Shown here: positions 1 to 64,000 of the stretch, piece by piece
How the letters are laid out: each line of letters begins with the position of its first letter
How positions within the stretch are numbered: position 1 is the stretch's first letter
NCBI GenBank assembly: GCA_937864985.1
Contig: CALMEZ010000194.1
Span: 151 to 64,150, forward strand
Length of the DNA stretch: 64,000 nt
DNA from: an uncultured Alphaproteobacteria bacterium
Lineage (GTDB): Bacteria; Pseudomonadota; Alphaproteobacteria; Rhizobiales; Aestuariivirgaceae
Direction of reading: 5' to 3'
Translations under genes and position numbers: made by a program
Notes under the pieces: generated by a model
Databases searched by the model: none
What the model saw: only the letters and a program-made list of their open reading frames with translations
Told to the model about the DNA's origin: nothing

Positions 1-2
1 AC

Positions 3-1130
3 TATGGAAGCGTTTTGGCAGAATTGTCTGAGAACAAGGGCACGTCTCTTGCCCTGCGCCGCAAGCTCGCAGCCAAGGCCTTTGCCCGCACTGCATCCTA
101 CGACGCAGCCATTTCGCGCTGGATGGCCGAGGATGTGAAAGAGCCATTTCCGGCCTACATGGCCATCGGGGGCAAGTTGCACCAATCCCTCCGCTATGGC
201 GAAAATCCGCACCAGCAGGCGGCAGCCTATGCTGTTCAGGATGGCCGCATCGGCGTTCTGGCGGCGCGTCAGGTGCAGGGCAAGGAGCTGTCCTACAACA
301 ACATCAACGATGCTGATGCCGCGCTGGAAGCGATCAGTGAATTTGATGGAGCCGAAGGCCCGGCTTGCGTCATCGTCAAGCACGCAAACCCCTGTGGTGT
401 TGCGCTTGGAAGCACCCTGATGAAAGCGTACGGCAAGGCATTGTCTTGCGATCCCGTGTCAGCTTTCGGCGGCATTCTCGCTTTCAACCAGAAGCTTGAT
501 GGCAAAACGGCAGAGGACATTGGCAAGCTCTTTACCGAAGTCATTATTGCACCGGGTGCGGACGAAGACGCCTTGAGCATCCTGGCCACAAAGAGGAATC
601 TCAGGCTGCTGCTGCTTCCGGCCATGCCGGACCCCGCGCAGTCCGGGTATTTTGCCAAGACCATCGCAGGCGGACTGTTGGTGCAATCACGCGATGCCCG
701 GACCATGGATGAAGCGTCTCTTCGCGTTGTATCAAAGCGTCAGCCAACGCCAGAGGAAATGCGCGACCTTCGCTTTGCCTGGACCGTTGCCAAGCACGTC
801 AAGTCCAACGCCATCGTCTTTGCCCGCAATGGCATGACCACGGGCATCGGCGCCGGACAAATGTCGCGCATTGATTCAACGCGGATTGCAGTGTCGAAGA
901 GCCTTGATGCTGCCCGCGCGGCGGGTGGCTCAGAGCCCTGGGCCAAAGGTTCTGTGCTGGCCTCTGACGCATTCTTTCCTTTTGCCGACGGCATCGAAGC
1001 AGCGGCAGACGCAGGCGCAACAGCCATCATTCAACCCGGCGGGGCCATGCGCGACGATGATGTGATAAAATGCGCGAATGAACGCGGGCTGGCCATGGTC
1101 TTCACCGGCTTGCGGCACTTCAGGCACTGA
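3..1130 (+). CDS. purH: Bifunctional AICAR transformylase/IMP cyclohydrolase (5' end outside window)
   Basis: Motifs [44 protein letters not shown] and C-terminal RHFRH; the frame is open to the window edge. Confidence 0.97.
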
Positions 1131-1136
1131 CGGCCA

Positions 1137-2069
1137 ATGCCGCAGCAGCTTGCTTACATTGTCCAACAGCTTCTCAATGTTGCGCAACTCGCAGGCTTCT
1201 ATCTGCCGCTGGCCCTGGCCTTTGCCATCATGCAGGCAACGACACGGCGCATTTTCCTGGGCCTTGGCGAAGTGGCGATGTTTGCATCGTTCGCCGCCAT
1301 TTATATGTGCTTTGCCGGCCTGCTGCGTGGGGAAGACGATATTGCCTCTGCGCTTGAAGCCTTGGCGCTTGCCATTGCATGCGGTGCGGCACTCGGATTT
1401 GCCATTGCCCGGGTGGCGCTGGGCAAAAGCCTGCAGGCATCGCCTCTTGCCTTCATGATCGCCTCCATTGGCTTTGCCATTGCCATGTCCGAGACGATGC
1501 GCGTGGCAACAGGTGCCAAGGACATCTGGGTGCCACCCCTGTTTTCCGGGCAGGTGGTTGCAGCCGTCGGCGGTGACTTTCCCATTCAGGTTTCGGCCAT
1601 CGCTGCACTTGGAATTGCCATTGGCACGGCAGCGATCATCATCGCGGCAGTCATATTGAAATGGACGCGGTTTGGCTTGGTCTGGCGGGCTTGTTGCCAG
1701 TCACAGAAACTCGCAAGCCTCGGTGGTATTGACTCGAGTGTGATCTCTGCCTTGGCTTTCGCATTGGCAGGCGGCCTGGCAGGCGTGACGGGCTGGACAT
1801 CGGCCATTGTCTATGGCGGGGCCAATTTTTCAGTCGGCATGATGATTGGATTCAAAGCCATGTTTGCCTCGGTGATTGGCGGATTCGGCACCTTACGCGG
1901 CGCAATAATGGGCGCAGTCGCCCTGTCGTTTCTGGAGGTGGCCTGGTCTGCCACTTTTTCCACGGCCTATCGGGACGTGGCCGTTTTTGCCATCATGGTG
2001 CTGGCGCTGGTGATCCGGCCTGAAGGTTTGCTGGGAGCGCAAGACATGCGGGAGAGTGAAGAGTGGTGA
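1137..2069 (+). CDS. Branched-chain amino acid ABC transporter permease (LivH-like)
   Basis: Highly hydrophobic 310 aa; TRFG..WRA and VIGGFG..GA motifs, C-terminal RPEGLLG. Confidence 0.85.
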   Translation: MPQQLAYIVQQLLNVAQLAGFYLPLALAFAIMQATTRRIFLGLGEVAMFASFAAIYMCFAGLLRGEDDIASALEALALAIACGAALGFAIARVALGKSLQASPLAFMIASIGFAIAMSETMRVATGAKDIWVPPLFSGQVVAAVGGDFPIQVSAIAALGIAIGTAAIIIAAVILKWTRFGLVWRACCQSQKLASLGGIDSSVISALAFALAGGLAGVTGWTSAIVYGGANFSVGMMIGFKAMFASVIGGFGTLRGAIMGAVALSFLEVAWSATFSTAYRDVAVFAIMVLALVIRPEGLLGAQDMRESEEW

Positions 2070-2533
2070 ACAGGCGGCTTTTGATGTGTGCGCCACTGAT
2101 GCTTCTTGGCGGTTGTGGCGATGACACGCCAAAGAAGAAGCTGAAAATTGCAGGCGGCGGACTTGTGTTCAATTACCGCTATTCAAAGGCCAACCTCGTC
2201 ATCGTTGCCCAAACAACCACCACTCTGCCGGAAGGAGGAACGGTCGAGGCCTTGTTCGACAAACCTGGCACAACTGAGCGCGAGCGCGTGAGTGAACAGG
2301 TTTTTCCCGGTAAGCTGACATATAAACTCGAAAGCAGCCCGATGTTCGGCATCAAGAAGGGCGACATTTTCAAGGTGACGCTGCGGCTGGTGGATGCCCA
2401 TGGACTGGAAATGGAGCGCGAGGAAACACAATTCAAATCTGATGAAGACCAGTCGACCTTGCCTTCGAAGCCGCTGGTTGACCCGTCAAAACCCAACTAC
2501 GTGCCGCAACTTGAAAACCTGAACCAACCCTAG
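2063..2533 (+). CDS. Hypothetical lipoprotein
   Basis: N-terminal RR plus hydrophobic stretch and lipobox LLGGC; overlaps the upstream stop. Confidence 0.65.
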   Translation: MVNRRLLMCAPLMLLGGCGDDTPKKKLKIAGGGLVFNYRYSKANLVIVAQTTTTLPEGGTVEALFDKPGTTERERVSEQVFPGKLTYKLESSPMFGIKKGDIFKVTLRLVDAHGLEMEREETQFKSDEDQSTLPSKPLVDPSKPNYVPQLENLNQP

Positions 2534-2994
2534 AGTTGGGTGAAACTGCGTGAGCGGTTGAACAGGTTTCGCACGCCATCCAACTCGCGCACTGAGGTGC
2601 CGAGTTTTTCCGAGAGCGCCTTCATAACGGCATCACCAAATTCGGGATATTCACTCACAACACGCAGGAACAGCGCCCGGTCGATACGCGCCGTAGACAC
2701 CGGCGACTCTGCCACAGCAGTCAATGAATACTGAGTGTTGCCAATCATCGCCAATTCACCCAGAAACGCACCAGGCTCAGCAAGGCCGATGGCCTTGGTG
2801 CCCTGCTTCAGTGTGGCGTTGCCCTGCAAAATGAAGTAGGCCGCCTTGGCCCGGGTTCCCTCGGAAATCAATGTCTCACCAGGGGCAAAAGTTTGCCGCT
2901 CAGCGGCAAAGGCCATGACTTGCAACGGCACAGCTTCGCAGTCCCGAAAAATCGGGATATTGCGCAATGTCTCTGCATCAGCGCGCACGCTCAT
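2530..2994 (-). CDS. Cyclic nucleotide-binding domain protein
   Basis: cNMP fold motifs (F.PGE.L..EG, AYFIL.G, GAFLGELAM); follows the response regulator. Confidence 0.85.
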   Translation of the reverse strand: MSVRADAETLRNIPIFRDCEAVPLQVMAFAAERQTFAPGETLISEGTRAKAAYFILQGNATLKQGTKAIGLAEPGAFLGELAMIGNTQYSLTAVAESPVSTARIDRALFLRVVSEYPEFGDAVMKALSEKLGTSVRELDGVRNLFNRSRSFTQL

Positions 2995-3066
2995 GCATGT
3001 GCTCCTGCTGTCAGTCTCAGATCGTCTCGATTGCCACCCATCTCAGCCTTTTTGACAGGCTTTGAC

Positions 3067-3753
3067 TCAGGGAACAAGCCTGTATCCACCGCCTTCCGTT
3101 ACCAGGATTTCGGCATGCGCGGGGTCACGTTCGATCTTTTGGCGCAAGCGGTAGATATGGGTTTCAAGCGTGTGCGTTGTCACACCTGCGTTGTAGCCCC
3201 AGACATCGGCCAACAGCACATCGCGCGCCACCGCCTGCTCGCCGGAGCGATACAGGAACTTGATGATCGCTGTTTCCTTTTCAGTGAGCCTGACCTTCTT
3301 ATTGTCATCGCGGACCAACGTCTTGGAGGCGGGCTTAAAGGTGTAAGGCCCAACGCGATATTGTGCGTCCTCGCTGTGCTCATGCTGGCGCAGGTGAGAG
3401 CGGATGCGCGCCAGAAGTACGGCAAACCGGAAGGGTTTTACCACATAGTCATTGGCGCCGGAGTCGAGACCAAGGATTACATCGGCATCCGAGCCCTGCC
3501 CCGTCAGCATGATGATGGGGCCTTTGAAGCCATTGCGCCGCATGATCTTGCAAGCCTCGCGCCCGTCCATATCAGGCAGATTGACGTCAAGTACCACGAG
3601 ATTGGCAGGATCAGCCTTCAGGGCTTTGACGCCAAGCGTGGCCGTTGCAACATCTGTCACCACAAATTCATCATGCAGCGACAACTGGTCCTTCAACGTG
3701 CCGCGCAGCACATCATCATCATCAACGATCAGGATTTTCTTTTTGGCGGTCAT
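3067..3753 (-). CDS. cenR: OmpR-family response regulator, CenR/OtpR-like
   Basis: Receiver domain ILIVDDD...LDVNLPD...GANDYVVKPF plus winged helix VWGYNAGVTTHTLETHIYRLRQKIE; start set at ATG 3753. Confidence 0.8.
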   Translation of the reverse strand: MTAKKKILIVDDDDVLRGTLKDQLSLHDEFVVTDVATATLGVKALKADPANLVVLDVNLPDMDGREACKIMRRNGFKGPIIMLTGQGSDADVILGLDSGANDYVVKPFRFAVLLARIRSHLRQHEHSEDAQYRVGPYTFKPASKTLVRDDNKKVRLTEKETAIIKFLYRSGEQAVARDVLLADVWGYNAGVTTHTLETHIYRLRQKIERDPAHAEILVTEGGGYRLVP

Positions 3754-3831
3754 GGCTCTGCTTTCAACGTCACGATGCTTGGGACTTGCAATTTGCCGGT
3801 CCACAATTCAAGACAACTCACCGTGAGCAGA

Positions 3832-4398
3832 ATGGTAACACAACTTCACGTTCGCGCGAGGTCAGAAAATCGGACCAGCGGTATCTTGCTGTGCGGTGGT
3901 GTGGCTTACCCGTGCAAACTGGGCCGCGCCGGGCTTGCACACCTGAAGCGCGAAGGTGACGGAAGGACGCCCGTTGGCGTGTGGCAATTGCGGCAAGGCT
4001 TCTATCGTACCGACAGAATGCAGCGCCCCGTCTCGGGTCTGACCATGCGGGCACTCCAGAAGACGGACGGTTGGTGCGAGGACCCATCATCGGCGCAATA
4101 TAACCGCCATGTCCGCCTACCCTTCGGACCCGGCCATGAAACCATGTGGCGTGCTGATGAAGCATATGACGTGGTCTTTTCCACGAGTCACAACGAATGC
4201 CCGCGCATCCGGAAGGGCGGGAGTGCCATCTTCTTCCACCTCACACGACAAGGTTCCGCGGTGACGGCGGGTTGTGTGGCCGTGTCAGCATCAGATATGC
4301 GCAAGATCTTGGCGCGCTGCGGCCGGAAGGTACAGCTGGTCGTCTGGCCCCTTATGGGTGGGCTTGCTGAGGGGCTTTTGGCCGTTCGCCAAAAATAG
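3832..4398 (+). CDS. L,D-transpeptidase (YkuD-like) family protein
   Basis: KREGDGRTPVG and GSAIFFH...TAGCVA motifs; true start within the long 2893-4398 ORF. Confidence 0.85.
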   Translation: MVTQLHVRARSENRTSGILLCGGVAYPCKLGRAGLAHLKREGDGRTPVGVWQLRQGFYRTDRMQRPVSGLTMRALQKTDGWCEDPSSAQYNRHVRLPFGPGHETMWRADEAYDVVFSTSHNECPRIRKGGSAIFFHLTRQGSAVTAGCVAVSASDMRKILARCGRKVQLVVWPLMGGLAEGLLAVRQK

Positions 4399-5044
4399 CG
4401 CTGCCAACCCGGACCAGCGTCGCCCCTGAGGCGATGGCAGCCGGGTAGTCTCCGCTCATTCCCATGGAAAGCTCGCCCAAGCCCGCATCTTTCGCCAGCG
4501 TGGCGAGGAGCCGGAAATGGCGGGACGGGTCATCTTCAACCGGCGGAATGCACATGAGGCCCGAGATGGACAGGCCATACTGGCCCTGAAGTGTTTTCAG
4601 AAATGCTGGTAGGGCCTCGGGGGCAATACCGGCCTTCTGTGGCTCATGGCCAGTGTTGACCTGGGCGAACAGTTTCGGATTGCGCCCCTGAAGTTTCATT
4701 TCCCGGGATAGCACGGCTGCAATCTTTTCACGGTCGACCGTTTGAATGACATCGAACAGGGCGACTGCCTCACCCGCCTTGTTGCTCTGCAGCGGGCCAA
4801 TCAGGTGCAGTTCAATTCCGGCGTAACGCTTGCGCAAGGCGGGCCATTTCTGTGCCGCTTCCTGAACCCGATTTTCGCCGAAAACCCGCTGGCCAGCCTC
4901 AAGTGCCAGTGCAACTGTTTGCGCATCATGGGTCTTCGAAACGGCTACCAGGGTCACAGAAGCAGGCTTGCGGGCTGCCTGCACCGCCGCGTCTGCTATG
5001 GCGCCCTGCACTTCGGCGAGATGATTGGCAATCGGGTTTGACAT
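4352..5044 (-). CDS. yggS: YggS/PROSC family PLP homeostasis protein
   Basis: [42 protein letters not shown]. Confidence 0.95.
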
Positions 5045-5128
5045 GGCCGTCTTATGGCCATGCTTGCAGGCCAATTCAAGGACTGGTACGGGATCACTTT
5101 CCCTCTTCAGGCATGGACGAATATCTTG

Positions 5129-7681
5129 GTGACCGAACGTTATAACCACCGCGAAACTGAACCCAAGTGGCAGGCTTTCTGGGAACAGAACCAAAGCTTC
5201 AGGGCGGTCAGGGACGAGGCGCGTCCCAAGTATTACGTGCTCGAGATGTTTCCCTATCCGTCGGGCCGCATCCACATGGGCCACGTGCGCAATTATACCA
5301 TGGGCGATGTCATTGCACGCTTCCGCCGGGCCAGTGGCTATAACGTGCTGCACCCCATGGGTTGGGACGCCTTCGGCATGCCGGCCGAAAATGCGGCCAT
5401 TGAACGCGGCGTTCATCCGAAAGGCTGGACCTATGCCAACATCGCCACGATGAAGGCCCAGCTGAAATCCATGGGTCTCGCCATTGACTGGTCGCGCGAA
5501 ATTGCCACCTGTGATCCGTCTTACTACAAACATGAGCAGGCGATGTTCATCGACTTCATGGACAAGGGTCTCGTGGAGCGGCGCACATCCCAGGTGAATT
5601 GGGATCCCGTTGACCACACGGTGCTGGCCAATGAGCAGGTGATTGACGGCAAGGGCTGGCGTTCTGGAGCTGTTGTAGAAAAGCGTGAACTTGCCCAGTG
5701 GTTCCTCAAGATCACCAATTACTCCGACGATCTGCTGTCATCGCTCGACCGGCTGACGACCTGGCCGGAAAAAGTCCGGTTGATGCAGAAGAACTGGATT
5801 GGTCGATCAGAGGGAATGCGGTTTTCATTCGATTTGGAAGACGAGGCCGGCCAACTCCTCAAAGACAAGCTAAGTGTTTACACAACGCGACACGACACCA
5901 TTTTCGGCGCAAGCTTCTGCGCATTGTCTGCTGATCACCCCATGGTCAAGTCGCTGGAGGCTGATAGTCCAGCGATTGCAACCTTCCGCAAGGAAGTGGC
6001 GGCACTGGGCACGAGCGAAGAAAACATTGAGCGTGCTGAAAAGAAGGGCGTGCCGCTTGGCATCTACGCCAGGCACCCGTTCCGGGCTGGGGTGCGTGTA
6101 CCACTTTATGCCGCAAACTTTGTTTTGATGGGCTACGGTGAAGGGGCGATTTTTGGCTGCCCGGGCCATGACCAGCGCGACTGGGACTTTGCAACCAAAT
6201 ATGGTCTGCCGATCTTGCCGGTGGTTGGCCCACGAGACGGTGCTGCCGTTGATGTGTCGCAGGGCCCATATCTGGAAGATGACGCCAGCAAGGTACACAT
6301 CATCAATTCTGATTTCCTGAATGGTCTTTCGGTTGAGGACGCCAAGTCCGAAATTGCCAATCGCATGGAGGAAATGAAGATTGGTGAGCGCCGTGTCAAT
6401 TTCCGCCTGCGTGACTGGGGCGTGTCACGGCAGCGCTATTGGGGTTGCCCCATTCCGGTCATTCACTGCGAGACATGCGGTGTTGTTCCGGTGCCAAAGA
6501 AGGATCTTCCGGTGACGCTTCCGGAAGACGTGACATTCGACAAGCCTGGCAATCCGCTGTCGCATCACCCCACGTGGAAGCACGTCAATTGCCCAAAGTG
6601 TGGTGGCAAGGCCCAGCGCGAAACAGACACTTTCGATACATTCATTGATTCATCTTGGTATTTTGCGCGCTTTTGTTCACCAGCCGCGCCAATGCCTGTC
6701 GATCCTTCCGACGCCAGGTACTGGATGGGTGTTGACCAATATATCGGCGGTATCGAGCATGCCATTCTGCACCTGCTCTATTCGCGCTTCTTTGCGCGTG
6801 CCATGCGCGATACCGGGCATCTTGGCATGGATGAACCGTTCAACGCCCTGTTCACGCAGGGCATGGTAACCCACGAGACTTTCAAGACACTGGAAGGCGA
6901 ATGGGTGGTTCCGGCTGAAGCAGTCGAGATGGATGGAAAATGGACCCACGCCAAGACGGGTGAACCATTGGTCGTCGGCGACATCGAAAAAATGTCGAAA
7001 TCCAAAAAGAATGTAGTCGATCCCGATGACATCATCGCGACCTATGGTGCCGATACGGCGCGCTGGTTCATGTTGTCAGACACACCGCCTGAACGCGACA
7101 TTGAATGGACGACATCCGGCGTTGAAGGGGCATGGCGTTTTGTTCAGCGCATCTGGCGTCTGGTCCAGGAGGCGGCTTCTGCCACTGGCAGTGCAGACGG
7201 AACTTCCTTGCGTCGGACCACCCACAAGGCCATTGCCGCGGTCACTGATGATCTGGAGAACCTGCGCTTCAACCGCGCCATCGCGCGCATCTATGAATTG
7301 TCGAACGCCTTGGGCGCTGGCTTGCAGGGTGGCACCGATGCTGCTGCCGTTTCCGAAGCGGCGAAGGCACTTGTGCTGCTGTCTGCGCCAATGATGCCGC
7401 ATCTTGCTGAGGAATGCTGGAAGGTGCTCGGTGTGGAAGGCACCGTAGTCGGAACGCCTTGGCCCAAGGCCGATCCGAAACTTGTCATTGACGATCAAGT
7501 TACCATGGCCATCCAGATCAATGGTAAGCGGCGTGACGAAATCACTGTTGCCAAAGGGCTGACGAAGGATCAACTTGAACCCGTTGTCATGGCGTTGGAG
7601 TCAGTTAAGCGCTTGCTTGACGGTAAGCCTATTAAGAAGTTCATTGTTGTCCCCGACAGGATCATCAACATCGTATGCTGA
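5129..7681 (+). CDS. leuS: Leucine--tRNA ligase
   Basis: [13 protein letters not shown] (HIGH), [20 protein letters not shown]; start probably GTG 5129. Confidence 0.98.
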
Positions 7682-8184
7682 GACGGTTATTCCAACTTTT
7701 TCTTGTGCTGGCCGCCTTCACGCCGCTTTTGGCCGCTTGCAGCTATCGCCCGCTTTATGGAAGTAACTCCGCGGGGCGCAACGTTGTAGCAGCATTGTCT
7801 CAGATTGCCGTGGAAGAGCAGAAGACCCGGGCAGGTCAGCTGGTGCGCAACGAATTGATATCTTCATTGGGTCGAGGTGGAGGAGAAAGTCGCTTTGTCC
7901 TGCATTTATTGCCTTCGGAATCTGTGACATCTGTGTCTTCAATTTCGACTGAGAAACTTTATCGCAAACGTTACAGGCTTTCTGTAAAATACGCGTTGTC
8001 CGATGCCAAAACAGGTGAAACTGTTACGGGCGGTGTCAGTTTTTCAAACGTTTCTTATGACACTGTTGAGCAACCCCTTGCTGACCTTCAAGCGGCCGAC
8101 AATGCTCAACTGCGGGCGGCTCAAGAAGTGTCTGAGGATATCCGCACCAGGCTTGCAGCATTTTTGTCTGCTGGCCAGACCTAG
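7675..8184 (+). CDS. lptE: LPS assembly lipoprotein LptE
   Basis: Lipobox [11 protein letters not shown]; conserved leuS-lptE-holA synteny. Confidence 0.85.
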
Positions 8185-8189
8185 GTTTC

Positions 8190-9209
8190 ATGGCCACCGT
8201 AACTGACAGTGAACTTGTGTCGGCTGTTGCCAAGCGCCATGCATCGCTGAATGGGATTTTGTTGTTTGGGACGGAAGAGGCCAGTATTTCCGCTGCCGCT
8301 CGACAGGTGCTGGCCGCCCTCAAATTGGAAGATGAACCGACTCGATTGATATCTTCTGCTTTGCGCAACGACGCTGGAATGTTGGATAGTGCCTTCAAGT
8401 CGTTGTCATTGTTGGGTGGGCGCCAATCGATCATTGTTGAAGGTTGCGAAGAAGCGCACTTGGGATGGTTGCTGCCCGTCATTGAGGAGCCGGAGACCTG
8501 TAATTTTGTGGTCATGACAGCGGGGTCTTTGAACAAGGCATCCAAGCTGCGAACAGCGGCCACAGCAAGCAGCCGTTTTTTGACCTGCGGATTCTACGAG
8601 GAGACTGAGGCGTCTATCATAGTCCGTATACGGAGTAAAGTTGCAACTCATGGGTTGATTTTTGCCGAGGGAGCGGCTGAGCGGTTTGTTGCATTGGTCG
8701 GCACTGATCGCGGAATTGTTGAAGCGGAACTGGAAAAGCTTTTCACCTACGCTGCTGGTGCGAAAGAAATTGCAATCGCTGATGTTGAGGCAAGTTGCGG
8801 GGACCAGGCTTCCTTTGATTTTGACAAGTTGATCGACGCCGTCCTCTCAGGTCAGCTTGAAGAAACTGACAGGATCTTTGAAAGCTTGCGCGCTGATGGG
8901 GAATGGAAGCAGGCTCTCATCATGGTGCAGATGCACCTGGCACGTCTTGAAGCCGTGCGAAGTGCACTCGACCGGGGTGAGAATCTTGAGTCTGCATTCC
9001 GCGCCGCGAAGCCGCCAATATTCTTTGGACAGCAAAAGACTGTTGGCCGTCAGATGAAGACCTTCTCCCTGGCAGCTCTGGTCAATGCCCAGTCAGTTAT
9101 TCAGCAGGCGATCCTGCAATCACGTCAACTTGGCGACCTCGCCGAAGTCATAACTGGCCGCACCTTGCTCTCTCTGGCCAGAACCAGTCGGCAACTCGTG
9201 GCGGCTTGA
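8190..9209 (+). CDS. holA: DNA polymerase III subunit delta
   Basis: LLFG.E, SLSLLGG, ELEKL and PPIFF motifs; synteny. Confidence 0.9.
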   Translation: MATVTDSELVSAVAKRHASLNGILLFGTEEASISAAARQVLAALKLEDEPTRLISSALRNDAGMLDSAFKSLSLLGGRQSIIVEGCEEAHLGWLLPVIEEPETCNFVVMTAGSLNKASKLRTAATASSRFLTCGFYEETEASIIVRIRSKVATHGLIFAEGAAERFVALVGTDRGIVEAELEKLFTYAAGAKEIAIADVEASCGDQASFDFDKLIDAVLSGQLEETDRIFESLRADGEWKQALIMVQMHLARLEAVRSALDRGENLESAFRAAKPPIFFGQQKTVGRQMKTFSLAALVNAQSVIQQAILQSRQLGDLAEVITGRTLLSLARTSRQLVAA

Positions 9210-9210
9210 A

Positions 9211-10098
9211 TCACGCCTTGCTGAGGCGGTGAGCAACAAGATCGAGTTGATCAAGCGACTTGTAGGTGATGACAATCTGACCACCGGGGCCCTTGTGATT
9301 GATGGTGACGGTCAATCCAAGTGCAGAACCGAGGGTTTTTTCCAATTGGCGGGTGTCGGCGTCTTTTTCTGGCTTGGCTGATTTCGTTTCAGGCGCCGGC
9401 TTCTTTCGGGTCAGGTCTTCGGCCTGGCGCACAGAAAGACCCAACTTGATGATTTGCTGCGCGATCCCTTCAGGATTGTCCGTCGCCACGAGAGTACGTG
9501 CATGGCCGGCAGACAACTTGCCACTTTCAATTTGCGTGAGCACCGCCTCAGGAAGTGTGGTCAGCCGCATGGTGTTGGCGATGTGACTGCGGCTCTTGCC
9601 GATGACGTCGGCCAGTTGCTGCTGTGTGTAGGAATACTGATCCTGCAGCATCTTGTAGGCGCGCGCTTCTTCAAGCGGGTTCAGGTCGCTGCGCTGGACG
9701 TTTTCGATGATGGCGATTTCGAGTGTTTCGCGATCATCCAATTCGCGCACCAGTGTCGGCACCGTGTGCAAGCCGGCTTGCTGTGCTGCCCGCCAGCGAC
9801 GCTCACCAGCCACGATCTCATATTCACCACCGTCAAGCGGTCTGACCATAATGGGTTGCAGAAGGCCTTTGGCCTTGAGCGAATTGGCGAGTGATTCAAT
9901 TTCTTCCGGATTGAATGTCCGGCGGGGATTGGATGGATTTGCCTTAAGTAGCTCAATCGGGAGGAACCTCAAGCCCTGCCCGTCTGAAGCTGACGAGCCC
10001 AGCGCTTGCGTTTCGGATGGTGCAGAATGAATGGGCACGTCATCCCCGATCAAGGCGGCTAGCCCTCGGCCCAGTCGGCGTTTTGGGAGTGCGTTCAT
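9211..10098 (-). CDS. parB: Chromosome partitioning protein ParB
   Basis: LGRGL N-terminus, GLLQPI, IVAGERRWRAA, IIENVQRSDLNPLEEA. Confidence 0.97.
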   Translation of the reverse strand: MNALPKRRLGRGLAALIGDDVPIHSAPSETQALGSSASDGQGLRFLPIELLKANPSNPRRTFNPEEIESLANSLKAKGLLQPIMVRPLDGGEYEIVAGERRWRAAQQAGLHTVPTLVRELDDRETLEIAIIENVQRSDLNPLEEARAYKMLQDQYSYTQQQLADVIGKSRSHIANTMRLTTLPEAVLTQIESGKLSAGHARTLVATDNPEGIAQQIIKLGLSVRQAEDLTRKKPAPETKSAKPEKDADTRQLEKTLGSALGLTVTINHKGPGGQIVITYKSLDQLDLVAHRLSKA

Positions 10099-10159
10099 GA
10101 TGTTCCCCGGATAACCTGATTCTGTTTCGGAAGCGAATCGACAGGCTTTTGGCCTGTCT

Positions 10160-10978
10160 TTACGCCGCCTTCAAGTCCCGCTCGCGGCGGATGACTTCGG
10201 ACGCAAGATGGATATAGGCCTGAGACCCCACGCAGGAATGATCATAGAGGAGTACCGGCGTGCCATGAGAGGGGGCTTCCGAAACCCGAACATTTCGTGG
10301 AATGACTGTTTGGTAGACCTTTTCGCCCAAGACACTGCGTACGTCCTGGGCCACCTGTTCTGAAAGACTGTTGCGCTTGTCAAACATGGTCAAGACCACG
10401 CCTTGAATGGTGAGTTTCGGATTGAGCGTGGTCTTCACCCGTTCTACCGTTTTCAAGAGCTGGCTGAGTCCTTCCAATGCAAAAAACTCACATTGCAGCG
10501 GCACCAATATGGCATCTGCAGCGGTTAGCGAGTTGATGGTCAGCAGGTTCAGTGATGGCGGACAATCAACGAGGATATAGGTGTAGCGGTGCTTGTCGCC
10601 GGGTAGGGCTACCAACTGTTTGATCGCATCCGAAAGACGGTACGTCTTGCGATCGAGTTCTGCCAATTCCAACTCCGCGCCGAGCAGATCAATTGTGGCT
10701 GGCGAACAGTTAAGGCGAGGGATACCGCTCTCGACGATGACCTCATCCAAAGAGGCTTCGCCGATGAGAACGTGATAGGATGACTTCTGGTTCGCGTAGC
10801 GGGTAATTCCGAGACCTGTGCTGGCATTACCCTGCGGGTCAAGATCAATAACCAGCACCCGCTCACCAACGGCCGCAAGTGCAGTTCCGAGATTGATGGC
10901 TGTGGTCGTCTTGCCGACACCACCTTTTTGGTTTGCGACCGCCAGAATGCGGCAGGAGGAAGCTTTAAACTCAGACAC
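10160..10978 (-). CDS. parA: Chromosome partitioning ATPase ParA
   Basis: ANQKGGVGKTT, DLDPQGN, DCPPSL, PLQCEFFALEG. Confidence 0.97.
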   Translation of the reverse strand: MSEFKASSCRILAVANQKGGVGKTTTAINLGTALAAVGERVLVIDLDPQGNASTGLGITRYANQKSSYHVLIGEASLDEVIVESGIPRLNCSPATIDLLGAELELAELDRKTYRLSDAIKQLVALPGDKHRYTYILVDCPPSLNLLTINSLTAADAILVPLQCEFFALEGLSQLLKTVERVKTTLNPKLTIQGVVLTMFDKRNSLSEQVAQDVRSVLGEKVYQTVIPRNVRVSEAPSHGTPVLLYDHSCVGSQAYIHLASEVIRRERDLKAA

Positions 10979-11621
10979 GGTACGCCTCTCTGACCTCCAG
11001 GATTACGGCTGACGAATCAGTCAGGCTGGAGTGTCTTTCCGCTTTGATTTTCCAGTATTTGGACGCTTCGGTCAATTCAGCATCGCAATCAGCACCCTTG
11101 TGGAAGAAGGCTTTTGCACCATTTTTCAGGAACGGTTCGGCAAGCTGCAAGAGCTCACGCAGGGGCGCCAATGCCCTGGCTGTGACCACCTCGATCTGTG
11201 GCAATACCTTCACTGCCGACAAGTTCTCCAAACGGTGATTATGGATCGTCACCTTGCACCGACCAATCCGACCAGCCTCCCGCAGGAATGCTGCTTTCTT
11301 GGCAATAGACTCATACAGATGAAACTCTGCGCCGCTTGCAATGGCCAGCGGAATGGCGGGAAATCCTCCGCCGGAGCCAAGGTCCGCAATCAAACGGGTA
11401 GCAGGCGGTAACAGTGGCAGCAGCTGGAGGCTGTCGATCACATGCCGGGCCCAGATTTGTGGGAGGCTGTTGGGCGATACCAGGTTTGTGCGTTGTTGCC
11501 ATTGTACCAGAAGGGCGACAAATTCCTCGATCCGGCTCCATGATTCACGTGAAACACCAAGTGCGAACATCGATTCAATCTCGCCCGGGGTAGGACGAGG
11601 GATGAGATTCTCAGGCGGCAT
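10971..11621 (-). CDS. rsmG: 16S rRNA m7G527 methyltransferase
   Basis: [24 protein letters not shown]; lies between mnmG and parA. Confidence 0.93.
11541..11556. promoter_or_regulatory. parS site (one mismatch) inside rsmG
   Basis: TGATTCACGTGAAACA versus consensus TGTTTCACGTGAAACA. Confidence 0.85.
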
Positions 11622-13503
11622 GGATAGTACCGTCAGCCGTGCCACGGAATTTCCGTATGGCCGCAATCAAGCAAGCGATTGCAGCTGGGGTCATCCCATC
11701 GATTCGGCCCGCCTGACCGATTGTGCGGGGAGCAATACGGGCCAACTTGTGACGGAGTTCCATGGAAAGCCCCGGCAAGTCATGAAAGGGCAGACCCGAA
11801 GGAATGGCCAGGGCCGTTTCAGCCCGCGCCTCAGCGATCTCTCGCTTCTGGCGGTCCATATAACCGGAGTAGAGGGCATCGGCCTGAAGGGCTTGCTTGG
11901 CATGGCTTGGAAGTGCCCGTAGTTCAGGCCAGATGGTTTCCAGCTGCTCATATCCGACATCTGGCATGGCCATCAGCTGGAATGCTGTGCGATTCAAGCC
12001 ATCCTGGTTCACCTTGAGTCCCTGCTTCGAGGCCGCCGCAGACGTCAGCGAGAGTTTGTCGACGAGTTCACGAGCTGCCGTGATTTCCGCCAATCGGCGC
12101 GCAAAGGTCTCGGAGCGGGACGACCCCACCAGGCCCAAGTCCGCGCCTTTGAGTGTCAAACGCTGGTCGGCATTGTCAGCGCGCAGCATCAAACGGAATT
12201 CAGCCCGGGAAGTGAACATCCGGTATGGTTCGCTGACGCCCCGCGTCACCAAATCATCGACCATGACGCCGAGATAGCCATCCATCCGGTCGAAGATATA
12301 TTCTTCGGCACCAGCCACGGTCCGCGCCGCATTGAGACCCGCAATCAGGCCCTGCGCGGCCGCCTCCTCGTAGCCCGTCGTGCCGTTGATTTGGCCAGCA
12401 AGATAAAGGCCAGGCATCTTCTTGACTTGAAGTCCGCGCGTCAGCTCAGTCGGATCGACATGGTCATACTCGATGGCATAGCCCGGCCGCAGAATCCGAA
12501 CATTTTCCAGCCCGGGTATCGAGTGGATCAAGGCATGCTGTACGTCTTCCGGGAGGGATGTCGAAATGCCATTTGGGTAAACTGTGTGATCATCCAATCC
12601 TTCAGGTTCCAGAAAGATCTGGTGGTGGTCGCGGTCGCCAAACCGATGGACCTTGTCTTCAATCGAGGGGCAATACCGCGGCCCCACACCTTCGATCTGA
12701 CCCGAAAACAACGGCGAACGAGCGATGTTCGTTTGAATGATCCGATGGGTTTCCGGTGTCGTCTGTGTGATGAAACAGGAAATCTGGGGTGTCGTAATCC
12801 GCTCGGTCAGGAAGGAAAACGGTGTGGGCGGGTCGTCACCCTTCTGCTCATCAAGTTCACCCCATGCAATGGTGCGACCATCAAGCCGGGCAGGTGTTCC
12901 AGTCTTCAGGCGCCCGAGTCGCAGGCCGGCTTCGGCAAGTTGGCCTGAAATCCCCCTGGCAGGTGGCTCGCCAACACGGCCCGCCGGGATTTTGGTTTCT
13001 CCAATATGAATGAGACCATTGAGGAAGGTTCCCGTTGTGAGTACCACCGCGCCGGCATGAAAGCTTCGGCCATCTTCGGTAGTAATTCCAACGACACGCG
13101 AGCCATCCATAATAAGGCCGACCACTGCCCCTTCAACGATGGTCAAGTTTGGCTGGGATGACAAAGTATGTTGCATCGCCTGCCGATAAAGCTTGCGATC
13201 CGCCTGAGCCCGAGGCCCTCGAACTGCGGGTCCTTTTGATCTGTTGAGCAACCGAAACTGTATGCCTGCCGCATCAGCAACGCGGCCCATCAGGCCATCC
13301 AGAGCATCGATTTCACAAACAAGATGCCCTTTTCCCAAACCACCAATCGCCGGGTTGCAAGACATCTCACCAAGCGTGGCAAACCGGTGAGTGATCAGTG
13401 CAGTGGCTGCGCCGAGGCGCGCCGATGCAGCTGCTGCTTCAGAGCCGGCATGGCCGCCTCCGACCACGATCACATCAAACATCCGTGGGCTTGCGCCAGT
13501 CAT
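11611..13503 (-). CDS. mnmG: tRNA U34 carboxymethylaminomethyl modification enzyme MnmG/GidA
   Basis: [43 protein letters not shown]. Confidence 0.98.
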
Positions 13504-13556
13504 TGCACAATTCCTAACAATTCATTACTCCGTGGGCGGATCAGAATCCGCCAATC

Positions 13557-13572
13557 TGTTTCACGTGAAACA
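13557..13572. promoter_or_regulatory. parS centromere-like site (perfect consensus)
   Basis: TGTTTCACGTGAAACA between mnmE and mnmG, within a 20-bp palindrome at 13555-13574. Confidence 0.95.
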
Positions 13573-13576
13573 GACA

Positions 13577-14905
13577 TCATTTGCCGATGCAGAATTCGCT
13601 GAAGATCTGCCCGAGAAGCTCTTCCACACCGACACGGCCCGTGACCGATGCCAAAGATGACGCTGCTTTTCGCACGTCTTCTGCCATCAGCTCAAGCTGC
13701 GTGAGATCCTTTTGAAGGGCATCGTTAAGCAGCCGAATCGATTCTTCGACGGCAACAGTATGACGAAGTCTCACCATCACTGCGTTAGGCTGGAGTGAAA
13801 GTCGATCGCGGACGAGATGAGAAAGCCGTTCCTTCAGAGAGGCCATACCTTCATGTGTTTTCGTCGAAACCATGAACACACTGTCGTTACGCATATGAAT
13901 CGAACCCGGTGCTAAGAGGTCAGACTTGTTGCAAACCCAAAGATCCGGCTGACGCGCCGGCTGTTCGCCATTCGCCACGTCCGGACTCGTCACCCAGACA
14001 AGCAAGTCAGCAGCAGCCATTTCAGTACGTGAACGCTGAACGCCCTCTCGCTCAATATCATCACTGATCGCAGACCGAACGCCCGCAGTATCAGCCAGAG
14101 AAACCCGCACGCCATCGATCACGAGCGGCGCTTCAACCACATCGCGCGTCGTACCCGCAATCGGCGACACAATCGCCGCAGATCGCCCAACCAAACTGTT
14201 GAGTAGAGACGACTTGCCCACATTCGGAGCGCCGCCAATGACGATCCGCATCCCGCGCCGAATAGCAGATGCCTGCCGCGAAGCTTCCAAGGCAATGGAA
14301 AGCTCTTTCGTCAAGGCTTCGAGTAATGGCCTTGCCCGCTCCACAGCAGCTTCAGCGACACCTTCCTCATCAGTGAAATCAATTGATGCTTCGAGGTAAG
14401 CCAAGGCTGAAACCAATCTTTGCCGCCACCCCTGATAGACGGCACTCGCCTCGCCCATAAATTGCCGCATGGCGAGCCGGCGTTGGGAAGCTGTTTCGGC
14501 TTGAAGCAAATCAGCGAGGCCCTCAATCTCAACAAGATCGAGAATACCGTTTTCAAAAGCACGGCGGCTGAAGTCACCGGGGCCTGCCGGTTGAAGTCCT
14601 TCGATGTCTGAAAGTTCGCGCAACAACGCCTCAACGACGGTCTGGCTTCCATGAACATGAAATTCAGCAACATCGTCACCAGTTGCGCTCCTCGGGCCGG
14701 CAAACCAGATAACCAGGCCGCGATCGAGAACTTCACTGCGATCACACGTCCGGATTTCGCGGTAAGCGGCGACCCGTTCTTTCGGCAATGGAAAGGCAAG
14801 CCGCTCCACCGCAGCCCTAGCATGAGGGCCGGAAATGCGGATGACAGCGATACCAGCCCTACCCGAACCTGTAGAACACGCGAAAATACTGGGCTTCTGA
14901 ATCAT
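13577..14905 (-). CDS. mnmE: tRNA modification GTPase MnmE/TrmE
   Basis: GAPNVGKSS, AGTTRD, DTAG, NKSD, C-terminal FCIGK. Confidence 0.97.
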   Translation of the reverse strand: MIQKPSIFACSTGSGRAGIAVIRISGPHARAAVERLAFPLPKERVAAYREIRTCDRSEVLDRGLVIWFAGPRSATGDDVAEFHVHGSQTVVEALLRELSDIEGLQPAGPGDFSRRAFENGILDLVEIEGLADLLQAETASQRRLAMRQFMGEASAVYQGWRQRLVSALAYLEASIDFTDEEGVAEAAVERARPLLEALTKELSIALEASRQASAIRRGMRIVIGGAPNVGKSSLLNSLVGRSAAIVSPIAGTTRDVVEAPLVIDGVRVSLADTAGVRSAISDDIEREGVQRSRTEMAAADLLVWVTSPDVANGEQPARQPDLWVCNKSDLLAPGSIHMRNDSVFMVSTKTHEGMASLKERLSHLVRDRLSLQPNAVMVRLRHTVAVEESIRLLNDALQKDLTQLELMAEDVRKAASSLASVTGRVGVEELLGQIFSEFCIGK

Positions 14906-14943
14906 TTCGGAATCGAATCGATACCAAACCCGGTATGTCCGGA

Positions 14944-16227
14944 TCAGGCATTCATGGAATCGAAGAAGTCACTATTGGTCTTAGTCTGCCGCAACTTATC
15001 GAGCAGGAACTCGATGGCATCCACAGTCCCCATCGGATTCAGAATACGCCTCAACACGTAGGTCTTTTTCAACGTGTCAGACTTCACAATCAGCTCTTCC
15101 TTGCGCGTGCCAGAACGCAAAATGTCAATTGCCGGGAATACGCGCTTATCGGCCACCTTGCGATCCAGGATAATTTCCGAATTGCCAGTGCCCTTGAACT
15201 CTTCAAAAATCACTTCATCCATACGGCTGCCCGTATCAATCAGGGCAGTCGCGATGATCGTCAAAGAGCCGCCCTGCTCAATATTGCGCGCTGCGCCAAA
15301 AAACCGCTTTGGGCGCTGCAAGGCATTGGCATCAACACCGCCAGTCAGAACCTTTCCTGAAGATGGCACCACCGTATTGTAGGCGCGGCCCAAGCGCGTG
15401 ATGGAATCCAGCAGGATCACGACGTCACGCCCATGTTCCACGAGGCGCTTGGCCTTTTCGATCACCATCTCAGCAACTTGCACATGGCGCGTCGCCGGCT
15501 CGTCGAAGGTCGAACTAATCACCTCACCCTTCACCGAGCGCTGCATGTCGGTCACTTCCTCCGGCCGCTCGTCGATCAGCAAGACAATCAGATAGCATTC
15601 CGGATGATTTGTTGCGATTGAATGGGCGATGTTCTGAAGGATCACAGTTTTGCCGGTTCGTGGCGGCGCAACAATCAATCCACGTTGCCCCTTGCCGATA
15701 GGAGCCACAATATCAATGACGCGCGGACTCGCGTCCTTCCGCGTCGGATCGTTGATTTCCATCTCAAGACGCTCTTCAGGATAAAGCGGCGTGAGATTGT
15801 CAAAATGAACCTTATGCTTGACCTTTTCCGGATCCTCAAAGTTCACCGTGTTGACCTTAACAAGGGCAAAGTAGCGCTCGCCATCCTTGGGGCTGCGAAT
15901 CTGCCCCTCCACCGTATCCCCCGTACGAAGTGCAAACTTCCGGATTTGCGTAGGGCTAACGTAAATATCATCTGGCCCTGCCAGGTAGTTCGATTCCGCC
16001 GAACGGATAAAACCAAAACCATCCTGCAAGACCTCAATCACACCGGTGCCGATGATTTCCACGCTCCGAGCCGCGAGATTTTTCAAGATCGCAAACATCA
16101 GCTCCTGCTTACGCAAGGCTGAAGCATTCTCAACCTGAAGCTCTTCCGCCAGAACCACGAGTTCGGCAGGTTTTTTTGACTTGAGTTCGGAAAGCTTGAT
16201 CTCCTTGAGATCGACGAGAGAGGTCAT
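14944..16227 (-). CDS. rho: Transcription termination factor Rho
   Basis: [35 protein letters not shown]. Confidence 0.99.
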
Positions 16228-16349
16228 AGGTCAGTCTTCATGAAAGGGCCCAGGGCGCAAAAAGCCAGCCAGCCGGACCGAGGGGAGGGACGTTCCCAAA
16301 GGAACAACAACTTATACCAAACATCTAATGAAAAGCAAACAGCCGTGAT

Positions 16350-16778
16350 TCAACTAAAAGGCTTCACGACGACACAGATCACAATGATGATCATCAACAT
16401 GGTCGGAACCTCATTGATAATCCGATAAAACGCCTGAGGCCTCAATCGCACGCCCTTTGCAAAAGCCAAGACATGCGTTCTGAGCACCCAATGGGACGCC
16501 ACCAAACCTGCAACACAGAAGAGCTTCACGGCCAGCCAAACATCCCCAAACGACCAGCCGCCCAGATGCACAAGAGCAAGGCCCGACAGCACTGCAACAA
16601 TTCCAGCGGGAGTCATAATCGCATTCAGAAGGCGACGCTCCATAACTCTGAAAGTTGCATCACTGTCCGATCCAACATCCACAACGCTGTGATACACCAT
16701 TAGCCGTGGCAAATACAGTAATCCAGCCATCCACGAAATTACGGCCACGACATGAAAAGCCTTTAGCCACAGGTACAT
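16350..16778 (-). CDS. hemJ: Protoporphyrinogen IX oxidase HemJ
   Basis: WLKAFHVVAVISWMAGLLYLPRL...NEVP; downstream of hemE. Confidence 0.93.
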   Translation of the reverse strand: MYLWLKAFHVVAVISWMAGLLYLPRLMVYHSVVDVGSDSDATFRVMERRLLNAIMTPAGIVAVLSGLALVHLGGWSFGDVWLAVKLFCVAGLVASHWVLRTHVLAFAKGVRLRPQAFYRIINEVPTMLMIIIVICVVVKPFS

Positions 16779-17813
16779 TCAATTTCCATCCTGCGCCCGA
16801 ACAGCGTCCAGCATCACCTGAACGTGGCCCGGATCAACATCGGGTGTGATTCCATGCCCCAGATTAAAGATATGGCGGCCTTTCGGAATATCCCTCAGCA
16901 GTTCAACGACCGAACCACGGATCACATCTGGATCCTCCAGCAAGACGCTTGGCGTCAAATTCCCCTGAACCGCAACTCCGTTCGGCAAACTATTCAGCAC
17001 GTCTGACAATGGGAGACCCTGCTCAACACCAACGGCATTGCCACCCGTTGCAATAGCCAATGATTGATGACCACGGCCAATGCCGCGGCCAAACACAATA
17101 ACTGGAAAACCGGGATACACAGCCCTCACGCCCCGAATGATAGCCGCAATCGGCTCTTCAACCACGCGCCTACGAATCTCTCCCGGAACATCTCCAGCCC
17201 AGCTATCAAAAATTTGAACTGCCTCAACTCCGCTTTCAATTTGGCCCAGCAGGTACGTCACTGAAGCCTCAATCAGCCGATCAAGCAAGACTCGAAACCA
17301 CTCCGGATTTTCAGCAGCAACGGACAACGCCCGCAACCGCTCTGAACCACGCCCCTCGATCATGTAACTGGATACCGTCCACGGCGCACCACAAAAGCCA
17401 ATAAGACTCACATGTCCGGCAAGACCTCTCCTGACAAGCCCAACTGTTTCACATACTTTCTTCAGTTGATCACTCTGACCCACGTCAACGAGCCGTCTGA
17501 CATCTTCCAAAGATCCAACGGTTTGAACGATCGGCCCTTCTCCTTCTTCAAAACGAAGATCAAGCCCCATGGCATGAGGGACGACCAGAATATCCGAGAA
17601 CAAAATTGCGGCATCAAAGTCAAACCGGCGCAATGGCTGCAACGTCACTTCTGCGGCAAGTTCAGGATTGTAACAAAGATCAAGGAACGAACCAGCCTTG
17701 GCACGAACTGACCTATACTCAGGAAGATAACGCCCCGCCTGCCGCATCACCCAAACTGGCCTGCGCGCAGGTTCACTGCCCTTCAAGACATCCAATAACG
17801 CTTTTGCGCCCAT
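16779..17813 (-). CDS. hemE: Uroporphyrinogen decarboxylase
   Basis: PVWVMRQAGRYLPEY, AAILFSDIL, FNLGHG; start ATG 17813 (the ORF extends to 17828). Confidence 0.96.
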   Translation of the reverse strand: MGAKALLDVLKGSEPARRPVWVMRQAGRYLPEYRSVRAKAGSFLDLCYNPELAAEVTLQPLRRFDFDAAILFSDILVVPHAMGLDLRFEEGEGPIVQTVGSLEDVRRLVDVGQSDQLKKVCETVGLVRRGLAGHVSLIGFCGAPWTVSSYMIEGRGSERLRALSVAAENPEWFRVLLDRLIEASVTYLLGQIESGVEAVQIFDSWAGDVPGEIRRRVVEEPIAAIIRGVRAVYPGFPVIVFGRGIGRGHQSLAIATGGNAVGVEQGLPLSDVLNSLPNGVAVQGNLTPSVLLEDPDVIRGSVVELLRDIPKGRHIFNLGHGITPDVDPGHVQVMLDAVRAQDGN

Positions 17814-17828
17814 TTCAATCCAATACAA

Positions 17829-18135
17829 ATAAACTTAGAATCTAAGTGTTGATTATGTTGGCCTGTTGGAATCCCGACCGATGTGGACAACATCAGAACA
17901 CCTCATTCCAATTACCACGGGGATGCAGAATCATCCAAACAAATCATACAATTCCGGCAACTGGACATTTGCGATTGTGGGCTTACCCATACCGAGCCTT
18001 AGACCACTCTCCATGTGGACAACCTTTCCCCAACACAGGACAAGGAAAAGCTCATCTCAACTTATCCACATTACTCACAGCCTCGCTGAAAGATGTTGAG
18101 AATACCTGACATGCTTCCTTTTTCTCCATCGAAAG
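17829..18135. other. Chromosomal replication origin oriC
   Basis: hemE-maf intergenic region; DnaA box TTATCCACA at 18062-18070, TGTGGACAA at 17882 and 18014, TTACTCACA at 18071; GANTC at 17838, 17869 and 17928; next to parAB/parS/mnmG. Confidence 0.88.
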
Positions 18136-18735
18136 ATGTTAAACGGCCGCATGCTCATCCTGGCATCCAATAGCTTGACACGGCGCAAACTGCTTCAAGA
18201 AGCGGGCGTCTCCTTTTGTGTGGCATCACCCAATTTTGATGAAGATGATGCCAAACATGCTGAGCCGACCCTTCCACCTGACGTTCTTTCGTTGCGCCTT
18301 GCGCACGGGAAAGCCCTCAGCGTATCCGTCGAAAAACCTTTAGATCATGTCATTGGGTCAGACCAGGTTCTGGAATGCCAGGGACGCATTTTTTCCAAGC
18401 CGTCGACCCTGGAAGAGGCGAAACAGCACCTGCTGGCCTTGAATGGCCGAAACCACTATCTCCACACGTCAGTCGCACTCGCATTCCACAATAAAATCAT
18501 CTGGACCCACACGGATAAAGTCTCAATGGGAATGCGCCAATTCTCGAACGCCTTTCTTGAATCCTATCTGTTGACTGAGAAGGAGGACATTCTTTTCAGT
18601 GTTGGTGCCTACAAATTCGAAGGATCGGGGATACAACTGTTCGACAGTGTTTGCGGAAACTTTCATTCCATTCTGGGTCTGCCACTCCTGCCCCTGTTGC
18701 AAGAACTGCGGAAGCATGGCCTTATCCCATCATGA
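18136..18735 (+). CDS. maf: Maf family nucleotide pyrophosphatase
   Basis: LILASNS..R, IGSDQ, KP, VGAY..EG, ILGLPL. Confidence 0.9.
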   Translation: MLNGRMLILASNSLTRRKLLQEAGVSFCVASPNFDEDDAKHAEPTLPPDVLSLRLAHGKALSVSVEKPLDHVIGSDQVLECQGRIFSKPSTLEEAKQHLLALNGRNHYLHTSVALAFHNKIIWTHTDKVSMGMRQFSNAFLESYLLTEKEDILFSVGAYKFEGSGIQLFDSVCGNFHSILGLPLLPLLQELRKHGLIPS

Positions 18736-19583
18736 ATGCCATCTCTCCACGTGCCTGCGTCATCGGTTGGCCAATCACCCATTCACGGTCACCGCTAATC
18801 CACAAATACTGGCTGAACCATCACGGCCTTGCCGGGTCATATGAACGTGTACCTGTTGAGCCGGAGAATCTGAACAAGTTCTTTGACTTGGTTCGTGCCG
18901 GTTCATTTGTTGGCTGTAATGTCACCCTGCCTCACAAGCAGGCGGCAACAGCATATATCGATCATGCAGATGAACGTGTTCGGCGCATCGGAGCATTGAA
19001 TACAGTGTGGCGTGAAGGCGATTTTCTTCACGCGACATCAACGGATGGGCCGGGTTACGCGTCAAATCTCCTTGCTGAGCACCCAGACTTTCGCTTTGAT
19101 GGAACAAAAATTTGCGTCCTCGGAGCCGGTGGATCGGCAAGATCCATAGTGGACGAACTGCTGCGCCGGAGCGCCTCCCGCATCATAGTCCATAACAGAA
19201 CCCAAAGCCGCGCAACCGAACTTGCTCTGCACTTTGGCAAAGGTGTTCTGGCATGCGACAGAACCGAACTTCCTGCACGATTGCAGGAAGTTGACCTTGT
19301 CATCAATACTACCTCAGCAGGGATCGGCAACTCGGACAAAATAGAAATTCCGTGGCATTCTGTGCCATCTGATGCAATTATTTCGGACATCAGCTACGTT
19401 CCGCTCGTAACGCCCTTCTTGAAGGAGGCCGCGCAAAATGGGCACCGGATATCGACCGGGCTTGGCATGCTGCTGCACCAGGCAGTTCTCGGTTTCGAAA
19501 AGTGGTTTGGAGTCAGGCCTGAGGTTACGCCGGAACTTTATGCATTGGTCGCCCGCGACATTGATCCGGACTTTCAGCCATGA
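18732..19583 (+). CDS. aroE: Shikimate dehydrogenase
   Basis: GWPITHSRSP.IH, NVTLPHK, GAGGSAR, GLGMLLHQA. Confidence 0.95.
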   Translation: MNAISPRACVIGWPITHSRSPLIHKYWLNHHGLAGSYERVPVEPENLNKFFDLVRAGSFVGCNVTLPHKQAATAYIDHADERVRRIGALNTVWREGDFLHATSTDGPGYASNLLAEHPDFRFDGTKICVLGAGGSARSIVDELLRRSASRIIVHNRTQSRATELALHFGKGVLACDRTELPARLQEVDLVINTTSAGIGNSDKIEIPWHSVPSDAIISDISYVPLVTPFLKEAAQNGHRISTGLGMLLHQAVLGFEKWFGVRPEVTPELYALVARDIDPDFQP

Positions 19584-20170
19584 AAGTGTTCGGATTGACA
19601 GGTTCAATTGCCATGGGGAAATCGGAAGTCGCCAAGGTTTTCCAACAAGGCGGCATCCCGGTTTTCGATTCCGATACCGAGGTTCACCGTCTTTACGACA
19701 GCAGCCAGGGAGCAGACCTCCTCAAGGATTGTGCGCCGGAAGCAACGGTAACGGGCCGGGTGGACCGGAAGGTCCTGACAGAGCTCATCCTTCGAGACAA
19801 AGACCTTTTGGCAAAGCTCGAAACAAGGGTCCATGCCGCAGTTCGTCGGAGACGTGACCAATTCATTGCTGATGCGCAATCACAAGGGGCAAAAGTTGCA
19901 ATCGTCGACGTACCGCTGCTTTTCGAGACTGGTGCGGAGAAGGGTCTTGACGGTGTCATCGTCGTATCGGCACCTGAAAATGACCAACGCGCGCGTGCGC
20001 TTGCGAGGCCCGGCATGACGGTTGATCGGCTGGACCTGATTCTGAAGCGCCAGATGCCGGACAAAGAAAAACGTAGCCGTGCAACCTATATTCTGGAGAA
20101 CACAGGAACCTTGGCGGATCTCCATTCAGCGACAACGGCATTGATCTCAAGGCTATTGGAAGATGCGTGA
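19580..20170 (+). CDS. coaE: Dephospho-CoA kinase
   Basis: [18 protein letters not shown]. Confidence 0.95.
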
Positions 20171-20858
20171 AATCATACTTGATACCGAGACAACCGGCCT
20201 TTCGCCGCAGGAAGGTCACCGCATTGTAGAAATCGGCGCTGTCGAACTGTTCAATCATATTCCAACGGGCAAGACGTACCACGTTTATCTCGATCCCGAG
20301 CGGGACATGCCCAAGGAAGCAGAAGCGGTTCACGGCTTGTCGGCGACGTTTCTGAAGGGCAAGCCAAAATTTGCTGAAGTGGCCGACGAATTTCTGACTT
20401 TCATCGAAGATTCGCTGCTTGTCATCCACAACGCATCTTTCGACATGAACTTCATCAATTATGAGTTGCTTACGTCTGGCAAGAAGCAAATTGATCCGGG
20501 ACGCGTGGTGGATACGCTGCAGATGGCGCGTCGCAAACATCCTATGGCACAGAACAGCCTGGACGCCCTGTGCAAGCGTTACGGCGTGGACCTGTCGAAG
20601 CGCACACTTCATGGCGCACTTCTGGATTCGGAGCTGCTGGCAGAGGTTTATCTTGAACTTCTGGGTGGGCGCCAGACCGCTTTCGGGTTGGCAACACCAG
20701 AACCCAAGAGGCAAAGGCATATCGTCGCCGCGACGGGCCCGGTTTCAAAAACGAGGCCAGCACCTCTTCCATCCCGCCTCACCGTGGAGGAGATGGAACG
20801 GCATGCTGCATTGGTCAAGGACCTGGGTGAAAAGTGCCTTTGGATTGCTGAGAGCTGA
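20163..20858 (+). CDS. dnaQ: DNA polymerase III subunit epsilon
   Basis: LDTETTG, HNASFD, HGALLDS. Confidence 0.97.
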
Positions 20859-20864
20859 ATAGCC

Positions 20865-21452
20865 TCAAGCTTGCGCCTGGCCCTGCTGTTGAGCGGCCAA
20901 ACGGCGCTGATACATGGCAACGAAATCAATCGGGTCCAGCATCAGCGGAGGAAAGCCGCCATTGCGCGTCGCATCGGCCAGAACCTGCCGGGCAAACGGA
21001 AACAGGAACCGGGGGCATTCAATCAGCACAGCTGCCTGCAGAATGTTTGCCGGATAATTCTCAAGTTTGAAAATGCCCGCATAGAGCAGGTCGGCAGCAA
21101 AGATCATCTTGCCTTCGGCTGTGGCCTTGGCATCAAGGTGCAGTTCAACTTCGAAATCATTGGGGCCAATATTGCGCGCATTCACATTGACAGCGATATT
21201 GATGTCTGGCTGGTTTTGCTGGGGTGCCAGAGATTGTGGTGCATTCGGGTTTTCGAATGAAAAATCCTTCAGATACTGCCCGAGAATCCTGAGTGAAGGT
21301 TGCTGACCGGGCGTTGGCGCAGGCGCGGAAAGAGTTGGTTCGGAAGCGCTGGCAGCTGCAGTTGTTTCGGTCGCAGCGCCATTGTTCCGCGGCGGGGCTT
21401 TGACAGCAGCCTTGTGCGGCACCGGTTTGCCTGGTTTTGTGGTCTTTGCCAT
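20865..21452 (-). CDS. secB: Protein-export chaperone SecB
   Basis: QYLKDFSFENP, CP.FLFPFAR, GGFPPLMLDPIDF. Confidence 0.95.
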   Translation of the reverse strand: MAKTTKPGKPVPHKAAVKAPPRNNGAATETTAAASASEPTLSAPAPTPGQQPSLRILGQYLKDFSFENPNAPQSLAPQQNQPDINIAVNVNARNIGPNDFEVELHLDAKATAEGKMIFAADLLYAGIFKLENYPANILQAAVLIECPRFLFPFARQVLADATRNGGFPPLMLDPIDFVAMYQRRLAAQQQGQAQA

Positions 21453-21621
21453 GTTGATTTGCCTCTCGAAAGGGATGCCGCAAGCGCCGACTTGCAGGAA
21501 ACGCATCGTTAAAATGGTGGCTATCACGAAGATAAAGGCCTGACAACCTCCGGCAACAACAAACTAGGAAAAGCCACATCCAGAGACTATATGAGGCCTC
21601 AACAGCAGGACTGGTGAGTAA

Positions 21622-22284
21622 ATGCTTTCTGACCCCTTAACCCTTCTCGTCATTGCAGTCGCAGCTATCATCGGCTGGCGGCTTTGGTCGGTTTTGGGGC
21701 AGAGGACGGGATTTGAGCGTGAATGGCCTCGTCCCCTTGAAGGACCATCCCCAAAAGCCATCGATATGTCACCAGATCGCGAAAAAACCGTACCGGCGAC
21801 AAGTGATTGGAGCAAGTACGGGAGAGGCGACGCTTCTTTGGCGAAAGCTCTTTCCGACATTGCCGGACGAGACCGGACCTTCAACCCTGAAAGCTTCTTG
21901 GCTGGAGCTTCACGCGCATACGAAATGATCAATTCGGCTTTTGCGAAGGGTGACAAAAAGGCTCTGCAGCCACTGCTGTCGCGGGAAATCATGAAAGAGT
22001 TTTCAGCAGATATTGACCGCATGCAAGCCGCCGGGGAGCGGATGTCCTGGCAGCTGGTCAAAGTTGAATCCACCGAAATGAAAAATGCATCGCTTTCGGG
22101 CAATCTGGCCCGGATCGACGTGCATTTCACCAGTTCCGTCATCAGTTCGACCGTAGACAAGGACGGCAAGATCGTCGAGGGTCATATGACTGCGATTGAG
22201 CACGTGGAAGACGTCTGGACATTTGAACGTGCAACCAATCTGTCCGATCCCAATTGGAAGCTTGTTGCCACAACACCGCAATGA
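21622..22284 (+). CDS. Tim44/TimA family adaptor protein
   Basis: L.SVLG.RTG.E, FL.GA..AYEMI..AFA.GD, DVWTFER...PNWKLVAT. Confidence 0.9.
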   Translation: MLSDPLTLLVIAVAAIIGWRLWSVLGQRTGFEREWPRPLEGPSPKAIDMSPDREKTVPATSDWSKYGRGDASLAKALSDIAGRDRTFNPESFLAGASRAYEMINSAFAKGDKKALQPLLSREIMKEFSADIDRMQAAGERMSWQLVKVESTEMKNASLSGNLARIDVHFTSSVISSTVDKDGKIVEGHMTAIEHVEDVWTFERATNLSDPNWKLVATTPQ

Positions 22285-23375
22285 TTGCGCCGCTGACGCC
22301 TGTTGATTTCAGCAATCTGCGTCAATGGCAGCGCATCGACCTCGAACCATCGCTTGCAGCTTTCAGGCGATCAGCTGCAGAAATGTTGTCAACTGCGTCC
22401 GGCTTTTCTCGGCAGCCCGTCTTCGGTGGCAGTATTGAGGATTGGTATCCCGTCTGCAAGGCAAGTCTTGACGCAATGGACGCAAGACATTTCTTCGAGA
22501 CGCTTTTCAAGCCTTTTCAAGTTATGGACCCAGACAGGCCCCAAGGCCTGTTTACGGGCTATTACGAACCACTGGTGGAAGGCACGCGGCAACCTGACCC
22601 TGCCTTCCCGGTTCCCGTTTACGGCAAGCCGGCAGATCTTGTGTCTTTTATGCTAGATGAAGTCCAAAATTCGGGTTTGACATATGGACGCCGCCTCAGG
22701 GGCGAGCCTGCGCCCTATGATACACGAGAAAAGATCGAGAAAGGGTCGTTGGCAGGACAAGGCCTGGAAATCTGCTGGGTCCGCGATTGGACTGACGCCT
22801 TCTTTATGCACATTCAGGGATCAGGCCGTGTCAAGTTGCAAGACGGACCGGAAATCAGGCTCGCTTACGCCGCCAAAACAGGGCTGCCCTACACAGGCAT
22901 TGGCAGTGTGCTTCTCAAACGGGGGATCGGAACCCCGGAAACCATGTCCATGCAGTTTCTGAAACAGTGGATGAAAGACCACCCCAGCGAAGCGCGCGAT
23001 CTCATGTGGCATAACCAGTCATATGTGTTTTTTCAGGAGATCACCGTCAAAGACCCAGGACTGGGTGCCATCGGGGCGGCCAAGGTGAATCTCACGCCGC
23101 GACGCTCATTGGCTGTCGACAGGTACTATTGGATGTTCGGCACGCCTGTATTGCTCGACACCACTACACCTCCGGAATCACCAGGCGGGTCTCAGCCATT
23201 TGTAGAGTTGATGATCGCGCAGGATACGGGAACCGCCATCAAGGGACTGGCGCGAGGTGATGTTTACTGGGGTTGGGGCGTGGAAGCGGCCCTCATTGCC
23301 GGCCACATGAAGAGCCCGGGTCGCATGACTGTGCTGCTTCCGCCTGCAGTTGGACGCAAGCATGGTTTCATGTAA
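22281..23375 (+). CDS. mltA: Membrane-bound lytic murein transglycosylase A
   Basis: FTGYYEP, FFMHIQGSG, N.SYVFF, AQDTGTAIKG..RGDVYWG. Confidence 0.93.
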   Translation: MIAPLTPVDFSNLRQWQRIDLEPSLAAFRRSAAEMLSTASGFSRQPVFGGSIEDWYPVCKASLDAMDARHFFETLFKPFQVMDPDRPQGLFTGYYEPLVEGTRQPDPAFPVPVYGKPADLVSFMLDEVQNSGLTYGRRLRGEPAPYDTREKIEKGSLAGQGLEICWVRDWTDAFFMHIQGSGRVKLQDGPEIRLAYAAKTGLPYTGIGSVLLKRGIGTPETMSMQFLKQWMKDHPSEARDLMWHNQSYVFFQEITVKDPGLGAIGAAKVNLTPRRSLAVDRYYWMFGTPVLLDTTTPPESPGGSQPFVELMIAQDTGTAIKGLARGDVYWGWGVEAALIAGHMKSPGRMTVLLPPAVGRKHGFM

Positions 23376-23968
23376 TGGCTAAGAAACCTTTCCAGCCAGA
23401 TGATCATGCCCTCTGGGATGAGGTGAAGAAAAGCGTTTCGCCTCTCATGATGAGGAAGGTGGTTGCAGCCAAACGCAAACATCATCGCAGCCCACCGCTC
23501 CCTGCATTGCTTCACGCCCAGCACAAACACGATGTTCATCATATTCCTGATAAGCCCAGGCCAATGCATAAATCCGCACCACCTCCGTTGGCTGCGTTCG
23601 ACCGTCGGACAGCGCAAAAACTGAACCGGGGCCAATCGGAGCCTGATGCCAGGATTGATCTGCATGGTGAAGGTGTTGAAACGGCCCGTATCAAGCTCCT
23701 GCATTTCTTGGCCAGCCAACGCCACCGTGGGGCACGGCTGGTTCTCGTCATCACCGGCAAAGGATCGTCACCTTTTGCCCGCCATACCTTGCATGGGACA
23801 ACTCATTTTCATGCACCAGAGCGTGAGGGCAAACTTCGCAGGGAAGTTCCTCTTTGGTTGAATGAAGAAGGTTTTCGAATCCATGCTGTCGGCTTTCAGC
23901 CAGCCCATCCTCGCCATGGGGGCGGAGGTGCATTTTACGTCCGCCTGCGCCGGATCATGGAGAATTGA
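23375..23968 (+). CDS. Smr/MutS2 domain protein
   Basis: IDLHG, LVITGKG, HGGGGAFYV. Confidence 0.9.
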   Translation: MAKKPFQPDDHALWDEVKKSVSPLMMRKVVAAKRKHHRSPPLPALLHAQHKHDVHHIPDKPRPMHKSAPPPLAAFDRRTAQKLNRGQSEPDARIDLHGEGVETARIKLLHFLASQRHRGARLVLVITGKGSSPFARHTLHGTTHFHAPEREGKLRREVPLWLNEEGFRIHAVGFQPAHPRHGGGGAFYVRLRRIMEN

Positions 23969-24333
23969 TGACACCATTTGGCGCGAAACTGCGTGAACTG
24001 AGAAAGTCACGGCAGGTGACCTTGCAAGACATGGCAAAGGCACTCCACGTGTCCAGTGCCTATCTATCAGCATTGGAACATGGCAAACGTGGCCGACCAC
24101 CCTGGCATTTGGTGCAAGGCGTCATCGCTTATTTCAATGTCATCTGGGACGAAGCCGAAGAACTTGTGAAGCTCGCCCGTTTGTCACATCCCCGCATTAC
24201 AATTGATACCTCCGGCCTTGACCCACAGGCCACGGAACTTGCCAATCGTCTGGCAGATAAGGTCACCAAGCTCGATCAGAAAACTGTGACGGCGATGCTT
24301 GCGCTACTAGACAACAATGATATTCGCAAATGA
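23968..24333 (+). CDS. XRE-family helix-turn-helix regulator
   Basis: TPFG.KLRELR...MA..L.VS.AYLSALEHGKRGRP. Confidence 0.88.
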   Translation: MTPFGAKLRELRKSRQVTLQDMAKALHVSSAYLSALEHGKRGRPPWHLVQGVIAYFNVIWDEAEELVKLARLSHPRITIDTSGLDPQATELANRLADKVTKLDQKTVTAMLALLDNNDIRK

Positions 24334-24385
24334 TTGCACGTACCTCCAGCTCGACAACCCGGCAAGTTTGAGCCAAAAAACAAAA

Positions 24386-25135
24386 ATGAACATCGCCATT
24401 TTTAATCTTGAAGGAAAACGTGCCTTGGTGACAGGCGCAAGCCGCGGCATCGGCAAGGCATTGGCCCGAGGGCTTGTTGGGGCGGGGGCGTCAGTGGCTC
24501 TGGCGTCGCGTCATATCAATGAAGTGCAGGCGTCCGCTGAAGAAATCGGCGGAGATGCATTAGCAATCGAAGTCGATGTGACGAACGTTGCATCCTGCCG
24601 CGCCGCCGTCGCTACTGCGGCCAAGCAATTGGGCGGCTTGGATATCCTGATTAACAATGCGGGCGTTGAGCAAGTTGCAGCATCGCTCGACGTGACCGAG
24701 GAGCTTTGGGATCGTATCGTCGATACCAACCTGAAGGGAGCTTTTTTCATGGCTCAGTCTGCGGCGCGCGTGATGATGGGAGGTACAATTCTCAATATTG
24801 CTTCCCTGACGTCCGAACGCGGCATACCGACGGCTGTTCCCTATGGATCCTCCAAGACCGGCCTTGTCGGAATGACGAGAGCGCTGGCCGCTGAATGGGC
24901 TGCGCGCGGAATCCGCGTCAACGCGCTTGAGCCGGGCTATTTCCGGACGGATCTGACAGAGGTTTTCTACCAGAATGAGGATTGGCAAAAAGCCATGCTT
25001 GCGAATATCCCCATGGGCCGCTTTGGACAGCTTGATGATCTGATCGGTGCGGCAATATTCCTCTGTTCAGAGGCTTCCAGCTATATTACCGGCATTGTCC
25101 TTCCAGTCGACGGCGGCACTCTCGCTGCCATTTGA
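24386..25135 (+). CDS. SDR family oxidoreductase (gluconate 5-dehydrogenase/HpsO-like)
   Basis: TGASRGIG, NNAG, YGSSK, PGYF.T, VDGG. Confidence 0.88.
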   Translation: MNIAIFNLEGKRALVTGASRGIGKALARGLVGAGASVALASRHINEVQASAEEIGGDALAIEVDVTNVASCRAAVATAAKQLGGLDILINNAGVEQVAASLDVTEELWDRIVDTNLKGAFFMAQSAARVMMGGTILNIASLTSERGIPTAVPYGSSKTGLVGMTRALAAEWAARGIRVNALEPGYFRTDLTEVFYQNEDWQKAMLANIPMGRFGQLDDLIGAAIFLCSEASSYITGIVLPVDGGTLAAI

Positions 25136-25147
25136 GGTTCGCGTTTC

Positions 25148-26473
25148 ATGACACCCAAAATCAAATTCCATGACCTTGCGAAGATGTCAGCCGAGGCACG
25201 CGGCCGATTGCTGCAGCGGACGGAAACCGACCTCACGGAATTTGAACAAAAGGTCAGGCCAATCATCGATGCAGTCCGGACGGAAGGCGATCATGCCTTG
25301 GCACGCTTTGCACAACAATTCGACAAATCACCAGTTAAGGCAAGCCATATTGCTGCGACGCCGGACGATTTTGCGCGGGCCGAAAAGACATTGGATGGCG
25401 GGACGCGCAAAGCCATGGAGTTTGCTGCCGGATCAATCCGGAAATTTCACCAGGAGCAGATGCCGGAGGAAATGTGGCTGCATGAAGTGCGACCCGGCGC
25501 GTTCGCAGGGGACCGTTCGAGCCCTATCCCGTCCGTTGCTTGTTACGTCCCTCGAGGCAAAGGAGCGTTTCCATCAGTCGCTTTGATGCTGTCAATTCCG
25601 GCCAAAGTGGCTGGTGTAAGAGATGTTGCCATCATCACGCCTCCTGGCCCCGATGGGCACATTGACGATGCCACTCTCGTTGCGGCCCGAATGGCAGGTG
25701 TTGAGCATGTTTATAAGGCGGGCGGGGCGCAGGGAATCGCAGCTGTTGCCTATGGCACACAGACGATCCCGCGTTTCAGCAAAGTTGTTGGTCCAGGCAG
25801 TCCTTGGGTTGCAGCGGCCAAGCGGCTGGTTTCTCACGTGCTAGACGTCGGCTCCCCCGCCGGGCCGAGCGAAGTCATTATTTTTGCGGATGATACAGTT
25901 GATGGCCGGTTGGCCGCACTTGACCTCCTCATTGAATCGGAGCACGGGCCGGACAGTTCAGCCTATATCGTTACGTGGTCGAAGCGTGTTGCCGAAGAGG
26001 CTTTGAAAGCCATTGCGGAATATTGGTCGAAGATGAGCGAGAAGCGGGCTGGGTTTTCGCAGGCTGTCTTGGGTGGTGCCGTGGGTGGGGTGGTTTTGGC
26101 GCGTGATGAAGATGACGCACTTGCCTTCTGCAATGATTACGCGCCTGAGCATCTTGAGGTGTTGGCCAAAGAACCATTTCAGTATTTGGGCCGCCTCAAA
26201 CATGCTGGCGAAATTCTGTTGGGTGAGTACTCGCCGACGACGCTTGGCAATTACGTGATCGGCCCAAACCATGTTCTGCCGACCAGCGGCTGGGCAAAGA
26301 CGGCATCTGCCGTATCGGTGTTTGATTTTCTCAAGCGCACATCAATCGCTTACGTTACGTCAAGGGGTTACCCCGAATTGGCAAAGAATGCCCGTGCACT
26401 GGCCATTTATGAAGGTTTCGACGGTCATGCCAATGCCGTTTCCGAATTGCGTGATCAGATCTTGAAACGTTAA
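25148..26473 (+). CDS. hisD: Histidinol dehydrogenase-family protein (divergent HisD paralogue, HpsN-like context)
   Basis: GGAQGIAA.AYG, GPG, AGPSE, APEHL, GPNHVLPT; Zn-ligand positions read ESEH/GNY instead of QAEH/GDY. Confidence 0.8.
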   Translation: MTPKIKFHDLAKMSAEARGRLLQRTETDLTEFEQKVRPIIDAVRTEGDHALARFAQQFDKSPVKASHIAATPDDFARAEKTLDGGTRKAMEFAAGSIRKFHQEQMPEEMWLHEVRPGAFAGDRSSPIPSVACYVPRGKGAFPSVALMLSIPAKVAGVRDVAIITPPGPDGHIDDATLVAARMAGVEHVYKAGGAQGIAAVAYGTQTIPRFSKVVGPGSPWVAAAKRLVSHVLDVGSPAGPSEVIIFADDTVDGRLAALDLLIESEHGPDSSAYIVTWSKRVAEEALKAIAEYWSKMSEKRAGFSQAVLGGAVGGVVLARDEDDALAFCNDYAPEHLEVLAKEPFQYLGRLKHAGEILLGEYSPTTLGNYVIGPNHVLPTSGWAKTASAVSVFDFLKRTSIAYVTSRGYPELAKNARALAIYEGFDGHANAVSELRDQILKR

Positions 26474-26474
26474 G

Positions 26475-27458
26475 TTATGAAGGTTTGATCAAAGTCTTCA
26501 ACTTTTCATTCTGACCTGCCGCAATGCGGGCGTAGGCAGCAGGAACATCATCCAGCGAAATTTCAGCTTCAACAAGTTGAAGCAGCTGGCTTGCGCAGGC
26601 CGGCAACATGGAAATCGCCTCAGGCAATTCCTGCTGGAATGCATGGCAACCGATCAGGGACAGTTCCCGCTCAACAAGCATGTTGGGATCAATTTCAAGT
26701 GTCCCATGGCTGATGCCTACAATGGCAATGCGTCCGCCTGCCGGAGTTGCAGCAATGAGACCCCGCAAGGCGGAAATGCTGCCCGTCGCATCGATGGCCG
26801 CGCTGCAATGAGACGATTCAGCGGGAACGGATACAGCATCCGTGACGCGAGCAACGAGCGCGGCCCGGACGGCATTTTTATCAGCTAATTTGACAGTCTT
26901 ATGCCCCAGCCGTTTCGCAATCACTGCGGCAAGCCCCCCAATCGGGCCACAGCCGACGATCAGCAATGGTTCATCCTTTTGCAGGTGCAGGCGCCGGACG
27001 GCATGCAGGGCCACGGCGAACGGCTCGGCCATTGCGGCAACCTTTGGTGAAAGCCCCTGCGGTACTACATGCAGCAACCGCTCAGGCAAAATTATTTCCG
27101 GGGCAAAACACCCATCGCAAATTTCACCAATGAACCCAAGTTTTTCACAGAGGTGTTGTTGGCCCGCTTGGCATCTCTCGCATGTTCCGCACCAAAAACG
27201 GGAATCGCCAGCAACAACATCGCCCACACGAAGCCTGTCAGTTTTGTCCCCCAGTTCCGTGACTAAACCAGTAAATTCGTGTCCGGCAATGGAGGGTGAA
27301 CGGCTAATCCACTGTCCGGTCTTGAAGTTATGGATGTCAGACCCGCAAATTCCGGCAATCTCCACCCTGACTCGTACCCAACCGGCAGGTGGTGGAGGGG
27401 GTGAATCAACATTTTCCACCCGCAAGTCTCCTTTGCCGTGGAGTCGGACTGCTTTCAT
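26475..27458 (-). CDS. Zinc-dependent alcohol dehydrogenase (MDR family)
   Basis: GICGSD, GHE, C..C..C...C, EP.AVA.H, GCGPIG. Confidence 0.9.
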   Translation of the reverse strand: MKAVRLHGKGDLRVENVDSPPPPPAGWVRVRVEIAGICGSDIHNFKTGQWISRSPSIAGHEFTGLVTELGDKTDRLRVGDVVAGDSRFWCGTCERCQAGQQHLCEKLGFIGEICDGCFAPEIILPERLLHVVPQGLSPKVAAMAEPFAVALHAVRRLHLQKDEPLLIVGCGPIGGLAAVIAKRLGHKTVKLADKNAVRAALVARVTDAVSVPAESSHCSAAIDATGSISALRGLIAATPAGGRIAIVGISHGTLEIDPNMLVERELSLIGCHAFQQELPEAISMLPACASQLLQLVEAEISLDDVPAAYARIAAGQNEKLKTLIKPS

Positions 27459-27604
27459 AGCGAACACACCTTTCGTTGCCCTCACCATCTGCCAGTAAAC
27501 CAAGACCGTCAACTTGGTCATGTCGTCTCAGGATAACCTATCATATTGACGTGCCGAGGAATTTGCTTTCAATTCCCAATCAGCACCACTGGAAAGGACA
27601 CGTC

Positions 27605-28612
27605 ATGAATTGGACCCCAAATCGCCGGAGATTTCTGAAGACAGGGCTGGCAGCTTCAACACTCGCCGTTTTTGGCAACATCGCTTTGGCAGATGACATT
27701 CCTGCCAAACCGGAACCGGGCACGTTGAAGATGGGTCTGAACCCATGGTTGGGCTATGGCCAATGGCACATCGCCAACAAGAAGGGCTATTTCGCTGCCC
27801 AGGGTCTTGAAGGCGTCGAGCTTGTCAATTTCACAACTGATTCCGATTTGAACGCTGCCTTAGCTTCAGGTCAGCTGCAGTGCGGAAACATTGCGACCCA
27901 CACGGCCATGAATTTTATTGCGGCCGGGCTTCCGATCAAGATCGTCTTGTTGATGGACGTGTCCAAGACGGCTGATGCCATGATCACAGATGGCTCTGTG
28001 ACAGACATCAAGGGGCTCAAAGGCAAACAGGTCGCCCTTGAAGAAGGTACGACCAGCGATATTCTGTTGAACTATGCCCTTTCACAAAATGGCATGACCA
28101 TTGCCGATGTGCAGAAAGTGCCAATGCCGGCCGCCGATGCGGGCTCGGCTTTGATTGCAGGCAAGGTGCCAGTGGCGGTCACATACGAACCCTATCTCAC
28201 AATTGCCGAACAGCAGAACAAGGCTGTAAAGATGATCTACAGTGCGGGTGAAAACCCGGGCCTGATCTCGGACGTCTTGGTAGTGACCGAGGAATTCCTG
28301 AAATCAAAACCAGGCCAGGTGCTTGCTTTGGTCAAGGCCTGGGATGCTGCGGTGAGTGACTACCGTAAAGACACGCCCGGTGGCCGTACCATTATTTCCG
28401 AAGCCGTTGGCGCAAAGCCGGAAGAGCTGGCAACGGCGTTTGACGGGGTTGTCTATTACTCTGCCGCTGAAAACAAGGCCGAGTTGGGTGGTAATTTCGC
28501 CACGAAAGTCATTCCTGAAGTGCATAAGGCGGCGCGCGCTGCAGGCATCCTGCAGCAGGATGTTGACCTGACAACGGCCATTGACGCCCGGTTTGTCAAT
28601 GCCACCGGCTAA
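27605..28612 (+). CDS. ABC transporter substrate-binding protein (SsuA/NMT1-like), Tat signal
   Basis: NRRRFLK Tat motif; W.GY..W, LKGK.VA, YEPY. Confidence 0.88.
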   Translation: MNWTPNRRRFLKTGLAASTLAVFGNIALADDIPAKPEPGTLKMGLNPWLGYGQWHIANKKGYFAAQGLEGVELVNFTTDSDLNAALASGQLQCGNIATHTAMNFIAAGLPIKIVLLMDVSKTADAMITDGSVTDIKGLKGKQVALEEGTTSDILLNYALSQNGMTIADVQKVPMPAADAGSALIAGKVPVAVTYEPYLTIAEQQNKAVKMIYSAGENPGLISDVLVVTEEFLKSKPGQVLALVKAWDAAVSDYRKDTPGGRTIISEAVGAKPEELATAFDGVVYYSAAENKAELGGNFATKVIPEVHKAARAAGILQQDVDLTTAIDARFVNATG

Positions 28613-29423
28613 TAAGCTTGGCGGCCCATCAACGATGGGCCGCCTGTTTTCTTTAGGCGGAAAAATTTCTTCAGCTGAATTCTTTGCGATTGCTTGTGCT
28701 GTTTTTGCTGGCGTCGGCATCGTTTGGTATCTGGCGGCCGCTGCAAAATTGGTTGGTCCGTTGTTCTTGCCTTCCCCAGCAGCCGTGTTTTGGCGGCTTG
28801 GCGAACTTTGGTCTTCGGGCCAACTCATGCAAGACCTCGCCATCAGTGTTTATCGGATTTCTGTTGGCTTTTTCATCTCAACAGTGATCGCCTTGCCCAT
28901 CGGCGTCTTGATCGGCTGCTACCGAGGTTGGGAGGCGGCTATCGAGCCATTTGTCGATTTTATCCGTTATATGCCTGTCGTGGCCTTCGTTCCGCTCACC
29001 GTTCTTTGGACGGGTATTGGCGATGCCCAGAAGTTTCTCATCATCTTTATCGGAACCTTCTTTCAGCAAGTGTTGCTGATCATGGACAACGTCAAGGCTG
29101 TTCCGAAGGATTTCATCAACCTTGGGCGCACCCTTGAAATGCCTGAATGGCGCATTCTGCAGCGCATTGTTGTGCCTTCTGCACTACCCGCAATCTGGGA
29201 TACCATGCGCATTACTTTGGGTTGGGCGTGGACGTGGCTGGTCGTTGCAGAACTTATCGCCGCGACAACGGGGCTCGGCTACCGCATCACCATTGGTCAA
29301 CGTCACTTCCAGACAGATTTGATCTTTGGCTATCTCTTGATCCTTGGCACACTCGGGCTGCTGACCGATCAGATCATGAAGGCCGTTGGCCGAAAGCTAT
29401 TCCGCTATTTGGTGCAACGGTGA
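28599..29423 (+). CDS. ABC transporter permease (SsuC/TauC-like)
   Basis: FLPSP, RY.P..AF.PL, EAA-loop region, LVVAEL. Confidence 0.9.
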   Translation: MPPANKLGGPSTMGRLFSLGGKISSAEFFAIACAVFAGVGIVWYLAAAAKLVGPLFLPSPAAVFWRLGELWSSGQLMQDLAISVYRISVGFFISTVIALPIGVLIGCYRGWEAAIEPFVDFIRYMPVVAFVPLTVLWTGIGDAQKFLIIFIGTFFQQVLLIMDNVKAVPKDFINLGRTLEMPEWRILQRIVVPSALPAIWDTMRITLGWAWTWLVVAELIAATTGLGYRITIGQRHFQTDLIFGYLLILGTLGLLTDQIMKAVGRKLFRYLVQR

Positions 29424-30208
29424 TGTCAAAGCCAAAGCTCGTCATCTCCGGGCTGTCAAAGCGCTTCATCACTGATCGCGGGGAAACGCTCGCCCTGAAC
29501 GGCGTAAACCTTGAACTGGCAGAAAATGAATTTGTGACACTGGTCGGCACATCGGGTTGTGGCAAATCAACGTTGCTGTCGATTGTGGCCGGCCTTGACC
29601 AGCCAACTGAGGGAACAGCAAGTATCGATGGAGAAGAGATTGTCGCTCCGGGTTTGGACCGCGGCGTAGTTTTCCAAAATTATACGCTGTTGCCGTGGCT
29701 CAATGCCCAGGCAAATGTTGAGTTCGCTCTGAGGGCAGCAGGCAAGAATGTGGCTGAAGCCCGCGAGATTGCAAAGGCCCACCTTCATCTCGTCGGTCTA
29801 AAGGGTTTTGAAGAGGCTTATCCCACTGAACTTTCAGGCGGAATGAAGCAGCGTGTCGCCATCGCGCGCGCCCTCAGTTACCGACCGCGCATGCTGTTGA
29901 TGGACGAGCCATTTGGCGCATTGGATGCACTGACGCGTCACCACCTCCAGGAGCTCTTGACGCAGATCTGGGAGCAGCATCGGCTGACCGTCCTGTTCAT
30001 CACGCACGATGTTGAAGAAGCCGTCTATCTGTCTGATCGCGTAGCAGTGATGACCAATCGTCCAGGCCGGATTAAAGCCAATATTCCAATCACCCTGCCA
30101 CGGCCACGCCGCTATGACATGGTGACAAGCCAGGAATTCCAGACTTTCCAGCGGCAGATCCTCGATGAAATCCGAAGCGAATCCCTCGCAGCTGCCCACA
30201 TTGCGTGA
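29423..30208 (+). CDS. ABC transporter ATP-binding protein (SsuB/TauB-like)
   Basis: GTSGCGKST, LSGGMKQR, MDEPFGALD, THD. Confidence 0.93.
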   Translation: MSKPKLVISGLSKRFITDRGETLALNGVNLELAENEFVTLVGTSGCGKSTLLSIVAGLDQPTEGTASIDGEEIVAPGLDRGVVFQNYTLLPWLNAQANVEFALRAAGKNVAEAREIAKAHLHLVGLKGFEEAYPTELSGGMKQRVAIARALSYRPRMLLMDEPFGALDALTRHHLQELLTQIWEQHRLTVLFITHDVEEAVYLSDRVAVMTNRPGRIKANIPITLPRPRRYDMVTSQEFQTFQRQILDEIRSESLAAAHIA

Positions 30209-30238
30209 GCAGCCACGTAGGAATTCAAGCAAGAAGGC

Positions 30239-31381
30239 CTACCCGACGTGATCAATACGTTCCATGTATTGTGCAAGGGATTTGACCTGACCGAGCCATG
30301 CCGACAGGATCTTGGGATCATGCGGTGCGCCATGCACACCAGACTTGAATTCACCTGCAATCACACTTTCGACCGCCAGTGACACGGGTACAGAGACGAG
30401 CCGCCCCATGGCAGTGCCGCGTTCATCACCCCAGGCATCCATTGCCCAGGTCTCGTGGTAAACGGGTTTTCCGCCTCGTTCCGCCTTTAACGAAACAAAC
30501 AGGATAACCCGGTCAGGTTCACCCGCGGCATAGGCATTATCCTTGAGGAAGCCCGCTGCCATTTCTGCGAGTCGTGTATCTCCTTCAGGTCCACTCAGTG
30601 TTTCAATCTCGCGGAACACGGGAGTCCATGCCTTGGACCAGCCATTGAGTCGAATGGTGCCGCGCACAAAGTCTTTCACCTTCCATGACTTGTCAAAGCG
30701 ATAATCCTCCATGAAGGGATAACTGTCCCGGTTGGGATAGACTTCAAAACTTTCCGGTGTCGGCAACGGTGCATCATAGGAGGTAATGGCATCCCATGGC
30801 CTCGCCACCTTCAATTCCTGGAAATTGCGAAGGCTCCGCGAAGGGGAACGCAAGGCCTTTAGGACACCAACAGGTGCCCAGCTGAACTTGTACCGAAATA
30901 GATTTGGAATCTTCGGAACACCACCACAATAGGAGGTGAAGCTCAGCACATTGTCAGGATGATAGGCTTTGCTGGCGCGATAGCGGGCCACAAGGTCATG
31001 TGCCATGAGGTGGTCGATGCCAGGATCAAGGCCGACTTCGTTGACAGAAACAAGCTTCTTCGCACGAAACTGGTCATCCAGCGCCCGCATTTCCGGCGCG
31101 ATATAGGATGACGAAACGAAGTTCGCAGTCTTGTCGAGGCAGGCTTCTGCAATAGCGACATGCTGGTCAGCAGGCAGCATGGAGATGGCGATGTCACCCG
31201 GCTTCAGCGCGGCAGACAAAGCATCAAGTGAATAGGCACGAACATCTTTGGAGAGGTCTCCCACCACTTCACGTGCTTTGTCGACCGTTCGGTTCCAAAC
31301 AGTGACGGCATGCTTGCGCTCAAGCAACCTGCGCAGCCCGGGGCCAGAGGAAAGTCCAGTTCCACACCAGTGAATCGTCAT
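30239..31381 (-). CDS. Saccharopine dehydrogenase, NADP-binding (Lys9-like)
   Basis: NEVGLDPGIDH, SYCGG, YKFSW, YPNRDS. Confidence 0.88.
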   Translation of the reverse strand: MTIHWCGTGLSSGPGLRRLLERKHAVTVWNRTVDKAREVVGDLSKDVRAYSLDALSAALKPGDIAISMLPADQHVAIAEACLDKTANFVSSSYIAPEMRALDDQFRAKKLVSVNEVGLDPGIDHLMAHDLVARYRASKAYHPDNVLSFTSYCGGVPKIPNLFRYKFSWAPVGVLKALRSPSRSLRNFQELKVARPWDAITSYDAPLPTPESFEVYPNRDSYPFMEDYRFDKSWKVKDFVRGTIRLNGWSKAWTPVFREIETLSGPEGDTRLAEMAAGFLKDNAYAAGEPDRVILFVSLKAERGGKPVYHETWAMDAWGDERGTAMGRLVSVPVSLAVESVIAGEFKSGVHGAPHDPKILSAWLGQVKSLAQYMERIDHVG

Positions 31382-31393
31382 GTTGTCACGTCC

Positions 31394-32443
31394 TCAAATG
31401 TTTTTGGTATGTTGATCGAAATAGGTCTTGGCACGTGCCCAGACACCTTCATTCAATTGCCCCAGAGACAGCAGCGTTGGCAGAAGCTGCGCAGCATAGT
31501 CGAAGCTGCTTTCAACAGGCAGGAGCGAGGGCAAATTGTCAATTGCTGTGACATCCAGCGGTGGATTGTCGTGAGCACGCAAGGCAGGTGCGTGCCAGTC
31601 GGTGGCGCGGTCATAAACCTTGATTGGCGAAAAATCAGATGTTGGATCACAGGCGATATCGCCGATGACGGTGAGTTTCCGTTGCGCTGTGACGGCGTCA
31701 GCCGGAACAAACACCGTGCAGCCAGGCTGCGCCAAAATGCAATTCAGGAAAATCTCATGCTGCAGAATCTCAGGAAATGGCCCACCACTTGCGGTTTCGG
31801 CCATATCCCATTTGGTAACAGGCACGTTCATTGCGTTGCAAAGGTCACTTGCGCCGGTGCCAACCCTGCCAAGTGCCCCGATGACGATGGCGCGTGGGCG
31901 CTTGTCAGTTGGCAAATCACGCGTCAAATCGTCCAGCAGTGCCGACTTGTTCGAAAACTTGGAAATGGGTCCAGCGATTTCACTGCGCTGCTGGGCAGCC
32001 CAGCATTTGAGTGCAACGGCAGCGCCGGCAAATCCCGCCCAGTACCCGAATGCAGCGACCCGCCGACCATTCTCATGCACGAGATACTCAAGATCATAAA
32101 GCGTGCCACCACCTGCCTTGAAACGCTCGAGAAGCACCTGCCCCGCGGGTTGTCCCTTGTAGGCATGGCCAAACATGATGTGGCGATGATGAAGCGGCGT
32201 GCCATCTTCGGGGAGTTCTTTTAGTCCAAAAATGATTGCATCATCAGGAGCTGTTGGCCATGAATTCTCGGGAGCAACTGCACAGCCGGCAGTGATATAA
32301 CCATCAATCCCGATAGCCCTGACCGAACTCTTTTCAACGGTTACACGGATACCGGCATCTTTCAGTGCCTTGGCCCCTTCCGGCGTCAGCCCAACCCGTT
32401 CTTCGTTCGGCCGCTGCTCAGCCCGGATCCAAATATGCGTCAT
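31394..32443 (-). CDS. Saccharopine dehydrogenase, lysine-forming (Lys1-like)
   Basis: RAE...E.R, GLKELP, FGHAYKGQ, LYDLEYL, AAFG..AG, IDNLPSLLP.ESS. Confidence 0.9.
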   Translation of the reverse strand: MTHIWIRAEQRPNEERVGLTPEGAKALKDAGIRVTVEKSSVRAIGIDGYITAGCAVAPENSWPTAPDDAIIFGLKELPEDGTPLHHRHIMFGHAYKGQPAGQVLLERFKAGGGTLYDLEYLVHENGRRVAAFGYWAGFAGAAVALKCWAAQQRSEIAGPISKFSNKSALLDDLTRDLPTDKRPRAIVIGALGRVGTGASDLCNAMNVPVTKWDMAETASGGPFPEILQHEIFLNCILAQPGCTVFVPADAVTAQRKLTVIGDIACDPTSDFSPIKVYDRATDWHAPALRAHDNPPLDVTAIDNLPSLLPVESSFDYAAQLLPTLLSLGQLNEGVWARAKTYFDQHTKNI

Positions 32444-32462
32444 GCTTCTTGCTCAACAATTT

Positions 32463-32476
32463 TGAATATCTATTCA
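32463..32476. promoter_or_regulatory. Palindromic operator candidate TGAATATCTATTCA
   Basis: 6-bp arms TGAATA/TATTCA in the divergent intergenic region; related sites at 34235 and 44895. Confidence 0.45.
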
Positions 32477-32646
32477 GCTTCAACACGACCAACGCATAAT
32501 TGCAAGTTCCACCACGTTGCGATGGGTCAGTCCAATCTTATTGCGCATTTTCAGTTTGGCGAAGTAGCCAATCCTCTTTCCATGGTGTCGATCTGATGCT
32601 TCTATGCGCCGCTGCAATTGGGTATTGCGCGGCGAGGACCTGAATC

Positions 32647-34209
32647 ATGAAAGATGGGATTTTGATCGGCATCGACGCCGGAACATCGGTGATGAAGTCC
32701 GTTGCGTTTACCACAGGCGGAGAACAATTGGCTGTTGCAGCTGTGCCCAATCATTATGTGACGCTTGATGATGGTGGTGTCGAACAGGACATGACGCGCA
32801 CCTGGGCAGATGCGGTAGCAACGCTCAAGCAGCTTGGCGATAAAATTCCCGATTTGGCTTCAAGGCTGATTGCAATTTCGGTGACTGCACAGGGCGATGG
32901 CATGTGGCTTGTTGACAAGGACGGAGAGCCTGTTGGTCCGGCAACGATCTGGCTGGACAATCGGGCTGCCCCCATAGTTGCTGACTATGTTGCCAGGCCA
33001 GAATACGCGGCTCACTATCAACGAACGGGCACCGGACTTACGGTCGTCCAGATGACAGGCAAGCTGGCCTGGTGTCAGCAGCATCGGCCCGCACATTTTG
33101 CCAAAGCCACCCATGCCTTTCATTGCAAGGACTGGATCTATTTCAAACTTACGGGTGATCGTGTCACAGATCCGTCAGAGGCCAATTTCACATTCGGCAA
33201 TTACAAGACGCGTCGTTATGAACCCGACATCCTCGACCACTTGGGCATTGGACAAGCCAAGGCACTTCTGCCCCCTATCGTTGACGGAACACGCGAAGCT
33301 GGTGCCTTGAGTCCAGCAGCAGCCGCCGCCACGGGACTGAAGCCGGGCACCCCTGTTTGTCTTGGGTACATCGATGTGGTGTGCACGGGTCTTGGTGGCG
33401 GCCTATATGATCCATCAGGCAATTCAGGTTGCACCATCGTAGGCTCCACAGGCATGCACATGTGCCTGAGGCCGGATGCCAGCACTGTCCAATTGAATAC
33501 AGAGAAATCAGGATTCACAATCGTGTTTCCCGCACCTGGCATGGTGTCGCAAATGCAGTCGAATCTTGCTGCAACCTTGAATATCGACTGGCTCTTGGAT
33601 GTGGCGCTCAGCGTCTTGCGAGATTCAGGTGTGGAGAGGAACCGCAGTGATCTTCTGGCAGGAATGGATGAAAAACTCCTGGCAAGGCAACCGGCAAAGC
33701 TCTTGTATCATCCCTATATTTCAAGGGCAGGCGAACGCGGTCCTTTCATGAATATGAAGGCGCGCGCCATGTTCAATGGGCTGGACACGACTGCCGACTA
33801 TTTCGACATGATGCGCGCCGTATTCGAAGGCTTGGCCTTTGCAGCGCGTGATTGTTATGCCGTAATGGGTCCCATCCCATCAGAGATCAGGCTGACTGGG
33901 GGTGCGGCGCGTTCCAAGGCACTGCGTCAAATATTGGCAAGTGTGCTCAGCGCCAATGTGCGCAGCGTATCACGGGAAGAATGCGGCGCGGCCGGCACGG
34001 CCATGATTGCTGCGGTCCAGCAGAAGGTGTTTCCGGATATGGAAACGTGCGCCAAGGCGTGGGTTGACCCCTACCTGGGTATGTCGATCGAACCTGATGG
34101 CCAACAGGCCAGGACCTATGGAAAAACTTTTCCCAACTATGTTGCCGCACGCCAGGCCATGGATCCTCTCTGGCGCAAAATGGGTGCAATAGAATATCGA
34201 AATATATAA
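32647..34209 (+). CDS. eryA: FGGY carbohydrate kinase, erythritol kinase EryA-like
   Basis: IGIDAGTSV.K, TAQGDG.W, GERGPF, GGAARS. Confidence 0.75.
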   Translation: MKDGILIGIDAGTSVMKSVAFTTGGEQLAVAAVPNHYVTLDDGGVEQDMTRTWADAVATLKQLGDKIPDLASRLIAISVTAQGDGMWLVDKDGEPVGPATIWLDNRAAPIVADYVARPEYAAHYQRTGTGLTVVQMTGKLAWCQQHRPAHFAKATHAFHCKDWIYFKLTGDRVTDPSEANFTFGNYKTRRYEPDILDHLGIGQAKALLPPIVDGTREAGALSPAAAAATGLKPGTPVCLGYIDVVCTGLGGGLYDPSGNSGCTIVGSTGMHMCLRPDASTVQLNTEKSGFTIVFPAPGMVSQMQSNLAATLNIDWLLDVALSVLRDSGVERNRSDLLAGMDEKLLARQPAKLLYHPYISRAGERGPFMNMKARAMFNGLDTTADYFDMMRAVFEGLAFAARDCYAVMGPIPSEIRLTGGAARSKALRQILASVLSANVRSVSREECGAAGTAMIAAVQQKVFPDMETCAKAWVDPYLGMSIEPDGQQARTYGKTFPNYVAARQAMDPLWRKMGAIEYRNI

Positions 34210-34233
34210 GAAAAAGTCATTCCAAGAAAGTGA

Positions 34234-34261
34234 TTGCATAAACATTCGTTAGTGGTATAAA
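34234..34261 (+). promoter_or_regulatory. Putative sigma70 promoter overlapping an operator-like site
   Basis: TTGCAT-N16-TATAAA with TG extension, in an AT-rich gap upstream of the 34326 operon. Confidence 0.5.
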
Positions 34262-34325
34262 AAACCAGACACATGGAAAAGGCCTTTTCAGGGCCGATCA
34301 GCCATGGTGGAAAACTGGAAATACC

Positions 34326-35756
34326 ATGCCTATTGCGCACAATTTGTCAGACCCAACGGACCTGGAAAGCCTGCGGAGCTATTTATCGGCGTGCGATCCG
34401 GAAGGGCGGCTTGCGCCTCTCGACATGTTGGCAGTGACAATTGCAGAAGACGCACATTTTCACATTGAAGAATCTGTGAACAAAGCTCTTTTGAGTGTAG
34501 GCAAGTCTACTCAGGCAGAAATTGTCGTCCTCACTGACAAGACAAGCATTGCCCGCAAGGGCAAGAACCTGACGCATCTGATCACCAGCCAGCTCAACGG
34601 CATGCACACCGTCCATCATGTTGTTCTCGATGATGGTCACACGACACTCCATGCCGATGATGGAATTCTTGATCAAGCAACGGCAGCCACCAAAGAAGCT
34701 GACCTTGTTATAACGATCGGCTCAGGCACGATGACCGATATCGGAAAGGTGGCCACCAATCGAAATAGCAACATTCCCCACGTCGTGGTTCAGACGGCCG
34801 CATCAGTTGATGGCTTCACAGATAATGTCTCAGTTATCCTGCGTAACGGTGTGAAACGCACGATCCCGTCGCGGTGGCCCACGATTGTGCTCGCCGATGT
34901 GTCCACAATCAGCGAAGCGCCACGTGAGCTCAACACCTCAGGCTTCGGCGAAGCCATCTCATTGTTCACAGCGCCAGCTGATTGGTATCTCGCCAATCTG
35001 GTAGGCCTGGACAACACATTCCATCCGGCATCGATGGAACTGCTGAAGGCTGCTGCGGCAGAACCACCAACATGGTCCGGTGGGATAGCAAGGGGCGACG
35101 TTTCCGCCACGCGGCAACTGACGCGATTGCTTGCATTGCGGGGAATTGTGTCAGGCATATCGAACACAACAGCCTGTCTCTCGGGCGTGGAGCATGTTGT
35201 AAGCCATATGTTGGACCTGCACCATGCGGCCCACCACCAGCCCATCGGGCTTCATGGCGCACAAGTTGGTGTGGCCAGTCTTGTTGCTTCCCGGCTGTGG
35301 CGCCGTGCAATTGAAACAGATCTGATCAAACTGGAATCGCTGAAAAAGCCCGATGCAAAAGCCCAGCAAACGCGCATTCATGCAGCATTTGGCCATTTGG
35401 GAAAGAATGGTGAGATTGCCAAAGAGTGCTGGCGGGACTACCAAAAAAAAATGGAACTGGTGGAGAGCAATTGGCTACGGCTCCAATCGGTTGTCGCGGA
35501 TTGGGGGCAACACCGAACTGAATTTGCAAAGATGGTTCAGCCGTCTCAGACATTGGCAAATGCGTTGAATGCCTCCGGTGCTCCATCAACATTTGCAGCT
35601 CTGAAACCATCCATTGCGCCGTCATTGGCGCGCTGGGCGTTGGCGAACTGTCATTTGATGCGGAACCGATTCAACCTTGTGGACCTCCTTGACCTGTTAG
35701 GCCTCTGGACAGACGGGATGATCGACTGCGCCTTGGGAGATGTTTTGACAGCATGA
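34326..35756 (+). CDS. sn-glycerol-1-phosphate dehydrogenase-like (AraM/EgsA family) oxidoreductase
   Basis: GSGT.TD..K, TAASVDGFT, SG.EH..SH, HG.QVG. Confidence 0.8.
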   Translation: MPIAHNLSDPTDLESLRSYLSACDPEGRLAPLDMLAVTIAEDAHFHIEESVNKALLSVGKSTQAEIVVLTDKTSIARKGKNLTHLITSQLNGMHTVHHVVLDDGHTTLHADDGILDQATAATKEADLVITIGSGTMTDIGKVATNRNSNIPHVVVQTAASVDGFTDNVSVILRNGVKRTIPSRWPTIVLADVSTISEAPRELNTSGFGEAISLFTAPADWYLANLVGLDNTFHPASMELLKAAAAEPPTWSGGIARGDVSATRQLTRLLALRGIVSGISNTTACLSGVEHVVSHMLDLHHAAHHQPIGLHGAQVGVASLVASRLWRRAIETDLIKLESLKKPDAKAQQTRIHAAFGHLGKNGEIAKECWRDYQKKMELVESNWLRLQSVVADWGQHRTEFAKMVQPSQTLANALNASGAPSTFAALKPSIAPSLARWALANCHLMRNRFNLVDLLDLLGLWTDGMIDCALGDVLTA

Positions 35757-37264
35757 ATAGTGATCTCGTCATTGGTGTTGATTGTTCGACAACTGCATGC
35801 AAGGCCGTGGTCTGGGATCAAACGGGTAAAGCCATAGCAACCGGCAGGCGTTCCTACGGTCTTGAGCACGTTCGCTCAGGCTGGGTTGAGCAGAATGCTG
35901 AAGATTGGTGGACAGCAACGTCTGCAGCAATTTCTGAAGCAACAGCGCGCGCGGGGAAAGACAGGATTGCGGCGCTCGCAATCACCCACCAACGCGAAAC
36001 CTTTGTCTGTCTGGACGACGCCGGGCGCGCCATTCGCCCCGCCATTACCTGGATGGACATTCGGGCAACCGACGAAGTTGAAGAATTTGGCACGCCAGAT
36101 GTCCACCGGATAACCGGCAAGCCCCCTAATCCAACGCCAGCTTGGTATAAGCTGCTTTGGTTGTGTAAGCATGAACCAGATACAATCAAGAACACGAAGC
36201 ACGTCGTAGATGTTGTAGGCTATCTTGTGCAGAAACTCACGGGAGAATGGGTGACATCTTGGGCCTGTGCCGATCCCTTGGGCCTCGTTGACTTGCAACA
36301 ATTTGACTACGATGAAAACCTGCTCGAAATGGCTGGCCTGTCACGCAATAAAGTCAGCAGACTGCTGCCTCCCGGTGCGGTCGCCGGTCAGGTTTCTAGT
36401 GACATCGCAACCAAACTTGGCCTTCCCAAGGGCTTGCCCATTGTCGTCGGGGCCGGCGATGGCCAGTCTGCAGGATTGGGTTGCAACGTTACAGCACCTG
36501 GCCGAGCCTACCTGAACATTGGTACCGGAACAGTTTCGGGTGTCTATTCCGCCCACTACAATCATAGCATGGCCTATCGCACCATGGGTGGGCCAGTCCC
36601 GGGCACCTATATTTTCGAAACCTTCATCGGCGGCGGGACTCAGAATGTTGTCTGGTTTGTCGAAGAACTCTCCGGCCTGGACAAAAAAGGTCTGGAACAA
36701 GGTGAAACACCTGAGCAGATTCTTGAGTCAATGGCTGCCAAGGTTCCGGCTGGGTCAGAAAAGCTTTTGTGCCTTCCCTACTGGACAGGCGCCATGACTC
36801 CATACTGGGATGGGCACGCGCGCGGCGCATTTGTTGGCTTGTCCGGTGTGCATGGCAAGGCGCATATGTATCGTGCCATTTTGGAATCCCTTGCTCTGGA
36901 AGAGCGATTGCTGACCGGCGGCGTTGAAGCTGCTATTGGCCGCAACATTGACGACATTATCTTGTTGGGCGGGGGCGCACGCAGCCCATTGTGGTGCCAG
37001 ATCATTGCAGATGTTCTTGGTCGAGCCGTGAAGCTGGCACGCGAACAGGAAAGCACGGCCCTGGGTGCTGGCATCCATGCCGCAGCGGCATCAGGCCTGT
37101 TTAAGGACATTCGCACTGCTGCCGATGCGATGACTGGCGTTGATCGGAGTTTCGAACCGGATCTCGAAAAACACGCACAGTACACCAGCATCTTTGAAGC
37201 ATACCGCAGTGTCTATCCTGGACTCAAAAGTACATTCCGTAAAATGACGGAGAATATGTCATGA
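35753..37264 (+). CDS. FGGY carbohydrate kinase (xylulokinase-like)
   Basis: GVDCSTT..K, THQRETF, GAGDG, GGGARS. Confidence 0.88.
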   Translation: MNSDLVIGVDCSTTACKAVVWDQTGKAIATGRRSYGLEHVRSGWVEQNAEDWWTATSAAISEATARAGKDRIAALAITHQRETFVCLDDAGRAIRPAITWMDIRATDEVEEFGTPDVHRITGKPPNPTPAWYKLLWLCKHEPDTIKNTKHVVDVVGYLVQKLTGEWVTSWACADPLGLVDLQQFDYDENLLEMAGLSRNKVSRLLPPGAVAGQVSSDIATKLGLPKGLPIVVGAGDGQSAGLGCNVTAPGRAYLNIGTGTVSGVYSAHYNHSMAYRTMGGPVPGTYIFETFIGGGTQNVVWFVEELSGLDKKGLEQGETPEQILESMAAKVPAGSEKLLCLPYWTGAMTPYWDGHARGAFVGLSGVHGKAHMYRAILESLALEERLLTGGVEAAIGRNIDDIILLGGGARSPLWCQIIADVLGRAVKLAREQESTALGAGIHAAAASGLFKDIRTAADAMTGVDRSFEPDLEKHAQYTSIFEAYRSVYPGLKSTFRKMTENMS

Positions 37265-38268
37265 AGCGCTTGGCAACAGCCCCGTCGAGCCGTTTGGTGC
37301 GCATTGATATCGAGCAAATCCGGCTCATGACGCGCATCGCCCGTCTGCATTTCCTTCAAGGATTGCGGCAGGCTGATATCGCTGAGAAGTTGGGGATATC
37401 TCAGGCCAGTGTGTCAAGGTACCTGACACTGGCTGAAGAACAAGGAATCGTTCGCACCGTCGTGGTCTCGCCAGACGGGCTGTTCCCCGAACTCGAAGAA
37501 GGGCTGGTAGAAAGTTACGGATTGCAGTCCGCCTACGTGATCGACATCAGCTCCAGCGAAGAAGGTGTTTCACATGTGCTGGGCACAGCCGCCGCGCAAT
37601 GCCTTTCAAGCGAGTTCAAGGAAAGTCCGCTTGTTGGCTTCACCTCTTGGAGCACAACATTGCGGGAAATGGCGAAAGCGATGTTACCGCGATCAACTGG
37701 CGGTGTTCAAAAGGTGGTTGAAACATTGGGTGATCTGGGATCACCAATGCTGCAGCATGAGGCCACAATGGCCACACTGCAGATTGCCAAGGCCCTTGGA
37801 GCAGAAGCTGTGTTCTTGCGCACACCCGGAGTGATGCCGACTCCGGAGATGACACGAGCGGCGATGGCTGATGCTCACATCCAATCAGCACTCCGTATCC
37901 TGGATAGCCTTGACGTCGCATTGGTTGGCGTGGGCCCCGCTGACTTTCACGGGCCCCTGGAAGAGGGCGACAATTTCTTCACAGCCAGCCAGTTGGCTGC
38001 GGTTCGCGATGCGGGCGCGGTGGGTCAGTTGCATCAACGCTTCATTGACGCGACCGGTAAACCAGTTGAAACGAAATTGAATCAGCTCGTGATGGGCATA
38101 ACATTGGAGCAATTGCGAAATGCACGGCGCAAGATTGTTGTGGCGGGGGGCGTTGCCAAGCATGCTGCCATCGCAGCTGCCCTGGCCGGCAACTGGATTG
38201 ATGTGTTGGTCACGGATGTCAACACCGCCAACTATCTGATGGCGCACTCGCCGAAAGGAAAATCATGA
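37261..38268 (+). CDS. SorC/DeoR-family sugar-binding transcriptional regulator
   Basis: N-terminal HTH (Q..IA..LGIS...VSR.L) plus sugar-binding domain ending AGG..K...LVTD. Confidence 0.9.
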   Translation: MKRLATAPSSRLVRIDIEQIRLMTRIARLHFLQGLRQADIAEKLGISQASVSRYLTLAEEQGIVRTVVVSPDGLFPELEEGLVESYGLQSAYVIDISSSEEGVSHVLGTAAAQCLSSEFKESPLVGFTSWSTTLREMAKAMLPRSTGGVQKVVETLGDLGSPMLQHEATMATLQIAKALGAEAVFLRTPGVMPTPEMTRAAMADAHIQSALRILDSLDVALVGVGPADFHGPLEEGDNFFTASQLAAVRDAGAVGQLHQRFIDATGKPVETKLNQLVMGITLEQLRNARRKIVVAGGVAKHAAIAAALAGNWIDVLVTDVNTANYLMAHSPKGKS

Positions 38269-39251
38269 CACTGGCAAACGACACATTGCTGGAAATGCAG
38301 CGCCGCATGCTGCGCATCCGGCTGTTCGACGAACGTGCGTCGAAAATGGTGAAGCGGGGAGAAATCCCCGGCACGGTCCATACCTCCATCGGTCAGGAGG
38401 CCCAGGTTGTCGGTGCCTGCATGGCTCTCGCCGAAGGCGACACAATGACCGGCAATCATCGCAGCCATGGTCACCCAATTGGAAAAGGGGCCAAGCTGGG
38501 CCCATTGATGGCGGAACTCGTGGGTAAAGCCTGGGGCGTTTGCGGCGGCAAGGGTGGTTCTATGCACCTTGCTGATTTCAAGGTTGGAAGCCTGGGGGAA
38601 TCCGGCATTGTCGGCTCTTCCATCCCGATTGCCACCGGTGCAGCACTTTCCAGCAAGGTGCTGAACAAGAAGAGTGTTTCATTGGCGTTTTTCGGCGACG
38701 GCGCCGCCAATCAGGGCTGCCTCTATGAAGCAATGAATCTGTCCTCGGTATGGGGACTGCCCATCGTCTTCCTGTGCGAAAACAACCAATACGCATTGTC
38801 GACACCAGCGTACACGGTAACGGCAGGAAAAATTGCTGATCGAGCCGCGGGATTCAATATGCCGGGCGTACGTGTCGAGGATGGCCAAAGTGTTTTGGCG
38901 GTTTACGATGCCGTCCGAACGGCCGTTGACCGTGCCCGGTCAGGCAAAGGGCCAAGCCTGGTCGAGGTTATGACCTACCGCTTCAACGAACATTCTGAAG
39001 GACTGCGGCTCGCTGTCGACTACCGAAATGCTGCGGAGAAAGAGTCTTGGTTGAAGCGGGATCCGATCAAGCTATTTCGATCCTATCTCTCGGAGAACGG
39101 TGTTGCAGACGAGGCAACACTTGCGGACATCGAGTCTGAGGTCGCAGCAGAAATTGAGGCGGCCGTCCAATTTGCCGACGAAAGCCCCTTTCCGGAACTC
39201 TCCGTGGCCTACAAGGACATCTACACCGAGCCATTGGGAGGTTCACAATGA
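38265..39251 (+). CDS. TPP-dependent dehydrogenase E1 alpha subunit (acetoin/pyruvate dehydrogenase-like)
   Basis: GQEA, HRSHGH, GKGGSMH, FGDGA.NQG...ENNQY. Confidence 0.92.
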   Translation: MTLANDTLLEMQRRMLRIRLFDERASKMVKRGEIPGTVHTSIGQEAQVVGACMALAEGDTMTGNHRSHGHPIGKGAKLGPLMAELVGKAWGVCGGKGGSMHLADFKVGSLGESGIVGSSIPIATGAALSSKVLNKKSVSLAFFGDGAANQGCLYEAMNLSSVWGLPIVFLCENNQYALSTPAYTVTAGKIADRAAGFNMPGVRVEDGQSVLAVYDAVRTAVDRARSGKGPSLVEVMTYRFNEHSEGLRLAVDYRNAAEKESWLKRDPIKLFRSYLSENGVADEATLADIESEVAAEIEAAVQFADESPFPELSVAYKDIYTEPLGGSQ

Positions 39252-40258
39252 CTGTTACGAGTTACCTTGGTGCGATTGGCGCCGCCCAGCGCGAGGCCAT
39301 GGAAGCTGATGAGCGTGTAATCATCATTGGCGAAGACGTGGAGGCTAATGTCTATGGCACGATGGGGGGAGGCAAATCACGCGCAGACAAGGGCGACTTT
39401 CTGCAGATGTTCGGCGCCAACCGCATCAGGAATACGCCAATTTCAGAAGAAGTGATGGTTGGTGCTGCAGCGGGCGCCGCCATGACCGGCCTCAGGCCAA
39501 TTGTAGATCTGTCATATTCCACGTTTCTGTACATGGCCATGGACCAATTCATCAATCAGGTTGCCAAGAGCCGTTATATGTTTGGCGGGCAGGCATCCTT
39601 GCCGGTGGTCTTCCGCTCAGCCATGTTTTATGGACTGAGCACAGCCGCACATCACTCTGACCGTCCCTACCCCATGTTCATGAATATGCCGGGCCTCAAA
39701 ATCATGGTTCCGGCTTCGCCGACGGATGCCAAAGGCCTGCTGCGTTCGGCGATTGACATGGATGACCCAGTTTTGTCGTTCGAGGCTTGCCTGTTGTGGG
39801 GAATGAAGGAAGACATCCAGGACGGTGAATTCCGCATTCCCTTTGGCGTTGCGCGGACGGTCCGCGCCGGCACGGATGTTACAGTTGTGGCGATCTCAAC
39901 AGCCGTTCCAGCGGCCATGCAAGCAGCACAGAAGCTCGAGGCGGACGGCATTTCAGTGGAGATTATAGATCCTCGCACATTGGTTCCATTCCATTCAGAG
40001 GCGGTGCTGAACTCAGTCGCAAAGACGGGTCGTCTTGTCGTGGCCGATCCTGCAAACCGAACATGTGGTGCCGCAGCGGAAATTTCCGCAATTGTAGCAG
40101 AACAGGCATTTGATTGCCTTAAGGCGCCGATAATTAGAGTGACAACCCCCGATACCCATGTTCCCTTTAGCCCGGCAATCGAAAAGCAGTTGTATCCGAA
40201 TGCAACAACGATAGCCGACGCAGTACGCAAGGCTGTTGCAACAAAACCCAAGCATTGA
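39248..40258 (+). CDS. TPP-dependent dehydrogenase E1 beta subunit
   Basis: GEDV, NTPISE, G.RP, DAKGLL, IDPRTL.P. Confidence 0.92.
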   Translation: MTVTSYLGAIGAAQREAMEADERVIIIGEDVEANVYGTMGGGKSRADKGDFLQMFGANRIRNTPISEEVMVGAAAGAAMTGLRPIVDLSYSTFLYMAMDQFINQVAKSRYMFGGQASLPVVFRSAMFYGLSTAAHHSDRPYPMFMNMPGLKIMVPASPTDAKGLLRSAIDMDDPVLSFEACLLWGMKEDIQDGEFRIPFGVARTVRAGTDVTVVAISTAVPAAMQAAQKLEADGISVEIIDPRTLVPFHSEAVLNSVAKTGRLVVADPANRTCGAAAEISAIVAEQAFDCLKAPIIRVTTPDTHVPFSPAIEKQLYPNATTIADAVRKAVATKPKH

Positions 40259-40269
40259 AGGAGCCGACT

Positions 40270-40512
40270 ATGGCACGCATCAACGTCCTCTTGCCACAAT
40301 GGGGCATGGGCATGAGTGAAGGTACAATCATCAAGTGGTTGAAGGCAGTCGGTGACCCTGTTGCCGAAGACGAGCCTCTTGCTGAAATCGAAGCAGAAAA
40401 GACCACGGAGGTCATCGAATCACCAGCTGCGGGCACTTTGATCGATATTCTGCATCAGTCAGGTGCCGTTGTGCCCGTGCGCACGCCGGTCGCCATCATC
40501 CAAAAAGCCTGA
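40270..40512 (+). CDS. Stand-alone lipoyl domain protein
   Basis: LPQWGMGMSEGTI.KWLK..GD...EIEAEK(lipoyl-Lys)...SPAAG; 80 aa with a clean stop. Confidence 0.88.
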   Translation: MARINVLLPQWGMGMSEGTIIKWLKAVGDPVAEDEPLAEIEAEKTTEVIESPAAGTLIDILHQSGAVVPVRTPVAIIQKA

Positions 40513-40535
40513 TCCGTCCCTGAAAGGAAATAGCA

Positions 40536-41381
40536 ATGCCTTGGGCAAACCCTCGCCAACTCATTGATGATGCGCGCTCCGGAAACTATGCCGTTGGTGC
40601 CTTCAACATGCACAATGATGAAACAACCGAAGCATTGGTCCGCGCTGCCGAACAAGCAAAGGCGCCTGTCTTCCTGCAGGTGGGTCGTGCCATTGTCCCT
40701 CATATGGGTCTGAAGAAGGCCTTTGCCATGACGAAGCGCATCGCAGAGGAATCCGATGCACAGTTTGTGATCCATCTTGATCACGGTCCTTGGGAGGAAT
40801 GCTTGGAAGCAATCAAGCTTGGCTTCAATTCGATCATGTGTGATTTTGCTCATCTTCCATTTGAAGACAACATCCGCATGACAAAGCGTGTTGTCGAGAT
40901 GGCGCATGATTTTGGGATTCCAGTGGAAGCCGAGCTTGGAAAAATTCCTGATGTTGGCCAAAGCGTGAATTGGGAAGATTACTACACGACAGTCGACGAA
41001 GCGGCGCGTTTCGTCGCTGAAACGGGCGTAGACTATTTGGCGATTTCCGTCGGCATTGTGCATGGCGTCATTCCTGGCTTGAAGCCTGAACCGCTGTCGA
41101 TCAAGCGCACGCTGGAAATTCGCGACGCAACGGGGATCCCTCTTGTTTTGCACGGTGCATCAGGAATTCCGGAAGAGGAAGTGCAGGCGGCCAAGGCCGC
41201 AGGTGTCCACAAGTTCAATGCCGACACGGACCTTCGGCATGCCTTCCGCCAAGGCATGCTGGATGTCTGGTCGTCAGGCGATCATCAGCTCGAAGAAGCG
41301 ATGGCTGAGGGGCGCAAACGCATGATCAATGCAACGATTGAGAAAATGAAACTTTACGGTTGCGCCGGAAAGGCAGCGTAG
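40536..41381 (+). CDS. Class II fructose/tagatose-bisphosphate aldolase family protein
   Basis: YAVGAFN, HLDHG, EAELG, LVLHGASG, K.N..TD. Confidence 0.9.
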   Translation: MPWANPRQLIDDARSGNYAVGAFNMHNDETTEALVRAAEQAKAPVFLQVGRAIVPHMGLKKAFAMTKRIAEESDAQFVIHLDHGPWEECLEAIKLGFNSIMCDFAHLPFEDNIRMTKRVVEMAHDFGIPVEAELGKIPDVGQSVNWEDYYTTVDEAARFVAETGVDYLAISVGIVHGVIPGLKPEPLSIKRTLEIRDATGIPLVLHGASGIPEEEVQAAKAAGVHKFNADTDLRHAFRQGMLDVWSSGDHQLEEAMAEGRKRMINATIEKMKLYGCAGKAA

Positions 41382-42085
41382 TGGGTGCTTTCGTCAGTTC
41401 ATTTGAAGTCATCGATGATACCGAACGATCCAGCGAAACACGGCCGCATCCACAAGAATATGCAGGCTGGGTGTACCAGCAACTTGCGAATCTGAAGATA
41501 GGTGACCCTGGAATCTTGCGCTTTCGGAGGCCAAGGCCGACGGCAGCCTTTTCCCCTCAGGACACGACGCATCCTGCTTACGAGAGTGCAAAGGCGCTGG
41601 CACGTGCCGAGGGGTTTGAGCCGATTGAGCGCGGAACCGGTGGCAGACTTACGATGTTCGACGAGAATGCACTGGGCATCACAATCTTGTCACCGCACGT
41701 TGACCCACACAAGGATATGATGTTGCGTTACGAAGTAGTGGCCAACGCGATAACGCGGGCGCTAGCCAGTCTCGGCATCGAGGCAAGAATTGGTGAACTG
41801 CCCAACGAATATTGCCCTGGAAGATTCAGTATACATGCCGCCGGCCAATTTAAACTGGTAGGCATTGCCCAGAGAATGAATCAGCGCTGCGTTCAAATGG
41901 GGGCCATTGTTTCGATCAATCACTCAAAGGCTGCCTGCCGGTCAATCGCCGCAGCATATGAAATCATGGGGTTGCCATTTGATCCAAAAACATATGGTGC
42001 AATCACGGACGTGAAACCCGATCTCACATATCGGCATGTTGTTGCTGCCTGCAAGGCGGAATTGTTTCGATCAATCTCAATCTGA
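41381..42085 (+). CDS. Lipoate-protein ligase/lipoyl transferase (LplA/LipL-like)
   Basis: RGTGG, EYCPG.FS, KLVGIAQR. Confidence 0.8.
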   Translation: MGAFVSSFEVIDDTERSSETRPHPQEYAGWVYQQLANLKIGDPGILRFRRPRPTAAFSPQDTTHPAYESAKALARAEGFEPIERGTGGRLTMFDENALGITILSPHVDPHKDMMLRYEVVANAITRALASLGIEARIGELPNEYCPGRFSIHAAGQFKLVGIAQRMNQRCVQMGAIVSINHSKAACRSIAAAYEIMGLPFDPKTYGAITDVKPDLTYRHVVAACKAELFRSISI

Positions 42086-42088
42086 GTT

Positions 42089-43771
42089 CTACAGCGCTTT
42101 TTCAGGTCGGACATTTTGTACGCTTCTTCGCGCCAAGTCAGATTTGGCAAGTTCGACTTCAGAGAGAGTGCGATCGGCATTCCACCCCAGCACGTTTGCA
42201 GCAATTGCAGCCGTTTCAACTATTGCTTCAGGTGTCAACAGCCCTTCCATGGCAATGGCGGTTCTTCGAAGCAGGAGATCTGAAAGGCGGCGCACATTTT
42301 CGTGGGCACAGATATAAGCAATTTCGCCTGACCCATAGCTCGGCAGATTTTTGATGGCGTGATCGCCCGTGCGAGCAAAACTCGCGAAGACATCACGGGC
42401 CTTTGTACCAAAGCGCTCAAGGAGGATAGATCCGCGCGGGCCGAGCGAATTGGATAGAGAAAGTTTAGCCTCTTCACTTTTGGGAAAGTCACGCCCGCCC
42501 CCAATCGGCAAATCCTGCGTGGAAATTGTTCTTTGCCGGTCCAGAAGGGCCAAGACCGCATCGCATGCCTGTTCAGAGAAGGCGCGAAATGTGGTCCATT
42601 TTCCGCCGATCAGCGACAGCACCGGAATATCACTTTCAGGAAGCTTGTCACGTCCGATACTATGGTCGCGTGACACATCGCCAATGTCCTTGCCATTTGC
42701 GCGCGGCAGCGGCCGCACGCCACAATAGGTCAGAATCACGTCGTTGCGGGAAAGTTTGATGGCAGGGAAGATTTCACTGACAACCGCGAGCAGATAATCT
42801 GTTTCTTCACTGCTGCAATGGGCCCGGTCAGGATCATCTTGTGCAAGATCAGTCGACCCGACCAAAGCATGGCCAAAAAAAGGATAGATCAGGTTGAAGC
42901 GCCCATCCTTGCAGCCAAAATACATCATGCGTCCATTCAATGCTTTCATGAGCTCTGCATGACGAACAATCAAATGAGCACCGCGCGACCCACCCATATA
43001 GGTTGAAGCAATGCCCAGCGCGCCATTGATCTTGTCAATCCATGCGCCCCCGGCGTTGATGATGATATCGGCTGTAATTGTTTGTCGCTCATCTGTAATG
43101 GAATCAGTCAACAGGAAATGGTTCTTTGATGAATCACGAGATACCTCGGTGTAGGTCCTCAATGCACTATCCGGCTGTTTTGCGATGCCATCCAGTACAA
43201 CTTCGAGCCCCAAACGTTCGGCGTGCGTGACTCGGCCTTCGTGATAAAGCCCCGCCGCAACAGCATCGTGTGTGATGGAAGGAAAAGATTGGCGAAGCTT
43301 TGCCCGATTAAAGAAGCGATGATCCGGGAGCGCTTGAACCTTTCGGCTGTAGAAATCATAAATGCGAAGGCCAATTTCAATGAGCAGTGCGCCCCTCTCG
43401 CGGATTCGCGCCTTAAAGCCCAGGTACCCCAAGATGGCATCCTTGAGTCCGCCAAGCCAGGTCGTTGCCGGGAAAACGACTTCAAGCGACTTCACATAAT
43501 GTGGGGCGTTGCGTAAGAGGCGGTTTCTCTCCATGGCGGATTCGCGCACCAACCTGAATTCATTTGTCTCAAGATATTTAATGCCGCCATGGATGAGGCG
43601 TGATGGTGCAGCGCTCGCACCGCTGCAAACATCGCCGCGGTCAACCAGCAGGCAATCCACACCTTGCAGGCACAGATCACGGAATGTGCCGCATCCATTG
43701 ATGCCAGCACCGATGATAAGGACAGAATAGTGTGATTTCAGGGTTTTTGCTTGAGGTGATAAGCGGGCCAC
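42089..43771 (-). CDS. FAD-dependent glycerol-3-phosphate/erythritol-phosphate dehydrogenase (GlpD/EryB-like)
   Basis: IIGAGING, SRLIHGG.KYLE, G.RPLP, GGKWTTFR. Confidence 0.88.
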   Translation of the reverse strand: MARLSPQAKTLKSHYSVLIIGAGINGCGTFRDLCLQGVDCLLVDRGDVCSGASAAPSRLIHGGIKYLETNEFRLVRESAMERNRLLRNAPHYVKSLEVVFPATTWLGGLKDAILGYLGFKARIRERGALLIEIGLRIYDFYSRKVQALPDHRFFNRAKLRQSFPSITHDAVAAGLYHEGRVTHAERLGLEVVLDGIAKQPDSALRTYTEVSRDSSKNHFLLTDSITDERQTITADIIINAGGAWIDKINGALGIASTYMGGSRGAHLIVRHAELMKALNGRMMYFGCKDGRFNLIYPFFGHALVGSTDLAQDDPDRAHCSSEETDYLLAVVSEIFPAIKLSRNDVILTYCGVRPLPRANGKDIGDVSRDHSIGRDKLPESDIPVLSLIGGKWTTFRAFSEQACDAVLALLDRQRTISTQDLPIGGGRDFPKSEEAKLSLSNSLGPRGSILLERFGTKARDVFASFARTGDHAIKNLPSYGSGEIAYICAHENVRRLSDLLLRRTAIAMEGLLTPEAIVETAAIAANVLGWNADRTLSEVELAKSDLARRSVQNVRPEKAL

Positions 43772-43773
43772 AA

Positions 43774-44811
43774 CTACTCTCCTACAATTGCAACCTTCAG
43801 CGCTTCACCACGTTCTGCTGTCGCGAGTGCTTCTGAAATGTGAGAAAGGTCAAATTGGTGTGTCAGCAGGCTTTCCACTTCGATCTCACCTGATGCTATC
43901 AACTTTAGAGCTGTCTCGAATTGGTCACGAGTGAGGCCGAACGCGCCTGTGACGGTGAGTTCTTTATAGTGGATGGCATTGACATCGACATCTGCCTGAA
44001 CGCCTTTGGTAAAGCCGGCGAATAAGTTCACTGACCCCCTCGGGCGCACCAAATGAACGGCGTCATTGGCCAACTCCGGTTTGCCAATGGCACAGATGGC
44101 AACATCGGCACCGATGCCATCCGTGAGGTGTAACACGCGTTCAACGGCATCTTCAGTGGAAGGGTCAATGACATGATCAGCCCCTGCTTCCAGTGCCGCT
44201 CTGCGTCTGCTGGCGCTTGTTTGACTCACGATGATGCGGCGGGCACCCATATGTTTGGCGAGTTTGATGTGGAGAAGGCCTATGGGTCCAGCACCAAGAA
44301 TTGCCACGCAGTCTCCTGATTTGACTCCGGCACGTTGTTGTCCATTCAGGACACAGGCGAGTGGCTCAGCCAAAGCAGCGCATGCGAAGCTGGTTTTTTC
44401 GGGCAAGGGAAAGACATTGCCAGCAGCAACACCATGTGCAGGTACGCGGACATACTCTGCAAACGCGCCGTCAATTTCATAACCCATCGCTACAAGGTTG
44501 CCACAGAGATTTTCGGCGCCTCTAATGCAGTTGGAGCAATGTCCGCAGGCGAAGGCAGGGCACACCGTCACGGGCTGGCCGACGTGGAACTGTTGATGAC
44601 CGCCATTGTCTGTGACCACGCCAGCAAACTCATGGCCAAGGATGGAAGGGTATCGAATTCCGGTCGTCTTCTTGCCCCGCAAGATGCGGATGTCGGTTCC
44701 GCAAATCGTCGCGGCCTTGATCTTGATCAGCAGGTCGCCAGGTAAGAGTTGTGGATCATTGACTGATCTCACATTCATGTCGTTCACTGACACTAATACC
44801 GCGGCTTTCAA
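43774..44811 (-). CDS. Zinc-dependent polyol dehydrogenase (sorbitol/iditol dehydrogenase-like)
   Basis: ICGTD, GHE, CGHC..C...C, EPLAC, GAGPIG. Confidence 0.9.
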   Translation of the reverse strand: MKAAVLVSVNDMNVRSVNDPQLLPGDLLIKIKAATICGTDIRILRGKKTTGIRYPSILGHEFAGVVTDNGGHQQFHVGQPVTVCPAFACGHCSNCIRGAENLCGNLVAMGYEIDGAFAEYVRVPAHGVAAGNVFPLPEKTSFACAALAEPLACVLNGQQRAGVKSGDCVAILGAGPIGLLHIKLAKHMGARRIIVSQTSASRRRAALEAGADHVIDPSTEDAVERVLHLTDGIGADVAICAIGKPELANDAVHLVRPRGSVNLFAGFTKGVQADVDVNAIHYKELTVTGAFGLTRDQFETALKLIASGEIEVESLLTHQFDLSHISEALATAERGEALKVAIVGE

Positions 44812-45036
44812 GACAGGTTCCTTTTGGAAAGATCATCAAGGGTGAGAGAGCCCCACCCTTTCCAGAAAGCACCATTGAACAATGCTTGACAATCCCAATA
44901 ATTATTCAAAAAAAGAGATCAAAGAAGCTACCCGTTCCACCTTGTCGCCTACCAGAAAACGGGCGAGGAACGTCAAGCGTATGTCCACAAAGTTACACTT
45001 TTTCCAAGGGCTGGTGACCGCCCGAAAGGCAAAAAG

Positions 45037-45087
45037 TGTAACCCATGTCTCCAGTATAAAATGTAACCTATGTGTCCGGTATGGACG
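45037..45087. repeat. Imperfect 21-bp direct repeat resembling an IS481-family end remnant
   Basis: TGTAACCCATGTCTCCAGTAT (45037) and TGTAACCTATGTGTCCGGTAT (45062), directly beside the tRNA fragment; no transposase nearby. Confidence 0.5.
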
Positions 45088-45096
45088 CCCAAAAAA

Positions 45097-45141
45097 TGGC
45101 GCACCCGAAGGGATTCGAACCCCTGACCTCTGCCTTCGGAG
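45097..45141 (-). repeat. 3' half of tRNA-Arg(CCG); att site at the left end of island 1
   Basis: Reverse complement CTCCGAAGGCAGAGGTCAGGGGTTCGAATCCCTTCGGGTGCGCCA; no D-arm or 5' acceptor strand present. Confidence 0.9.
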
Positions 45142-45248
45142 TAGAAACGTGTTTGCGATATCTATATGTTTTCATTTACGAAAAACCCTTTCGATCAAGA
45201 CAAACGCAACTCACATTTCTTGATTTTTCCACGCCGAACGAGGCGTAG

Positions 45249-45269
45249 TGTGTACGTTCTGCGTACCTC
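45249..45269. promoter_or_regulatory. Putative integrase arm-binding site (left)
   Basis: TGTGTACGTTCTGCGTACCTC; 19/21 identical to 63039-63059. Confidence 0.65.
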
Positions 45270-46323
45270 ACATCCGGCCCGCCAACTCTCTCAGTTTCTT
45301 TGGATCGTGGTGCGAATAGACGTTGTCCATTGTCTCCATGGAGAGGTTCACATACTGGGCAATGTCGCTTCGGTTTTCGCCCCGCTGCACAGCCCAGCTG
45401 ATGGCCGTGTGCCTCAGTGTGTGCGGCGTAACATTGCGCAGCTTCGCCCGTACACACGCCGCTCGAAAGCCTCTGGCGATACTCTGGACGCGATTGTGTG
45501 GCGGGTGCAGCTGATGGAAGACGAATGCGGTCTTGTCACCGTAGGCCTGAAAGCGACGCTTCAAGTGCCCATAGACCATTGGACTCATAACGAGCCTCGC
45601 TCGGCGCTTCTTGGTTTCTGGAACGCCTGGTTTCCTGAAATCAATTGTGCGAGTCCTGAAGTCGATCTGGCTCCATTCAAGCTCAAGGATCGCGCTCATG
45701 CGCTGTGCTGTGTGAAGGGCAAGCGAAATGAACAAGGTGAGCGGAAACCGGCTGCGGTATTCCATGCGCGCACTGCGCAACAGCTTGGCGGCTTCTGCTC
45801 GGTCAAGCCATCGGCTTCGGGGAGCTGTGTCCCTTGGCAACTCAAATCTGATGAAGGGCAACATCCGGTTCATGGCAACGGCATGGTTCAAGGCCGCGCG
45901 AAGGCAAATCAATTCACGACGGATTGTTGAGATCGCACGCGGTTTATTAGATTCCATCCGCGTGGCGCTGAGGATGTAGGCTTGGATTGTTTCCTTGTTG
46001 ATGTCGCCAACGGTCTTATCTTCCCAGTAGTCGAGCAGGTGGACCATGGCATAGCCAAGACGCTCGGAAGCAGATTTGCGTGGCTTCATGAATTCAGCGT
46101 AGTCGTTCAGAACTTCAGCAATCAGAACCTTGCGATGTTCGCGCGGTCTGGAGGTGCCGCGCCGTTCTTTCAGGAATTCTTCGAGCGCTTCTTCAGCTTC
46201 TGCGCGGTTTGCCGTGCCTGTTGAACGATCCTTTTGCTGTCCGTCGGCATCGATGAACCGAATGAAGTAACTAGATTTTCCTTTGCGCGTGACCAGGCGA
46301 GGTCCGCCCCTTCGACGTGGCAT
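45268..46323 (-). CDS. Tyrosine recombinase/phage integrase
   Basis: Catalytic R (TAQR), HTLRH and terminal VY; N-terminal arm-binding region. Confidence 0.93.
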   Translation of the reverse strand: MPRRRGGPRLVTRKGKSSYFIRFIDADGQQKDRSTGTANRAEAEEALEEFLKERRGTSRPREHRKVLIAEVLNDYAEFMKPRKSASERLGYAMVHLLDYWEDKTVGDINKETIQAYILSATRMESNKPRAISTIRRELICLRAALNHAVAMNRMLPFIRFELPRDTAPRSRWLDRAEAAKLLRSARMEYRSRFPLTLFISLALHTAQRMSAILELEWSQIDFRTRTIDFRKPGVPETKKRRARLVMSPMVYGHLKRRFQAYGDKTAFVFHQLHPPHNRVQSIARGFRAACVRAKLRNVTPHTLRHTAISWAVQRGENRSDIAQYVNLSMETMDNVYSHHDPKKLRELAGRM

Positions 46324-46496
46324 GGTTCGATCTCCGTGGAATGCAGCAGCTCGTCGATTGCGCCTGAGGGAATGAATATGCTTCCACCAACACGATGATG
46401 GCGCAGCCGCTTTGCAGCGATAAGATTACGTATCCTTCGGACGGGCCAGCCAATGCGGGCCGCCAATTCCTTGGGTGACTCCAGAGTAGCATTCAT
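46170..46496 (-). CDS. Excisionase-like helix-turn-helix protein
   Basis: SPKELA.RIG...RRIR.LI...RL.HHRVG.SIFIP; overlaps the 5' end of int. Confidence 0.75.
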   Translation of the reverse strand: MNATLESPKELAARIGWPVRRIRNLIAAKRLRHHRVGGSIFIPSGAIDELLHSTEIEPCHVEGADLAWSRAKENLVTSFGSSMPTDSKRIVQQARQTAQKLKKRSKNS

Positions 46497-46597
46497 CGTG
46501 ACAATTCCTTACACAAGAAGGCCAGATACAACATGATTCGACTCATTATTGCTCGAATCAACACTAATAGGCTGCATATGACACTATCGGACCTGAA

Positions 46598-46990
46598 ATG
46601 TCTATAGGGGACCGTATTAGGGCCATCCGGGCGGAAGCGGGCACAACGCAAGACGCATTTGCGGAGTCTTGTGGGGTGTCGCCCAGGGCGTTGAAAGCCT
46701 ACGAATTGGATGAGCGTGATCCGCCCTCTTCATTTGTGCTGGAGCTTTATAAGAAATACTCAGCCAGCCCGACTTGGTTACTCACAGGTGATGGTGCGAA
46801 AACAAACGAGCAATTTCGTCAATTCGTTGTGGCGGCTGTTATCGCGGTGCGCACCTTTGCGGACATCAAGAAAATTAGCTTCACGCCCGAGAAGGAAGCA
46901 AAGCTCGCGCTCTTGATTGCGGATTTATATGTGGGTGGAGGTGAACCTGGCGGGACAGTTGAAAGAGGAATTCTGGAGAACGCATCTTGA
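46598..46990 (+). CDS. XRE-family repressor
   Basis: IGDRIRAIR...TQ..FA...GVS......YE...R.P...WLLTG; divergent from xis. Confidence 0.85.
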   Translation: MSIGDRIRAIRAEAGTTQDAFAESCGVSPRALKAYELDERDPPSSFVLELYKKYSASPTWLLTGDGAKTNEQFRQFVVAAVIAVRTFADIKKISFTPEKEAKLALLIADLYVGGGEPGGTVERGILENAS

Positions 46991-47295
46991 ACAGCAGTGA
47001 TGAATCAAAGGTCGAGCGGATGGTGCAACTCCGCGCCGAAATGATCGACTTGCTCCTGGACGTCTCGAATTCCGCTGACACCCTGAACCTTCGAAGGGCA
47101 CACGCACTGAAACATTTTGAGAAGGTCGATGCGGTCGTCTTTGGCGTATTCTGTTTGGTCTCTGTCGCCCTGCTCATCGCTCCTTGGTTTGGGCCTATTG
47201 CGAAATGGTATGCAGTGCTGTTTTGGTTGTGCGCATTGACCGGCACTGTTGTTTCAATGTTTTTCCGGCGTTCAATCGATGCGCTAACATGGTAA
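46987..47295 (+). CDS. Small hypothetical membrane protein (two predicted TM segments)
   Basis: Overlaps the repressor stop; hydrophobic C-terminal half. Confidence 0.5.
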   Translation: MNSSDESKVERMVQLRAEMIDLLLDVSNSADTLNLRRAHALKHFEKVDAVVFGVFCLVSVALLIAPWFGPIAKWYAVLFWLCALTGTVVSMFFRRSIDALTW

Positions 47296-47321
47296 CTCCA
47301 GCTTAGCAGAAACCGCTTTTC

Positions 47322-47379
47322 CTTCCATGTTAAAGGCAGCCTTTCATATGGATCAAATTCGCTTCCATGTTAAAGGCAG
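47322..47379. repeat. 18-bp perfect direct repeat
   Basis: CTTCCATGTTAAAGGCAG at 47322 and 47362. Confidence 0.8.
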
Positions 47380-47411
47380 GCACTAACACAGCCCGGTTCG
47401 CAATCACATTT

Positions 47412-48677
47412 TTAGTCTTCATGACGTTCAATCACTCTCAGCAGTTGTGCGGCGCGCGTCATAATGACAGCCCGTATTTCCTTCAGAATATTGTGAAAGA
47501 TACCCTCAGCTTTCAGCTCTTTGCTGAGGACGTCCGCTTCCTGCCCAATCTGGCTGGCTAGTTCAGTCATGTCCTTCACAAGAAGGCGCTGCGCACCCTT
47601 TGTGTCCGGGATGAGCGCGAACCAATGCCGCAGCTGGATCGTGTCTGCAATCGAGCGGCCACCGATCGCCATGGCGAGATTCTTCTTCAGACGCGGATAT
47701 GCGGCAGTGCAAAGAACATCGTAAAGCGGAGCGAGGTCTGGGGCTCTGCTGCGGTAAAGGAGTGAATAGTTTTTACCGTGCGCATCCGCGTTGCCAACAA
47801 GATAGTGGAAGACCAGCATGCGGATAAAACTTAGGCGGTCGACCGCCGGGCGCCCCGCAGCGCGACTAATCAGATCCAATGATCTTTCAGTTCCAGGACC
47901 GCCTTCTTCTTCGTACTTAAATTCGGGCGGTACGCTCAACGCCTGGCAAAAATCCTCCTGATGCAGGCGCGTTATTGTGCCATCTTTACGGAGGGCGCGA
48001 TCATAGCGTTCGACCAGCAGAAACGGGATGTCACCGCCGCGACGCATTTCCACGGTGGGAACCGGGAGTTTTAGACGTGCAGCCAGGCGCATGCAGAACA
48101 ACTCGTTCTCGACTGTGCCGTCGAGTGCCTGGATGAAGGGCTTAAGAATATGCGTCGTGGGGCGGCCACCTTTGGCTAGCCCCACGTTGTCTCCCTCGAC
48201 ACACACGGCAAGCTTGTCCTGCGCACCAGCAAGGGACAGGCGGACGCCTTCCTCCCCACCAAGTAGCGGGCGTTCTCGGAGCTTACCGAGGATAGCTTTG
48301 AGCCGACTTGGACTCAAAATTTCAACGCCGTCATCATTCGGCAACGGTGGGGTTTCACCGGCAGGAAAGAGCGACAAAGCTCCCGCACATTCGCCACCGA
48401 TGATTGCAAGAAGGCCGAAGGAATTGCCGGATGAAATACCAAGTGCTCCCGCAAGACGCTGCCGAGCGGCTTCGTCCGGCAGAAGCCCGGAGAAAAATGG
48501 GCGAACGATCCGGTCGGCATAGGCCGCTTCTTGCAGCGGCATAGAGAAAGAAATAGCTCGTTCCCCCTCGCGACTGAGATAGCCAGCATCGTAAATAAAG
48601 CTGAGAGCTCCGCTATCGTCTTGGCTGAGTGTACCTGCTTTTGCCTCGCTGAAATATACATCTAGCTGTCGCGTCAT
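47412..48677 (-). CDS. hipA: HipA family Ser/Thr kinase toxin
   Basis: SLAGAQDK, RLHQED, GNADAHGKNYS, LAPLYD; N-terminal HipA coupling domain. Confidence 0.95.
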   Translation of the reverse strand: MTRQLDVYFSEAKAGTLSQDDSGALSFIYDAGYLSREGERAISFSMPLQEAAYADRIVRPFFSGLLPDEAARQRLAGALGISSGNSFGLLAIIGGECAGALSLFPAGETPPLPNDDGVEILSPSRLKAILGKLRERPLLGGEEGVRLSLAGAQDKLAVCVEGDNVGLAKGGRPTTHILKPFIQALDGTVENELFCMRLAARLKLPVPTVEMRRGGDIPFLLVERYDRALRKDGTITRLHQEDFCQALSVPPEFKYEEEGGPGTERSLDLISRAAGRPAVDRLSFIRMLVFHYLVGNADAHGKNYSLLYRSRAPDLAPLYDVLCTAAYPRLKKNLAMAIGGRSIADTIQLRHWFALIPDTKGAQRLLVKDMTELASQIGQEADVLSKELKAEGIFHNILKEIRAVIMTRAAQLLRVIERHED

Positions 48678-48901
48678 TACGAACTCTCCCGACGACTGCT
48701 GACGGAGATAGTCAGACCGAGTGCAGCAGCGACTCGAATGGCTCGTCCGAGCTGACAGCTTTCCTTTCCAGCTTCGAGCTCGCGCACGAACCGTACACCC
48801 ACGCCTGCGACACCGGCGAGCTGTTCTTGTGTCAGTTTCTGCGCCCTGCGCTCAATGCGGATCAGGAGGCCAAAGCTTTTGCTGTCTAGTATCTCGCGCA
48901 T
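48677..48901 (-). CDS. hipB: HipB-like (y4mF family) HTH antitoxin
   Basis: LTQEQLAGVAGVGVRFVRELEAGK; translationally coupled to hipA. Confidence 0.9.
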   Translation of the reverse strand: MREILDSKSFGLLIRIERRAQKLTQEQLAGVAGVGVRFVRELEAGKESCQLGRAIRVAAALGLTISVSSRRESS

Positions 48902-48906
48902 GAATC

Positions 48907-49020
48907 GTCCTTATCGGGATGATAGTAATGGCTGAGGCCTCCAAAATCCACAAAAAGTACCGATCGGGATTAAATGATCCGAAAAAGCTGTCGAGCTGAC
49001 ATTTTAATCCCGATCGGGAC
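48907..49020. promoter_or_regulatory. Three palindromic HipB operators at 50-bp spacing
   Basis: GTCCTTATCGGGAT (48907), GTACCGATCGGGAT (48957), ATCCCGATCGGGAC (49007). Confidence 0.75.
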
Positions 49021-49047
49021 GACAAATCAAAACATCTATTTCCGCAT

Positions 49048-50580
49048 CTAAGAATCTGGAAAATAACGGTTTTTAATAGCAGGGCTTCTAGCGAGCACCC
49101 GATTTAGTTCAAGAACAGAGAAGTTGAGGGTCGAAACCGATCGACGACTACAGACGCCGTCAATCTTATCGTACAAGGTCGCGTCGATCAGCGTAGAGGT
49201 CATCACACCAAAGCCCTCCGCTCCGTACTGATCAAGCATATCTCCGATATCCTGCACTCTCGTCGCACCTAGGGAGTTGGCCCGAGTCAGCTTGCACTGG
49301 AAAATCCACTTACGCCCTCTGCCGCCAGGCGACCGCGCGACTTCGCTAATCTCAATGTCACGTCCTCCATCTCGCGATCGGGAGCTGCCGAGTTTTCGGA
49401 TGGTCGAAGAGTCGAACTTGGCGTGGGCGAAAAGGATGTCGTAGCAGAGCTGCTCGAACTGCTCGTCAGAAAGGCTTTTCCAGTCGAGTGTGATCGTATC
49501 AGAGAGACCGATGACAGCAGCAACGCTGTGCAAAGTGTCACCCATCTTTCCATGCAGACTTTTAACAGCCCGTTCATCAAGTGGACTGGTGTCGTAGAGG
49601 ACGTGAGTATAGCCGCCATCGCTGACAACGATCAACGTACCCGTGTTGTGTACTAGACAGGCCTCCCTCCGCGGTCCTGGAACCCCCACACTGTCCGGAA
49701 TACCCTCTCTCATATGCTCATCGAACGGCGAATGTGTAAAAGTTGCATCAAGCCAAGCGAATTGATCGGGCGGCCAGATGTCCTCATCATGGCGTCGGGC
49801 AAAACCTGCGCAGACACGGGACTTGAAATACTGGTTCATCGGGAACCAGGTGATCATCCCCTTGCAAAAAACAAAAGACTTTCCAGATAAAACAATAACC
49901 TCCCCTTTTATGAAATCGGCGTGGCGGTAGTTCTGCCCGGTCGTAACAAAAAAAGTGTCCAGTTCGACACTTTCAGGAACAAGCCAGCTGTCAATTGAAG
50001 CATAGCAGTCCGCCCCTAGTCGGCCCCGGTATACGCTTCTATGGAAACCAAGTTCGTACTCTGGATGTTTTCCTACAAGTTCGTCGTAGTAGTCCGGAGC
50101 GTCATAGCGGATCTGATGAAGAGCGCCCGAAACAAAATTTGCGAAATAAGATTCGATAAGCTCAGGGAAGCGAGGATCGCAATCGGTCAACGAATCCTTA
50201 TGGTCAGAGATTGCCTTCCTGAGATCTTGATATCTCTCTCCTTCCCCGGTTCCGTCGTCTTGCTGCGCCTCAAAGATAATGACCACATCTTCAAGCGATT
50301 GACTGAATTTTGGGCCGGGCGCAGTAACAACAAGTCTCAACTGCGTCAGATGGGAAGCCGCAACATATTCCTCGACCACAGTGGCACTGTCGACTTCCGC
50401 CGCAAGCTTCTCTACTGCCCACGACGCGTCAACATAGTCCGAGCAAATGTCGATATGCTGGTTCGTGCGGCCAATACTGGGCATCGGAATAAGGATTGTG
50501 ACCGTTTCAACTCCCCAGAATTCAATTGCCTCGACATCGGCTAATTTCAGGCTTCTCAGATTAAGATTGATGTGTGTCAT
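49048..50580 (-). CDS. Protein with unknown N-terminal region and C-terminal Mrr-like restriction endonuclease domain
   Basis: C-terminal FEQLC...RDGGRD...IFQCK pattern. Confidence 0.75.
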   Translation of the reverse strand: MTHINLNLRSLKLADVEAIEFWGVETVTILIPMPSIGRTNQHIDICSDYVDASWAVEKLAAEVDSATVVEEYVAASHLTQLRLVVTAPGPKFSQSLEDVVIIFEAQQDDGTGEGERYQDLRKAISDHKDSLTDCDPRFPELIESYFANFVSGALHQIRYDAPDYYDELVGKHPEYELGFHRSVYRGRLGADCYASIDSWLVPESVELDTFFVTTGQNYRHADFIKGEVIVLSGKSFVFCKGMITWFPMNQYFKSRVCAGFARRHDEDIWPPDQFAWLDATFTHSPFDEHMREGIPDSVGVPGPRREACLVHNTGTLIVVSDGGYTHVLYDTSPLDERAVKSLHGKMGDTLHSVAAVIGLSDTITLDWKSLSDEQFEQLCYDILFAHAKFDSSTIRKLGSSRSRDGGRDIEISEVARSPGGRGRKWIFQCKLTRANSLGATRVQDIGDMLDQYGAEGFGVMTSTLIDATLYDKIDGVCSRRSVSTLNFSVLELNRVLARSPAIKNRYFPDS

Positions 50581-50621
50581 AAGTCCTGCATACCAGCCGA
50601 CGCTGGCGAAAGCTGTGTGTG

Positions 50622-52709
50622 TCAGGCATCTTCCTCATCAGCGCCAATGGAAATCAACCCCTCACTGTTGGCCTTCTCCAGCACTCCAATGAGAACAAGA
50701 CATTGCTTCTCAGTCGGAATTTTCGCGGGCATCTGCGCAGCAATTTGCAGTACGCCTGTCTCCTTAGGCGTCAGAACACGTTTACGTCCCAGTTCTTGCG
50801 TAATCGCTTTCCATTGGTGAGGGGGAATTTCGAAGATTCTCTTCTGAGCTTCAATTCCATTGTCGATCTTCTGAGTGACTTTAGCGTCCTTCCGTTTCTC
50901 GACCTGTTCCTCCAGTGAAAGCAGTTCATCGAAGAAGCTGTCAGGCAGGGCGGCCTCAAGCTTGTCCAAGGTACCCTGCAGCCGGGTCCAGCACTGATCC
51001 TTCTTACACCATTCAGAAATGTTTGAGATACCGGCCGGCGGGTGAACGATATCATCGTTGACGTGCTTCGCAGCAATCGCCAAGGCATCACGAATCGTGG
51101 GTGGGAGAGCCTGAATACTCCACACTTTCGAAAAATCGACAGACCTACTAAGACGTCGGCAGACCTCATTTAAAGAGGCAATGGCGTAGGCAACGATGTT
51201 GGCGCGATAGCCGCCATTGTACCAGGACTGGTCGGAAACAAGTTTCTCGGTTGCCCTGAATATGATTCCTCGTGATATAGCCCGACGGAAATAGAACTCA
51301 TTGAACGCGTCGGGCGACTTTGTCCATTCCTTGCCGATCCGGCCGGCATAACGCGCAAAGTTCTTCTGAGCGCCGAGGTTCACCCATTTGGGATGGTCGT
51401 CCCAGACGTTCTCGAACTTCGCCAAATCCGTCTTGGTGAACATCTGCGGCTTAGGATTCTCAGCCTTGAAGCGGCGCTGTTCCGGCGGAGAGAGCTTCGC
51501 CTGCGCGTCTGCGTACTGACCGCGCGCGCGTTCATAAAACCACCTGCTCTCGCGCTGTGCGCCCTGTTGGGCCGGCGCCCATAGGCGTCGCGAGAATGTT
51601 TCCATGCGTATATGGAAGGGGTGGTTTGAGAAGAAGTCGGCGGCATTCACGCGGTTCTGGGTGTTCGCGTACTCCGAGATACGCGGCACGACCAACTCGC
51701 TTTCCGCGCTATCAATGACCGATAATTTCATCTGCACGAATATGTTGGTGAGGCTCGCTTTGTCCTTGCGTTTAGTATGAAACAGCGACGCAGTGGTCTG
51801 GCCGCCGTTCACAATCTGCAGATCACGAATTCGCGTAATCAGCAGGCCACTATCACCCGGCGAAATCTCAACTTCCTGGGCTGTAGCTGTGATGCCGTTG
51901 TTGTAAGCGAAAAACATCTGCGGCTCGGAAAGGATGGTCGTCCGGATACCCTGGTTTACTTTGCCTCTCGCCTGCAGGAACGATCGCACATTCTGCTCCA
52001 GCAGGCGCGCGCCGTACTTGCCGTAGAGGCCCGCCAGGACGTCAGCCGGGATCACGGTAAGGTAAGATTGATAGGACTGCGAACCAAGGTGCGCCGGCAG
52101 GCAGGGAATTCCGACCCCGAACATTTCCGGAAAATTGATGTCGAGCGGCTCTTTGTGACCTTTCGCGCTGCGCTGACGTTGGAGACGAGAAATATCCCAG
52201 ATGTTGTAGGTGACAGGAACCCCGGCTACGACGCCATCTTCAAGCGACTGTATCCGATCGCTGAGCATTCGCTCGGACAACAGATGCAGGTTGACCTGCC
52301 GGATAAATGACTTCCGGTCGGCAATCTGACGTGCGAGGCCATACTCCGGCGAGGTGACTTCGAGTTTCTGATAGAAAGACTTCGAAATGCAGGCGTCGAA
52401 GAACTTCTCCACTCTGCCAAAGCCGGCATTCACCTCTGACGGTGCCAGTGAGCCTAGTTCGTTGCGGCAATCGAAATCCGCTACAAACAGATCAAGCGCT
52501 CCCTCGTCGTTGAACCAGTAACCGTCCACCCGCATCCCCTGAGCGGCGCGGTAGTGGCAGAACTCAAAGCCTTCGACAAAGCCGGTTTCGGTCAGCTCAC
52601 TGGCCACGGCTTCCATGAACTCCGAGAGCTGGAAACTACTGTTTGCCTCTGCGCCCGCCAGAAGCTCCTGTCTAAAGTCGTGAAAAAACTCCTGTGCTGA
52701 CTGCTCCAT
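50622..52709 (-). CDS. AIPR family protein (MzaE-like)
   Basis: LLEQNVRSFL, FFAYNNGIT, QIVNGGQTT, ANTQN. Confidence 0.93.
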   Translation of the reverse strand: MEQSAQEFFHDFRQELLAGAEANSSFQLSEFMEAVASELTETGFVEGFEFCHYRAAQGMRVDGYWFNDEGALDLFVADFDCRNELGSLAPSEVNAGFGRVEKFFDACISKSFYQKLEVTSPEYGLARQIADRKSFIRQVNLHLLSERMLSDRIQSLEDGVVAGVPVTYNIWDISRLQRQRSAKGHKEPLDINFPEMFGVGIPCLPAHLGSQSYQSYLTVIPADVLAGLYGKYGARLLEQNVRSFLQARGKVNQGIRTTILSEPQMFFAYNNGITATAQEVEISPGDSGLLITRIRDLQIVNGGQTTASLFHTKRKDKASLTNIFVQMKLSVIDSAESELVVPRISEYANTQNRVNAADFFSNHPFHIRMETFSRRLWAPAQQGAQRESRWFYERARGQYADAQAKLSPPEQRRFKAENPKPQMFTKTDLAKFENVWDDHPKWVNLGAQKNFARYAGRIGKEWTKSPDAFNEFYFRRAISRGIIFRATEKLVSDQSWYNGGYRANIVAYAIASLNEVCRRLSRSVDFSKVWSIQALPPTIRDALAIAAKHVNDDIVHPPAGISNISEWCKKDQCWTRLQGTLDKLEAALPDSFFDELLSLEEQVEKRKDAKVTQKIDNGIEAQKRIFEIPPHQWKAITQELGRKRVLTPKETGVLQIAAQMPAKIPTEKQCLVLIGVLEKANSEGLISIGADEEDA

Positions 52710-53690
52710 TTAAGTCCCCTTTAGGACATCGTCGAACGGACAGCCGAAAGCTGTCATTTGTTCGATGTCAATCTGATACTTCACCTGCGTTATTCCAGTT
52801 GGAAGTCCAGAGCGCATAATCCTTGGAAAACCCTCCTCCACTCGATAACCCTGAATGCCCGCCACGAGGAGTCTAGGTCTGTCATACTCGGGGAGAGGCA
52901 CATAGCCGTAGGCGGCAAGCCTGCGTTCGAATTCCTCTACAGCATCCGCATCTGTCAGGGTGCCGGCTATGGCGGATACCAACTCATTCAACGAGCGGCC
53001 CTGCGTGACGTCCGGCACATCACGCAGGCGATAGGTCACTAGGAAAAGGCTGTCCTGAATGGTTTCAAGCTGATCCTCGGAGGAAATTCTGACAGTGCTG
53101 CGGTCTGTGCCTGATAGCGATTTTACCTCTACCGCACGATCCGAAAACACAAAATCCTGGTGCACACGATCGGCGCCGGTCCATGCCGATACCGCGTCAG
53201 CCTGGCTGAGATGTCCGTCGCAAAGAGAAGTGAGGAAATTCAGCTCAGCGAACAGTCCGCGGATTTCCTCGGAGGACAGAAGCCGTGCGTTCCGTCCTGC
53301 GAGAAATGCTTTCCATCGCTTGATGTGCGTCAGAGCCACACTCAAGGCGGTCTCAGACCTATCCACAATCCGCAGGCTTTCGAACAGGCTCTCGCACAGA
53401 GCGCAGAAAAGGTCTGCATCGACCTGCCGCTCAAGAGTCAGCACCAGATTCTGCCTGTCGGACGCTGTGTCCTTCTGAAGGTCCACATCGATGCCGTGAG
53501 CTGATGTACGTCCCTCTGCAAAGGCTTTGCGGTGGTCCCCCTCAAGGCTGACCAGAAAAAGGCACTGCCCTTCCGTATCCCGGCCCCAGAATGCGGGAAT
53601 AACACCGCCACCCGATATCAGCCGGACGTTGTAATCCGAGTCCGGAGTCCTGATATCGTCCCACGGCAGCAGCCTACTCATCATAGTCAT
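52710..53690 (-). CDS. PD-(D/E)XK motif protein (DUF4420, MzaD-like)
   Basis: GLFAEL, W.G.....QDF.....AVEVKS, ISSEDQL. Confidence 0.88.
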   Translation of the reverse strand: MTMMSRLLPWDDIRTPDSDYNVRLISGGGVIPAFWGRDTEGQCLFLVSLEGDHRKAFAEGRTSAHGIDVDLQKDTASDRQNLVLTLERQVDADLFCALCESLFESLRIVDRSETALSVALTHIKRWKAFLAGRNARLLSSEEIRGLFAELNFLTSLCDGHLSQADAVSAWTGADRVHQDFVFSDRAVEVKSLSGTDRSTVRISSEDQLETIQDSLFLVTYRLRDVPDVTQGRSLNELVSAIAGTLTDADAVEEFERRLAAYGYVPLPEYDRPRLLVAGIQGYRVEEGFPRIMRSGLPTGITQVKYQIDIEQMTAFGCPFDDVLKGT

Positions 53691-56349
53691 CCTCGTCGTC
53701 CGGACTGTCAGAGGTACCGCTCTGCATCTGGTCTATCCAGACCTTGTTGGCGACCACGTCGATGGTCCGCAGATAATCGCCGAACGGGAAACTGATGCCG
53801 AAAGCCGGTACCCGAAGAGCCGGTTTCTCCGAACCCACCGGACCAAGCGCATGAATCATTAGAAGCGGCTTGTTTCTGACCTCGCGATAGTGGGTGTCAG
53901 AAGGCTTTTCGCTCTTTTTAGGGTCCTTGTCGTGATATTCCGCGGCAAGCCTACGGGCTTCAGTCAGTTGCGTCTCAGAAAGGCCGATGCTTTCATCACC
54001 CCTGCTGGCCACGCGGTTCTTGCTGAGAGCCCACACTTTGGCATCAGGAGATTCCTTCTTTGCGCTCGAACGCTCCTGTGCGCCAAGGCGATACCCGGCT
54101 TCATCATCTCCCGAGCCCTCTACAGAGATCAGAAGCACATCACCGTACGGCTGCTTGTCCGCCGTTTCCCGAAGGTAAGCCAAAGCCCCGGCTTTTATGT
54201 CGGTTGAAACACCAACGGTATGGAAACTTGATAGAAAGCTATCAATGACACGCACGTCGACATTTTCAATCCACCAGCCCTTCTTGGTCGGCTTCACTAC
54301 CCCGCCGAATCCAGTCTTCCAGAAGTTCCCGATCAAATCCTCATTTGTCTGGTTGATGGTGGCATCGTCAGGAACTACGTAAGTTTCAAGGAGCCGGCCA
54401 CTGTAACTCTGCTGGAAGGTGACGGCAGTACCGCTCCGCATCTTGTTCGCAGCCGTGATCAGCAGTCGATCAGGATGCGCTTCCACATACAGGCCGAACT
54501 GGCGAGGCGTCAGTTTGTCCTGACGCATCCGTCTGATCTGCTGACGCAGTTCCTCAGACTTTTCCGCGATATGCCCGTACCAGTCTATTGAGTCCGGCGA
54601 GAGATAGACGCGGCACAAATCCTCGTAACCAGGCCGGTAGCCAAACCATCGACCCATCTGCATCAGCGTGTCGTACATCTTGGTGTTGCGATACATATAG
54701 CTGATGCAAAGGCCCTCAATTGTCAGACCACGGGAAAGGCTGAGACCACCGACTGCTATCGCCGTCAGCCCATGACCGTCGCGCTCATATTTTCTGTAAT
54801 CGAGCGCTTCGTCGGATTTGCTGTTGACCACAAAAAGTCGCAGGGTGTCGAAGACCGTGAACAGCTTGGATTTCACTTCCGCCCAGGTAACGCCGCAATT
54901 GTTGAACTCGGCTTCGAAAGCGTCGCGGAGAGCCATCATGTAAGCGTTCTTCGATGAAATCTCCTCGGGCATGGCGTAGTTTGCCTTGACTGCTTCACGG
55001 AGCCTCTTCTCGTAGACGCTTATGATGTCGCGCACGGCTTTCTGCACACTTACAAAACGCGACACATTGATCATCATTGAGCAGTGCTTGTTCTCCTGAC
55101 CGCGATAGTTCCGAATGGCCCGCGCGACGATGAACTGATTGATAGCCCCGTAGAGGCTGGGGGGAAGATCAGCGATCGGTGCCCCGTTCTTATGAGATTC
55201 TGGGATGTAGTTTTCGCAGTCCAGAATGGGTTTCGTGATCCGAATGCTGCTATCCTCGTTGAGGAAAACCTTGTCGGGTCCGAAATACGTATTCGGGGCA
55301 TCAAGGGAGTATATGAAATCCCGGGGAAACAGTTCAGCACGAGCCTTATCGTCGTAGGCGTCGGGGTTAATGAAAATGTTCGCGAAAGGCGTTGCGGTGT
55401 AACCAACGTAGCAGGACTTTGCAAAAAGGCTCAGTATCTTTCTTAACCAGGCGTTAGTCTGGGTGGGATTGAGGTCCGGCTTGTTGGTATTGATGGAGGC
55501 GTTGTCGGCCTCGTCATCGATCATCAACATCGGCACGTCGGATATCAGGCCGTTCTGCGAGTTGAGATCGCTTAGCCATTTGTGCAGCTCTTTGAGCGTT
55601 GAGACATTCTTTTTTATCACCAGGATGATCGGCTTGCTGAAGTCGTTCAGCTTCCAGCCGCTTTTTCCCGCCGTGATCTTGTTGAAGTCCCCATAGACGT
55701 TAGTGAGCGTGGCCGGATGCGGGTAGTTCGGCGTGAAGGTTCCCACACCGATGTTGACGCGGTTGTCCGGATCGCTGGAGCGCCCGATAAAGCCTTCGTC
55801 TATGCGCTCCTGAGTCTGTTTGCGCAGGTTGTTATGGATACCGGCGATGACGATGATGAACTTGTATCCGGCGTCTGCAGCCTTCGCGACAACGCCCATG
55901 TAGTTGGCGGTCTTCCCCGACTGAACGTGCCCGATAACAAGGCCGCGGCGGTCCCATGAGCCCTCGCTTAAAGGGTCCTGCAGGTGCCCGAGAATCCGGC
56001 CGCCCGTGTCACTGAGCGATTGCACCACAGGCGCCGCCCAACCCTCCTGCTTGAGGAAGGCTTCATAAGCGTCGGTGTAAGTCCATTTGATCTCTCGCCG
56101 GTGCAGCCATTGATCATCGTGCGGTGCATCATGATCGATGATCGAGACGCCGCGCCCCATTCGGGTGTCGATGGCAATGGTTGTCTGGAGGATAGCGTTT
56201 TCCAGATCACCGGTGTACGGGACCATCGGGGCCAGCGTCCTAGCCGTCTGCTCCACCTCGGCTTTGGTTGGCGCCGGGTCGCGGCTGGCCAGAACCGATA
56301 TGAGCGCACTGATGAGTCGTTTCTCGCTGTCCGGCCCCGCGTGGGTCAT
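53674..56349 (-). CDS. Z1 domain-containing SF2 helicase-like protein (MzaC-like)
   Basis: GHVQSGKT, IDDEAD, GYTATPFAN, SRGLTIEGL, DTLMQMGRWFGYR. Confidence 0.93.
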   Translation of the reverse strand: MTHAGPDSEKRLISALISVLASRDPAPTKAEVEQTARTLAPMVPYTGDLENAILQTTIAIDTRMGRGVSIIDHDAPHDDQWLHRREIKWTYTDAYEAFLKQEGWAAPVVQSLSDTGGRILGHLQDPLSEGSWDRRGLVIGHVQSGKTANYMGVVAKAADAGYKFIIVIAGIHNNLRKQTQERIDEGFIGRSSDPDNRVNIGVGTFTPNYPHPATLTNVYGDFNKITAGKSGWKLNDFSKPIILVIKKNVSTLKELHKWLSDLNSQNGLISDVPMLMIDDEADNASINTNKPDLNPTQTNAWLRKILSLFAKSCYVGYTATPFANIFINPDAYDDKARAELFPRDFIYSLDAPNTYFGPDKVFLNEDSSIRITKPILDCENYIPESHKNGAPIADLPPSLYGAINQFIVARAIRNYRGQENKHCSMMINVSRFVSVQKAVRDIISVYEKRLREAVKANYAMPEEISSKNAYMMALRDAFEAEFNNCGVTWAEVKSKLFTVFDTLRLFVVNSKSDEALDYRKYERDGHGLTAIAVGGLSLSRGLTIEGLCISYMYRNTKMYDTLMQMGRWFGYRPGYEDLCRVYLSPDSIDWYGHIAEKSEELRQQIRRMRQDKLTPRQFGLYVEAHPDRLLITAANKMRSGTAVTFQQSYSGRLLETYVVPDDATINQTNEDLIGNFWKTGFGGVVKPTKKGWWIENVDVRVIDSFLSSFHTVGVSTDIKAGALAYLRETADKQPYGDVLLISVEGSGDDEAGYRLGAQERSSAKKESPDAKVWALSKNRVASRGDESIGLSETQLTEARRLAAEYHDKDPKKSEKPSDTHYREVRNKPLLMIHALGPVGSEKPALRVPAFGISFPFGDYLRTIDVVANKVWIDQMQSGTSDSPDDEDDYDE

Positions 56350-57827
56350 GCAAATTCTTCCCCAATAAACTGTTGCACCAGTTCCATTTTGTGTTCGAAC
56401 ATACGCGTAGAGCGGATGATATTCATAAACTCCGCCGGTTCAGGGACAGTTTCTCCGAACAGTATCAATCTAAGCTCACGAAGTCGGGCTCTAAGCTCGT
56501 CATCACTTGCCGATGTATTGCGTACGTCCCGGGGCTGCGTCGAGTAATCCGAATAGATCATCTCGATGGGTAGAGCGTGCCCGACCGAGTCCAGCATCAG
56601 ACGAAGGGCGCGCGTGCCGTCCTCGTCGAGCCGGGTCGATAAGGCGCGCACTAGGGGATGATTGAGATTGAGGCTGTATCTTATGCCGCCCTGGTCGGCG
56701 TAGCGCTCCCATATGGGTGCCTGAACATCCTCGAACAGCTTTTGTCCGCGCCCTCTGTGAACGTTAGTGCTGCGCCCGGTAATCCGGGGAATGATCTGCC
56801 GCAGTCGCTCGCGCACTGCGTGGGGAGGCCGCGCGCGCGACTTCTTAATATCAATCGTCCACATCTCATCAAGTGTGCTGGGAAAATCGATCTGCACGCG
56901 AGCCAGCTTCGTCGCCTCACCTTTGGGAATCAGGCGGAACCAGTCGCCCCAGGTCATCAGGCGCCCGTTACGGTAAATGTAAGCACCCTGGTTGGAAATG
57001 AAGTCGCTGCGGTTTTGATAGTAATCGTAGTCCTTCGCCGACAGGCGGCTGTGATGCGGTAGAATGTAGGGCTGCATATGGACAGAGTCAGAACCGATAC
57101 GAACGATATCCTCCGGCAGCATTTCAGAACCGCTCTTGCGGCAGAACGGATCAAAGGGCTCGACAGGATGTCCGTTGATCCGGATGGCAATCTTCCTGCG
57201 CCCTTTGAGCTCGCCGGATAAGAAGCGGTGAAAAACCAGAGAGAGATGCTTTTCGAGGACGTCCAGCTTCTCGTTGACAATCTCATCGCGCTTCTGGCTT
57301 GTCTCGTCTTCAAACAACCGGTCGAGCTGGCGCCAGACGACGATAGTGCCGTTCTCTCCCAGCTGATCCAAGAAGGGGAGCGCTTCGATATCCTCTTCAT
57401 CAAGAATCGACAGTATCCAGTCATCCTTCTGGTCGATCAGATCGAGGTCCCACTCGGCGCCGCACTGTACCCCGTTCTGAGCGCTGACCACTGTCAGACG
57501 GCGGCACTGCGAGAAGGACGCGGTCTTGAGCCCAAGACCAAATCTTCCGAGGTCACGCGGCGACCGGGGAGTGCGCGGATTGGCGGCGCCATGCCGCATG
57601 GCCGCGACGATTGTGTCGCTGTCCATGCCGCGCCCATTGTCGATGATAACGAGCGTCGGCGCCTGCAGGCTCAGATTGCAGAAGATGGCAATCTCGGTGG
57701 CCTCCGCCGAAATGCTGTTATCGACAATATCAGCAACGGCCGTCTCCAGAGAGTAGCCAAGGTCCCGCATGGAGGCTGACAACGAAGATGCGCTCGGTGG
57801 GAGCGGATGCGGTCTGGCCATTACCAC
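56346..57827 (-). CDS. MORC/MutL-type GHKL ATPase (MzaB-like)
   Basis: GY....AVADIVDNSI.A, DNG.GM, LGRFGLGLKTASFS, G.YIYRN.RL. Confidence 0.92.
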   Translation of the reverse strand: MVMARPHPLPPSASSLSASMRDLGYSLETAVADIVDNSISAEATEIAIFCNLSLQAPTLVIIDNGRGMDSDTIVAAMRHGAANPRTPRSPRDLGRFGLGLKTASFSQCRRLTVVSAQNGVQCGAEWDLDLIDQKDDWILSILDEEDIEALPFLDQLGENGTIVVWRQLDRLFEDETSQKRDEIVNEKLDVLEKHLSLVFHRFLSGELKGRRKIAIRINGHPVEPFDPFCRKSGSEMLPEDIVRIGSDSVHMQPYILPHHSRLSAKDYDYYQNRSDFISNQGAYIYRNGRLMTWGDWFRLIPKGEATKLARVQIDFPSTLDEMWTIDIKKSRARPPHAVRERLRQIIPRITGRSTNVHRGRGQKLFEDVQAPIWERYADQGGIRYSLNLNHPLVRALSTRLDEDGTRALRLMLDSVGHALPIEMIYSDYSTQPRDVRNTSASDDELRARLRELRLILFGETVPEPAEFMNIIRSTRMFEHKMELVQQFIGEEFA

Positions 57828-58243
57828 TCTCCTTCCAGCTGTTGTATGATCCCCGCAAGCGTGCCGTCGGGGTCCCTCTCAAGTTCACATTCCCAGACAG
57901 TGATCACCCGCCAACCGGCGGCGGTCAGCTCACCTGCCTTGCGTGCGTCCCGCTCGACGGTAGCTGCGAACTTGTCGGTCCAGAAACTGGTCCTTGTCGA
58001 AGGCGTGGTGGCATAGCGGCAACCGGGATGGCGATGCCAGTAGCATCCATGCACGAAGATCACGGTGCGGTATCGCGGAAGCACAACATCGGGCCGTCCC
58101 GGAAGGTTTTTCTTATGCAGGCGGAACCGGTATCCCGCGCCGTGAAGAAGCGAACGGAGATGACGCTCGGGGCCTGTATCGACGCCTTTGATGCGCGACA
58201 TATTCCAGCTTCGATGCTCGGCAGTAATTGTATCCACCATCAC
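57821..58243 (-). CDS. vsr: Very short patch repair endonuclease
   Basis: RSWNMSRI...DT.PE, LPGRPD, FVHGCYWH.H, VWEC. Confidence 0.95.
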   Translation of the reverse strand: MMVDTITAEHRSWNMSRIKGVDTGPERHLRSLLHGAGYRFRLHKKNLPGRPDVVLPRYRTVIFVHGCYWHRHPGCRYATTPSTRTSFWTDKFAATVERDARKAGELTAAGWRVITVWECELERDPDGTLAGIIQQLEGEW

Positions 58244-59796
58244 GGCTCGCCTTTCATGGAATCGAGCACCTCTGCGATCAGCGCCGCGATCTGGCGGGCA
58301 AGATATGGTGGAACGGCATTGCCGACCTGATGATACTGAGACGTGCGCGGTCCTTCGAAATTGTAGTTGTCTGGAAATGTCTGAAGGCGCGCTGCTTCGC
58401 GGACCGTGAGGCTACGACACTGGACCGGATCGTAATGGATGAAGTAGTGGCCGTCCTTGGATATGTGAGATGTGATTGTGGTTGATACCTCATCGGCCAA
58501 TTGAACTCTGAATCGGTCCGAAAACATTTTACCAGTGCGCCCGAGCTCGACATTCTGGTGCGCCGGGAGCAGCGCACGCGGGAAGTCCGACAGCTTGGGG
58601 CTGCGGCCCGTGATATTCGCAAAAACGGCTGCGTACCAGTAGCGACGGAGATCGGACGCCATATGGCTGCGAGATTCATGGCCGGTCAAAACGTCTAGCC
58701 GGGCATCGTGAAGACTGTTCAGCGCCCCATGCCTGCCTGCAATCTTTCCAGGGTAAGTCCTTGAGAATCGCTCTTCAGGGATGTTTTTTGCCGAACGCAG
58801 CCGAAGCTTTATGTCGCTTGTTACAGCCTTATTGTAGGACGCGCCGTTCAACTGGCCGGCAATGTCTATTGCTGAGAGACGTTCGACCTCCTTGTACCAG
58901 AGCAGGGGCGAGTCGTCGCTTTTGGAAAGCCCGCTTCTAATGACTGGCATATTGCCAATCGTTTCTCTGACAGTGGGACTCTTATGCGGACGCAGAAGTC
59001 CCGGCCGGGTTTTCAGATCACTTCTAATGCCGACGATGAACATCCTGTGGCGCGCCTGCGGAACACCGTAATCCTCGGCCCTCACCAAAAACAATTTTGG
59101 GTCAGTGGCGCGTTCCGGCATTTCGACTTCTGCCAGAGAGTAAAGTTTGTAACTAAGTCCGTTTTCCCCGCCACGCAGCGCAGCGCGGGGATGCTGGAGG
59201 TCACTCAAGATGCGGTTGATGACCGGGGTGCCATTCACAGTCGCAGACAAAAGACCCTTCACGTTCTCCATTACGAAGACAGGTGGAGCGTGATCGACAA
59301 TGATCTTCAGATATTCCTTGTAGAGAAAATGTCTCTCGTCCTCTTCGAAACCAGGCTGCCCCATCATCCGGGAGCGCCCGGCCAATGAGTACGCTTGGCA
59401 AGGTGGCCCGCCTACAAGAGCCCACTTTTTCGTGCCTGCAAGCCGCTTGTTGATGACGCGGCGCACAGCAGAGTGAGAGTCGGGACCGAGCGAAATGCGA
59501 AGTGCACTTTTCGCAGCCTCAGCAAATTTGGATCTATAGGTGCGGTACAAGTCTTCGGTGGCAATCTCGCCTTTCAAATAGCTGTAGTATTCGTCAGGGT
59601 ATTCTCCACCCGGAAAACATCGGAGGAAGTGGCGAAGAAGAAGCGTTCGATGTGAGAATTCGTCACGTTCGATTGCCAACACCCCATGAAAGACCTGTTC
59701 ATCGTGTTCACCAGCAAGCGAAGTGAATCCTTCGCCCAGTCCTCCCGGACCAGCGAAGACATCAACTAGGGGATAGGGCTTGCGACGGCGCGGCAT
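58240..59796 (-). CDS. dcm: DNA (cytosine-5)-methyltransferase
   Basis: FAGPGG, GGPPCQ, ENV, Q.R.R, TVREAARLQTFPD, GNAVP. Confidence 0.96.
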   Translation of the reverse strand: MPRRRKPYPLVDVFAGPGGLGEGFTSLAGEHDEQVFHGVLAIERDEFSHRTLLLRHFLRCFPGGEYPDEYYSYLKGEIATEDLYRTYRSKFAEAAKSALRISLGPDSHSAVRRVINKRLAGTKKWALVGGPPCQAYSLAGRSRMMGQPGFEEDERHFLYKEYLKIIVDHAPPVFVMENVKGLLSATVNGTPVINRILSDLQHPRAALRGGENGLSYKLYSLAEVEMPERATDPKLFLVRAEDYGVPQARHRMFIVGIRSDLKTRPGLLRPHKSPTVRETIGNMPVIRSGLSKSDDSPLLWYKEVERLSAIDIAGQLNGASYNKAVTSDIKLRLRSAKNIPEERFSRTYPGKIAGRHGALNSLHDARLDVLTGHESRSHMASDLRRYWYAAVFANITGRSPKLSDFPRALLPAHQNVELGRTGKMFSDRFRVQLADEVSTTITSHISKDGHYFIHYDPVQCRSLTVREAARLQTFPDNYNFEGPRTSQYHQVGNAVPPYLARQIAALIAEVLDSMKGEP

Positions 59797-59881
59797 TCAA
59801 TTTCCTGTCGAGCTACACGTACCGCGCCGCGCAACGGTCATGGAATGTTGCCTGACTTTTTCATGGGGCGACCCCCGGCTA

Positions 59882-60097
59882 TCATTTTTCATTTTTCCAC
59901 TGCCCTAAACGTCCAACTTTGTCAGACTTACGTGGAGGCGGTCCGAAAACATGCCCCCTCATCCGCTCAAATTCCTCAACGCTAAGGACGACAACTACTG
60001 GCCGCCCGTGCTTTTCAACAGAAACTGGTTCAGCGCGCGCCGTATCCAACAGGAGACCGAAAGCGTTCTTCGCATCTCGCGCAGACATGGTTTTCAT
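59882..60097 (-). CDS. Phd/YefM family antitoxin (orphan)
   Basis: MSARDAKNAFGLLLDTARAEPV.VEKHGRPVVVV.S.EEF. Confidence 0.88.
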   Translation of the reverse strand: MKTMSARDAKNAFGLLLDTARAEPVSVEKHGRPVVVVLSVEEFERMRGHVFGPPPRKSDKVGRLGQWKNEK

Positions 60098-60486
60098 TGC
60101 GATACCCCGTTCAGATTGTGTCCATAATGTCTACTTTGACGATTTCATGCAACTTCTAATCATAAATGTATCGGTTGGTGCGCTTCAGACACTGCGTATC
60201 TTCAAGTGAAATGGCGCACCGAAATTGATAAAACCGGACACCGATATGTCACTGTCGATGTTGAGCTAAGAACAGCTAGTGCAGGACCGGGTTTCCAAGG
60301 GTCGAATTAGGGTCGAGAGTGGCCGGCGTGCCCCGTTTCATCTCGATATGGAGGAATTTTAGCGCACCTGCCAGGATGTAACTGAGCACTATTACGGGAC
60401 AGCGAGGCCTTTATGAACTCTAAGACAGCCTTGCGGCGACGATATGGCAATTGTCGATTTGGTCGAGTTATTGCAGTATTCAAGGC

Positions 60487-61344
60487 ATGGCTGACGAGCA
60501 AGACGCACCTACCGAGGCTGACCTCCTATTCACCAAAGATCAGTGGGATGCCGCTATGCCCGATCTCACTCGGAGCATGACGACATACCTGGCGCAGTAT
60601 CGAACGCCAGTATTCAAAGAGTTGGGCGATCACGGGAAAGGTTGGGGGAGCGGGTCCTTCATCGAAGTCGATGGCGCCAAGTATATTCTGACGAATGAAC
60701 ATGTAGCCACGATCCGTCACTCAGGGACGTTTCTCGGGTTTCAGCTTGCAAATCAGGACAAACTGTTCCGGGTCCAAGGCAATCATGTCGAGCAAGGATG
60801 GCCTTGGGACCTTGCCCTGCTGCCAGTGAGTGACACCGCCTGGACAACGGTCCACCACGCTTCCAAGGTGATCCAGATTGACCAGATCGCACTGGCGCAC
60901 ACGCCGACGCCAACCGAAGTATTCGCGTTGGCGGGCTTTGCCGGTGATAACACGGGCTTTCATTTCGCTACTCTCCTTAGCAAAGCGACTGTGAGTCTCT
61001 CGCGCGAGGTAGAATTGCCCAAAATTGAGCAATGGGATAGTCGGTTTCACTTTGGCTTGGACTATCTGCCTGATCTCGCAACTAGCGTCGTCAGCAATGA
61101 GGGTTTGCCCAAGCCTCCTGGGCTCAGCGGTTCGGCAGTCTGGAACACCGGCTTCGTAGAAGCGAAAGCCAAAGGTATCAAGTGGACACCTGAGTTAGCG
61201 CAGGTCGCAGGCGTGGCTTGGGGCTGGTCTTCGAAGGACGGCATCATCGTTGCCACGCGGGCTGAACACATCAGAAGCTTTCTTCTCGGCGCAACAGCAG
61301 AGCTGAGCGCGGCAGGCGTGGCGCAAGACGTAGTTCAGACGTGA
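60487..61344 (+). CDS. Trypsin-like serine protease domain protein, no signal peptide
   Basis: GSG, LTNEHV (His), DLALL (Asp), GLSGS (Ser). Confidence 0.7.
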   Translation: MADEQDAPTEADLLFTKDQWDAAMPDLTRSMTTYLAQYRTPVFKELGDHGKGWGSGSFIEVDGAKYILTNEHVATIRHSGTFLGFQLANQDKLFRVQGNHVEQGWPWDLALLPVSDTAWTTVHHASKVIQIDQIALAHTPTPTEVFALAGFAGDNTGFHFATLLSKATVSLSREVELPKIEQWDSRFHFGLDYLPDLATSVVSNEGLPKPPGLSGSAVWNTGFVEAKAKGIKWTPELAQVAGVAWGWSSKDGIIVATRAEHIRSFLLGATAELSAAGVAQDVVQT

Positions 61345-61391
61345 CCAACCTGTAACCAAGAACAGGGAGACGTTGCGTGGTAAACTTCAAC

Positions 61392-61468
61392 TGGCGCACC
61401 CGACACGGTTCGAACGTGTGGCCTCCACCTTCGGATGGTGGCGCTCTATCCAGCTGAGCTACGGGTGC
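61392..61468 (-). tRNA. tRNA-Arg(CCG), island-encoded variant
   Basis: 77 nt GCACCCGTAGCTCAGCTGGATAGAGCGCCACCATCCGAAGGTGGAGGCCACACGTTCGAACCGTGTCGGGTGCGCCA; all stems pair and CCA is encoded. Confidence 0.9.
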
Positions 61469-61497
61469 AGAGTTATGCCGATAATGGCCGCGACTGA

Positions 61498-61956
61498 TTA
61501 GGCGCTGTCGTCGTTGCCAGATGTTGTGACCGCTGACGTGACCTCGGAATTTGTCTCTTCCAGGTCAGTCCTGAGATCCTCAAGCCTCGCCGTCCGCCTC
61601 AACCACAAGCCATGGCTCATAGCCATTTTGTTGATCTCCTCGTCCACCATCAAAAGATGCTGATACAGACCATGCCACATCTCTGCGCCTTCCTCATCGC
61701 TCACCGCGAAGCCGTCTCTCAGCGCGCACAACAGATTGTACAGATTAGCCCCGAGCCTTCGCAGCTGATGACTCAATTGAATGATGGTCTGCGAGTCTTC
61801 CGCCGTGAGCATCGGCCCATGGCCGTGGGCGGCGCGAACTAGGCGGCGGATGATTTCACTGCGATTGAGCCCGAACCTGTTTTCAAGTTCAATGAGGATG
61901 GCCTGGTCGACGTCGGCCAGGAAGAGGTGGATTTGTTTTTTGCCATGGCGTGACAT
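61498..61956 (-). CDS. MobC-like relaxosome accessory protein (ribbon-helix-helix)
   Basis: RHH-like N-terminus (GLNRSEIIRRLV) and QLRRLGANL motif resembling MobC L.RIG.NLNQ. Confidence 0.65.
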   Translation of the reverse strand: MSRHGKKQIHLFLADVDQAILIELENRFGLNRSEIIRRLVRAAHGHGPMLTAEDSQTIIQLSHQLRRLGANLYNLLCALRDGFAVSDEEGAEMWHGLYQHLLMVDEEINKMAMSHGLWLRRTARLEDLRTDLEETNSEVTSAVTTSGNDDSA

Positions 61957-62025
61957 GCTACCGCCTCGTCTTCGCAAGCAGGCCGTTGGGATGACGGCCT
62001 GCACTTTTGGACGCGGATGCGGCCC

Positions 62026-62056
62026 GCAGATGTGTACACACATCTGCTATCTTGTC
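62026..62056 (+). other. Putative oriT (MOBP-like nic site with proximal inverted repeat)
   Basis: GCAGATGTGT-AC-ACACATCTGC immediately followed by TATCTTG|T, close to the IncP nic consensus YATCCTG|Y; upstream of mobC. Confidence 0.6.
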
Positions 62057-62107
62057 AGAAAACAAATACTCACAACGGCTCATCGGAAACTCCACAAGAC
62101 CAGATTT

Positions 62108-62998
62108 TCAAACCAGGTTCGGGCGCGCTTCGCGCGCCCTCATAGGGGCATTTTCAATGCCCGGCGGCAGTCTCGTTTGCGTCAGCAGAAACCCCTGAGC
62201 CCTGACACGTTCACCTGCATCTCGCGAAACCGTCGCGGCCATGTGATCGAGCCACGGCTGCCATTCCTTGCACTCCGGCTTGATCTCGAAGCGACCTTCA
62301 CTGGTCAGCTTTGGTCCGCCTGCGAAATTGAGAAACTCCCGCTTCTTCAGATACGGGATCATCAAGCCAACGCTGCCCTGCTGCTTGGCGTTCTTCCGAA
62401 ACGCTGCTGCATGGGTCACTGAGGCCCGTTGGTCACTCGCTGAGAGTTTGGCAAAGGTCGCCTCAGCGGCTCCCCTGAACTCCGGCCGCTCCTGTTCCGG
62501 CCACTCCTCCCAAAACTGATTGAAATCCCCCTTCCTCCCTACCGGTTCTTTGGCAGGACCTTTGGAGGGTAGGGAGGAGGATTCAGATGATGGATCAAGT
62601 GACGGTTCATTGCCCGGCACCTGATGCCGGACCCCCCGGCGTCTGGTGCCGGGCCTACCGGCAGGATTTGCCGCTTGGCTTTTCCTACCGGCAGATTTCG
62701 CCGGTTGGCTCGCTGCCACCTCGACCTTGGCAGCAATAGCCAACTGGAAGAGGTCAGACGTCCGCGAGCCGTCACGCCTGTTTCGGCGGGTGCGGGTGAT
62801 CAGCCCTTGCGCCTCAAGTTTCTGCAGCCAGTCGCGCGTTGCCCGCTCACCAAGTTCTGCTTCCCGCGCAATCGTTGTCTGCGAAGGCCAGCACTCGCCC
62901 TTTTCGTTCGCGTAGTTTGCAAGGCAGATGAGCAAAGCCTTGCCTGTCGGTGATCCCACGCGCTGCGAGATCGCCCATGCCACGGCCTGGATACTCAT
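62108..62998 (-). CDS. Helix-turn-helix replication initiator-like protein (phage O/HTH_36 type)
   Basis: MS..A.AWA...K.LL..LANYA...G.CWPS..TIA winged helix; low-complexity middle region carrying DNA repeats. Confidence 0.7.
   Translation of the reverse strand: MSIQAVAWAISQRVGSPTGKALLICLANYANEKGECWPSQTTIAREAELGERATRDWLQKLEAQGLITRTRRNRRDGSRTSDLFQLAIAAKVEVAASQPAKSAGRKSQAANPAGRPGTRRRGVRHQVPGNEPSLDPSSESSSLPSKGPAKEPVGRKGDFNQFWEEWPEQERPEFRGAAEATFAKLSASDQRASVTHAAAFRKNAKQQGSVGLMIPYLKKREFLNFAGGPKLTSEGRFEIKPECKEWQPWLDHMAATVSRDAGERVRAQGFLLTQTRLPPGIENAPMRAREARPNLV
62614..62704. repeat. Four palindromic iteron-like repeats CCGGCA-N5-TGCCGG
   Basis: Copies at 62614, 62636, 62658 and 62688 inside the rep-like gene. 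Confidence 0.7.
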
Positions 62999-63038
62999 GG
63001 CGCAACACCCACCGAAATCGGGGGCAATTTGGGCGTTA

Positions 63039-63059
63039 TGTGTACAATCTGCGTACCTC
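63039..63059. promoter_or_regulatory. Putative integrase arm-binding site (right)
   Basis: TGTGTACAATCTGCGTACCTC; matches 45249-45269. Confidence 0.65.
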
Positions 63060-63113
63060 GCGCCACTTTGCGCGGAACGCGGAAATTAAAACATAACAAT
63101 TTCAATGATTTAG

Positions 63114-63158
63114 TGGCGCACCCGACAGGATTCGAACCTGTGACCTCTGCCTTCGGAG
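63114..63158 (-). repeat. 3' half of tRNA-Arg(CCG); junction att site between island 1 and island 2
   Basis: Reverse complement CTCCGAAGGCAGAGGTCACAGGTTCGAATCCTGTCGGGTGCGCCA; 41/45 identical to 45097-45141. Confidence 0.9.
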
Positions 63159-64000
63159 AATGGATAATCGGTTTCGCCGAAACTATCCATTTCTATCCGA
63201 TTGCGCGCTATGCCACTGAAATCACAAAACAAATTTGAATTCGACAAGCGCCGAGGATACGACAGGGCGGCCAAACCCCTACCCTGCCGTGCTTACGCTT
63301 TGCTTACGCGCGGAACCTTTCAAGGAGACGCCCACACATGCCGAAGTTGACCAAACGAACTGTCGATACCACTGAAATTCGTTCAGCGGACTATATCATT
63401 TGGGATGAGGAGTTGCCCGGTTTCGGGTTGCGCGTCTTCGCTTCGGGGAAGCGAAGCTATGTAGTGCAGTATCGCGCTGCAGGCCGCTCGCGTCGCTACA
63501 CGATCGGGCTGCATGGCGTTTGGACTCCCGAGGAAGCCAGGCGTGAGGCTAAAGTCCTGCTCGGCCAGGTCGCACGAGGCGGCAACCCTGCCGAGGAGCG
63601 CAAGCTGGATCGCGAAGCGATCACGGTTAAAGAACTCTGCACCCGCTATCTCGAAGATCTGAGGAACGGGCTTGTGCTCGGTAAGCGAGGGCGGCCTAAG
63701 AAGGCCACGACGATCTCGACCGATGTCGGGCGCATCGAGCGCCACATAGTTCCTCTGCTCGGCAATCGACGGGTGCGGGATTTGGCCAAGTCCGACATCA
63801 CCCAAGCTATGAAGGACATCATGGCGGGCAAGACCCGCGCAAGCGTCAAGACAGACAAGCTCCGCGGGCGCGCTATCGTACGTGGCGGAGCCGGCACGGC
63901 AGCCCGGACGATAGGACTCTTCGGCGGTATTCTGACCTATGCGGTGGAACTCGGCATCGTCGAGCAGAACCCCGTGCATGGTGTGCGTAAGCCGAAGGAC
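63159..64000. mobile_element. Start of a second integrative element at the same tRNA
   Basis: tRNA half followed by a TGCTTACGC direct repeat (63290, 63301) and an integrase. Confidence 0.8.
63338..64000 (+). CDS. P4-like tyrosine integrase with Arm DNA-binding domain (3' end outside window; absent from the ORF track)
   Basis: AAGGAG RBS then [10 protein letters not shown]...[25 protein letters not shown]...RRYTIG.HG..TPEEAR. Confidence 0.92.

What the first reader, a model, noticed from the sequence alone, without database searches (positions are those of the whole stretch)
45268..63113. Candidate new type of hitch-hiking integrative element: phage-type switch and replicon plus relaxase-less oriT/MobC, with defence cargo
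Seen: the left arm carries int-xis and a divergent XRE repressor. The right arm carries an HTH initiator with iterons, an oriT-like site, mobC and a tRNA. There are no capsid, terminase, relaxase or T4SS genes, and about 14 kb of the interior is defence or toxin-antitoxin cargo. On circularisation, xis-int-attP-rep-oriT-mobC-tRNA all become collinear on the minus strand. Inference: excision may place rep and mobC under the xis-int promoter as an excision-coupled switch, and the element may borrow a relaxase and mating pore in trans, possibly from island 2 or a plasmid. This hybrid of satellite and mobilisable island is the strongest candidate here for an undescribed system.
Basis: partly seen in the sequence, partly recalled or inferred. 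Interest (0 to 1): 0.78.

Follow-up and report, generated by a model that had tools for sequence, protein, structure and literature searches.

The report
Relaxase-borrowing defence island with spare tRNA
This 18-kb chromosomal island carries anti-phage genes, a phage-type replication gene and a plasmid-type transfer origin with its helper protein but no transfer enzyme, so it likely hitches rides on a related conjugative plasmid, and where that enzyme gene normally lies it carries a spare arginine tRNA gene that may stand in for the host copy, which a neighbouring element has broken.

Summary
A 28-nt arm repeat found only at the two ends ties int to rep. Rep is lambda O-like, with four internal dyad iterons conserved at silent sites. 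The oriT and MobC derive from MOBP/VirD2-type (rhizobial type IV) conjugative plasmids; a same-genus conjugative contig (G164) has an oriT identical at 62 of 79 columns, followed by relaxase, VirD4 and VirB. The element has no relaxase or relic. Relatives 10-13% diverged, from two other studies, keep mobC directly followed by the tRNA, with mostly silent changes, so recent decay is unlikely. Distant sisters with this rep carry a different relaxase module; one more distant element with the same layout carries capsid genes. The tRNA-Arg(CCG) is recoded and is the only intact copy assembled; the neighbouring Tn4371-type ICE breaks the host gene. Each mechanism has a precedent: MGIVchHai6/iOriT (own accessory protein, borrowed relaxase), Tn916 (excision-coupled transcription), tRNA-dependent lysogeny. 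The combination, and this helper family, were not found in my searches. Verdict: new variant of a known kind. Excision, replication and transfer are untested.

The parts
45097..45141 (-). attR: 45-nt tRNA-Arg(CCG) 3' fragment
   Evidence: repeat family D1, 91% to the attL-side copy; same place after int in G019
45242..45269 (-). arm-type 28-nt repeat (predicted integrase arm site), overlapping the int stop
   Evidence: D10; only two copies in the MAG; identical after int in G019
45268..46323 (-). tyrosine integrase, 351 aa, pointing at attR
   Evidence: PF00589, phrog_1; 94% identical in G019
46170..46496 (-). excisionase-like HTH_17 protein overlapping the int start
   Evidence: PF12728 E 6e-6, 26.8 bits, just under cut-off
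46598..46990 (+). divergent XRE repressor; xis/XRE module differs among relatives while int is kept
   Evidence: only 29% identical in G019; replaced in an X7 contig (joint 46336-47327)
47322..47379 (+). two identical 18-nt direct repeats at the backbone/cargo border, function unknown
   Evidence: D7; region also covered in X6 and X7; in no other fetched locus
47412..48901 (-). HipBA toxin-antitoxin pair
   Evidence: PF07804, PF13657, TIGR03070-like
49048..50580 (-). Mrr-domain restriction endonuclease
   Evidence: PF04471
50622..59796 (-). Dcm, Vsr and MZA-like operon (MzaB ATPase, MzaC Z1, MzaD DUF4420, MzaE AIPR)
   Evidence: Pfam, NCBIfam (below equivalog cut-offs) and PADLOC hits
59882..60097 (-). 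orphan Phd/YefM antitoxin
   Evidence: PF02604
60451..61344 (+). trypsin-like peptidase ORF
   Evidence: PF13365 weak, below cut-off
61392..61468 (-). recoded tRNA-Arg(CCG), 29 nt after the mobC stop, where plasmids have the relaxase; compensated anticodon and T stems
   Evidence: follows mobC in X7 and X14; 2 of 156 genus genomes
61498..61956 (-). MobC/VirD1-like relaxosome accessory protein, 152 aa
   Evidence: 32-42% to proteins on the 20 listed of 60 plasmid hits, upstream of annotated relaxases in 6 of 8 loci read; 50% to G164; RHH_1 weak
61981..62057 (-). predicted oriT: nic core 62057-62048, inverted repeat 62047-62026, second hairpin 61999-61981
62108..62998 (-). lambda O-like replication initiator: winged helix, disordered linker, helical C-terminal part
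   Evidence: PF13730; phrog_1032/391 E 1e-25; model; wHTH fold matches only
62615..62704 (-). four dyad iterons inside the rep linker (predicted origin of replication)
   Evidence: third positions invariant in 20 of 35 codons versus 9 of 88 and 8 of 117 elsewhere
63032..63059 (-). second arm-type repeat, 34 nt before the rep start
   Evidence: also before rep in G021, G160 and L065
63114..63160 (-). attL side: tRNA-Arg 3' half that is also the far att of the neighbouring ICE
   Evidence: in G021 an intact host tRNA stands here
63338..64000 (+). not part of the element: start of the 466-aa integrase of the tandem neighbour (Tn4371-type ICE)
   Evidence: 66% to the G065 ICE integrase

Best explanation
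It is an integrative defence island at tRNA-Arg(CCG) that encodes no relaxase and likely transfers by borrowing the VirD2-like relaxase and VirD4/VirB pore of a rhizobial type IV conjugative plasmid. Shown by sequence: int-xis and XRE at one end; O-like initiator with internal iterons, oriT, mobC and a recoded tRNA at the other; shared arm repeats; variable cargo between. Inferred steps: (1) loss of XRE repression expresses xis-int and the element excises; (2) on the circle the xis-int transcript can run through attP into rep, which binds its iterons and keeps the circle by theta replication using host helicase loading (no loader gene is present); (3) the element's MobC binds its own inverted repeat next to the nic core it shares with the plasmids and lets the plasmid relaxase nick; rep and int would enter the recipient first, mobC last; (4) int reintegrates at the tRNA 3' end without breaking it. 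The cassette was probably captured from a G164-like plasmid, with the relaxase position now held by a tRNA whose att-region stems are recoded; that tRNA likely serves as an integration-proof spare at a hotspot where ICEs break the host gene.
For: nic core exact upstream of mobC in 7 of 8 plasmid loci read, each followed by a different inverted repeat. G164 oriT matches at 62 of 79 columns including the first 16 nt and the second hairpin, followed by mobC (50%), relaxase, VirD4 (54%) and VirB11 (69%); G171 likewise. Two-part motif in 5 of 241 family genomes: two elements, two conjugative contigs, one without mobC. No relaxase relic in the element. Single contigs span tRNA-mobC-oriT in X7 (83 differences in 815 nt) and X14 (82 differences, 19 gaps, 61409-62142), from two further studies. 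Listed mobC differences change 15 codons silently and 5 not, and 10 and 0 in the other table (both tables cut to the best-supported rows, overlapping). None of the 120 listed nearest relaxases lies on a contig of a length that holds an element-type mobC, while a plasmid-type mobC/relaxase pair does match. L045 has rep, a nic-like site and a distant mobC with no relaxase behind. Iteron conservation. Precedent MGIVchHai6.
Against: No helper relaxase or T4SS found in this MAG (82% complete). No attP joint and no raised depth in the source run (element contigs 6.6-8.3, flank 9.1; contigs drop rare forms). The inner four base pairs of the inverted repeat differ from G164, so cross-recognition is not guaranteed. 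Of five full-length rep relatives from genomes with readable DNA behind rep (L044, L045, L046, L048, L052), four do encode a relaxase, though of another family with another MobC. In G021 mobC is frameshifted and cut by an insertion, and G160 holds only a truncated rep, so decay does occur. Int and rep were never seen on one contig outside the window: G019 has int without this rep, G021 rep without int. No promoter was found for xis-int or rep, and in G021 rep also lies behind the host tRNA promoter with no recognised terminator, which a switch would need.
Confidence: 0.62

Rival explanations
1. It is an old, immobile remnant of a relaxase-encoding IME; oriT and mobC persist by slow decay or because mobC's promoter drives the useful tRNA, and the element survives through its defence and addiction cargo.
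For: Four of five distant rep sisters are relaxase-bearing IMEs; broken members exist (G021, G160); no helper in the MAG and no circle seen; HipBA, R-M and the tRNA could hold it in place.
Against: The sisters' relaxase and MobC are unrelated to this cassette (no tblastn hit), so this is not their deletion product; mobC changes are mostly silent; nic and hairpins are kept while flanks drift; cargo and host strains differ among relatives.
Confidence: 0.16
2. It is a phage-satellite derivative that replicates from its O-like origin and moves mainly inside helper phage particles or by transduction; the oriT-mobC piece is secondary.
For: Phage-type xis-int/XRE switch and O-like initiator; G573 has the same layout with portal, protease, capsid, HNH and terminase genes; 18 kb size.
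Against: No packaging gene in the window; no full-length rep relative above 47% and no mobC relative among viral contigs; the G573 rep is on a long branch and its integrase is unrelated by BLAST.
Confidence: 0.1
3. The oriT-MobC cassette acts against incoming type IV plasmids, as a decoy or repressor of their relaxosome, and is part of the defence cargo rather than a mobility module.
For: MobC family proteins bind oriT DNA (established knowledge, recalled); SGI1 kin interfere with helper relaxosomes (PMC13635750, search listing only); no genome held both element and plasmid.
Against: The cassette keeps the plasmid orientation and an intact nic inside an excisable, replicon-bearing unit; numbers are too small (2 and 2 of 241) for exclusion to mean anything.
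Confidence: 0.1

Closest known systems
MGIVchHai6/MGIVmi1-type mobilisable genomic islands (PMC7449626, passages read; PMC5704250 section 3.2 read)
   Same: Integrase, xis, own oriT directly upstream of an own relaxosome accessory gene, no relaxase; helper plasmid supplies relaxase, coupling protein and T4SS; relatives carry phage-resistance genes.
   Different: Those use MobI, MOBH TraI of IncC, AcaCD control and trmE/yicC/dusA sites in Gammaproteobacteria. This uses a MobC/VirD1-like protein, a MOBP nic, tRNA-Arg, its own XRE switch, an O-like replicon and a tRNA, in Hyphomicrobiales.
iOriT elements (bioRxiv 10.64898/2026.01.13.699239; abstract, section 7 and passages read)
   Same: att-bounded islands with oriT but no relaxase or MPF, rich in defence systems, often in tandem.
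   Different: That survey covers six nosocomial species and describes hitchers as unrelated to helpers beyond oriT; here mobC is also helper-derived. In its main text 'tRNA' has 0 and 'replication' 3 occurrences; supplements could not be seen.
Rhizobial type IV conjugation system, MOBP0 traA/mobC/parA with avhD4/avhB (PMC10410297, passages read)
   Same: The parA-oriT-mobC-relaxase order and VirD4/VirB of the plasmids that carry this mobC family fit that description; nic core and mobC are shared.
   Different: The element keeps only oriT and mobC. Assignment of these plasmids to MOBP0 rests on gene order and MOB-suite MOBP typing, not on a tree.
Tn916 excision-coupled transcription (10.1101/2024.09.05.611371, passages read)
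   Same: Promoter and xis-int at one end, DNA-processing genes at the other, joined only on the circle.
   Different: Tn916 has a mapped promoter, insulating terminator and antiterminator and is self-transmissible; none is mapped here.
SGI1 and IMEs with phage-type initiators (PMC5704250 passages; PMC7826253, PMC7433901 search listings)
   Same: Mobilisable islands with a replication initiator for the excised form.
   Different: SGI1 has a Rep_3 initiator and its own Mps module; streptococcal IMEs have replisome organisers plus their own relaxase.
tRNA-dependent lysogeny (PMC10865867, abstract read)
   Same: [quoted passage not shown]
   Different: Here the break is made by the neighbouring ICE; this element's own integration leaves the tRNA whole in G021.
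PICI and capsid-forming PICI satellites (PMC6092414 search listing; cf-PICI gene set recalled)
   Same: Size, integrase, divergent regulators, phage-type initiator, defence cargo; G573 has this layout with head genes.
   Different: No packaging genes; a conjugative oriT-mobC cassette instead.

Membership tests
relaxase-less mobilisable island (MGI/iOriT) | integrase, RDF and att sites bounding the unit | tested here: met
relaxase-less mobilisable island (MGI/iOriT) | oriT resembling that of a conjugative element with a relaxase | tested here: met
   in silico:
relaxase-less mobilisable island (MGI/iOriT) | no relaxase and no MPF in the element | tested here: met
relaxase-less mobilisable island (MGI/iOriT) | excises and is mobilised in trans | not testable with these tools
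   no attP joint in contigs of the source run, which cannot show absence
MGIVchHai6 family proper | MobI homologue, IncC helper, trmE/yicC/dusA site | tested here: not met
   accessory protein matches MOBP plasmid MobC; site is tRNA-Arg
canonical IME | own relaxase next to oriT | tested here: not met
   none and no relic; none in X7 and X14 relatives; met in rep sisters L044, L046, L048, L052
PICI / capsid-forming satellite | integrase, divergent regulators, phage-type initiator | tested here: met
PICI / capsid-forming satellite | packaging or capsid genes (terminase, portal, capsid) | tested here: not met
   none among the ORFs scanned; present in G573
lambda O-type replicon | O-like initiator with iterons inside its linker | tested here: met
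lambda O-type replicon | own helicase loader (P or DnaC-like) next to the initiator | tested here: not met
   rep is followed by oriT and mobC
tRNA-dependent integration | own integration fails to rebuild the host tRNA | tested here: not met
   intact tRNA directly before the element arm in G021; the break in G000 and G065 carries the ICE arm
tRNA-dependent integration | carries a tRNA of the broken isotype | tested here: met
tRNA-dependent integration | that tRNA is required for host survival | not testable with these tools
   the ICE arm in G000 is cut 75 nt after the break, so a second copy may be unassembled
Tn916-type excision-coupled switch | promoter at one end reads through attP; far-end genes insulated when integrated | tested here: inconclusive
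   geometry fits; no minus-strand promoter or terminator found; both arms fold modestly, z -2.2 and -2.8
MZA defence system | MzaA-E gene set | tested here: inconclusive
   MzaB-E hits below NCBIfam equivalog cut-offs, no MzaA hit; Dcm, Vsr and Mrr flank

The most novel reading that the evidence does not exclude
One alphaproteobacterial chassis (xis-int at one end, O-like initiator with internal iterons at the other, fused into one operon by excision) switches lifestyle by swapping the module behind rep: capsid genes (satellite, G573), MobC-relaxase-VirD4 (IME, L044/L046/L048/L052), or oriT-MobC alone (hitcher, this family and independently L045). This branch put an integration-proof tRNA-Arg(CCG) in the relaxase slot, so once a neighbouring ICE breaks the host gene the island becomes indispensable: addiction by tRNA rescue of damage done by another element.
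Probability: 0.25. Interest if true: 0.8.

Novelty: new variant of a known kind. Interest (0 to 1): 0.56.

Why it matters
It extends relaxase-in-trans islands, so far dissected for IncC/SXT helpers in Gammaproteobacteria, to VirD2-like type IV plasmids of Hyphomicrobiales, and names a concrete helper and a predicted nic site, so a mating test is direct. Tools that find mobile islands by their relaxase would miss this family, though it moves anti-phage systems. The nic core is constant while the adjacent repeat and MobC vary, a natural test of accessory-protein specificity as described for SmpO (PMC8136818, abstract). The rep family sits in prophages, a capsid-forming element, IMEs and hitchers, which makes the satellite-to-IME transition traceable. 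If the recoded tRNA rescues a gene broken by another element, that is a cross-element form of tRNA-dependent integration.

Tried and rejected
Complex prediction of MobC (2 copies) with the G164-type relaxase: no answer, score 0.01, neither for nor against. MobC model low confidence (pLDDT 60) and its fold search uninformative. Rep fold searches gave only generic winged-helix matches; the C-terminal part was barely tested. Viral contig scans: no mobC relative, no recoded tRNA, three chance oriT-pattern hits inside coding DNA. One search used too short a gap and found nothing, including the window; repeated correctly. Neighbour ICE as helper: rejected, different relaxase family and no nic match in 60 kb of G065. 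73-aa xis frame: rejected for the 108-aa frame. Chimeric join at the 63160 att: considered because depth beyond 63470 is 2.7 and the contig end is GC-rich; the same ICE-integrase/att layout in G065 and L045 and the matching broken tRNA on C153 argue that the tandem is real, though the last kilobases of the contig may not be. Mis-join at the tRNA 5' end: rejected, X7 and X14 contigs cross it. Joints between tRNA fragments (sides under 30 nt, likeness 80) were not used. LexA and CtrA boxes: none at the switch. CGG usage gives no reason for the tRNA (19% of Arg codons versus 18% in host ORFs). MobC monophyly: one side of a branch at 79/85, not shown, not rejected. Search for the integrase in five rep-bearing genomes: one 34% hit at another tRNA. 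Three look-ups of earlier findings returned nothing. Literature searches without a description of this family; subscription journals and preprint supplements are not covered.

Full report
Anatomy. The element lies between two 3' fragments of tRNA-Arg(CCG), 63160-63114 and 45141-45097. From the right on the minus strand: a 28-nt arm repeat, rep (62998-62108), oriT, mobC (61956-61498), a tRNA-Arg(CCG) (61468-61392), 14.0 kb of cargo, a divergent XRE, xis (46496-46170), int (46323-45268) and the second arm repeat. The arm motif occurs only twice in the 3.37-Mb MAG, and in other genomes it sits after int (G019) or before rep (G021, G160, L065), which ties the two ends together. The cargo is Dcm, Vsr, an MZA-like operon, Mrr, HipBA, an orphan Phd and a trypsin-like ORF. 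Relatives place the host in the Hyphomicrobiales. In G021 the host polA region and an intact tRNA lead straight into arm, rep, oriT and mobC; L044 and L049 also have tRNA-Arg then rep. A 16-nt att remnant in G160 and host-type pairing in G021 suggest, by inference, a crossover at the tRNA 3' end that does not break the gene.

Replicon. Rep matches PHROG families annotated as replication initiator and O-like at E about 1e-25. The model has a winged helix, a disordered linker (91-156) and a helical C-terminal part. The linker holds four dyads at 62704-62615, spaced about 30, 22 and 22 nt. Across five rep genes, mostly about 50% identical, third codon positions are invariant in 20 of 35 linker codons against 9 of 88 in the HTH and 8 of 117 in the C-terminal part; at fourfold sites of conserved residues 5 of 7 against 0 of 27 and 1 of 12. 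This is selection on DNA, as for lambda iterons inside O (recalled). No helicase loader is encoded.

Transfer cassette. MobC has no good Pfam hit but matches 60 plasmid records. In 8 of these read, 6 have an annotated relaxase directly behind it and 7 have a ParA-family gene on the other side. A 10-nt core lies upstream of mobC in 7 of the 8, and a two-mismatch variant in the eighth, each followed by an inverted repeat of its own; the window has the same core and its own repeat. The core resembles the RP4/T-DNA border nic (recalled). Among 241 family genomes the mobC profile hits G000, G021, G164 and G171. G164 and G171 carry oriT, mobC, relaxase, VirD4 and VirB11; the G164 relaxase is split in the assembly, but full-length 782-aa relatives at 83-84% exist. 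The G164 oriT matches at 62 of 79 columns and its MobC at 50%. This gene order fits rhizobial type IV, MOBP0 systems (PMC10410297, passages). No relaxase or T4SS was found in this MAG.

Decay or design. Of five genome loci with a full-length rep relative and readable DNA behind it, four (L044, L046, L048, L052) encode MobC and a relaxase, three with a VirD4-like gene, but of a family unrelated to the window cassette; L045 has a nic-like site and a distant mobC with no relaxase. Close relatives keep the relaxase-less form: of 8 runs laid (21 listed), X7 and X14, from two studies other than the likely source, have single contigs running tRNA-mobC-oriT at about 90% and 87% identity; X7 also holds rep and int at 87-90% on separate contigs and almost none of the cargo. 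Listed differences in mobC are mostly silent (15:5 and 10:0 codons, truncated and overlapping tables). None of the 120 listed nearest relaxases (of 374 passing, 7,994 scored) sits on a contig of a length that holds an element mobC, whereas a plasmid pair matches; this is weak, as only the longest contig per cluster is given. Against: G021 mobC is broken, G160 is a stub, and int and rep were not seen together on one contig elsewhere.

The tRNA. It folds as a cloverleaf and differs from host-type copies by compensated changes in the anticodon and T stems, the region that forms att. It occurs in 2 of 156 genus genomes, G000 and G065. The same two, and no others, have the host gene broken after the anticodon stem by one foreign arm. 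In G065 the breaker is a Tn4371-type ICE (RPA, ParA, DUF3363 relaxase, TraG, TrbB; family name recalled from gene content) that carries the recoded tRNA about 260 nt inside its end. Its integrase is 66% identical to the one starting at 63338. In G000 the element's copy is the only intact tRNA-Arg(CCG) assembled, but the ICE arm is cut after 75 nt, so a second copy may be missing. This works like tRNA-dependent lysogeny (PMC10865867, abstract) except that breaker and rescuer would be different elements.

The switch. On the circle xis-int, attP, rep, oriT, mobC and tRNA are collinear. Consensus scans find no minus-strand promoter or terminator on either arm, so read-through is neither blocked nor shown. 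At the usual site rep also follows the host tRNA promoter, so an insulator would be needed, as in Tn916 (10.1101/2024.09.05.611371, passages). The source run shows no attP joint and no raised depth. The xis/XRE pair varies fast while int is kept, as phage immunity regions do (inference). In G573 an element at tRNA-Phe has the same layout with a more distant rep, followed by portal, protease, capsid, HNH and both terminase subunits, which links the chassis to capsid-forming satellites.

Comparison and verdict. It works like MGIVchHai6, where an island-encoded accessory protein and oriT recruit the IncC relaxase (PMC7449626; PMC5704250), and falls in the iOriT class, but it is not a member of that family. 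Phage-type initiators in IMEs are already noted. I found no description of a relaxase-less island for VirD2-like type IV plasmids, or of one with an O-type replicon and a tRNA in the relaxase slot. New variant of a known kind; interest 0.56. All functional steps are inferred.

Noticed in passing
G573:C1 about 1544500-1560900 (L254, L255): Complete 16-kb tail-less element at tRNA-Phe: O-like rep with the same dyads, portal, protease, capsid, HNH, small and large terminase, cargo, xis-like genes and int; looks like a capsid-forming PICI in Hyphomicrobiales.
   Followed up: partly
G065:C1 1512774-1583390 (L041, L042, L272-L274); G000 C153:64-117 and window 63338 onward: Tn4371-type ICE that breaks tRNA-Arg(CCG) on integration and carries a recoded replacement: tRNA-dependent integration in an ICE rather than a phage.
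   Followed up: partly
L261 (G019), L262 (G160), L263 (G164): More signs of a contested hotspot: host tRNA-Arg(CCG) broken by a different arm in G019; a second, differently recoded tRNA-Arg copy with a shared upstream sequence in G160 and G164.
   Followed up: no
L044:3141-7022, L046, L048, L052: IMEs with this O-like rep followed by MobC, a relaxase with a ColE1 MbeA-like start (recalled) and, in three, a VirD4-like gene.
   Followed up: partly
L048:10240-10480, L066: One 22-nt iteron unit is missing, which shifts the rep frame in L048.
   Followed up: no
window 47322-47379: Two identical 18-nt repeats 40 nt apart at the backbone/cargo border, region shared with X6 and X7; unexplained.
   Followed up: partly
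window 46534-46560: 8-bp inverted repeat with GANTC sites between xis and XRE, a candidate operator.
   Followed up: no
window 61437 (tRNA position 32): The window's tRNA has A where G065 and host copies have C at the first anticodon-loop position, which may affect function.
   Followed up: no
contig C194 beyond the window, about 66000-67027: GC rises to about 69% in a 58% genome; the contig end may be mis-joined.
   Followed up: no
window 24317-44811: About 20 kb of sugar/polyol and amino-acid catabolic genes at 51-57% GC left of attR; no mobility gene among the ORFs scanned.
   Followed up: partly
L244:8857-15683 (G171): Multi-gene block of likely defence genes directly upstream of the plasmid oriT, in the leading region.
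   Followed up: no
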